DNA from: a virus
Virus record (IMG/VR): IMGVR_UViG_3300048856_000029
Span: 1 to 24,845 of that record
Length of the DNA stretch: 24,845 bases
Reading direction: 5' to 3' (one strand)
The notes below the pieces were generated by a model. The model searched no databases and was not told where the DNA came from. It saw only the letters and a list, made by a program, of their open reading frames with translations. The translations under genes were made by a program, and so were the position numbers. Shown here in pieces: positions 1 through 24,845 of this stretch. The first letter of the stretch is position 1. Each line of letters begins with the position of its first letter.

Positions 1-1
1 G

Positions 2-121
2 AAGGCTGACGATCGCATGGAGCTACACGGCGCCGGCTATCGCGTTGTCGGCATTCATCCCCGCTACCGCGTGTTCGGTGAGCTTGACCACATCGAGGTC
101 GACCTGGAGCCGCTGCCATGA
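2..121 (+). CDS. Head-closure / head-tail joining protein, C-terminal fragment (5' truncated by window)
   Basis: Frame +2 reads KADDRMELHGAGYRVVGIHPRYRVFGELDHIEVDLEPLP*. Its TGA overlaps the next ATG (ATGA 118-121). The Y-x-V...DHIEV tail and the position before a gp10-like gene fit SPP1 gp16-like closure proteins. Confidence 0.6.
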   Translation, partial: KADDRMELHGAGYRVVGIHPRYRVFGELDHIEVDLEPLP

Positions 122-552
122 TCGACATGAAGGTAACGGGCGTGCGCGAAACGATCCTGCGTCTGCGCAATATCGGCGATCGCGTGCAGGAGAACGCCCG
201 CAAGACCATGCACCGTGCAGCCGACCGTATCGTCAAGCGTGCTGCTCTCTACGCGCCGGTCGATCAGCACAATCTGGAAGAAGCAATCGAAAAGCGCGTC
301 ACCTATGAGGGCAAGCGCAACCGCCTGGCGATCGATGTCGGCATCAAGCCTGTCGTCAACGGCGTCAACGTCGAGCAATACGCGACCATCATGCACGAGG
401 GCGAATACAATCTAGGGCCAAGATCCCAGGAGAAGGCCGATCGCACCGGCGCTGCTGTGGGACCGGGCTACCTGACGCGGGCAGCCGATGAGGAAAAGGA
501 CAAGCTGACGCCGCAGATGATCGCGGCCGTCAATGAGGAGATCAAGGGATGA
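118..552 (+). CDS. HK97 gp10-like neck/tail-completion protein
   Basis: 144 aa with A-x-x-x-APVD-x-x-NL, QYATIMHEG and GYLTRA motifs typical of the HK97 gp10 family; coupled to both neighbours by ATGA overlaps. Confidence 0.75.
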   Translation: MIDMKVTGVRETILRLRNIGDRVQENARKTMHRAADRIVKRAALYAPVDQHNLEEAIEKRVTYEGKRNRLAIDVGIKPVVNGVNVEQYATIMHEGEYNLGPRSQEKADRTGAAVGPGYLTRAADEEKDKLTPQMIAAVNEEIKG

Positions 553-956
553 TCTGGGATATTATCAGCGACAAAATCGAGACCGCAGGCCTCGCAACGG
601 TCGGCGAGAACCTGTTTGAGCAACGGATGCCGAACGATCCGGCTGTCTGTGTCGGCATGTTTGAGCCCCTCGACGGTGTGAAGATCGATCCGCACCTGCC
701 GGGCTACTACAAACCGAACCTGAAGATCATCGTTCGGCACAACGAGGTAGGCGCCGGCAAGAAGCTTGCGACCGACATCATGAACCTGCTCTGGCTCTCG
801 GCCGAAGAGATTCACGAGGCGACGCCTGAGCGGGGCAGGGTAGATCTAAAGATCTTCTATCCGAAGTCGCTGCCGATCCAGTTCCCCTCGCTGATCGGCA
901 ACCTCACGGAATGGTCGCTCAACTTCACCACGGCATTCACGATCAATCAGTCGTAA
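549..956 (+). CDS. Tail terminator / tail completion protein
   Basis: 135 aa lying between the gp10-like gene and the tail tube gene; GENLF...MP, P-x-L-x-IIVR and WSLNF pattern resembles minor-capsid-3/gp17-like terminators. Confidence 0.65.
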   Translation: MIWDIISDKIETAGLATVGENLFEQRMPNDPAVCVGMFEPLDGVKIDPHLPGYYKPNLKIIVRHNEVGAGKKLATDIMNLLWLSAEEIHEATPERGRVDLKIFYPKSLPIQFPSLIGNLTEWSLNFTTAFTINQS

Positions 957-987
957 CAGATCCGAATATCGTCTCTTCTTCCTTATG

Positions 988-1005
988 TCAATCAGTATTG
1001 ACTTT
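988..1005. promoter_or_regulatory. 18-bp palindromic motif copy 1 (TCAATCAGTATTGACTTT)
   Basis: Reverse complement AAAGTCAATACTGATTGA matches the consensus; overlaps a putative -35 box. Confidence 0.75.
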
Positions 1006-1032
1006 ACACGGTGGCCGCTGTCCGGTTAAACT
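1003..1032 (+). promoter_or_regulatory. Putative sigma70 promoter for the tail tube gene (TTTACA-N18-TAAACT)
   Basis: -35 TTTACA at 1003-1008 and -10 TAAACT at 1027-1032, bracketed by motif copies 1 and 2. Confidence 0.5.
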
Positions 1033-1036
1033 ATGT

Positions 1037-1054
1037 CTAGTCAATACTGAATGA
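1037..1054. promoter_or_regulatory. 18-bp palindromic motif copy 2 (CTAGTCAATACTGAATGA)
   Basis: Matches the consensus; covers the predicted +1 of the tube promoter. Confidence 0.75.
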
Positions 1055-1089
1055 ACAGGCCCCGCGCCTTTTGCGTTAGGAGAAGAACG

Positions 1090-1605
1090 ATGCCCTCGAG
1101 CACTGAGAATGTGAAGCTTGGTGTCTGCACCGTAACTTTCGACACCACCGACCTCGGTTTCACGAAGGGCGGTGTGGAAGTCGAGGTGCAGACCTCTACC
1201 CACGAAGTCACCGTCGACCAGATGGGTGAAACCCCGATCGACGAAATCATCATGGGCCGCACGGTTCAGGTCACTGTTCCGATGGCCGAAACCACGCTCG
1301 AAAACCTGGTCAAGATCATGCCGGGCTCGGTTCTCGTAACCGACACCGTAGACCCGACCAAGAAGAAGGTCGTCGTCTCGACCGGCGTCTCGACCTCCCT
1401 GCTGAAGCTTGCCAAGGAACTCGTTCTGCGCCCCAAGGGCACGAACGGCGCCGACGACTTTACCATCCCGAAGGCTATGACGGCCGGCGCCCTCCAGTTC
1501 GCCTACCAGACGGACCAGGAACGTGTCTTCAACGTAGTCTTCAAGGGCTATGCGGACTCCGATGGTGAGCTTTTCATCGTAGGTGACGAGTCCGCAGCCG
1601 CCTAA
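1090..1605 (+). CDS. Major tail tube protein
   Basis: 171 aa from ATG 1090 with SD AGGAGA at 1078-1083 (better start than 1051). LGFTKGGVEV...VDQMGETP pattern is typical of siphophage tube proteins; precedes the chaperones and tape measure. Confidence 0.85.
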   Translation: MPSSTENVKLGVCTVTFDTTDLGFTKGGVEVEVQTSTHEVTVDQMGETPIDEIIMGRTVQVTVPMAETTLENLVKIMPGSVLVTDTVDPTKKKVVVSTGVSTSLLKLAKELVLRPKGTNGADDFTIPKAMTAGALQFAYQTDQERVFNVVFKGYADSDGELFIVGDESAAA

Positions 1606-1628
1606 TGTTCTTGCCTTCGGTAAAGCAT

Positions 1629-1646
1629 TAAGTCAAAATTGACTGA
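1629..1646. promoter_or_regulatory. 18-bp palindromic motif copy 3 (TAAGTCAAAATTGACTGA)
   Basis: Matches the consensus; its right half forms the start of the terminator stem. Confidence 0.8.
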
Positions 1647-1677
1647 TCGCCATACCAGGCGGTCAGTCTTTTTGTTT
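1641..1677 (+). terminator. Intrinsic terminator after the tail tube gene
   Basis: Stem GACTGATCGCC / GGCGGTCAGTC (11 bp, one G-U pair), 6-nt loop, followed by TTTTTGTTT. Confidence 0.8.
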
Positions 1678-1699
1678 CAACCCCAAGGAAAACTCCGCA

Positions 1700-2056
1700 A
1701 TGGCACCCAAAATTCTCGATCTTGACGCCATCCAGTCGCCCGCAGCCTTCACCATCAAGCTGAAGGGCAAGGAACACGAGATCCGCGAAACCTCGATCGG
1801 CGACTTCATCGAAACCACCCGGATTGTCGAGCAGCACGCGATGAAGCAGGGCGTCGTCGACGATCTGGAGCTGACCATCACACTCATCAGGCGCACCGTC
1901 CCGACCATCCCGGAAGAGGATCTGCGCAGTCTCACCTTCACGCAGCTCCAGGCCATTCAGGACTTCGTCCAGACGGCCAACGGCGAGAAGGCGGAAAAGA
2001 CCGATGAAGCGCCGGTAGGGGAGCCATCCGAGGGAAACGCACCCAAGGCGAACTGA
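1700..2056 (+). CDS. Tail assembly chaperone (lambda gpG-like)
   Basis: 118 aa, SD AAGGA, between tube and tape measure; slippery G GGA AAC at 2032-2038 near the 3' end. Confidence 0.8.
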   Translation: MAPKILDLDAIQSPAAFTIKLKGKEHEIRETSIGDFIETTRIVEQHAMKQGVVDDLELTITLIRRTVPTIPEEDLRSLTFTQLQAIQDFVQTANGEKAEKTDEAPVGEPSEGNAPKAN

Positions 2057-2397
2057 CGGCTATCGATTTCGGCCGACTGTTCGCCAGCGTCGTGGAGAAG
2101 TTCCACTTCAGCCACGACGACATGCTGAAGATGCCGATGCGGCGCTTCTGGTTTTATCTCAAGCAGGTGGACCGGATCAACGCCGAGGAGGATCTGAGGC
2201 TCCTGAGACTTCTTGCAGCCGCCCATAGCGGCGAGACGATTGAGCAGGTGACGAAGGATCTCAATCAGGTCATGGGCCGGATCTATGTCTATGAGCCCAA
2301 AGCCAAATCCTTCGAAGTGGAAGACGAGAACGCAATGGACCCGAACTTTGATCGCGCAGGGCTTCACGCCCTCAAGGGAAAGTCTCGGGTCAAGTGA
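1700..2397 (+). CDS. Tail assembly chaperone G-T fusion via programmed -1 frameshift (about 232 aa)
   Basis: The -1 frame is open from the slippery site to 2397: RTQGELTAIDFGRLFASVVEKFHFSHDDMLKMPMRRFWFYLKQ..., a gpT-like sequence. The GTG at 2092 has no SD. Confidence 0.8.
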
Positions 2398-2415
2398 TAA
2401 GTCAATATTGAATGA
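2398..2415. promoter_or_regulatory. 18-bp palindromic motif copy 4 (TAAGTCAATATTGAATGA)
   Basis: Begins at the first base after the G-T stop codon and lies just upstream of the tape measure RBS. Confidence 0.8.
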
Positions 2416-2427
2416 TTGGCAGGGACG

Positions 2428-5400
2428 ATGACGGCGATTAAGGTTGAACTGGAACTTGTAGACGGCTCGTTTACGACGCGCATGTTGCACGCCGGCGAGA
2501 CGGTCGCCCAGTTCAACCGCAACGTCGCTCGTTCCTCGCCGGAGCTTCGGCGCCTTGCTGCTGCCGGCCAGTCAGTCATCACCTCGATGGAAAAGGTCGA
2601 GGAGCGCTCGCAGAGCTTCCTCGGCACGCTGCGCGACATCACCATCGTTACCGGCGCGATCTCCATCGGCTTCAACAAGCTGATCAATATCCAGGACACC
2701 TGGATCGGCAAGGTCGTCCAGACCAATGCCGAGTTTGAGCGCCTGGTCTACCAGATGCGCTCCATGTCGACGGCTTCCGATCCGATCAAGGAGGCGGCGA
2801 AGGAAGTCGACGGACTGATCGAGGCAGCCAAGAACGCACCATTCTCGCTGAAGGCACTGTCCGACGGTTTCTCCAAGCTCAAGGCATCCGGCACTGATCC
2901 GCTGAAGGGCTCGCTGCAGGCGATCTCCGACGGTGTCGCGGCCTTCGGTGGCACCGACGCTGCTCTTGAGCGCACCATCCTCGGTATCTCGCAGGCGTCC
3001 GGTAAGGGCGTTCTGCAGATGGAAGAACTGCGCCAGCAGATCTCTGAATCCATGCCGCAGGCCGTTTCGCTCATGGCAGCCTCCATGGGTGTCTCGATCG
3101 CGACCTTGGTCGACAAGATCGGCACCGGCCGCTTGGCAGCCAAGGAGTCGCTGGAGCTGTTCTACGCCGAGCTTGACCGCTCCTTCGGTGGCACGGCTCG
3201 CCGGATGATGGAGACCTTCTCCGGTCAGATCGCCCGCACGCAGACGCAGCTCCAGGAATTCGCCCGCATCATCGGCGGGATCGACAAGGACACCGGTCTT
3301 GCGGCCGAGGGCGGCTTCTTCGCGACCCTCACAGACCAGATCCGCGATCTCAACGACGCACTGTCCTCGCCGGGCGGTGAGAATTTCGCCCGCTCGATCG
3401 GTCAGGGACTGACCGCGATCATCGGCTACCTGCGCTCCGCTGTCGAAACTGCCTACGAGTGGCGCCAGGCTATCGGCAATACGGCCGAGTTGCTCGCCTT
3501 CGTCGCCGGCCTGCGCATTCTTGGTGGCGCGCTCTCCACGATCCGCGCCGGCTACCAGAACGCCATGATCGGCCTCACCATGCTGCGCGCCGGTTTCGCC
3601 CAGGCCAATGCCGCGGCAGCACTGCATCAGCGTGCGCTGGCAAATTCTGCCGTTTCTATTGCATCGGTCGATCGCGCCGCCCGCCTTGCTGCGGCGACCG
3701 GTATGCGTGCGATGATCGGCACGATGGTTCGTGTGGCTCCCGTGGCCGGTGTCCTCGGGCTTGCAATCTACGAGGTCGCCGACGCCTTCGACGTCTTCGG
3801 CAGCCGCGGCAAGGAAGCCATCGAGACCCTGCGCGAATTCGGCCAGCTTTCGGCCGACCAGGTCGGCAAGGCACAGGACAATATCGAGAAGCGCCAGCGA
3901 GATCTGAACAAGGAGCTCGCGCAGATCACCTACTCGGCGCAGCACTCCAACTATGGCTTCATCAGGCAGAAGGATCGCCCTGCTGCTATCGCCGCCGAGA
4001 TCGAGCGCCAGAAGCAGTCCGCAAACATTGCAGAACGCCAGAAGGAGATTGATGAGGATCGTCTGAAGCTTGCTGAAGCTCGCGAGAAGCTTGCCGAACA
4101 GCAGGCCGAAAAGGACGCGGATCGCCTGCTGCGCGCCCAGGACAAGGAGCAGCAGAAGGCGCAGCGCACTTATGTCGAGACGCGCAATGCGATCCAGAAG
4201 CGCTACGACGACGAAATCAAGATGGCCGAGAAGACCGGGAAGAAGGTCTCCGAGCTTGAGCGCGCACGCACCGAGGAGCTGAAGAAGAACGCGCTCGCCT
4301 ATTACGAGGAGCAGATCAGTTCCGTTCAGAAGGCTATCGACGGCATCAATAGCGCCGCGGTCGATGGCAAGCTGACGGATGCTGGCACGATCGCTGTCGG
4401 CCGGCTGAATGAGCAGATCGACCAGCTCCAGGCGCGCAAGGACGCGCTGAAGAACTTCGGCGAGATGCCCGACATCGGCGATACCGACCAGTCAGCGAAG
4501 GGCTTCGAGAAGCTCGAGAAGGCTGTCGAAAAGGCAAAGACCGAGGTTGAATCTCTCGAGGATCAGATCGGCGGGGCTGACGACGAGCTGGCTGATTTTC
4601 AGGCCAAGTTCGCCAATGGCGCCTATGGCGACAAGTCGCTCGACCAGGTGCGTCAGCTTGGCGAGGAAATGGCCAACCTGCTGATCCGCAAGAAGGCGCT
4701 CGACGACATCAACGAGGGTGCCAAGGATATCCGGCAGGACATCGAGCAGGCGCGGATCAAGATGATCGAGCGCCGCATGGAGCTGCAGGAGAAGGCTGCC
4801 GGCCGCGAGCTGACCGATGGTGAGAAGATCGCCATGCGGATCAAGGAGGGTTACTACAAGGGCTTTGGCCCGAACAACCCGGCGCAGAAAGCCGTCGAGG
4901 GCATGATCGAGGGCCTCTCCCTTCAGGCCAGCACGGCTGCGAAGGTGGGTGACGTCCTGCGTGGCAACACCTTCGGCGACCACACGGCCAACAAGATCCA
5001 GACGGTCAACGACAAGCTCGCCGAGATGCTCAATCTCGTGAAGGGCATCGGCACTGGCGTCAACGGCATCAGCTTCGACAACATGGGCGCGCCGAACACG
5101 GGCGCTGCCTCGACGGCTGCCGGTTGGACGCGACCGAACAGCGTGATGTTCTCGGGCGACCTCTCCGGCCGCTATGCAGACATCAGGGGCAAGGCGAACC
5201 TCATGTCGAGCAATATGGCTCGCTGGGGCGATCCTCGTGCACCTGGCTGGAAGGAAGCCAACCTCACCTCGATCGCGACCAGCTCCGGCATGACAGCATC
5301 GGTTCACAAGGCCGCTGCCGCAGCATTCCAGGGCTTCATCAAGGAGCTCGAGGCAAGCGGCTACAAGATCAAGTCGCTCGGTGGTCAGAACACCCGCAAC

Positions 5401-7176
5401 AAGGTCGGCCGCAACTCGCTATCCGAGCACGCCTGGGGCAACGCCATCGACATCAATCCTGCCGAAAACCCCTTCGGTCAGGATCTGAAGACCAATATGC
5501 CGATCAACATCTCCCAGCTGGCTGCCAAGTATGGCCTGTCGTGGGGTGGCGATTGGAAAAGCGTCAAGGACGCAATGCACTTCGAGTGGACCGGTATCGG
5601 CGCCGACGAGGAAAAGCCCGCTGGTCCGCTGAAGTCGGCCGCGACCTCGCTGCCGTCTGCCTTGCCGACCTTCTCGGCGGAAGACCAGGCGAAGATCAAC
5701 GAATACATGGAGCGCCGCAACAAGCTCCAGGACGAGTTCCTCAAGCAGACGACCGAGCTGACCGAGGAAGAACGCAAGGTCATGGAAGCCGAGAAGGCCC
5801 AGGACGGCGCCGACTACAAGTCCGGCCTCCTGAAGAAGATCGAGACGGCCAAGGAGAGCCTCGACGGTCTCGACAAGAACTATCGCGCGACCATGCAGCT
5901 CATCAACGATGGCGCGTTCGGATCGAAAGATCCCAACACCGAGTTGAACAAGGAGCTGCTGCGGATCTCCAAGGAGCTGGACGCTGTCGAGAAGGGCCGT
6001 GCTGACCGCAAGGAGGCTTCCGGCAATATCGAAAACGCCGAATTGCGCATCAAGGAGCAGGAGCTCCAGATGGAGCGCCGGATCGCCGAGCTGAAGCAGA
6101 AAGCGGCCAATCCGAACGTCAAGCTCGACAGCTCCGGCCTGGTCGAAATGCGCGAATCGCTGGACAAGTATCTGACCGACGTTGCGACCGTCTACGGCAA
6201 GGATACGGCCCAGTATCAGGCCGCGACGCAGCGCAAGACCGAGATCCTGAAGATGTTCAGCCAGCAGGAGGTCTGGGAAGAGACCGCTGCCAGCTCCGAG
6301 CGCACGCGCGCCATCCAGCAGGGTCTGATGGGTGAGATGTCCTCGCGCCAGGCTGCAATGCAGCAGGAGCTCGATATCATCGACCAGAAGATGGCCTACT
6401 ACCGCAATCAGGGCACGCTCGACGTTCAGATGACCGAGCAGTTCGAGCGCGAGAAGGCCTCGATCCGCGCCAAGTATGCACAGCAGGATCCAATCGGCGC
6501 CAAGATGAAGGAATGGGGCGACCTGCAGGGCAATCTGAACCAGGCGGCCGCTGGCTGGATGGATTCGATGGCTGATGGTCTGGCTGGTCTCATCACCGGC
6601 ACGGGCAATCTGCGTCAGACGCTCCAGGGTATCGCCAATGACATGGTCAAGATGCTGCTCAAGTATGCAATGAGCGGCCTCATGGGCAAGAAGGGCGGTG
6701 CAGGCGCTGCGGTCGGCAAGGCTGGCAAGGGTGGTGCTGCGGCTGCGACAGGCGGCAAGGGCAAGATGTTCCCGGCTTTCCATGTCGGCGGTATCGCAGG
6801 CTCCGGTGCTCGCATGGGTCGTATGGTCAATCCGGCCGTTTTTAAGAATGCCAGGAAGTTCCACACCGGCGCAAACAGCTTCGGTGCCGGTCGCCTGATG
6901 CCCGGTGAGATGCCGGCGATCGTGAAGAAGGATGAAGGCATCTTCACGCCCGAGCAGATGAAGGCACTTGGCACGGCTGCACTCAGCAACAACCAGTCGG
7001 TCCAGATCAATGCGCCCGTGACGGTCAATGCGAACGGCGGAACGCCCGAGCAGAACGCTGACCTCGCCAACCAGGTCGCAAAGCAGATGGAAGGCTCGAT
7101 GCGCGGGATCGTCGCCGACGAGCTGATGAAGCAGATGCGCCCTGGCAACATGCTCAACAACGGAAGGACGCGATAA
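2428..7176 (+). CDS. Tape measure protein with internal M15-family peptidase domain
   Basis: 1582 aa from ATG 2428 (SD AGGGA). N-terminal tape-measure domain (ISQASGKGVLQMEELRQQISE), long coiled coils, SEHAWGNAID...WGGDW..DAMHFEW Zn-peptidase motifs, and a C-terminal FHxGG...GEMPAIVKKDEGIFTP region. Confidence 0.92.
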   Translation: MTAIKVELELVDGSFTTRMLHAGETVAQFNRNVARSSPELRRLAAAGQSVITSMEKVEERSQSFLGTLRDITIVTGAISIGFNKLINIQDTWIGKVVQTNAEFERLVYQMRSMSTASDPIKEAAKEVDGLIEAAKNAPFSLKALSDGFSKLKASGTDPLKGSLQAISDGVAAFGGTDAALERTILGISQASGKGVLQMEELRQQISESMPQAVSLMAASMGVSIATLVDKIGTGRLAAKESLELFYAELDRSFGGTARRMMETFSGQIARTQTQLQEFARIIGGIDKDTGLAAEGGFFATLTDQIRDLNDALSSPGGENFARSIGQGLTAIIGYLRSAVETAYEWRQAIGNTAELLAFVAGLRILGGALSTIRAGYQNAMIGLTMLRAGFAQANAAAALHQRALANSAVSIASVDRAARLAAATGMRAMIGTMVRVAPVAGVLGLAIYEVADAFDVFGSRGKEAIETLREFGQLSADQVGKAQDNIEKRQRDLNKELAQITYSAQHSNYGFIRQKDRPAAIAAEIERQKQSANIAERQKEIDEDRLKLAEAREKLAEQQAEKDADRLLRAQDKEQQKAQRTYVETRNAIQKRYDDEIKMAEKTGKKVSELERARTEELKKNALAYYEEQISSVQKAIDGINSAAVDGKLTDAGTIAVGRLNEQIDQLQARKDALKNFGEMPDIGDTDQSAKGFEKLEKAVEKAKTEVESLEDQIGGADDELADFQAKFANGAYGDKSLDQVRQLGEEMANLLIRKKALDDINEGAKDIRQDIEQARIKMIERRMELQEKAAGRELTDGEKIAMRIKEGYYKGFGPNNPAQKAVEGMIEGLSLQASTAAKVGDVLRGNTFGDHTANKIQTVNDKLAEMLNLVKGIGTGVNGISFDNMGAPNTGAASTAAGWTRPNSVMFSGDLSGRYADIRGKANLMSSNMARWGDPRAPGWKEANLTSIATSSGMTASVHKAAAAAFQGFIKELEASGYKIKSLGGQNTRNKVGRNSLSEHAWGNAIDINPAENPFGQDLKTNMPINISQLAAKYGLSWGGDWKSVKDAMHFEWTGIGADEEKPAGPLKSAATSLPSALPTFSAEDQAKINEYMERRNKLQDEFLKQTTELTEEERKVMEAEKAQDGADYKSGLLKKIETAKESLDGLDKNYRATMQLINDGAFGSKDPNTELNKELLRISKELDAVEKGRADRKEASGNIENAELRIKEQELQMERRIAELKQKAANPNVKLDSSGLVEMRESLDKYLTDVATVYGKDTAQYQAATQRKTEILKMFSQQEVWEETAASSERTRAIQQGLMGEMSSRQAAMQQELDIIDQKMAYYRNQGTLDVQMTEQFEREKASIRAKYAQQDPIGAKMKEWGDLQGNLNQAAAGWMDSMADGLAGLITGTGNLRQTLQGIANDMVKMLLKYAMSGLMGKKGGAGAAVGKAGKGGAAAATGGKGKMFPAFHVGGIAGSGARMGRMVNPAVFKNARKFHTGANSFGAGRLMPGEMPAIVKKDEGIFTPEQMKALGTAALSNNQSVQINAPVTVNANGGTPEQNADLANQVAKQMEGSMRGIVADELMKQMRPGNMLNNGRTR

Positions 7177-7526
7177 TGCCTCTTCAGACCTTCGATCCGC
7201 CCGTCGGTCCTTCGCCGGGCACCCGCAAGGGCCGGGACATGGATATCCTCGAAGCCGAGTTCGGTGACGGCTATTCGCAGCCGACGCCGAACGGCTACAA
7301 CCATATGCGGCGCACCCTGTCGCTCAACTGGGACGGCCTGTCTCGCCGGCAGGCCGACTATATCTCGCAGTTCTTCGAGGAACACGGTGGCACCAAGGCG
7401 TTCTACTATACGCCGGCCAACGAGACGAAGCCGGTTAAGTGGATCTGCTCGTCCTGGGAAGAGAGCGTGCAGGGCATCACCAAAATCACCGCGGAGTTCA
7501 AACAGAGCTTCACGCTTGAAAGCTAA
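7176..7526 (+). CDS. gpM: Distal tail protein, lambda gpM-like
   Basis: 116 aa with FGDGYSQ..PNG.N and HGG.KAFYYTP motifs; directly follows the tape measure gene. Confidence 0.9.
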   Translation: MPLQTFDPPVGPSPGTRKGRDMDILEAEFGDGYSQPTPNGYNHMRRTLSLNWDGLSRRQADYISQFFEEHGGTKAFYYTPANETKPVKWICSSWEESVQGITKITAEFKQSFTLES

Positions 7527-7528
7527 GC

Positions 7529-7557
7529 TTGCTGATCAGTCAATACTGACTTATCAT
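7529..7557 (+). promoter_or_regulatory. Putative promoter TTGCTG-N17-TATCAT with motif copy 5 (7536-7553, TCAGTCAATACTGACTTA) in the spacer
   Basis: CTTG-type -35, 17-bp spacer, ATG 7 nt after the -10. The extended palindrome TGATCAGTCAATACTGACTTATCA spans 7533-7556. Confidence 0.7.
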
Positions 7558-7563
7558 TAAGGT

Positions 7564-8271
7564 ATGGTGACAATCTATCAATCGGCTCAGGGGCTGAACC
7601 CCAAGGCAATCATCGAACTGTTCCGTCTCGACACGACGCGCGTCGGTGGCGGGATGATGTTCTTTGTCCAGGGCACGCAGACCGATAAGCCGATCTCTTT
7701 TGGCAATCAGGAATACCAGCCGCTCGACATCGAGTTCGAGGGCCTGGAAGTGTCGGGGCAGGGCGCCTTGCCGACCCCGACCATTCGGCTAGCCAACACC
7801 GATGGCTTGGCACAGAGCGCGATCAACACCTGGGGCGATCTCCTCGGTTGCGAGATCCGCCGCATTCGCACCTTCAAAAATTTCCTCGACGGCGAGCCAG
7901 ATGCGGACCCGACGGCCTTCTTCGGTCCCGACGTCTTCGTCATCGAGCGCAAGGCTGTCGAAAACCCGGTCTTCATCGAATGGGAGCTCTCCGCTGCCAT
8001 CGACCAGGAAGGCAAGCGCATCCCCGGCCGACAGGTGATCCGTGACACCTGCCTGTGGCGCTACCGGGCCTGGACGGGCTTCGGCTTCGACTATTCGCGG
8101 GCTCAGTGCCCTTACACGGGCAACCAGTTTTACGACATCAACAATCTGCCGACGACGCCGGACAAGGACCGGCCCTCGCGCACGCTCTCCTGCTGCAAGA
8201 CGCGCTTCGGAGCGAACGCACCTCTTCCGTTCGGCGGATTTCCAGGCGTTGGAAGGATTAGCGGAGAATGA
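7564..8271 (+). CDS. gpL: Minor tail protein, lambda gpL-like
   Basis: 235 aa with IELFRLD, GALPTPTIRLAN, RRIRTFKNFLD, CLWRYR...CPY...CCKTRFG and LPFGGFPG. Confidence 0.92.
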   Translation: MVTIYQSAQGLNPKAIIELFRLDTTRVGGGMMFFVQGTQTDKPISFGNQEYQPLDIEFEGLEVSGQGALPTPTIRLANTDGLAQSAINTWGDLLGCEIRRIRTFKNFLDGEPDADPTAFFGPDVFVIERKAVENPVFIEWELSAAIDQEGKRIPGRQVIRDTCLWRYRAWTGFGFDYSRAQCPYTGNQFYDINNLPTTPDKDRPSRTLSCCKTRFGANAPLPFGGFPGVGRISGE

Positions 8272-9005
8272 TCGCATCAGTCGCTGAAGCAGCGAAGGCT
8301 CACGCACGCGCTGAATATCCGAAGGAGGCCTGTGGCGTCGTCGTCGCGGGCGTCTACTACCCCTGCAAGAACATTGCCGAGGATCCGACGCAGGATTTCG
8401 TCATCGATCCGGCCGACCTCGCCGGCGCTCTGACGAATGGCAAGCTGGAGATGGTCATCCATTCGCACCCGAACGGGCCGGTCGGTCCCTCGCGCGCCGA
8501 TATGGAGGGTCAGATCAAGTCGGGCGTCGCCTGGGGCCTCATCGTGCTCGACGAGGATCGCATCGGTGATCCCCTCGAGTGGGGCGGCAACACTCCGATC
8601 GCGCCCCTGCTCATGCGTCCGTTCATCCACGGCATCTATGACTGCTATTCGCTAATTCGCGAAACGTATCTGCTCGGCAAGGAAGGCTGCGCGGCACAGG
8701 ACATTGACTGGCCTTTCGACCCGATCGAGCTGCCGATGGGCTGCCGCGACGACGCCTGGTGGGACAAGGGCGAGGATCTCTACATGGAGAACTTCGGCCC
8801 GGCCGGCTTCAAGCAGATCGACTTCACCGAAGCGCAGCCCGGCGACCTGTTCCTCTGCTCGATCCGCTCCAGCAAGCTGAACCACGGCGGCCTGCTGATG
8901 CCGAACAGCCTGGTCATGCACCATCTCCCCAACCGTCCTTCCCGTCGCGAGCCTGCTGGGCTCTGGGCGCGCCAGGCTGACATGTGGCTGCGCTATGCTC
9001 CGTAA
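8268..9005 (+). CDS. gpK: Tail assembly protein, lambda gpK-like (JAB/MPN plus NlpC/P60)
   Basis: YPKEACG and HSHPNG..PS..D (JAB motif); DCYSL...HGG...HH (NlpC/P60 catalytic pattern). Confidence 0.92.
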   Translation: MIASVAEAAKAHARAEYPKEACGVVVAGVYYPCKNIAEDPTQDFVIDPADLAGALTNGKLEMVIHSHPNGPVGPSRADMEGQIKSGVAWGLIVLDEDRIGDPLEWGGNTPIAPLLMRPFIHGIYDCYSLIRETYLLGKEGCAAQDIDWPFDPIELPMGCRDDAWWDKGEDLYMENFGPAGFKQIDFTEAQPGDLFLCSIRSSKLNHGGLLMPNSLVMHHLPNRPSRREPAGLWARQADMWLRYAP

Positions 9006-9609
9006 CGTCTATCTCCACGGCACTCTCGGCGAGAAGTTCGGCGACAAGCACCGGCTCGATGTATCGACGGCCAGCGAAGCCATCCGTGCCCTCTCCATGC
9101 AGCTCAGGGGGCTCGAGGCCGCGATCCGCAATGGCGAGTGGCATGTAGTGCGCGGCAAGACTGTCGAGTCCGGCTTCGATATTGGCGACGAGGAGATGCT
9201 CGTCAGCTTCAATCTCGGCAATGGCGATCTGCACATCGTTCCAGTCATCGCCGGCTCCAAGCGCAGCGGGCTTCTGAAGATCGTTCTCGGCGTCGTTCTG
9301 ATCGGCGCTGCATTCGCCTTTGCTCCGGCCGCAGGTGGCCTTGGTGCCGCGATCGGCGGGGGAGGCGGTTTCCTGGGCGGCTTCACCTACGGCAACCTTG
9401 CCATGGTCGGCGTGGCGCTCGTCGCAGCCGGCGCCTCTCAGCTTTTGTCGCCTGAACAGGACAACGAAGAGAAGAAGGAAAGCTTCCTCTTCAACGGCCC
9501 TGGCAACTCCTACTCGCAGGGCAACGCAGTGCCCCTTGTCTACGGCGAAGTGATCACCGGAGGCCAGATGGCCTCGGGCGGCATGGATATTGAGCAGCTC
9601 GGGAACTGA
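8995..9609 (+). CDS. gpI: Tail assembly protein, lambda gpI-like
   Basis: VYLHGTLGEKFG, HIVPVIAGS, a Gly-rich hydrophobic stretch, and SFLFNGP.N...QG..VPLVYG. Confidence 0.92.
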   Translation: MLRNVYLHGTLGEKFGDKHRLDVSTASEAIRALSMQLRGLEAAIRNGEWHVVRGKTVESGFDIGDEEMLVSFNLGNGDLHIVPVIAGSKRSGLLKIVLGVVLIGAAFAFAPAAGGLGAAIGGGGGFLGGFTYGNLAMVGVALVAAGASQLLSPEQDNEEKKESFLFNGPGNSYSQGNAVPLVYGEVITGGQMASGGMDIEQLGN

Positions 9610-9610
9610 C

Positions 9611-12600
9611 ATGACTTTTCACGACAGAGATCTGATCCGCGGTTCCAAGGGCGGAGGAGGCGGCAAAGGCAAGGGCGGGGGAGGCGGTGACGACTCGGCC
9701 AACACCCTGCGCTCCAAAGCGCGTGCGCGGTTCGTCGAAATCATCTCCGAAGGCCCCTGCGAGGGTCTCGTCGGTGGCGCCAAGGGCATGTTCTACGAAA
9801 ACACGCCTGTCCAGAACGCAGACGGCACCTTCAACTTCCCGAACGTGGTTTGGCAGCAGCGCCTGGGCACGCCCGATCAGGAGCATGTGAACGGTCATTC
9901 GGCCGTCGAGACCATGCACCAGGTCGAGGTCGAGGTGAAGAACGCGACCGGGCCTGTTCTGCGCACGATCAATGAGGAGAACGCCGACGCCGTGCGCGTC
10001 ATCGTGCGTATTCCGGCACTTGCGCAGCAGAACAAGAAGGACGGCTCCATCCAGACGACCTCGGTCTCCTATCAGATCGAGGTGCGTGGCTACGGTGGCA
10101 CCTGGCAGGTTGCCCATGTCGAGCGACTGAACAACCAGAAGACCACGTCTGCCGTGCAGCGTGCGCATCGCGTCGTGCTGCCTGCCGGTGGTCATCCGTG
10201 GGATCTGCGTCTGCGACGCAACACCGCTGACAGCAATGACGAACGCCTTGCCAACGAGACCTGGTGGGAAAGCTACACCACGCTGGTCGAAGGCAAGTTC
10301 ATCTATCCGAACACCGCGCTCGTGGCGCAGGAGGTCAACGCCGAGGATATGGGTCAGACCATCCCGGCTCGAGCCTACCGCTGGCGCGGCCTGAAGACGC
10401 TCGTTCCGTCGAACTACGACCCGATCACCCGCACCTATACCGGCCTCTGGGACGGCACCTTTAAGGTTCGCTGGCACTCCAACCCGGTCTGGGTCTTCTA
10501 CGACCTGCTGATCAATGACCGTTACGGTCTTGGTGAGTTCGTCAACGCGGCCACGATCGACAAGTGGTCGCTCTATGCGATCGCCCAGCACTGCGACGAG
10601 ATGATCCCGTCCGGCTTCAAGAATGCCGACACGGGCGAGGATATCCTCGAGCCGCGTTTCTCGTTCAACGGCGTCATCAACAGCCGAGAGGAAGCCTATA
10701 AGGTTCTCCAGCAGATCACCACGACATGGCGCGGCATGGCCTTCTGGTCTCGCGGTCAGGTCTGGGCGACTGCAGACATGCCGGCTGATCCATTCAAGAT
10801 CGTCACGCCTGCAAACACCATCAAGGGTGAGTTCAGCTACTCCGGCACTGGTTTGAAGGCGCGCCATTCGGTGGCGATCGTCGCCTGGAATAACCCGGAC
10901 GATTTCTACAACACGGCCTACGAGGTCGTCATCAATGACGAGATGCTCCAGCAGTTCGGCTGGCGCGAGAAGAAGGTCGACCTGATCGGCTGCACCTCGC
11001 GCGGCCTGGCGCATCGTTATGGCAAGTGGCTCCTCGATATCGAGCAGCACGAGACCGAAACGGTCGAGTATGTTGCCTCCTGGGACCACGCGGACCTGCG
11101 GCCGGGCCACATCATCGCCATTGCCGATCCGCGCAAGGCACAGTTCCGCATCGGTGGCCGCCTGGCTGCCGCAACGACGACGATGCTGACCTTCGACTTC
11201 CCGTTCGCGGCGAAGGAGGGCGAGGTCTATTCGGTCTATTGCACGCTGCCGTCGGGCGAAGTCGTCAAGCGACCGATCCAGAGCTTCGACCAGGTCGCGA
11301 CCGATATCGACGGCAACGAGGGCTTCCTGGTCGCACATCTTGGCGAGGCCCTGCCGGATACGCCGGTCGTCAACGCGCTGTGGACGATCACCGGCACGGA
11401 CATCGCGCCGCGGCAGTATCGTGTGCTGGCCGTCTCCGAGCAGGAGAAGAACAAGTTCCAGGTCACTGCGCTGTTCCACGACCCGACCAAGTATGCCCGC
11501 GTTGAGCAGAACATCACGCTCGACCCGCCGACCTACACGCGGCCGCCTGTCATCGGCCAGGCGCCGAACAATCTGAAGGTCGTCGAGCGCAACTATCTCC
11601 TGAACGGCCAGAACCGTTCGACCGTGACGCTCTCCTGGTCCGATCCTTCGAGCTACATGACCCGTGAATACGAGGTCGCGATGCTGTCGCCGACCCGCGG
11701 CTACTATGTGCTCGGCACCACGGCCAACACCTTCGCTGACTTCGAGAACCTCGAGCCTGGCGAATACACGTTCTTCGTCACCGGGGTCTCCTATGCGCTG
11801 ACCCGCTCGCCGCGAGCGGAGCTGCTTTATGAAGTCGTTGGTTGGGGTGCGTCTGCAGAACCTCTCGTCGGCGATCTGCACGTCATCGACGGCAATGGCA
11901 ACGAGTTCACCGGTCGCGACATTCGTATCGCCTGGACGAACAAGTTCCCTGGCGCCACCGATCCGACGGCTGACGACGGCGTTCCGGCCGACATCTACAG
12001 CCCGTTCTACGATCACAATACGATCAAGGCCTTCGACGCGGAGAGCGGCGATCTGCTGCGCATCTATACCGCCCGCGCGACCAGCTTCACCTATACGTTC
12101 GAGATGAACCGGGCGGATAACCAGCTTCACGGTCGCACCGCTCAGCGCGATATCCGGTTCGAAGTCACCTGCACCGATGCCTTCGGCCGAGAGTCCGCGC
12201 CTGTCAGCATCGTCGCGTCCAATCCGGTTCCTGTCGCCTTCAATCCGAACTACTATGTTGCAGCCAGCACGATCAACCTGAGCTGGCCGACGCCGATCGA
12301 CGGCGACTTCGCGGGCGTTCTTGTCTGGGTGTCGCAGGACGAGAACTTCGATCCTTACACCACGGCGCCGATCTTCGACGGCCTGGGCGCATCGACCACC
12401 CTTGTCGGTGAGCCGCTGACGCTCTACTACGTCCGGGTGGCTGCCTACGACGCCTTCGGCAAGGCCGATCTTAACATCTCGCCGGCGCTTGAGATCCGCA
12501 CTGACTCCAGCTTCGATATGGACCCGCCCGCGGCTCCGACCGGTCTCGCCATTGTCTCGGCGATGGCTGCCAATGGTCTTGCGAGCGTTGTGGGCACCTG

Positions 12601-13921
12601 GAGTGCCAACACGGAAGAGGACATCTCGCACTACGAGATCCAGGCCAGCGAGAATGACGGCGAATGGCTTGGCTTCCTGACGTCGGAAACAAGCCACGCC
12701 TGGAATGTCCGGCCCGGGATCTCGATGAAGTTCCGTGTCCGCGCTTACGACAAAAGCAACAACCCTTCGGCTTGGTCCGAGGAGGTCACCCATGTCGTTG
12801 CGCGCGATACGGTCGCGCCTGCCGTTCCACAGGGCGTCACTGCACAGGGTCTGTTCCGCTCCAACTGGATCGACTGGGAACCTGTCGCCGACACGGATCT
12901 CGCCTTCTATGAGGTTGAAGCCACGATCAACGGCCTGTCCGAGATCTTCTCGGTCGGCGCCAACCCGAGCATTCATTCCAACCTGAATGTCGGCGACGTC
13001 TATATCTACCGCGTGCGCGCCGTCGATACCTCCGACAACCGCTCCGATTGGTCGAACGTCGTCACTGCGACGGTTGGCGCGATCAATCCTGGCGATCTGC
13101 CGCCTGACGCGCTGATCTCTACCTTCGCCCTTATCGACCAGGCATTTATCGAGAGTGCCCACATCATCGAGCTGGATGCAGCAAGGATCAAGGCAGGCTC
13201 GGTGCTTGCGGGTAATGTGAAGGTTGCGACATCGGCCGGCAATCTCGATCTGTCCAATCCTGCCGCGATCGTCAACGCGGCTACGACACTCATCGAACCG
13301 GGCAAGATCCAGGTGGGCTCCGGATCACTGACCAGCCTGCTCACCGGCCCGGATCTGACCGAGATTAACGGTGGTAAGATCGCTGCCAATACGATCAAGG
13401 CCAACTCGATCGTCATCGGCGCTCGCGGTGTCACCGTGTCCGGCATCCAGTTCGAGCACAACTCGCCTGCTGCCAACCGCTGCGCCTGGTCAGCCGGCTC
13501 GATCAGCTATGTCGACGATGACGGCACGACCAAGAGCGTCGACGTCGCCGCTGGCAGCACGGCTGCCTGGACAGCCGGCACGATGTATATCTACTGGGTG
13601 AAGGCTGCAGCCACGCTTTCGGTCACAACGGTTCCTGAGACCGCGTTTGCCGCCGATCGCATCGTGATTGCGACCTACCGCGGCGAACTCGATCTCAACG
13701 CTAACTATGGCCGCACGGTCATCGACGGCGCCAATATCAAGACGGGATCGATCGACACGGATCAGCTCAAGGCGAACTCGGTGAAGGCGGTCAATATGAG
13801 CGTAGATGCCCTTTCCTCGATCAGCGCCAATATCGGCACTGTGACGGCCGGCAAGATGCAGAGCGAAGACGGCAAGTTCGTCATCGACCTGACCAACAAG
13901 TTCATCTCCATCACGGTTTGA
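9611..13921 (+). CDS. gpJ: Central tail tip / host specificity protein, lambda gpJ-like
   Basis: About 1436 aa from ATG 9611. GSKGGG start, ISEGP.EG, VPSNYDP..RTY.G.WDGTFK..W.SNP.W, several FN3-like repeats (YYVRVAAYD, FRVRAYD, YRVRAVD) and C-terminal GKI.ANTI.A repeats. Confidence 0.95.
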   Translation: MTFHDRDLIRGSKGGGGGKGKGGGGGDDSANTLRSKARARFVEIISEGPCEGLVGGAKGMFYENTPVQNADGTFNFPNVVWQQRLGTPDQEHVNGHSAVETMHQVEVEVKNATGPVLRTINEENADAVRVIVRIPALAQQNKKDGSIQTTSVSYQIEVRGYGGTWQVAHVERLNNQKTTSAVQRAHRVVLPAGGHPWDLRLRRNTADSNDERLANETWWESYTTLVEGKFIYPNTALVAQEVNAEDMGQTIPARAYRWRGLKTLVPSNYDPITRTYTGLWDGTFKVRWHSNPVWVFYDLLINDRYGLGEFVNAATIDKWSLYAIAQHCDEMIPSGFKNADTGEDILEPRFSFNGVINSREEAYKVLQQITTTWRGMAFWSRGQVWATADMPADPFKIVTPANTIKGEFSYSGTGLKARHSVAIVAWNNPDDFYNTAYEVVINDEMLQQFGWREKKVDLIGCTSRGLAHRYGKWLLDIEQHETETVEYVASWDHADLRPGHIIAIADPRKAQFRIGGRLAAATTTMLTFDFPFAAKEGEVYSVYCTLPSGEVVKRPIQSFDQVATDIDGNEGFLVAHLGEALPDTPVVNALWTITGTDIAPRQYRVLAVSEQEKNKFQVTALFHDPTKYARVEQNITLDPPTYTRPPVIGQAPNNLKVVERNYLLNGQNRSTVTLSWSDPSSYMTREYEVAMLSPTRGYYVLGTTANTFADFENLEPGEYTFFVTGVSYALTRSPRAELLYEVVGWGASAEPLVGDLHVIDGNGNEFTGRDIRIAWTNKFPGATDPTADDGVPADIYSPFYDHNTIKAFDAESGDLLRIYTARATSFTYTFEMNRADNQLHGRTAQRDIRFEVTCTDAFGRESAPVSIVASNPVPVAFNPNYYVAASTINLSWPTPIDGDFAGVLVWVSQDENFDPYTTAPIFDGLGASTTLVGEPLTLYYVRVAAYDAFGKADLNISPALEIRTDSSFDMDPPAAPTGLAIVSAMAANGLASVVGTWSANTEEDISHYEIQASENDGEWLGFLTSETSHAWNVRPGISMKFRVRAYDKSNNPSAWSEEVTHVVARDTVAPAVPQGVTAQGLFRSNWIDWEPVADTDLAFYEVEATINGLSEIFSVGANPSIHSNLNVGDVYIYRVRAVDTSDNRSDWSNVVTATVGAINPGDLPPDALISTFALIDQAFIESAHIIELDAARIKAGSVLAGNVKVATSAGNLDLSNPAAIVNAATTLIEPGKIQVGSGSLTSLLTGPDLTEINGGKIAANTIKANSIVIGARGVTVSGIQFEHNSPAANRCAWSAGSISYVDDDGTTKSVDVAAGSTAAWTAGTMYIYWVKAAATLSVTTVPETAFAADRIVIATYRGELDLNANYGRTVIDGANIKTGSIDTDQLKANSVKAVNMSVDALSSISANIGTVTAGKMQSEDGKFVIDLTNKFISITV

Positions 13922-13923
13922 TC

Positions 13924-13952
13924 TTGATCATCAGTCAGTATTGACTTATGTT
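13924..13952 (+). promoter_or_regulatory. Putative promoter TTGATC-N17-TATGTT with motif copy 6 (13931-13948, TCAGTCAGTATTGACTTA) in the spacer
   Basis: Same register as the promoter at 7529; ATG 13959 lies 7 nt after the -10. Confidence 0.7.
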
Positions 13953-13958
13953 GAAGTT

Positions 13959-14675
13959 ATGGCGAAACAACTTTTCTCGGATGGGGTGACGGGGCGAACA
14001 GCAATCTTCGACCCCGCCAACCCCGACGCCTTCGCAAACCCGCGGGCGAACCTGCAGTCGGTCTATTTTCACAGCGACCTCGACTATGTTGGCGTCGCCA
14101 AGGTCATCGATGTGTCGATCACCCACGTCGCGCGTGCTGCGGGCGGTGCGTCGGCGCTGACTGGCTATCCGCAACCCAGTTATCCGCAAGGCGAGGTTTC
14201 GCCGCTGACGCACGGGCTCGGATACAAACCGTTCGCGATCGCCTTCGTCAACGGGCAGATGCTGCCTGCCAACACACAGATCCAGTCGGCCGGCATGAGC
14301 TTCCGCACTGTTGCCCTGCAAATCACCGACACTGCCGTCGCGGTCTACGAGACGGCCTGGGTCTACGGCACGTCGTTGCCGGCTATAACCATCGCCTACA
14401 AGATCGTCCTCTTCACGCCACCTTTGGTTCAGTCCGGCGACAAGACCCTTGAGATCAAGCCGTCGAGCTTCATCGCCTCGCGCGGAAAGCTTAACACCGC
14501 CTACAAGTATGTGCGCCGCGACCCGGTCTCGCCGGACTTCAGCTTGACAAAAGACAAGACGGCCGACTGCTCCAATGGCTCCTTCCGCATCGTGACAGCA
14601 CAGGGCGACGTCATCGAGCGCGCCCCATACAACGGCAGCTTCCAGGGCACTCCGGGAATAGGAGTGGAATTTTGA
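13959..14675 (+). CDS. Putative tail tip-associated virion protein
   Basis: 238 aa from ATG 13959 (the TTG at 13941 lies inside the motif). Beta-rich, with VYFHSDLDY and THGLGYKPF; immediately downstream of J. Confidence 0.6.
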   Translation: MAKQLFSDGVTGRTAIFDPANPDAFANPRANLQSVYFHSDLDYVGVAKVIDVSITHVARAAGGASALTGYPQPSYPQGEVSPLTHGLGYKPFAIAFVNGQMLPANTQIQSAGMSFRTVALQITDTAVAVYETAWVYGTSLPAITIAYKIVLFTPPLVQSGDKTLEIKPSSFIASRGKLNTAYKYVRRDPVSPDFSLTKDKTADCSNGSFRIVTAQGDVIERAPYNGSFQGTPGIGVEF

Positions 14676-15499
14676 GCTTCTTTGCCTCGAACAACCGCAT
14701 CCATATCACCAACGCTGCCGGCGAAACCGTATTCGATACCGATAAGCCGATGCCGCACGTCATCCAGCGGATTCAGAAGTCGATCTCCGTCACCTTCCCG
14801 AATATCCCGAGTAGCTGGCGCAACGTCATGATCCCGATCGGCCCGACGCCGATGTGCCGGCGCCGCGAGTTCCAGTGGGTCTGTCGGCAGGAATGGGTCT
14901 GTCGCACCGAGCAGCAATGCACCCTGAAGATGGTCAACGGTGTTCTGCAGCAGGTCTGCGAACCCGTGCAGCGCTGCGGCTACGAGCAAGTATGCGGCAA
15001 CGAATGGGTCGATATCGACGGCGATGGCTACCAATACCATTCGAAGTATACCTATAGCCCGGTTGAGTGGTCGCAGGTCGTGGAAATCGGCCCGGTGGTC
15101 GATGGTCTCGACGCTGACTTTCTCCTGGTCAACGCAGTAGCGGCTCGAACCGCACAGGGTGCTCTGTTCGACACGGGGCCGGTTCCCTGCGGCCTTCCCC
15201 TGGGCCAGACCTTCGTCGCAAACAACTCCTCGATCATCGAGACCGCAAGCGACGTGGCGAACGGCCAGCCTTGGATGACCCGCATCATGTCGATCTACGT
15301 CGAGAATGGCATCATCAAGGCTCAGTTCAAGCACTCCAATCGCGGCTTCGAAGCGCGGTCGAAGTGGGACGGCGGCTTGTATTGTGAAGGCATGTCTGAC
15401 ACCCCGCCCATCGCTCCGGGCGCGCCAGGCAGCTCTCCCTCTGTCGCCAGCGCCTACAATTTCAACCTCGACATCGTTGTCGGCAAGTTCACTATCTAG
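14672..15499 (+). CDS. Putative tail tip/receptor-binding accessory protein with Cys-rich insert
   Basis: 275 aa, TTG start with SD GGAG and a TTGA overlap; I.NAAGETVFDTD N-terminus resembles post-J proteins; contains a seven-Cys periodic segment. Confidence 0.6.
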   Translation: MSFFASNNRIHITNAAGETVFDTDKPMPHVIQRIQKSISVTFPNIPSSWRNVMIPIGPTPMCRRREFQWVCRQEWVCRTEQQCTLKMVNGVLQQVCEPVQRCGYEQVCGNEWVDIDGDGYQYHSKYTYSPVEWSQVVEIGPVVDGLDADFLLVNAVAARTAQGALFDTGPVPCGLPLGQTFVANNSSIIETASDVANGQPWMTRIMSIYVENGIIKAQFKHSNRGFEARSKWDGGLYCEGMSDTPPIAPGAPGSSPSVASAYNFNLDIVVGKFTI

Positions 15500-15511
15500 G
15501 AGCCCCTGCAA

Positions 15512-15826
15512 ATGCCACTGACCTACGCAACGCCGCTTCTTTACCCGTCCGTTCCGGCAACCCAACAGCCGATCGTCAAGGACGGAAAGATCGTCGCTTG
15601 GATCGTGAAGATCTCCATGACGCTGAACGGCATCGTTCACTCGGCGACCGAATATTACGAGTCCGCGGAGGATGAGATCCTCCCCGAAGAAACCCACGAC
15701 GCCGGCCCGCTGCTGGAAAAGATTTTGCTCAAGATGGACCTCGAGCGCGACCTCAACAACCGGTGCGCCCGAGAGCTTGAGCAGAAGGCCTACAACCTCA
15801 ACAGAGCAACAGGAGTATCGAAATGA
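15512..15826 (+). CDS. Hypothetical protein (104 aa)
   Basis: SD AGGAG at 15498-15502; codon usage matches neighbours; ATGA-coupled to the next gene. Confidence 0.7.
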   Translation: MPLTYATPLLYPSVPATQQPIVKDGKIVAWIVKISMTLNGIVHSATEYYESAEDEILPEETHDAGPLLEKILLKMDLERDLNNRCARELEQKAYNLNRATGVSK

Positions 15827-16071
15827 CGACTATCGTTGAACCGCCGAAATGGCAGCCGCCCGAAGCAGATCCGCTGGAAGGCATGGTCCGCTACAAGGAC
15901 ATCTGGGTCGATGAAAAGCTGACCGACGCCGAGAAGGAGAAGTTCTACCAGGACTTCATCGCTGCCCGGCCGAAGGCTCGCAAGAAGCTTCCGCTGTTTA
16001 TCGGCGTCGCCGCTGCCGTGGCCCTTGGCCTCGTCGGACTCTACGCACACTACCAGTTGGGGCTGTTTTAA
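15823..16071 (+). CDS. Small membrane protein with C-terminal TM helix
   Basis: 82 aa, SD AGGAG; a basic patch RPKARKK followed by hydrophobic LPLFIGVAAAVALGLVGLY. Confidence 0.7.
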   Translation: MTTIVEPPKWQPPEADPLEGMVRYKDIWVDEKLTDAEKEKFYQDFIAARPKARKKLPLFIGVAAAVALGLVGLYAHYQLGLF

Positions 16072-16089
16072 CAGGGGCCCCTAAAACAG
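16063..16089. repeat. Inverted repeat CTGTTTT(AAC)AGGGGCCCCTAAAACAG over the stop codon
   Basis: Near-perfect palindrome with a 3-nt bulge; no clear U-tract follows. Confidence 0.5.
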
Positions 16090-16092
16090 TTG

Positions 16093-16138
16093 TGGACTTG
16101 CCGCTTTGCGTCTGGGATAATAAGTCACTACTGACTGA
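16093..16138 (+). promoter_or_regulatory. Putative lysis-cassette promoter TGGACT-N17-(TGn)GATAAT plus motif copy 7 (16121-16138, TAAGTCACTACTGACTGA)
   Basis: -35 at 16093-16098, extended TG at 16113-16114, -10 at 16116-16121; the motif covers the predicted +1. Confidence 0.6.
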
Positions 16139-16160
16139 TTCCCACACGCAAAGCAGGCAA
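16098..16160 (+). repeat. 63-nt hairpin enclosing motif copy 7
   Basis: TTGCCGCTTTGCGTCTGGGA (16098-16117) pairs with TCCCACACGCAAAGCAGGCAA (16140-16160) with one mismatch and one bulge. Confidence 0.85.
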
Positions 16161-16165
16161 AGACA

Positions 16166-16504
16166 ATGGCTGGCACCGCATCCCCGTTGACACTACACCA
16201 GGCTCGCGTCGCCATTGTAGTCGGCGTTCTGACCATCGCCGGCTTCATCTGGAGCAGCGTCAGCTATCTGAAGGAAGGTGAGAAGAAGGATCTCCAGCAG
16301 GACGGCCGCATCAGCCAGTCCGAGATCAACCTCACCGAGACCAAGGACTCGATCAACAAGCTGACAGTCAAGACCGATGAGCTGACCAAAGCCGTCGTTC
16401 GTCTGACGACGGTCATCGAAACCCGTCCGACGTCCGATCGAGCCGCTCTCGATCGTCAATACTACCCGCTCACCATTGACCGTGCTTCCGCTGAAGTTCG
16501 GTGA
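16166..16504 (+). CDS. Single-TM coiled-coil membrane protein, holin/antiholin candidate
   Basis: N-terminal TM (VAIVVGVLTIAGFIWSSVSYL) followed by a heptad-rich region; directly upstream of the endolysin candidate. Confidence 0.55.
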   Translation: MAGTASPLTLHQARVAIVVGVLTIAGFIWSSVSYLKEGEKKDLQQDGRISQSEINLTETKDSINKLTVKTDELTKAVVRLTTVIETRPTSDRAALDRQYYPLTIDRASAEVR

Positions 16505-16522
16505 TCAGTCAATACTGATTGG
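16505..16522. promoter_or_regulatory. 18-bp palindromic motif copy 8 (TCAGTCAATACTGATTGG)
   Basis: Begins at the first base after the upstream stop codon, just before the endolysin SD AGGAGA. Confidence 0.8.
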
Positions 16523-16537
16523 ACAGGAGATTTCGCA

Positions 16538-17029
16538 ATGAACACTGGTCTCGAATGGCTCGACAAGGCCTACTCCTATATCGGCGAACGAGAAATTAAG
16601 GGTGCCAAGCACAATCCACTCATTCTGCGCATGTGGGATGCGATCAAGTCGTCCTGGTTCAAGGATGATGAAACGCCCTGGTGCGCCGGCTTCGTCGGCC
16701 TCTGCCTCGAAGAGTCCGGTATCAAGTCGACCCGCTCCGCATCCGCGCTCTCCTACGAGAAGTTCGGCGTCAAGCTCGATCGGCCGGCCGTCGGCTGCAT
16801 CGTCACCTTCAAGCGTTCCGGTGGTGGACATGTCGGCTTCGTCGTCGGCAAGGATCGCTACGGCAACCTGATGGTCCTGGGCGGCAACCAGGGCGACATG
16901 GTCTCCATCAAGCCGTTCTCGACCGGTCGCGTCACGTCCTATCGCTGGCCGTCCGTCTATCCGGCAGAGCATCGCTTCGATCTGCCGATCATCAACAGCG
17001 ATGGCAGGGTCTCCACGAATGAAGCCTGA
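16538..17029 (+). CDS. TIGR02594-family Cys/His hydrolase, probable endolysin
   Basis: GEREIKG..HNP.I, DDETPWCAGFV, GGHVGFV and LGGNQ motifs; lies among holin and spanin genes. Confidence 0.85.
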   Translation: MNTGLEWLDKAYSYIGEREIKGAKHNPLILRMWDAIKSSWFKDDETPWCAGFVGLCLEESGIKSTRSASALSYEKFGVKLDRPAVGCIVTFKRSGGGHVGFVVGKDRYGNLMVLGGNQGDMVSIKPFSTGRVTSYRWPSVYPAEHRFDLPIINSDGRVSTNEA

Positions 17030-17444
17030 ACTGCAATCGCTAATTCGCGAAATTGCCGATGAGCTGAAGGTCGAGGCGGGATACCGCTTCGGCCCGTCCG
17101 CGCTCCAGGCACGCCTGGACAATCTCGATCTCGCCGAGAGCGCAATCGTCGGCGAGGACGTGATCGAGGATCTGCTCTACGTCGATCTGCTCGAAGCCAA
17201 TGGCTACGACGAGCTGCCGGACGTCATCCACTACACCATGATCCGCAATGCTTTCGACCTCGGTGTCGTGCGCGCCACCCTGATCCTTCAGGGCGCCATT
17301 GCCAAGATCGAGCCGCGCCATCACCGCAGCGGCAATCTCGAGCTGCTGGATATCGATCTCGCTCACAAGCACGCGGCTGTTCTCGGTCATCACCTGGCCG
17401 AGCGCCGTGCCTTTTTCGCTCTGCGTCAGGGAGGCATCCTTTGA
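17019..17444 (+). CDS. Hypothetical soluble protein within the lysis cassette
   Basis: 141 aa from ATG 17019 (17001 also possible); fills the gap exactly and overlaps both neighbours. Confidence 0.65.
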   Translation: MKPELQSLIREIADELKVEAGYRFGPSALQARLDNLDLAESAIVGEDVIEDLLYVDLLEANGYDELPDVIHYTMIRNAFDLGVVRATLILQGAIAKIEPRHHRSGNLELLDIDLAHKHAAVLGHHLAERRAFFALRQGGIL

Positions 17445-17725
17445 AGGACGAACTGATGAACAAGCTGTTTCTCGACAACTGGCCCAAGCGACGCAGATGG
17501 ATGCAAGTCATTCTCGCGTGGGCGCTCGCTAACGCGCAATACATCATCATCTGGGGTCGAGACAGCGGCCTGCACGAAAACGCGCTTATAGCGCTTCTCA
17601 CGCTGATTGCGTCGATCCTCGGCACCTATGTTTTCGGCGCTACCTGGGATGATCGCGACAAACGCCGGCACTTCTCCCGCGACCGTGACCGCGAGATGGA
17701 CGTGACGGAAGGGCAGGGCGAATGA
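17441..17725 (+). CDS. Holin (2 TM)
   Basis: RRR followed by two hydrophobic segments, YVFGATWDD, and a highly charged C-tail; SD GGAGG before the TTG. Confidence 0.7.
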   Translation: MKDELMNKLFLDNWPKRRRWMQVILAWALANAQYIIIWGRDSGLHENALIALLTLIASILGTYVFGATWDDRDKRRHFSRDRDREMDVTEGQGE

Positions 17726-18123
17726 CCGCGCTTCTCGGCATCTTCAATTTCGTCAAAGGTCTCAAGGTCGAGACTATCGCCTTCGTGCTCCTCGTTCTGC
17801 TTGCTCTGTCCGCGACCGGCTATGCGGCCTGGACAAAGAAAAGCCTCAAGGCAGCCGAGGCCGACCTGGTGCTCGAAAAGCACCTGCGAGCCACAGCCGA
17901 GCGGAAGTTGATCGACGCTCAGGAGCAGTTCGACAAGCGCCTGAACGACATCAAGGCGCTCGAAACCACCCGCAAGACCAACCGCCTCGAGATCCAGCCG
18001 TTTGAGCTGCGGATCGAGGAGCTGACCAGAGAGGACGCCGATGCGCCCAAGAGCTCTTTTGTTGATCGCCTCAATGCTGTCAACGCTGACCTTAACCGCA
18101 TGTTCGAGCACAACAGCCGGTAA
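17722..18123 (+). CDS. rz: i-spanin (Rz-like)
   Basis: N-terminal TM followed by a periplasmic coiled coil; its 3' end overlaps a lipoprotein gene. Confidence 0.8.
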   Translation: MTALLGIFNFVKGLKVETIAFVLLVLLALSATGYAAWTKKSLKAAEADLVLEKHLRATAERKLIDAQEQFDKRLNDIKALETTRKTNRLEIQPFELRIEELTREDADAPKSSFVDRLNAVNADLNRMFEHNSR

Positions 18124-18358
18124 GCCGGCTCCCTCGATCGCGGTCAAGCAATACCACCCTGAACTGCCGGACACGCTGGTTCTGGAAGACGAGAAATTCA
18201 TCGTCTGTCCGAACGAAGATCCGGCGAAGCTTGTCTGCATGGATCATACGAACGCTCAGAAGGTCAGCCGGAACAAGGTGAAGACCTTGAAATGGGCGAA
18301 AGATGCTCGTGCCGTGATGGACTACTACACCCGATCCGGTGCCGTGGTCAGTAAATAA
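18041..18358 (+). CDS. rz1: o-spanin lipoprotein (Rz1-like)
   Basis: Signal peptide with lipobox LTAC (Cys21), Pro-rich body, SD GAGGA; overlaps Rz by 83 bp in the +1 frame. Confidence 0.82.
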   Translation: MRPRALLLIASMLSTLTLTACSSTTAGKPAPSIAVKQYHPELPDTLVLEDEKFIVCPNEDPAKLVCMDHTNAQKVSRNKVKTLKWAKDARAVMDYYTRSGAVVSK

Positions 18359-18360
18359 GA

Positions 18361-18388
18361 ATATCATCTACTAGAGATTAGATAATAT
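18361..18388. promoter_or_regulatory. 10-8-10 AT-rich inverted repeat upstream of the A1-like gene
   Basis: ATATCATCTA-ctagagat-TAGATAATAT (9 of 10 positions pair); overlaps the ATG. Confidence 0.55.
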
Positions 18389-20237
18389 GACTGACGATGG
18401 ACCGGATTGTGTCTTTACCGAAGCAGATCTTCAATTCTCGAAGATCTACAACGACACCGAAAGCTTTCCGAACCTCACGGACGTTGCTCTTGAACTGGGC
18501 CTGTCCTACCAGACTGTCCGGAACAAGGCCTGCATCCTGAAAGGGAAGGCCAAGCGTGGCGAGAAGGTTCCGGTCCTGATCTCGCGTGCGATCGTCGCCA
18601 GGGAGAAAGATTCCGAGGCTCCGAAGAACCATGCCAACGCTCGCGCCGATATGCTGCGCGAGGAGATCCGCGAGCTTCTCACCCGCTCGCGCTACCCGGT
18701 CATCAATCCGGATGCCGTTGTCATCGACGCTTTCATCTCGACGAAATACGACCGGCTCACCGGCAAGCAGAAGAATATCGAAGGGACGCCGCGCACCTGG
18801 CTGACCGACACGCTGCGCGTCGAGAGCACCGAGGATCCACGCGGTCGCGTCTTCATCTTCACCGGCGCCCAGAACGATGCCGATGTCGACCAGGACTTCT
18901 GGAAGAACCTGCAGGCCTATGCCGATTTCCGCGACGCAGACATTGTTGTCGGTCCCGGCACATACGAGACCCAGTGGTGGAGCGAGTCCAATCCGACCGT
19001 TCGCGCTTATGCGCCCGAGATCCAGGAATACCTCTGCTTCGGGCAGATGGAGCTCGGCGATAACTTCGTCTTTGCCGGCGAGATGAACATGCTGCCGACC
19101 GCAAGCCGGCCGATCAGCGACCTGACCACCTATTCACGCGGCAAGTGGACTGTGTTTCCGCACGCCAAGATCCAGCTCAAGTCTGTATCGTCGCTCGATC
19201 CCGCAAAGCAGGCCCATCAGGTCATGACCACGGGCATGGTCACGAAACCGAAGATCATTCCGCGCAAGGCAGGCATCAAGTCGCTCGCCTATCATACGAT
19301 CGGCGCGACCATCGTCGAGTTCGACCAGGCCGGCCGTCTCTTCTGTCGGCAGATCACGGCAGGCGAGAATGGGGCCTTCTACGACCTGGAATTCTACGTT
19401 GCCGACGGCGACATCTCCCTGCATGACGGCGTCGATGCCATCACTCTCGCCGACTTCCACACAGCCAAGATGGTCGCACGCCACGCTGACGTGGTCTTCC
19501 GGCTGCCAGACAGCATTATTCGAACGCTGAACGCTCGCCGTGCGTTCGTCCATGACGTCTTCGACAACCAGAGCCGCAATCATCACCACGTCCACGACAA
19601 CGCCCATTCCTACGAGATGGCCTATCGAGGCAGGGAAAGCGTCTTCGAGGAGATTCGCGGCGTCGTGCAGATCCTCGATGAGCTGTCGAGCACGGTTGCC
19701 GTTACGGTCGTCGAGTCCAATCACGACATTGCTCTTGAGCGTTACGTGCGCGAGGGCCGCTACCGCAACGATGGCGTCAATATCCGGCTTGGTCTCCAGC
19801 TCGAGGATGCCTATCTCTCCTGGCGCGAGCAGGCGGCAGATGCGATCGACGCCGGCCGTCGCCCGAACAGCTTCTCGCTCCTCGAATACGCGGTCAACAT
19901 GGTCGCGGAGAAGGATGCGGTCGAGCTTTCCGATGTTGAATGGGTGCATGACGGCTATAGCTGCGTCGTCAACGGCGTGGAGTGTGGGCATCACGGCTTC
20001 AGGGGCGCACAGGGCGCGCGTGGCACCGTCGCGGGCTTTGCAGCGCTCGGCTACAAGATGACCATCGGCGACAAGCACGTCCCGGAGATCCTGGACAACG
20101 TCTACGTGGCCGGCGTCATGAACTTGCATCAAGGCTACAACAAGGGGCCATCCGCTTGGGCGGTCGCCCATGTGGTTCAGTATCCGGACGGCAACCGCAC
20201 GATCATCACGCTCCAAGACGGTTACTGGCGCGGATAG
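18387..20237 (+). CDS. HTH plus calcineurin-like metallophosphoesterase, T5 A1-like protein
   Basis: 616 aa. N-terminal HTH (LTDVALELGLSYQTVRNK), FTGAQN segment, and phosphoesterase motifs ADFH, HDVFD, ESNHD, HHG, GDKH. The A1 resemblance is from recall and has not been searched. Confidence 0.65.
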   Translation: MTDDGPDCVFTEADLQFSKIYNDTESFPNLTDVALELGLSYQTVRNKACILKGKAKRGEKVPVLISRAIVAREKDSEAPKNHANARADMLREEIRELLTRSRYPVINPDAVVIDAFISTKYDRLTGKQKNIEGTPRTWLTDTLRVESTEDPRGRVFIFTGAQNDADVDQDFWKNLQAYADFRDADIVVGPGTYETQWWSESNPTVRAYAPEIQEYLCFGQMELGDNFVFAGEMNMLPTASRPISDLTTYSRGKWTVFPHAKIQLKSVSSLDPAKQAHQVMTTGMVTKPKIIPRKAGIKSLAYHTIGATIVEFDQAGRLFCRQITAGENGAFYDLEFYVADGDISLHDGVDAITLADFHTAKMVARHADVVFRLPDSIIRTLNARRAFVHDVFDNQSRNHHHVHDNAHSYEMAYRGRESVFEEIRGVVQILDELSSTVAVTVVESNHDIALERYVREGRYRNDGVNIRLGLQLEDAYLSWREQAADAIDAGRRPNSFSLLEYAVNMVAEKDAVELSDVEWVHDGYSCVVNGVECGHHGFRGAQGARGTVAGFAALGYKMTIGDKHVPEILDNVYVAGVMNLHQGYNKGPSAWAVAHVVQYPDGNRTIITLQDGYWRG

Positions 20238-20240
20238 CGA

Positions 20241-20283
20241 TCAGTCAATACTTATTGATCGTTGTCGGTGAGGCTGTTAAAAT
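20241..20283 (+). promoter_or_regulatory. Motif copy 9 (20241-20258, TCAGTCAATACTTATTGA) overlapping promoter TTGATC-N17-(TGn)TAAAAT
   Basis: -35 at 20255-20260, TG at 20275-20276, -10 at 20278-20283; upstream of SD AAGGAG. Confidence 0.7.
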
Positions 20284-20304
20284 TGGTCTCGCAAAGGAGT
20301 TGAT

Positions 20305-20649
20305 ATGTCTCAACGGTTCAAAGGTCAGATCATTACCACGGGCTACGACTGGGGCATTCAGTTGAGCTTCGCCAACTCGCCCTGGGTTTTCCCTGAGACG
20401 GCGACGTTCGTCGCACAGGTTCGGCGTGATCCCGACGTGGAAGACGTCCTTGCGACCCTGACGACTGCCAACAACGGCATCAAGCGCATCTCCGACAAGG
20501 TGATCCAGATCCGCCTCGACGGCGAGATCACAGCCGACTGGCCCAACCGCGTCGTCTTCATCGACGCCGTGCGAACTGACGGTGGCAATCAGCATCTTGG
20601 CTTCATGCTGAAGGTGCCCGTCCGTCGCGCGATCACCAGGGGTATCTGA
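20305..20649 (+). CDS. Putative fibre-anchoring adaptor (Ig-like/BppU-N-like)
   Basis: 114 aa, beta-rich (GYDWGIQLSF...FVAQVRR...LATLTTANNGI); coupled to the fibre gene. Confidence 0.5.
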   Translation: MSQRFKGQIITTGYDWGIQLSFANSPWVFPETATFVAQVRRDPDVEDVLATLTTANNGIKRISDKVIQIRLDGEITADWPNRVVFIDAVRTDGGNQHLGFMLKVPVRRAITRGI

Positions 20650-23600
20650 TGCAGGAAATCATCATCGAAGTTGGTGACGTCGAGGTCGAGTTCCCGGCTG
20701 AAGCTGACGTTATCGCCATTGGCTCTGACCACGGCGTCATCGAGCTGTTCACTGCAGGCGACGTCGTTCCCGAAATCATCGCCTATGCCATCGGCCCGAA
20801 GGGTGAGAAGGGCGACACCGGCACGGTAACGCCGGAGATGATCGCAGCGCGCGATCGTGCCGAAGCTGCCGCTGATGAGGCCGAGGCTTCCCAGACGGCC
20901 GCTGCATCGTCGGCTGCCGACGCCCTGTCTTATCGTGATAGTGCTGCGCTCCATGCTGGTGACGCGAATGACGCCAAGAACGCTGCCGAAGCTGCTCGCG
21001 CAGATCTCGAGACGGCAAAGACCGCGGCTGAAACCGCTCAGGCCGGCGCTGAAACGGCGCGGGCAGGGGCTGAGACGGCTCGCACCGGAGCTGAAGCGGC
21101 TCTCACCGATGCAGGTGTCGCGCGCGACGATGCTATCGCAGCCCGTATGGCCGCTGAAGCGAGCGCCGACGATGCAGCCGACAGCGTCGTCACTGCCGGT
21201 CAACTCGCATTCGCGGCCGACGCTTCCGCTGATGCTGCTGCGCTGAGTGAGACTGCCGCTGGCGTCTCTGCTGGCCTTGCCCAGACCGCCCAACTCGCCG
21301 CGGAAGCCAATGTCACCGAGGCCCAGGCAGCACGCGACGACGCTCTTGCTGCGGCGTCTGACGCACTGGTCTCGAAGAACGACGCCGCTGCATCCGCAAC
21401 CAGCGCGGCCGACAGCCTGGCAGACGCAAATATCGCAAAGACCGGTGCCGAAGCGGCACGCGACGACGCACTCCAGAGCCAGACGAACGCAGCCGCGGCT
21501 CGCGACGAAGCGGTTCTCGCACAGGGCGCGGCTGAAGGCGCTCGTGATGAGGCTTTGCAGGCTCGCTATGAAGCGGTCGCAGCCGAAAGCCAGAGTGAAG
21601 CTGCTCGTGATGCGGCTCAGGGCTATGCCCAGGCTGCGCAGGCATCCGCTGAAGCCGCGGCTGCATCTGATCCAGGCACGATGGTCAGCAAGGCGGCGAA
21701 CGGCTCTGATTTCGCCGATCCTGATCAGGTGCGCATCAATATCGGCGCCCAGGAGGCGCTCGAGCTTGTGGAGCGGCTCGAAGCTGAGACCGGCACCTCG
21801 ACCGTCGTGCGCAACTGGAATGCTCTGCGCATTGCCCAGGCAATTGCCGCGCTCGCACCGACCAAGGCCCACACGCACACTGTCGCTGATATCAACGGCC
21901 TTGAGGCGCTTCTCGACGCGAAGGCGCCGCTGGACTCGCCGGAGCTCCAGGGGACGCCGACTGCACCGACGCCGACCGCTGGTGATCGCTCAAACCGGAT
22001 CGCAACGACCGGCTTCGTCATGAGCGTCTACGACCAGATCATGGGCGGCGCCGACGACGCCTACAATACGTTCCTCGAACTGCAGCAGATGATGCAGGCC
22101 GACGATACGCAGACGGCCGACATTATCTCGCAGCTCGCAACCAAGGCCTCGATCGTCCACACGCACGGCATCTCCGAGGTGGATGGGCTTCAATCGGCGC
22201 TCGATGGCAAGCTCGGCGCCACTGCGACTGCCGCTGCGGCAAACAAGCTGGCTGCTGCGCGGACCATCGCCCTGACCGGCGATGTTACGGGCTCTGTCGC
22301 GTTCGACGGGTCGGCCAATGTCTCGATCACGGCTACCATCGTTGACGACAGCCACAACCACGTCATCAGCAACGTAGACGGTCTTCAGGCCGCTCTTGAT
22401 GCCAAGCTCGATGCCACTGCTCAGGCGGCCGACAGCGCGAAGCTCGGTGGCCTCACTCCGTCGCAGTTCCTGCGGTCCGACACCTATGTCGGAAACGGAA
22501 ATGTTCTGCTTCCGAGCACGATCGGGGCCGGCATCAAGTTCTGGAATGGTTCCGACGCCTACTCGATCCAGATGTCCTCCTACAGCGACACCACCTACGG
22601 CGGTCGATTGGACACGACGTCCGACTACAACATGTATTTCACGATGACGGGCGGCACGAACCGCGGCTTCGTCTTCAAGAACGGCGCAACTGCTGTTGCC
22701 CAGATCGAAAGCACTGGTCGGCTCATTCCCAAGGGTGGCTTGAAGGTTCCCAACGCAACGGCTTCGGCAGGTAACGATGTGTCGAAGCATATCGATCTCT
22801 ACGGCGGGAGCTATGGCTTCTCGATCACCGGAAGCACACTGAACCATGTTTCCGGCGCCAACCATAACTGGTGGTCGGCTTCAACCAATACGATGCGTCT
22901 CAACTCGGCCGGTGAGATCTGGACGTCCGCTTACGGCTGGCTGCACGAATACATTGCACAGAATGCGCCGGCGCCCCAGAATACCGGCAATCTCGGCAAT
23001 GTGATCCTGGCAGCACCGTCAGGTCCCAATGGCACCGACTTTCTGAACGCCACTTCCAGCTCCCTTGCGATCACGTCCAAGGGTCTGTCTGTCGCGTCGC
23101 CGCTCATCGCTGTCGTCGGCCAGGGCTTCGACACGTCCGGTATCAAGAATAAGCTTGTCACCAAGACCGCAAACGTCACCTGGACCAATCTTGCCCCGAA
23201 GGCTAGGAACTACCTCTATCTGGACGAAGACGGCAACCCTGGATCTACGAGTCTCCCGCCCGAGCGGGTGATGAACAACCTGCGTCCCGCGAAGAACCCC
23301 GGCTTCCTGTGGCATTGCGAGAACTCGCAGGTGGACGATTTCGGCAACAATGTCTCTTTCGAGCGCTGGGACGCCACGACCACCTATGCGTTGCCCGTCT
23401 TCAACAACACGATTTCCAAGTTCGGCACCTACTCCGTCGAGCTGACGCGCTCACAGGCTAACTGGTTCAGTATCGAACCTGGGTTCTCTATCACGGACAC
23501 CCCTCGCGGCTGGACCGTGGAGACTTGGTTTCGCAAGAAGGACGCCGTCACCCACACCCTCTTCTCCTTCTCGGAGCAGGAAATCCGTTATGGCAATGCG

Positions 23601-24491
23601 ACCTTACTCTGCGGTATCAATGCCGCGGGAAAGCTTTTCCTCTACGCCAGCTCGGACATGTTGGTCGGCGCTACCTGGAATATCGCGAACAACGTTGCGA
23701 GCGGAGCGACCGCGATCACGGATACGACGACGTTTCACCACTACGCGTTGAGCTATGACGGCGAGGCTTATCGCGGCTTCATTGACGGCATCTTGCAGTG
23801 GACGGTTACTTCTACGGTGAAGGTCAGCCCCCGCTCTTACCGCATCAACTTCGGAAGCTTCCAGGGTAACGCCGACTACATCTGCTCCGGTTACTACGAT
23901 GAAATCCGGGTAACTCCCTTTTGCCGTTACAATGTAGCCTTTACCCCGTCGCAGGTTCCTTTCACTCCTGATGACATGTCCCATGACATTTTCTTCGAGG
24001 CGAGCAACCAGATGCAGACCTGGCCTTCCGGGACGGAGGTGAACAGGTGCTATGTTGGCGAAGCCGTTACCAGCGCGACCGGCGTAACCTCGACGGTCTC
24101 CTACAAGCAGCGTGACGCCATCGACGTAGCGACTCGCACCATGGCCTCTGGTTTGGTCCTGAAGGCATGGGCGAACGGCCGCATTGGTGCCACGCCGACC
24201 CTCAACAAGTCCGAAGGTATTCTGAGCATCAGTCGTCCCAGCACTTACTGGAATGAGGTCCGCTTTGAGGTGCCGGCGAAGGATATCTACTACCAGATCG
24301 TCTACGACTCCTGGACGCGCCTTGAGCCCCTCTCCAACGGCGATTTCTCCAGTTGGGTGATCCGGACCTACCGTAAGCGGCGTGATGGGTTCGATTTCGC
24401 GCTGTTTTCCACTGACAATAACGACCAGCTGGTTCAGCAGGCTGGCAACTCTGGTGTGTTCGCGTTCAGTGTTTATGAGCGAGAGGATTGA
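20649..24491 (+). CDS. Long side tail fibre with C-terminal LamG/ConA-like domain
   Basis: 1280 aa: short GPKGEKGDTG, about 270 aa of Ala-rich heptads, KAPLDSPELQGTPTAPTP fibre motif, three HxH...GL..ALD.K repeats, and a WTVETWF...HHYALSYDG..GFIDG...GYYDEIRVT lectin-like fold. Confidence 0.88.
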   Translation: MQEIIIEVGDVEVEFPAEADVIAIGSDHGVIELFTAGDVVPEIIAYAIGPKGEKGDTGTVTPEMIAARDRAEAAADEAEASQTAAASSAADALSYRDSAALHAGDANDAKNAAEAARADLETAKTAAETAQAGAETARAGAETARTGAEAALTDAGVARDDAIAARMAAEASADDAADSVVTAGQLAFAADASADAAALSETAAGVSAGLAQTAQLAAEANVTEAQAARDDALAAASDALVSKNDAAASATSAADSLADANIAKTGAEAARDDALQSQTNAAAARDEAVLAQGAAEGARDEALQARYEAVAAESQSEAARDAAQGYAQAAQASAEAAAASDPGTMVSKAANGSDFADPDQVRINIGAQEALELVERLEAETGTSTVVRNWNALRIAQAIAALAPTKAHTHTVADINGLEALLDAKAPLDSPELQGTPTAPTPTAGDRSNRIATTGFVMSVYDQIMGGADDAYNTFLELQQMMQADDTQTADIISQLATKASIVHTHGISEVDGLQSALDGKLGATATAAAANKLAAARTIALTGDVTGSVAFDGSANVSITATIVDDSHNHVISNVDGLQAALDAKLDATAQAADSAKLGGLTPSQFLRSDTYVGNGNVLLPSTIGAGIKFWNGSDAYSIQMSSYSDTTYGGRLDTTSDYNMYFTMTGGTNRGFVFKNGATAVAQIESTGRLIPKGGLKVPNATASAGNDVSKHIDLYGGSYGFSITGSTLNHVSGANHNWWSASTNTMRLNSAGEIWTSAYGWLHEYIAQNAPAPQNTGNLGNVILAAPSGPNGTDFLNATSSSLAITSKGLSVASPLIAVVGQGFDTSGIKNKLVTKTANVTWTNLAPKARNYLYLDEDGNPGSTSLPPERVMNNLRPAKNPGFLWHCENSQVDDFGNNVSFERWDATTTYALPVFNNTISKFGTYSVELTRSQANWFSIEPGFSITDTPRGWTVETWFRKKDAVTHTLFSFSEQEIRYGNATLLCGINAAGKLFLYASSDMLVGATWNIANNVASGATAITDTTTFHHYALSYDGEAYRGFIDGILQWTVTSTVKVSPRSYRINFGSFQGNADYICSGYYDEIRVTPFCRYNVAFTPSQVPFTPDDMSHDIFFEASNQMQTWPSGTEVNRCYVGEAVTSATGVTSTVSYKQRDAIDVATRTMASGLVLKAWANGRIGATPTLNKSEGILSISRPSTYWNEVRFEVPAKDIYYQIVYDSWTRLEPLSNGDFSSWVIRTYRKRRDGFDFALFSTDNNDQLVQQAGNSGVFAFSVYERED

Positions 24492-24493
24492 TC

Positions 24494-24845
24494 ATGAAGG
24501 TTTATGCTTGGCTCAATGCAGAGGGCCGCACTGTGACGGCCTCGATCCCCGACAACTACAGAATGCCGGGTGAAAGCGAGGTTGATTACCTGACCCGCAG
24601 GGCTCCGATGGTTGTCCCGGTCGAGGACTACGAGATCCTTGATCTGGAAGAAGCAACGGCGCGGGTGCTGGCCGAGGACGCGGCTCACGCCCCGGTGGTG
24701 TTCGCTCGCCTGAAGCCGATCAATTTCGAGCTTGGGATGCTGTCGCTCAACGTCACCGCGGATCAGATCGACGCGGCCATCAACGGACTTCCGGAGCCTG
24801 ACCGGACCATCGCCAGGATCTACTGGACAAGAGCTACCGGGTTTT
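24494..24845 (+). CDS. Putative tail fibre assembly/chaperone protein (3' truncated)
   Basis: SD GAGG; open to the window end: MKVYAWLNAEGRTVTASIPDNYRMPGESEVDYL...IDAAINGLPEPDRTIARIYWTRATGF; follows the fibre gene. Confidence 0.6.
   Translation, partial: MKVYAWLNAEGRTVTASIPDNYRMPGESEVDYLTRRAPMVVPVEDYEILDLEEATARVLAEDAAHAPVVFARLKPINFELGMLSLNVTADQIDAAINGLPEPDRTIARIYWTRATGF

Follow-up and report, generated by a model that had tools for sequence, protein, structure and literature searches.

A dispersed near-palindrome at the promoters of an RHEph10/SSU5-like phage-plasmid, a probable operator of a genome-wide repressor regulon

The window, meaning the whole stretch of DNA analysed (24,845 nt), makes up the opening 24.8 kb of an RHEph10/SSU5-like phage-plasmid of 115.7 kb and carries tail genes, the lysis region, and an A1-like DNA-transfer gene. 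An earlier note, made from the letters alone, had compared this DNA with lambdoid late operons. A lambdoid assignment is rejected; the genome encodes RepC and ParA together with the T5-A1-like DNA-transfer gene, and this ~116-kb plasmid-phage is Rhizobium-type. Its relatives have been published as phage-plasmid-like, with a near-identical plasmid, pRlX6 (PMC12509600).

We found that all nine copies of the 18-bp motif described in the earlier note are present in the window (Table 1), with 0–3 mismatches to TMAGTCAATAYTGACTKA in each and, as had been claimed, none within any CDS of the window. The motif is indeed genome-wide, with ~44 copies (≤3 mismatches) in the 115.7-kb genome. The intergenic enrichment that the note proposed to check is strong, 39 of 44 copies lying between genes although such DNA makes up only 8.9% of the genome (p = 7e-36), and there were no matches to TMAGTCAATAYTGACTKA in 100 dinucleotide shuffles or in Markov-simulated genomes. 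The consensus, tGA-T[CA]AGT[CA]A-ATA[CT]-TGA[CTA]T[GT]A-(tca), is a near-palindrome of 18–24 bp, built of two half-sites, T-M-A-R-T-M-A, whose centres are separated by 11 bp, about one helical turn; T1, A3, G4, and T5 are invariant. This one motif accounts for all of the most repeated intergenic 9-mers. TAAGT and TCAGT halves are mixed in 27 of the 44 sites and in both orientations (A..G in 18, C..T in 9), as first noticed. The GA...TC flanks are real but lopsided, with T at −2 in 33/44, G/A at −1 in 42/44, and A at 0 in 29/44 on the left, and TCA on the right in only about half of the sites. Symmetric use of the site, which had been assumed, does not hold, as mirrored positions differ significantly once the sites are oriented by transcription (4 versus 15, p = 6e-5; 8 versus 11, p = 0.001; 6 versus 13, p = 0.007). 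A purely symmetric dimer site would not predict such an asymmetry.

Table 1. Candidate operator copies and associated signals in the window
Feature	Positions	Strand	Remarks
Operator copy 1, TCAATCAGTATTGACTTT	988..1005	+	Right end abuts/overlaps −35; ahead of major tail gene (ATG 1051)
Operator copy 2, CTAGTCAATACTGAATGA	1037..1054	+	Begins 5 nt past −10 TAAACT
Operator copy 3, TAAGTCAAAATTGACTGA	1629..1646	+	3' of major tail gene; right half is the 5' arm of an intrinsic-terminator-like hairpin
Terminator-like hairpin and T-run	1641..1678	+	Stem 1641–1668, 11 pairs, then TTTTTGTTTC
Operator copy 4, TAAGTCAATATTGAATGA	2398..2415	+	Occupies the entire gap from tail-chaperone ORF stop (TGA 2395–2397) to tape-measure gene
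Promoter TTGCTG (7529–7534)-N17-TATCAT (7552–7557)	7529..7557	+	
Operator copy 5, TCAGTCAATACTGACTTA	7536..7553	+	Fills spacer of the 7529..7557 promoter
Promoter TTGATC (13924–13929)-N17-TATGTT (13947–13952)	13924..13952	+	3' of J-like tail gene
Operator copy 6, TCAGTCAGTATTGACTTA	13931..13948	+	Fills spacer of the 13924..13952 promoter
Operator copy 7, TAAGTCACTACTGACTGA	16121..16138	+	Directly after −10 of TGGACT-N17-GATAAT (16093–16121); ahead of first lysis-region gene (ATG 16166)
Operator copy 8, TCAGTCAATACTGATTGG	16505..16522	+	First base after stop TGA 16502–16504; 15 nt before ATG 16538
Operator copy 9, TCAGTCAATACTTATTGA	20241..20258	+	3' of A1-like DNA-transfer gene; right end and flank (TTGATC, 20255–20260) are the −35 of TTGATC-N17-TAAAAT (to 20283)

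The sites lie 7–50 nt upstream of start codons, at transcription units for tail, lysis, DNA-transfer, replication, nucleotide-metabolism, and packaging genes. The statement that every sizeable gap contains a copy describes the window, where six of the seven gaps of at least 30 bp do so (the exception, 2057–2091, separates two tail-chaperone ORFs), but not the genome, where only 30 of 72 such gaps do; these gap counts rest on a crude gene model. A genome-wide scan of the gaps found no site at the repC and parA promoters, and the 84–95 kb block of the genome has no sites.

Seven window copies had been said to touch promoter-like boxes. With promoters called as consensus matches only, this is borne out at 988/1037, 7536, 13931, 16121, and 20241, and the copy at 1629 overlaps a terminator. 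Copies 1 and 2 form a tandem pair, 49 bp apart, at the major-tail promoter (TTTACA-N18-TAAACT, 1003–1032), and from its distance to the −10, copy 2 therefore covers about the +1. The same tandem pair, spaced 48 bp, recurs in N1_10, RHEph10, Y2_11, and B1VFA. The hairpin behind the major tail gene reuses the half-site GACTGATC / GGTCAGTC, a site-plus-hairpin arrangement visible also in N1_10 and RHEph10. The predicted starts of the promoters that enclose copies 5 and 6 fall on the A of ATG 7564 and on ATG 13959, and the −35/palindrome/−10 order of the former recurs in N1_10, RHEph10, Y2_11, and B1VFA. As the earlier note observed, copies 4 and 8 start immediately behind a TGA stop codon and have no visible promoter. 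The site at the copy 4 junction is kept in five of five aligned relatives, in some of which its TAA is the stop codon.

Genome-wide, the promoters at the sites are sigma-70-like, and the site sits in the spacer (7536, 13931, 109033, 112763), just downstream of a CTATTA/CTATAT −10 (44510, 51063, 54966, 60111, 102549, 1037, 111801), or supplies the −35 itself (34585, 38059). Five diverged phages keep TTGnnn-N17-TAnnAT at the M-L junction with a palindrome in the spacer, and this palindrome varies by lineage (TCAGTCAATACTGACT, TCAGTCAATATTGATT, TAAGTAAGCACTTACT). Most sites overlap ordinary promoter elements, and the elongation roadblock proposed in the note is not needed to explain them. Three sites that clearly lack a promoter (2398, 16505, and, outside the window, 62099), one of them conserved in five lineages, are left unexplained by promoter occlusion.

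It is hardly credible that a sigma factor or RNA polymerase encoded by the phage reads the motif as a promoter in its own right. Its length (21–24 bp), the difference between its halves when oriented by the local gene direction, and the sigma-70-type factor annotated beside cobS in relatives would suit such a role. However, the copies in B1VFA are near-perfect 8+2+8 palindromes and are therefore directionless and unable alone to be promoters; many N1_10 copies are perfect as well. Ordinary −35/−10 hexamers flank the motif in several registers, neither side has a second conserved element at constant spacing, and the homologue of the relatives' "sigma" gene here has no sigma-domain Pfam match.

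That the motif is a double-stranded DNA site read by a dimeric protein of the phage, and not an RNA signal, was proposed in the note and is upheld by the absence of covariation, the weakness of the hairpins, and the lineage-specific palindromes. Across the 44 sites there is no pairing covariation between mirrored positions. The pair (2,17) is Watson–Crick in only 13/44 sites (A.G in 18, C.T in 9), the pair (6,13) has 14 A.G mismatches without compensating change, and the Watson–Crick share of all mirrored pairs is 64%. The RNA minimum free energy averages −4.1 kcal/mol, with 16/44 sites weaker than −3, six copies without predicted structure, and no difference between sense and antisense. We therefore regard as highly improbable a short RNA hairpin acting in processing, mRNA-end stability, or translation of the next gene. 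Such a hairpin would accord with the copies just 5' of ribosome-binding sites, with the asymmetry relative to gene direction, and with three copies at minus-strand genes (95918, 96994, 100667) that, when flipped, resemble the plus-gene form; sense-strand G.U pairs slightly exceed antisense ones (38 versus 23), and some copies lie within longer hairpins (the 1629 terminator; 16121). However, mismatches dominate two of its stem positions, the copies in promoter spacers or at the −35 lie upstream of the local start, and the high identity of copies within the genome, with variants that differ by lineage, speaks for a protein that reads the sequence.

In Faunimonas pinastri (4.2 Mb), the motif matches (22 forward, 18 reverse) are all on a single 109-kb contig, and in Phyllobacterium myrsinacearum (6 Mb), the 17 forward and 16 reverse matches are all on a single 118-kb contig. 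Each of these contigs also carries a capsid homologue (69–72% identity) and one HTH homologue. No match was found outside the resident 109–118 kb contig in the genomes of these two cultured hosts. A host regulon is excluded because every copy is confined to one resident contig in both hosts; the match to a host regulator's motif, which the earlier note named as a refuting outcome, is thus not what the host chromosomes show. A role in organising DNA, either in partition or condensation (e.g., through two ParB/Srx-domain proteins) or as a mark telling phage from host DNA, appears improbable to us. The ~44 dispersed, element-restricted palindromes, their absence from host chromosomes, the ParA and ParB-like proteins encoded in the genome, and the promoter-less copies would fit, but the register to promoter hexamers (spacer, +1, −35) is kept across diverged lineages, the sites closely precede start codons, and their mirrored positions differ relative to transcription, none of which an organisational site needs.

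The earlier note had considered the A1-like HTH protein as a binder. A likelier one, and the best candidate, is an XRE-type HTH protein of 132 aa encoded beside repC/cobT (genome 34737–35135, outside the window). The protein itself has no Pfam match above threshold and only phrog_8 at 2.5e-4, but 34/62 of its homologues match Pfam HTH_3, and its family profile matches the PDB "immunity repressor" 8bny (3e-4) and C.AhdI. Its model (pLDDT 80) is closest in fold to C-proteins, ClgR, lambda cI, and 434 Cro. Modelled as a homodimer, the protein scored 0.55 (best control, 0.06); this mark was reached by 20/30 proteins solved as same-chain pairs and by 1/23 solved as single chains, counts that hold only roughly because our own alignment was used for the model. 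At least 60% of contacts are common to the runs, the partner pLDDT is at least 78, and the interface comprises residues 96–132. The protein thus appears, in the models, to dimerise through C-terminal helices, although the homodimer pass may reflect likeness to solved XRE dimers.

Of six relatives examined, five have a site ahead of the gene for this protein. A motif copy lies ~135–155 nt upstream of it in this genome, B1VFA, and Phyllobacterium; in N1_10 and Faunimonas, looser variants, unflagged by the pattern scan, were seen by eye upstream of the HTH gene. The E. coli homologue CYRAN_45, annotated as a "putative repressor" (28% identity, E 1e-4), is expressed in lysogens at 10-fold over the prophage background (PMC9928086, Table 1). 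No simple co-variation between recognition helix and motif variant was seen across six elements, and the tie of the sites to the XRE protein is circumstantial.

From the sites, their statistics, promoter geometry, conservation, and restriction to the element, we infer, with a probability of about 0.6, that this phage-plasmid is temperate and that the motif serves as the operator in a repressor regulon spanning its genome. A phage-encoded dimer, most likely the 132-aa protein, would bind the ~44 sites and, at the −35, the 17-bp spacer, or the +1, would occlude transcription initiation, so that lytic genes would stay silent during replication of the element as a plasmid via RepC/ParA. Two sites bracket each of the strongest late promoters (major tail, major capsid), and the promoter-less sites may serve as backup roadblocks or as cooperative or looping partners. 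This geometry would also be compatible with a regulator of the lytic cycle in place of a lysogeny repressor. Such an activator, timing factor, or Cro-like switch, possibly other than the 132-aa protein, would serve to coordinate transcription in the early, middle, and late phases, not to maintain lysogeny, and we consider it possible though rather unlikely. The sites do precede genes of all temporal classes, structural genes included, a sigma-70-like factor is annotated in relatives along with several further DNA-binding proteins, and the link to the XRE protein is circumstantial. However, activator sites normally stand at a fixed distance from the −10, whereas positions here are those that would occlude RNA polymerase; plasmid-maintenance promoters have no site, and lysogens express the candidate's homologue in Cyrano. 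We found no paper describing this operator system.

The proposed repressor regulon resembles several known systems. In the plasmid-prophage P1, one master repressor, C1, acts as a monomer on many scattered, asymmetric 17-bp operators at lytic promoters, and the repressor gene is itself controlled. Here, too, sites are scattered over a plasmid-prophage at lytic promoters, but they are ~44 near-palindromes of 18–24 bp, and an XRE-type HTH protein, predicted to dimerise, is the candidate for binding them. The stoperators of gp71 from the integrating cluster A mycobacteriophage L5 are asymmetric 13-bp sites. Like them, the present motif occurs in tens of copies in short intergenic gaps, some promoter-less inside operons, with a use biased by transcription direction; in contrast, most sites here overlap recognisable promoters, and an elongation block is only proposed. 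The candidate shares a five-helix HTH_3 fold and a predicted symmetric dimer with lambda cI, 434 Cro, C.AhdI, and C.Esp1396I, and the dimeric XRE repressors and the R-M controller C-proteins, whose operators are palindromic, likewise have half-sites centred about a helical turn from each other and a site upstream of their own gene. They use 2–6 operators at one or two loci, whereas here ~44 positions cover nearly all lytic transcription units. The putative dimerisation module (residues 96–132) has no strong match among solved structures.

Cyrano, besides its homologous HTH protein, has TAAGTA..TACTTA-type palindromes between genes and a GTAAGCACTTAC core at the promoter of its repressor gene. 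Its palindrome is 14 bp long (TAAGTA-NN-TACTTA) versus 18 bp here, and half-site spacing and sequence differ. A second Cyrano palindrome, AAACAA-N-TTGTTT, was not found here in the scan of repeated intergenic 9-mers. The gene order HTH gene–cobT–cobS–Pol III alpha–SSB–exonuclease–RecA is common to this genome and the SSU5-like enterobacterial phage-plasmids Cyrano and pLF82.

Our best-supported reading of the 18-24 bp near-palindrome is that its copies are the operators of a master-repressor regulon in a phage-plasmid, where the palindromic site is paired with a putative dimeric XRE-type binder. The nine copies claimed for the window in the earlier note were recovered at exactly their positions (988, 1037, 1629, 2398, 7536, 13931, 16121, 16505, and 20241) by a search with TMAGTCAATAYTGACTKA, at 0-3 mismatches, and the same search of the shuffled sequence gave no match. 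The window makes up the opening 24,845 bp of one virus record of 115,723 bp with 59% GC. One DNA sequencing run, probably of the soil metagenome of origin, contains the window, and no RNA run was listed as containing it. A scan of the whole record located 44 sites at ≤3 mismatches and 46 at ≤4. The proposed intergenic enrichment also held genome-wide: 39 of the 44 sites are intergenic against 8.9% intergenic DNA (binomial p = 7e-36; genic and intergenic calls from a crude GC3-based gene model), and the five "genic" copies fall at gene ends, within the final tens of bases and immediately 5' of the next start. No match arose in genomes simulated by a third-order Markov model or in intergenic simulations of second order. 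The most repeated intergenic 9-mers of the genome all trace to this one motif, and no second repeated intergenic motif was found in the 115,723 bp. The claim that every gap carries a site is nearly right for the window, where six of the seven gaps of ≥30 bp do so, but it does not extend to the genome, where only 30 of 72 such gaps have one. The gaps upstream of repC (genome 34016-34134) and parA (genome 99545-99735) are site-free, as is a block of small, mostly minus-strand genes at genome 84,000-95,700 (genome piece L010) with many gaps of 80-375 bp; these are candidates for lysogeny-expressed or separately controlled regions. At genome 75704-75770, a degenerate second copy (GATAAGTGAACACTGAACAGG) lies 23 nt after site 75704, just 5' of the RBS of the next gene.

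The motif is a property of the element rather than part of a host regulon. When 596 Gb of prokaryotic genomes were scanned for the exact pattern, 82 loci came back, scattered across all phyla, by estimate about the number expected by chance; beyond chance were clusters on contigs of ~100-118 kb in Hyphomicrobiales assemblies. All ≤2-mismatch matches in the 4.2-Mb Faunimonas pinastri A52C2 assembly (22 forward and 18 reverse) are situated on one 109-kb contig, and all those in the 6-Mb Phyllobacterium myrsinacearum AN3 assembly (17 forward and 16 reverse) on one 118-kb contig. Both contigs contain a capsid homologue adjoining a site, with 72% identity in Faunimonas and 69% in Phyllobacterium. 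The regulon of a host regulator was therefore rejected, since no such match lies off the phage-plasmid contig in either isolate genome, and the two contigs indicate that cultured bacteria harbour relatives as replicons the size of a plasmid. The binding sequences of IHF (WATCAANNNNTTR), CtrA (TTAA-N7-TTAA), and CcrM (GANTC), and the alphaproteobacterial LexA and RirA boxes, did not fit the motif when their consensus sequences were set beside it by eye. Our own 115,723-bp genome encodes RepC and ParA. The announcement of the Rhizobium phages B1VFA and V1VFA-S describes parA, parB, repC, and a near-identical plasmid, pRlX6, considers them possible prophage-plasmids, and is silent on the repeat (PMC12509600).

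The nearest records are the Rhizobium phages RHph_N1_10, N1_15 and N2_6, RHEph10, Y2_11, B1VFA, V1VFA-S, and X66. N1_10, RHEph10, and Y2_11 share the motif T[CA]A[AG]TCAATATTGA[CT]T[TG]A, and B1VFA has TAAGTAAG-NN-CTTACTTA. In all four, copies occupy the syntenic gaps upstream of the portal and tape-measure genes, downstream of the capsid gene, and between genes M and L, and a syntenic tandem pair precedes the capsid and the major tail genes; the pair 5' of the major tail gene keeps a spacing of 48-49 bp in the four relatives. At the M-L junction, all five genomes show TTGnnn - 17 bp - TA(C/T)(C/A)AT with a palindrome in the spacer, the letters of which are lineage-specific. Likewise, all five genomes keep the site at the chaperone/tape-measure junction, which has no promoter.

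The position table contains the near-invariant positions T1, A3, G4, T5, A7, T12, G13, A14, and T16, with degeneracy at positions 2 and 6 (A/C), 17 (G/T), and 15 (C/T/A), a centre of A-T-A-Y, a strong left flank (T-G/A-A), and a weaker right flank (T-C-A). Both half-sites read T-M-A-R-T-M-A, and their centres are 11 bp apart. With each site turned to the direction of the genes around it, mirrored columns are unequal (4 vs 15, p = 6e-5; 8 vs 11, p = 0.001; 6 vs 13, p = 0.007; 1 vs 18, p = 0.007), and the minus-gene copies at 95918, 96994, and 100667 read as the plus-gene form after flipping. On the sense strand the G's are retained and the C's often become A or T. This transcription-oriented asymmetry may represent a polarity of function, or it may be the mere C-poor, A-rich composition of leaders. 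The motif with its left flank also places stops in all three frames (TGA-TAA, TAA in the GTAAAT forms, and TGA twice in the right half); the flank TGA is the stop of the upstream gene at several junctions (window 2395-2415 and 16502-16522; genome 62096-62116), and the motif's own TAA can be that stop codon in relatives.

A palindrome could also be read as an RNA hairpin, such as a REP-like or terminator element, which should possess a stable, compensated stem. Covariation and folding of the 44 copies speak against it. At pair (2,17), 13 of the 44 copies are Watson-Crick, 18 are A.G, and 9 are C.T; pair (6,13) has 14 A.G mismatches and zero compensating changes; and pair (4,15) has 8 G.A and 10 G.T. 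Over the ten possible pairs, 64% are Watson-Crick, with no compensatory pairs. Folded as RNA, the 24-mers average -4.1 kcal/mol, 16 of 44 being weaker than -3 and six without structure, and the sense strand equals the antisense. The conserved property is the sequence itself, not its ability to pair, and a hairpin is the less likely explanation.

The sites take several positions relative to promoter boxes (see table), and the promoters of the major tail gene (988/1037) and the major capsid gene (111738/111801) are each bracketed by two sites. Activator sites and promoters hold a fixed position, whereas operators vary in placement. The behaviour of the sites is operator-like, because their placement varies yet stays within the RNA-polymerase footprint; binding by a lytic-phase regulator is less likely, and so is a role in DNA organisation or ParB-type binding. 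That the site is itself a promoter for a phage sigma factor was also considered. The position table showed neither a -10 at a constant distance after the motif nor a -35 at a constant distance before it, and the idea of a single-element promoter was dropped for this reason. The B1VFA copies are near-perfect palindromes with both GTGC and GCAC centres and so have no directionality, which rules out a promoter that suffices by itself and makes a phage-sigma promoter less likely.

Placement of sites relative to promoter boxes, and the gene of the candidate binder (coordinates of the whole record)
Feature	Position	Arrangement
Class A	7529-7557	palindrome fills 17-bp spacer, TTGCTG-N17-TATCAT
Class A	13924-13952	palindrome fills 17-bp spacer, TTGATC-N17-TATGTT
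Class A	109033, 112763	palindrome fills 17-bp spacer
Class B	1037, 16121, 44510, 51063, 54966, 60111, 102549, 111801	CTATTA/CTATAT/TAAACT -10 box 2-6 nt upstream, site over ~+1
Class C	20241, 34585, 38059	TTGACT or TTGATC of the site is the -35 box
Class D	2398, 16505, 62099	promoter-less
132-aa HTH gene	34737-35135	outside the window, between repC and cobT

Several local arrangements accompany these placements. At the two spacer promoters of the window (7552-7566 and 13947-13961), the last base of the -10 precedes the A of ATG 7564 and of ATG 13959 by exactly 7 nt, and the only SD-like purines are 1-2 nt from each ATG; the transcripts of both tail genes may be leaderless. The same promoter in the relatives is followed by a leader of ~15-20 nt with a clear AGGAG, as estimated from the alignment. 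After the major tail gene (window 1629-1678), a terminator-like hairpin (GACTGATCGCC...GGCGGTCAGTC, then a T-run) takes its 5' arm from the right half of site 1629, so that the half-site is repeated by the 3' arm, and this operator-in-terminator layout is also found in N1_10 and RHEph10. A site followed by a hairpin stands after the capsid gene (genome 112763) in our phage, N1_10, and B1VFA. A far longer inverted repeat (window 16098-16160; CTTGCCGCTTTGCGTCTGGGA ... TCCCACACGCAAAGCAGGCAAAG) has site 16121 at its tip and takes in the SD-like purines 5' of ATG 16166. Site 60111, whose promoter is TTGCAG-N17-TATTAA, lies ~200 nt 5' of an 87-nt tRNA-Cys(GCA) (genome 60327-60413; 15482-15568 of genome piece L008), over which the crude gene caller had placed a spurious minus-strand ORF. 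The tandem pairs are spaced, centre to centre, by 49 bp (988/1037), 48 bp (51015/51063), 49 bp (106994/107043), 63 bp (111738/111801), and 34 bp (38059/38093), and the preferred 48-49 bp hints at cooperative or looped binding.

The candidate binder is a 132-aa protein. By tblastn, a homologue is present in every Rhizobium relative, being annotated as XRE HTH in X66, and also in SSU5-like phage-plasmids of Klebsiella and E. coli. The homologue in Cyrano, an E. coli SSU5-like phage-plasmid, is annotated "putative repressor" (28% identity, E 1e-4), and the surrounding gene order is common to Cyrano and the Rhizobium-type phages. The Cyrano gene for this homologue is expressed 10-fold above the prophage background in LF82 lysogens (PMC9928086, Table 1). 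An exhaustive HMMER search gathered 1127 representatives of the family, where a shared-word protein search reached only 8 relatives. Ten candidate regulators were compared with Pfam and PHROGs. Taken alone, the 132-aa protein falls below the Pfam threshold and matches only phrog_8 in PHROGs (2.5e-4), while 34 of 62 aligned homologues match Pfam HTH_3 (PF01381), and the family profile matches PDB 8bny, an "immunity repressor", and C.AhdI (1y7y). The AlphaFold model (pLDDT 80) consists of helices throughout: five at the N-terminus form an HTH domain (helices 12-82), and three more follow. In Foldseek, the HTH domain comes closest to C-proteins, ClgR, lambda cI, and 434 Cro, with weak E-values, and no PDB match of the model was found at E ≤ 1e-3. 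By profile and model, the candidate binder is predicted to have the HTH_3 DNA-binding fold. A homodimer model scored 0.55 against 0.06 for the best control, with the interface at residues 96-132, ≥60% of contacts shared between runs, and a partner pLDDT of ≥78. The homodimer mark was reached by 20 of 30 one-chain-pair structures and 1 of 23 single-chain structures (own alignment; rough counts). The model supports, rather than shows, a homodimer, and a resemblance to XRE dimers of known structure may account for the score.

The case that this protein binds the site is circumstantial and comes from sequence context. In our phage, B1VFA, and Phyllobacterium, a motif copy lies ~135-155 nt upstream of the 132-aa gene, each with the right half TTGACT. 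N1_10 and Faunimonas have looser, by-eye variants ending TTGACTTA, which the pattern scan did not flag, and Cyrano has GTAAGCACTTAC just after a -10. Recognition-helix residues compared with the motif variant in six elements gave no simple correspondence. As for other proteins, the A1-like HTH named as a possible binder in the earlier note turned out to be phrog_1745, a "DNA transfer protein", with no HTH match, and a 186-aa "sigma-like" protein matched no sigma domain in Pfam or PHROGs.

P1 C1 is a monomeric repressor with many dispersed, asymmetric 17-bp operators at lytic promoters. L5 stoperators are short and asymmetric, hold one orientation relative to transcription, and are promoter-less within operons, where the bound repressor blocks elongating RNA polymerase. 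As in P1, one site type is scattered over a plasmid-prophage, 44 sites with 39 intergenic, over the -35, spacer, or +1, and the setting is similar, with RepC and ParA here and relatives resident as 109-118 kb contigs. Unlike the P1 operator, the site is a near-palindrome, and the candidate is an XRE HTH protein predicted to be a homodimer. The promoter-less copies and the transcription-oriented mirror asymmetry, which could also come from C-poor leaders, may be L5-like traits, but the site is a palindrome and usually overlaps a promoter. The proposed regulon is thus a variant and no member of either system, because its site is not asymmetric and its candidate binder is predicted not to be a monomer. 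The core of the earlier inference, one dimeric phage protein acting on double-stranded DNA, stands, while its lambdoid frame gives way to a RepC/ParA phage-plasmid related to RHEph10 and B1VFA. An elongation roadblock is a possibility confined to the promoter-less copies. A bolder version, which we consider unlikely, would give one protein two jobs, operator at promoters and polar roadblock at promoter-less junctions, with tandem pairs silencing the prophage as a condensed domain. The conserved promoter-less junctions (such as chaperone/tape-measure, 2398; and 16505) would then be the first palindromic "stoperators", the asymmetry oriented with transcription would be the sequence trace of roadblock polarity, and the tandem pairs, with their spacing of 48-49 bp, would bring sites together by looping or bridging.

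A literature search for the motif found no describing paper, and the searchable literature gave no description of plasmid-state silencing in SSU5/RHEph10-like phage-plasmids. These elements are widespread, from enterobacteria (pHCM2, pLF82/Cyrano, and resistance-gene-bearing Klebsiella elements) to rhizobia. A single kind of site at almost all lytic transcription units, together with a small conserved XRE protein whose gene has a site upstream of itself, provides a testable model of the lysogeny switch. The site set is a ready-made promoter map for these phage-plasmids, the palindrome variant offers a way to predict immunity groups, and, in rhizobial inoculant strains, the sites indicate which resident plasmids are dormant phages. 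Besides its sites of the TAAGTA-NN-TACTTA type, Cyrano (L012) has another palindrome of unrelated sequence, AAACAA-N-TTGTTT, where several genes meet (3968, 30483, and 33304); no counterpart of this palindrome was seen in the Rhizobium-type genome.

Follow-up and report, generated by a model that had tools for sequence, protein, structure and literature searches.

A predicted promoter nested within a ribosome-binding-site-masking hairpin at the head of a phage lysis module

Introduction

Can the first gene of a phage lysis module be translated from RNA that reads in from the tail genes upstream, or would it be translated from a transcript of its own? This question is raised by a 24,845-nt stretch of viral DNA (the window), which stands at the very start of a single virus record of 115.7 kb (59% GC) and in which a hairpin, a promoter-like sequence and a repeated palindrome overlap directly before the first gene of the lysis module. 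An earlier note on the window had proposed that the hairpin hides the ribosome-binding site (RBS) on read-through mRNA, and that an operator-covered internal promoter gives an mRNA from which the 5' arm of the hairpin is missing. The precedent it named, that of the T4 genes e and soc, is indeed of this kind: in T4 the genes e (lysozyme), soc, 49 and I-TevI carry an inhibitory hairpin at the initiation region, with one or more late promoters within or just after its 5' strand (PMC3014915).

Sequences and calculations

Orthologous regions were gathered from 13 further lineages of the RHEph10/SSU5-like family by means of the 112-aa product of the first lysis-module gene (26-67% identical), with L001-L006 drawn from phage records and L007-L010 and L081-L094 from assembly contigs. 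RBS occlusion was expressed as the free energy needed to open positions -15 to +4 of the start in an RNA spanning -100 to +30, and the null for this opening energy was a dinucleotide shuffle of everything upstream of the predicted start.

Results

The gene order in the window is tape-measure, J-like tail protein and accessory genes, and then the lysis block with a CHAP endolysin, a two-TM 94-aa protein and an Rz-like/Rz1-like spanin pair; a T5-A1-like protein and a long fibre follow 3' of it. The nearest named relatives are the Rhizobium phages RHEph10, RHph_N1_10 and RHph_Y2_11, whose A1-like protein is ~66% identical. A ParA gene was found in the genome, and RHEph10 has been named among phages carrying plasmid-like genes (PMC7969092), for which reasons we favour a temperate phage-plasmid of the RHEph10/SSU5-like, Rhizobium type as the source element. 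On the same grounds a T5-like lytic phage, which had been our first guess from the A1-like protein, was dropped.

The features of the locus are collected in Table 1. The start of the 112-aa protein (M1-A2) is kept in its homologues. As neither a Pfam or PHROG family nor an informative Atlas neighbour was found for this protein, the label of holin was not adopted for it, and the two-TM 94-aa protein encoded downstream is an alternative holin candidate. The lysis module is mosaic when window positions 16538-17725 are compared with L001-L006, L010 and L081-L094: the window and L008/L009 have the CHAP endolysin together with proteins of 140-147 and 86-94 aa, and most relatives have DUF7940 and a GH24-type lysozyme. 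Despite this mosaicism, the first lysis gene and its promoter are common to all compared relatives.

Table 1. Features at the head of the lysis module in the window, and RBS occlusion before the orthologous gene in related lineages
Feature	Position	Strand	Remarks
Upstream 82-aa gene	15823-16071	+	C-terminal TM segment; stop codon 16069-16071
Outer helix, 5' strand	16087-16094	+	pairs with 16164-16172 (AUG and next codon)
-35-like hexamer TGGACT	16093-16098	+	TGGAyT or TTGCCr in relatives
Hairpin 5' arm	16098-16117	+	also the 17-nt promoter spacer (16099-16115); anti-SD strand
Extended -10	16113-16121	+	TG (16113-16114), n, GATAAT (16116-16121)
Palindrome copy AGTCA-CTAC-TGACT (AGTCA-N4-TGACT)	16123-16136	.	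putative operator; extended form ~16119-16140
Predicted transcription start	16127-16130	+	predicted from position, 6-9 nt past the -10
Hairpin 3' arm	16140-16160	+	in the 5' UTR
SD-like run AAGCAGG	16151-16157	+	8 nt 5' of ATG 16166, wholly in the 3' arm
First lysis-module gene	16166-16504	+	112 aa; N-terminal TM helix and coiled coil
CHAP/NlpC-P60 endolysin	16538-17029	+	preceded by a palindrome copy (16507); RBS not occluded (z -1.8)
RBS in L081			occlusion z 5.0
RBS in L092			occlusion z 3.8
RBS in L004/L006			occlusion z 3.3
RBS in RHEph10 group			occlusion z 0.5-4.3
RBS in L082			occlusion z 2.1
RBS in L094			occlusion z 1.8
RBS in L007			occlusion z 1.8
RBS in L087			occlusion z 1.6
RBS in L091			occlusion z 1.3
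RBS in L008			occlusion z 1.0
RBS in L085			occlusion z 0.5
RBS in L093			occlusion z -0.2
RBS in L010			occlusion z -0.5

The 63-nt hairpin of the earlier note, with the palindrome at its apex, was recovered with every coordinate confirmed. Its arms are complementary save for one bulge (A16155) and one C/C mismatch (16112/16145), and its folding energy is -34.6 kcal/mol, as against -12.6 +/- 2.8 kcal/mol in 200 dinucleotide shuffles (z -7.8, 0/200). When the outer helix is included the energy reaches -39.9 kcal/mol (z -7.2) and the AUG is paired as well, such that the predicted structure holds the Shine-Dalgarno (SD) sequence in its 3' arm and the start codon in its outer helix. AAGCAGG is the sole SD-like run, the leader being without any other G-rich run; the claim that the only SD-like sequence lies in the 3' arm was thus confirmed, with a slightly better match than the GCAGG originally pointed out. 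This SD is nevertheless weak, with one mismatch, and the 112-aa gene may for this reason be poorly translated anyway.

Folding of RNA 16060-16200 in comparison with 16128-16200, a check which the earlier note had proposed, gave a z of -5.35 for the long RNA and left the short one essentially unstructured (-8.4 kcal/mol, z +1.6). Such a difference follows from the geometry of the site, since the 5' arm of the hairpin serves as the 17-nt spacer of the promoter and would be missing from an RNA begun near 16128. Among 23,131 windows of 70 nt in the 115.7-kb genome, the hairpin ranks about 12th in stability when only non-overlapping ones are counted. No other of the ~44 palindrome copies is the centre of a helix nearly as long, and the arm sequences of the hairpin are found nowhere else in the genome. 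An Rfam search with the hairpin returned only a spurious sub-threshold match to a miRNA precursor, reflecting mere hairpin shape, a tRNA search found none, and a terminator scan predicted no intrinsic terminator between 16071 and the hairpin. Directly past the stop of the 82-aa gene, window positions 16056-16090 hold a core of GGGGCCCC flanked by CTGTTTTA and TAAAACAG; this element is a weak palindrome without a U-tract, and a terminator was not predicted there.

The opening energies agree with the folding results. Opening the RBS of the 112-aa gene costs 17.7 kcal/mol in the long RNA and 8.1 kcal/mol in the short one, and when the upstream part was shuffled the cost was 8.3 +/- 2.0 kcal/mol (0/150), which gives the window a z of 4.8 (range 4.3-4.8). 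The controls, 28 other palindrome-proximal gene starts of the genome, had a mean z of -0.01, so that the opening-energy test is not biased, and the lysis site was the highest of the 29 operator-proximal starts. In this model, the RBS would be sequestered on the long RNA, as the earlier note had supposed. The RBS of the endolysin was more open than its shuffled controls (z -1.8), and gating would therefore be limited to the first gene. Between these two genes, at 16505-16537, lies a further palindrome copy of the lysis block; the relative L008 is without this copy and its gap there is only 10 nt.

The promoter TGGACT-N17-GATAAT, which had been drawn over the 5' arm in the earlier note, was given independently by a promoter scan (16093-16121, with the extended -10 TG) and matches the consensus at 9/12 positions. 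Prediction and conservation together place its start 3' of the 5' strand of the hairpin. All 13 further lineages keep a -35-like hexamer, a spacing of ~17 nt, a -10 and a palindrome of their own before the orthologous gene, in an upstream gap of 70-95 nt (shorter in two) which runs in the order -35-like hexamer, ~17 nt, -10, the lineage's palindrome and a leader of 20-30 nt with an SD. Across the lineages the -35 is TGGAyT or TTGCCr, being weaker in TAAGTAAG-type lineages, and the -10 is CATAAT, GATAAT, TATAAT or TATATG-like. The extended TGn is kept in five of the eight lineages with an ATAAT-type -10, namely the window, L007, L008, L082 and L093, and in the last four of these it is conserved as TGn-CATAAT. 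The sequence of the spacer is not conserved among lineages; hexamers conserved at a constant distance, with freely varying sequence between them, are the classic signature of a promoter. Nor is the gene upstream of the promoter conserved, which puts this promoter at the head of the lysis module. The ATAAT is specific to the lysis site, the flanks of other palindrome copies being GAT[AC], and is therefore not a mere part of the operator. In viral and genome contigs, a related-locus search for close relatives suited to covariation and a scan with the exact promoter-operator pattern each gave zero matches; a looser pattern gave 70 loci in metagenome contigs, essentially all of them chance matches in low-GC DNA, among which L037 alone was faintly similar.

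The palindrome at the apex of the hairpin covers, in DNA, the predicted transcription start. The window has 9 such sites (17 matches over the two strands, 0.34 expected) and the genome as a whole ~44, nearly all of them intergenic. Many copies of this one site stand at promoter-like sequences: ~14 lie 0-7 nt 3' of a CTATTA/CTATAT-like box, which we take to resemble the rhizobial -10 consensus, and some lie within a promoter spacer (7538, 13933, 109035). In each lineage the palindrome that stands immediately 3' of the lysis-promoter -10 is the lineage's own genome-wide version. Thus RHEph10 has the version AGT[CA]AATATTGA[CT]T (25 matches on both strands vs 5 for a control pattern) and B1VFA a third version of the AGTAA[GT]TAATTACT type, and the lysis promoters of both bear the version of their own element. 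This covariation of site and element points to a binder encoded by the element over a host factor. The site differs from element to element, has palindromic symmetry and overlies start sites in a variable register; from these sequence features it is best read as the putative operator of an element-encoded dimeric repressor. A host-factor site of the LexA or CtrA type was ruled out, as the palindrome differs between phages of similar hosts. The repressor was sought among the minus-strand genes at 92.5-102.7 kb, which include ParA and a UvsW-like helicase and no clear HTH repressor.

Occlusion of the RBS recurred in the relatives. The 13 lineages exceeded the 28 controls (Mann-Whitney p 0.00024; Stouffer z 6.5 without the window), with representative z values of 5.0, 3.8, 3.3, 2.2 and 2.1, and occlusion was absent or weak in four to five lineages (L010, L093, L085, L008 and L003). 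In the MFE structures of many relatives, the promoter spacer, the -10 or the -35 pairs across the palindrome with the SD or the AUG. The sequences that pair differ by lineage, being GCTCTCTAT/ATGGAGAGC in L081, GTCGTC/GACGAC in L092, TCTCGTC/GACGAGA in L007 and TTGCCATC/GATGGCGA in L094. These helices are of 6-9 bp and their 3' partner is always the translation initiation region; full 20-bp arms are found in the source genome only, its closest relatives L007 and L008 having 7-8 bp. As for the covariation that the earlier note had asked for in related phages, occlusion recurs with different sequences, whereas classical covariation comes down to a single strictly compensatory pair (C16104-G16153 in the window vs T-A in L008), because the pairings of the relatives are not positionally homologous. 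A comparison of cognate with non-cognate spacer/leader duplexes gave p 0.017 when the window was included; once it was left out the result was marginal (p 0.089), and this is the weakest of the tests.

Discussion

Taken as a whole, the models suggest that the locus is probably a promoter inside an RBS-masking hairpin of the T4 gene e/soc type, with a sigma70-type promoter and a putative repressor operator. From what was computed, namely the hairpin and its statistics, the conservation of promoter and palindrome and the recurrent occlusion in relatives, we infer the transcription start, read-through, the block to translation, repressor binding and a purpose as follows. On RNA that enters from the tail-accessory genes upstream, the spacer of the promoter (16098-16117) would pair with the leader (16140-16160) and 16087-16094 would pair with the AUG, such that AAGCAGG and the start codon would be buried and the first lysis-module gene would go untranslated on the read-through RNA. 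Polymerase at TGGACT-N17-TGnGATAAT would start near 16128, within the hairpin loop, and this transcript, lacking the 5' arm, would have an open RBS. The palindrome overlaps this promoter from about -3 to +13, and in the plasmid state a repressor encoded by the element would presumably keep the promoter closed. Production of the membrane protein would then depend solely on this repressor-gated promoter, with insulation against transcription from upstream, whether leaky or strong. The extra cost of ~9.6 kcal/mol suggests a large reduction in translation, of an order comparable to T4 e, this being a rough expectation and not a computed rate; for T4 e the reduction is reportedly about 100-fold.

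We take the hairpin device for insulation or a fail-safe rather than for a delay timer, because the same palindrome is found on promoter-like sites upstream in the tail block (7538, 13933), so that the source of read-through and the nested promoter would be released together. The earlier note had held that read-through stays silent until the motif-binding protein lets the internal promoter fire; with the palindrome also upstream, and at ~44 sites in all, that part of its proposal is not supported in the form given. Such a fail-safe is plausible where an element maintained as a plasmid encodes a membrane protein. We also put forward, tentatively, a broader possibility that extends to RHEph10/SSU5-like phage-plasmids at large. 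These may share a conserved and selected double-lock cassette, made up of a sigma70 promoter, a spacer that is the anti-RBS strand and a master-repressor operator in the loop, which would silence, in the plasmid state, the portal gene at least and a lysis-module gene whose product damages membranes, by the repressor on DNA and by the hairpin on RNA, and which would be maintained by continual compensatory turnover of spacer and leader rather than by conservation of sequence.

Other roles for the hairpin have to be weighed against this reading. It could be an element of RNA processing or stability, either an RNase III site or a protective 3'-end hairpin that separates tail from lysis mRNA, with the effect on the RBS secondary or relieved by cleavage. 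The lower stem of 18-19 bp, with one bulge and one mismatch, is within the size range of RNase III substrates, and the hairpin stands exactly at the module boundary; however, the 6-9-bp helices of the relatives are too short for RNase III and yet target the SD or AUG, and a 3' partner that is always the translation initiation region would be needless in a pure processing site, which makes this explanation unlikely. The hairpin could likewise stop or pause transcription so that tail-block transcripts end short of the lysis genes; such a signal would account for the presence of so stable a hairpin where a gene block ends, the more so as other motif copies in the genome are fused to canonical terminators (1631, 111740). 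Those evident terminators have a U-tract, though, whereas the hairpin is followed by none (AAGACAAUGG), and the terminator scan found nothing at the hairpin. On these two counts an intrinsic terminator was ruled out, and a stop or pause signal of any sort is the least probable of the alternatives considered here.

Masking of the RBS might, on the other hand, be relieved by upstream ribosomes or by a trans-acting factor, in which case read-through RNA would be translated conditionally. RBS-masking helices are the classical basis of translational coupling, and in RHEph10-type records an annotated upstream ORF crosses the promoter region and stops in the palindrome. In the window, however, 27 nt separate the stop codon of the 82-aa gene from the 5' arm, and 12 of the 13 other lineages likewise have promoter and anti-RBS strand in an untranslated gap (51-87 nt), so that terminating ribosomes should not reach the helix; coupling or regulated unmasking is for this reason very unlikely. 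We give an equally low probability to a feature without any role in RNA, be it an extended protein-binding palindrome, a cruciform around the operator or a lineage-specific accident. The full 20-bp arms are indeed peculiar to the source genome (7-8 bp in L007 and L008) and are symmetric around a putative DNA-binding palindrome, but a 22-nt loop disfavours cruciform extrusion, and independent lineages show different promoter/initiation-region complementarity more often than controls. The absence of the arm sequences from the rest of the genome further argues that they are not a second recognition motif, and a second DNA motif in the arms was accordingly ruled out.

The nested promoter in an RBS-masking hairpin, as we read the locus, resembles T4 e/soc in several respects: the SD and/or AUG would be sequestered on longer read-through transcripts, the promoter is placed such that its transcript would lack the 5' strand and be translatable, the device sits on a lysis-module gene, and related phages keep the design with diverged sequences. 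In contrast to T4, a strictly lytic phage in which gp55-dependent late promoters (TATAAATA) are used and expression is delayed, the window has a sigma70-like promoter (-35, 17 nt, extended -10) whose spacer also serves as the anti-SD strand, and its hairpin loop contains a repressor-type palindrome, in what we take to be a temperate phage-plasmid. The relation is one of analogy in functional class and not of homology. The principle is already known from T4, and the window is a new, well-supported in silico instance of it in a different phage group, with two twists, a sigma70-type spacer as anti-SD strand and a repressor-type palindrome as loop.

Dispersed regulons are likewise familiar from phage-plasmids, the C1 repressor of P1 having many scattered operators. 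The palindrome is comparable in that one short site occurs ~44 times, almost always intergenic and often abutting or overlapping a -10-like box, and in that each lineage of the window's family has its own version of it. It differs from the P1 operators in being a palindrome of 14-22 bp, and P1 is not, to our knowledge, known to have an operator of this kind within the loop of a hairpin that masks an RBS. The coat/lysis/replicase region of the RNA coliphage MS2 is a case of translational coupling via RBS-masking helices, in which a long-range helix hides a downstream RBS as is predicted here. Unlike in MS2, where upstream translation opens the helix, the helix of the window lies in an untranslated gap and would be bypassed by the nested promoter.

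If this reading is true, the promoter-in-hairpin trick of T4 would extend beyond T-even late genes, as a general and independently reached way to keep dangerous phage genes untranslatable on stray transcripts, adapted here to a temperate phage-plasmid that coexists over generations with the lysis genes it carries. The device would also provide a rule of annotation, whereby conserved -35/-10 hexamers, a lineage palindrome and an SD-complementary spacer mark the head of the lysis module in a poorly studied family, and a natural compact part (~75 nt) that ties the translation of a gene to its own promoter.

Further sites in the same genome

A second promoter-in-hairpin is found at genome positions 109005-109085 (~106-186 of locus L089), 5' of the portal gene (ATG 109081, phrog_145). 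There a 5' strand, CATGGGTCTGTC...GTTGCC, pairs across the palindrome copy at 109035 with GGACAGGCCCCATGG, which holds the SD and AUG (-36 kcal/mol), and a predicted promoter, TTGCCA-N17-TATCAT with the palindrome in its spacer, would start 3' of that 5' strand. The opening energy is 16.4 vs 4.7 kcal/mol (z 2.9). As this case is equally clear, the design is not specific to lysis. At 51017-51095, two palindrome copies stand 5' of a 129-aa gene (GTG 51093) that has no PHROG family and whose RBS is occluded in the long RNA only (14.0 vs 1.6 kcal/mol, z 2.35).

Within the window, the short gaps at 7527-7563 and 13922-13958 each contain CTTG(C/A)T, 17 nt that hold the palindrome and a TTATCA/TTATGT box, with an ATG ~7 nt past this box. 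They look like putative operator-in-spacer promoters that would give near-leaderless mRNAs, and the genes served are a minor tail gene (7564) and a post-J gene (13959). Some RBS occlusion is seen at site 7538 (z 3.15).

The genome also has two paralogous double-palindrome leaders, one in the window (990-1003 and 1039-1052) and the other at 111740-111816, in which two copies 49-63 bp apart come first, a small hairpin with a T-run next, and AGGAG and the ATG last. They stand before two structural genes that are probably highly expressed. In the leader at 111740, an extension of the first palindrome makes it a canonical terminator, with GTGCAGTC...GACTGCAC and then TTTTTCTC.
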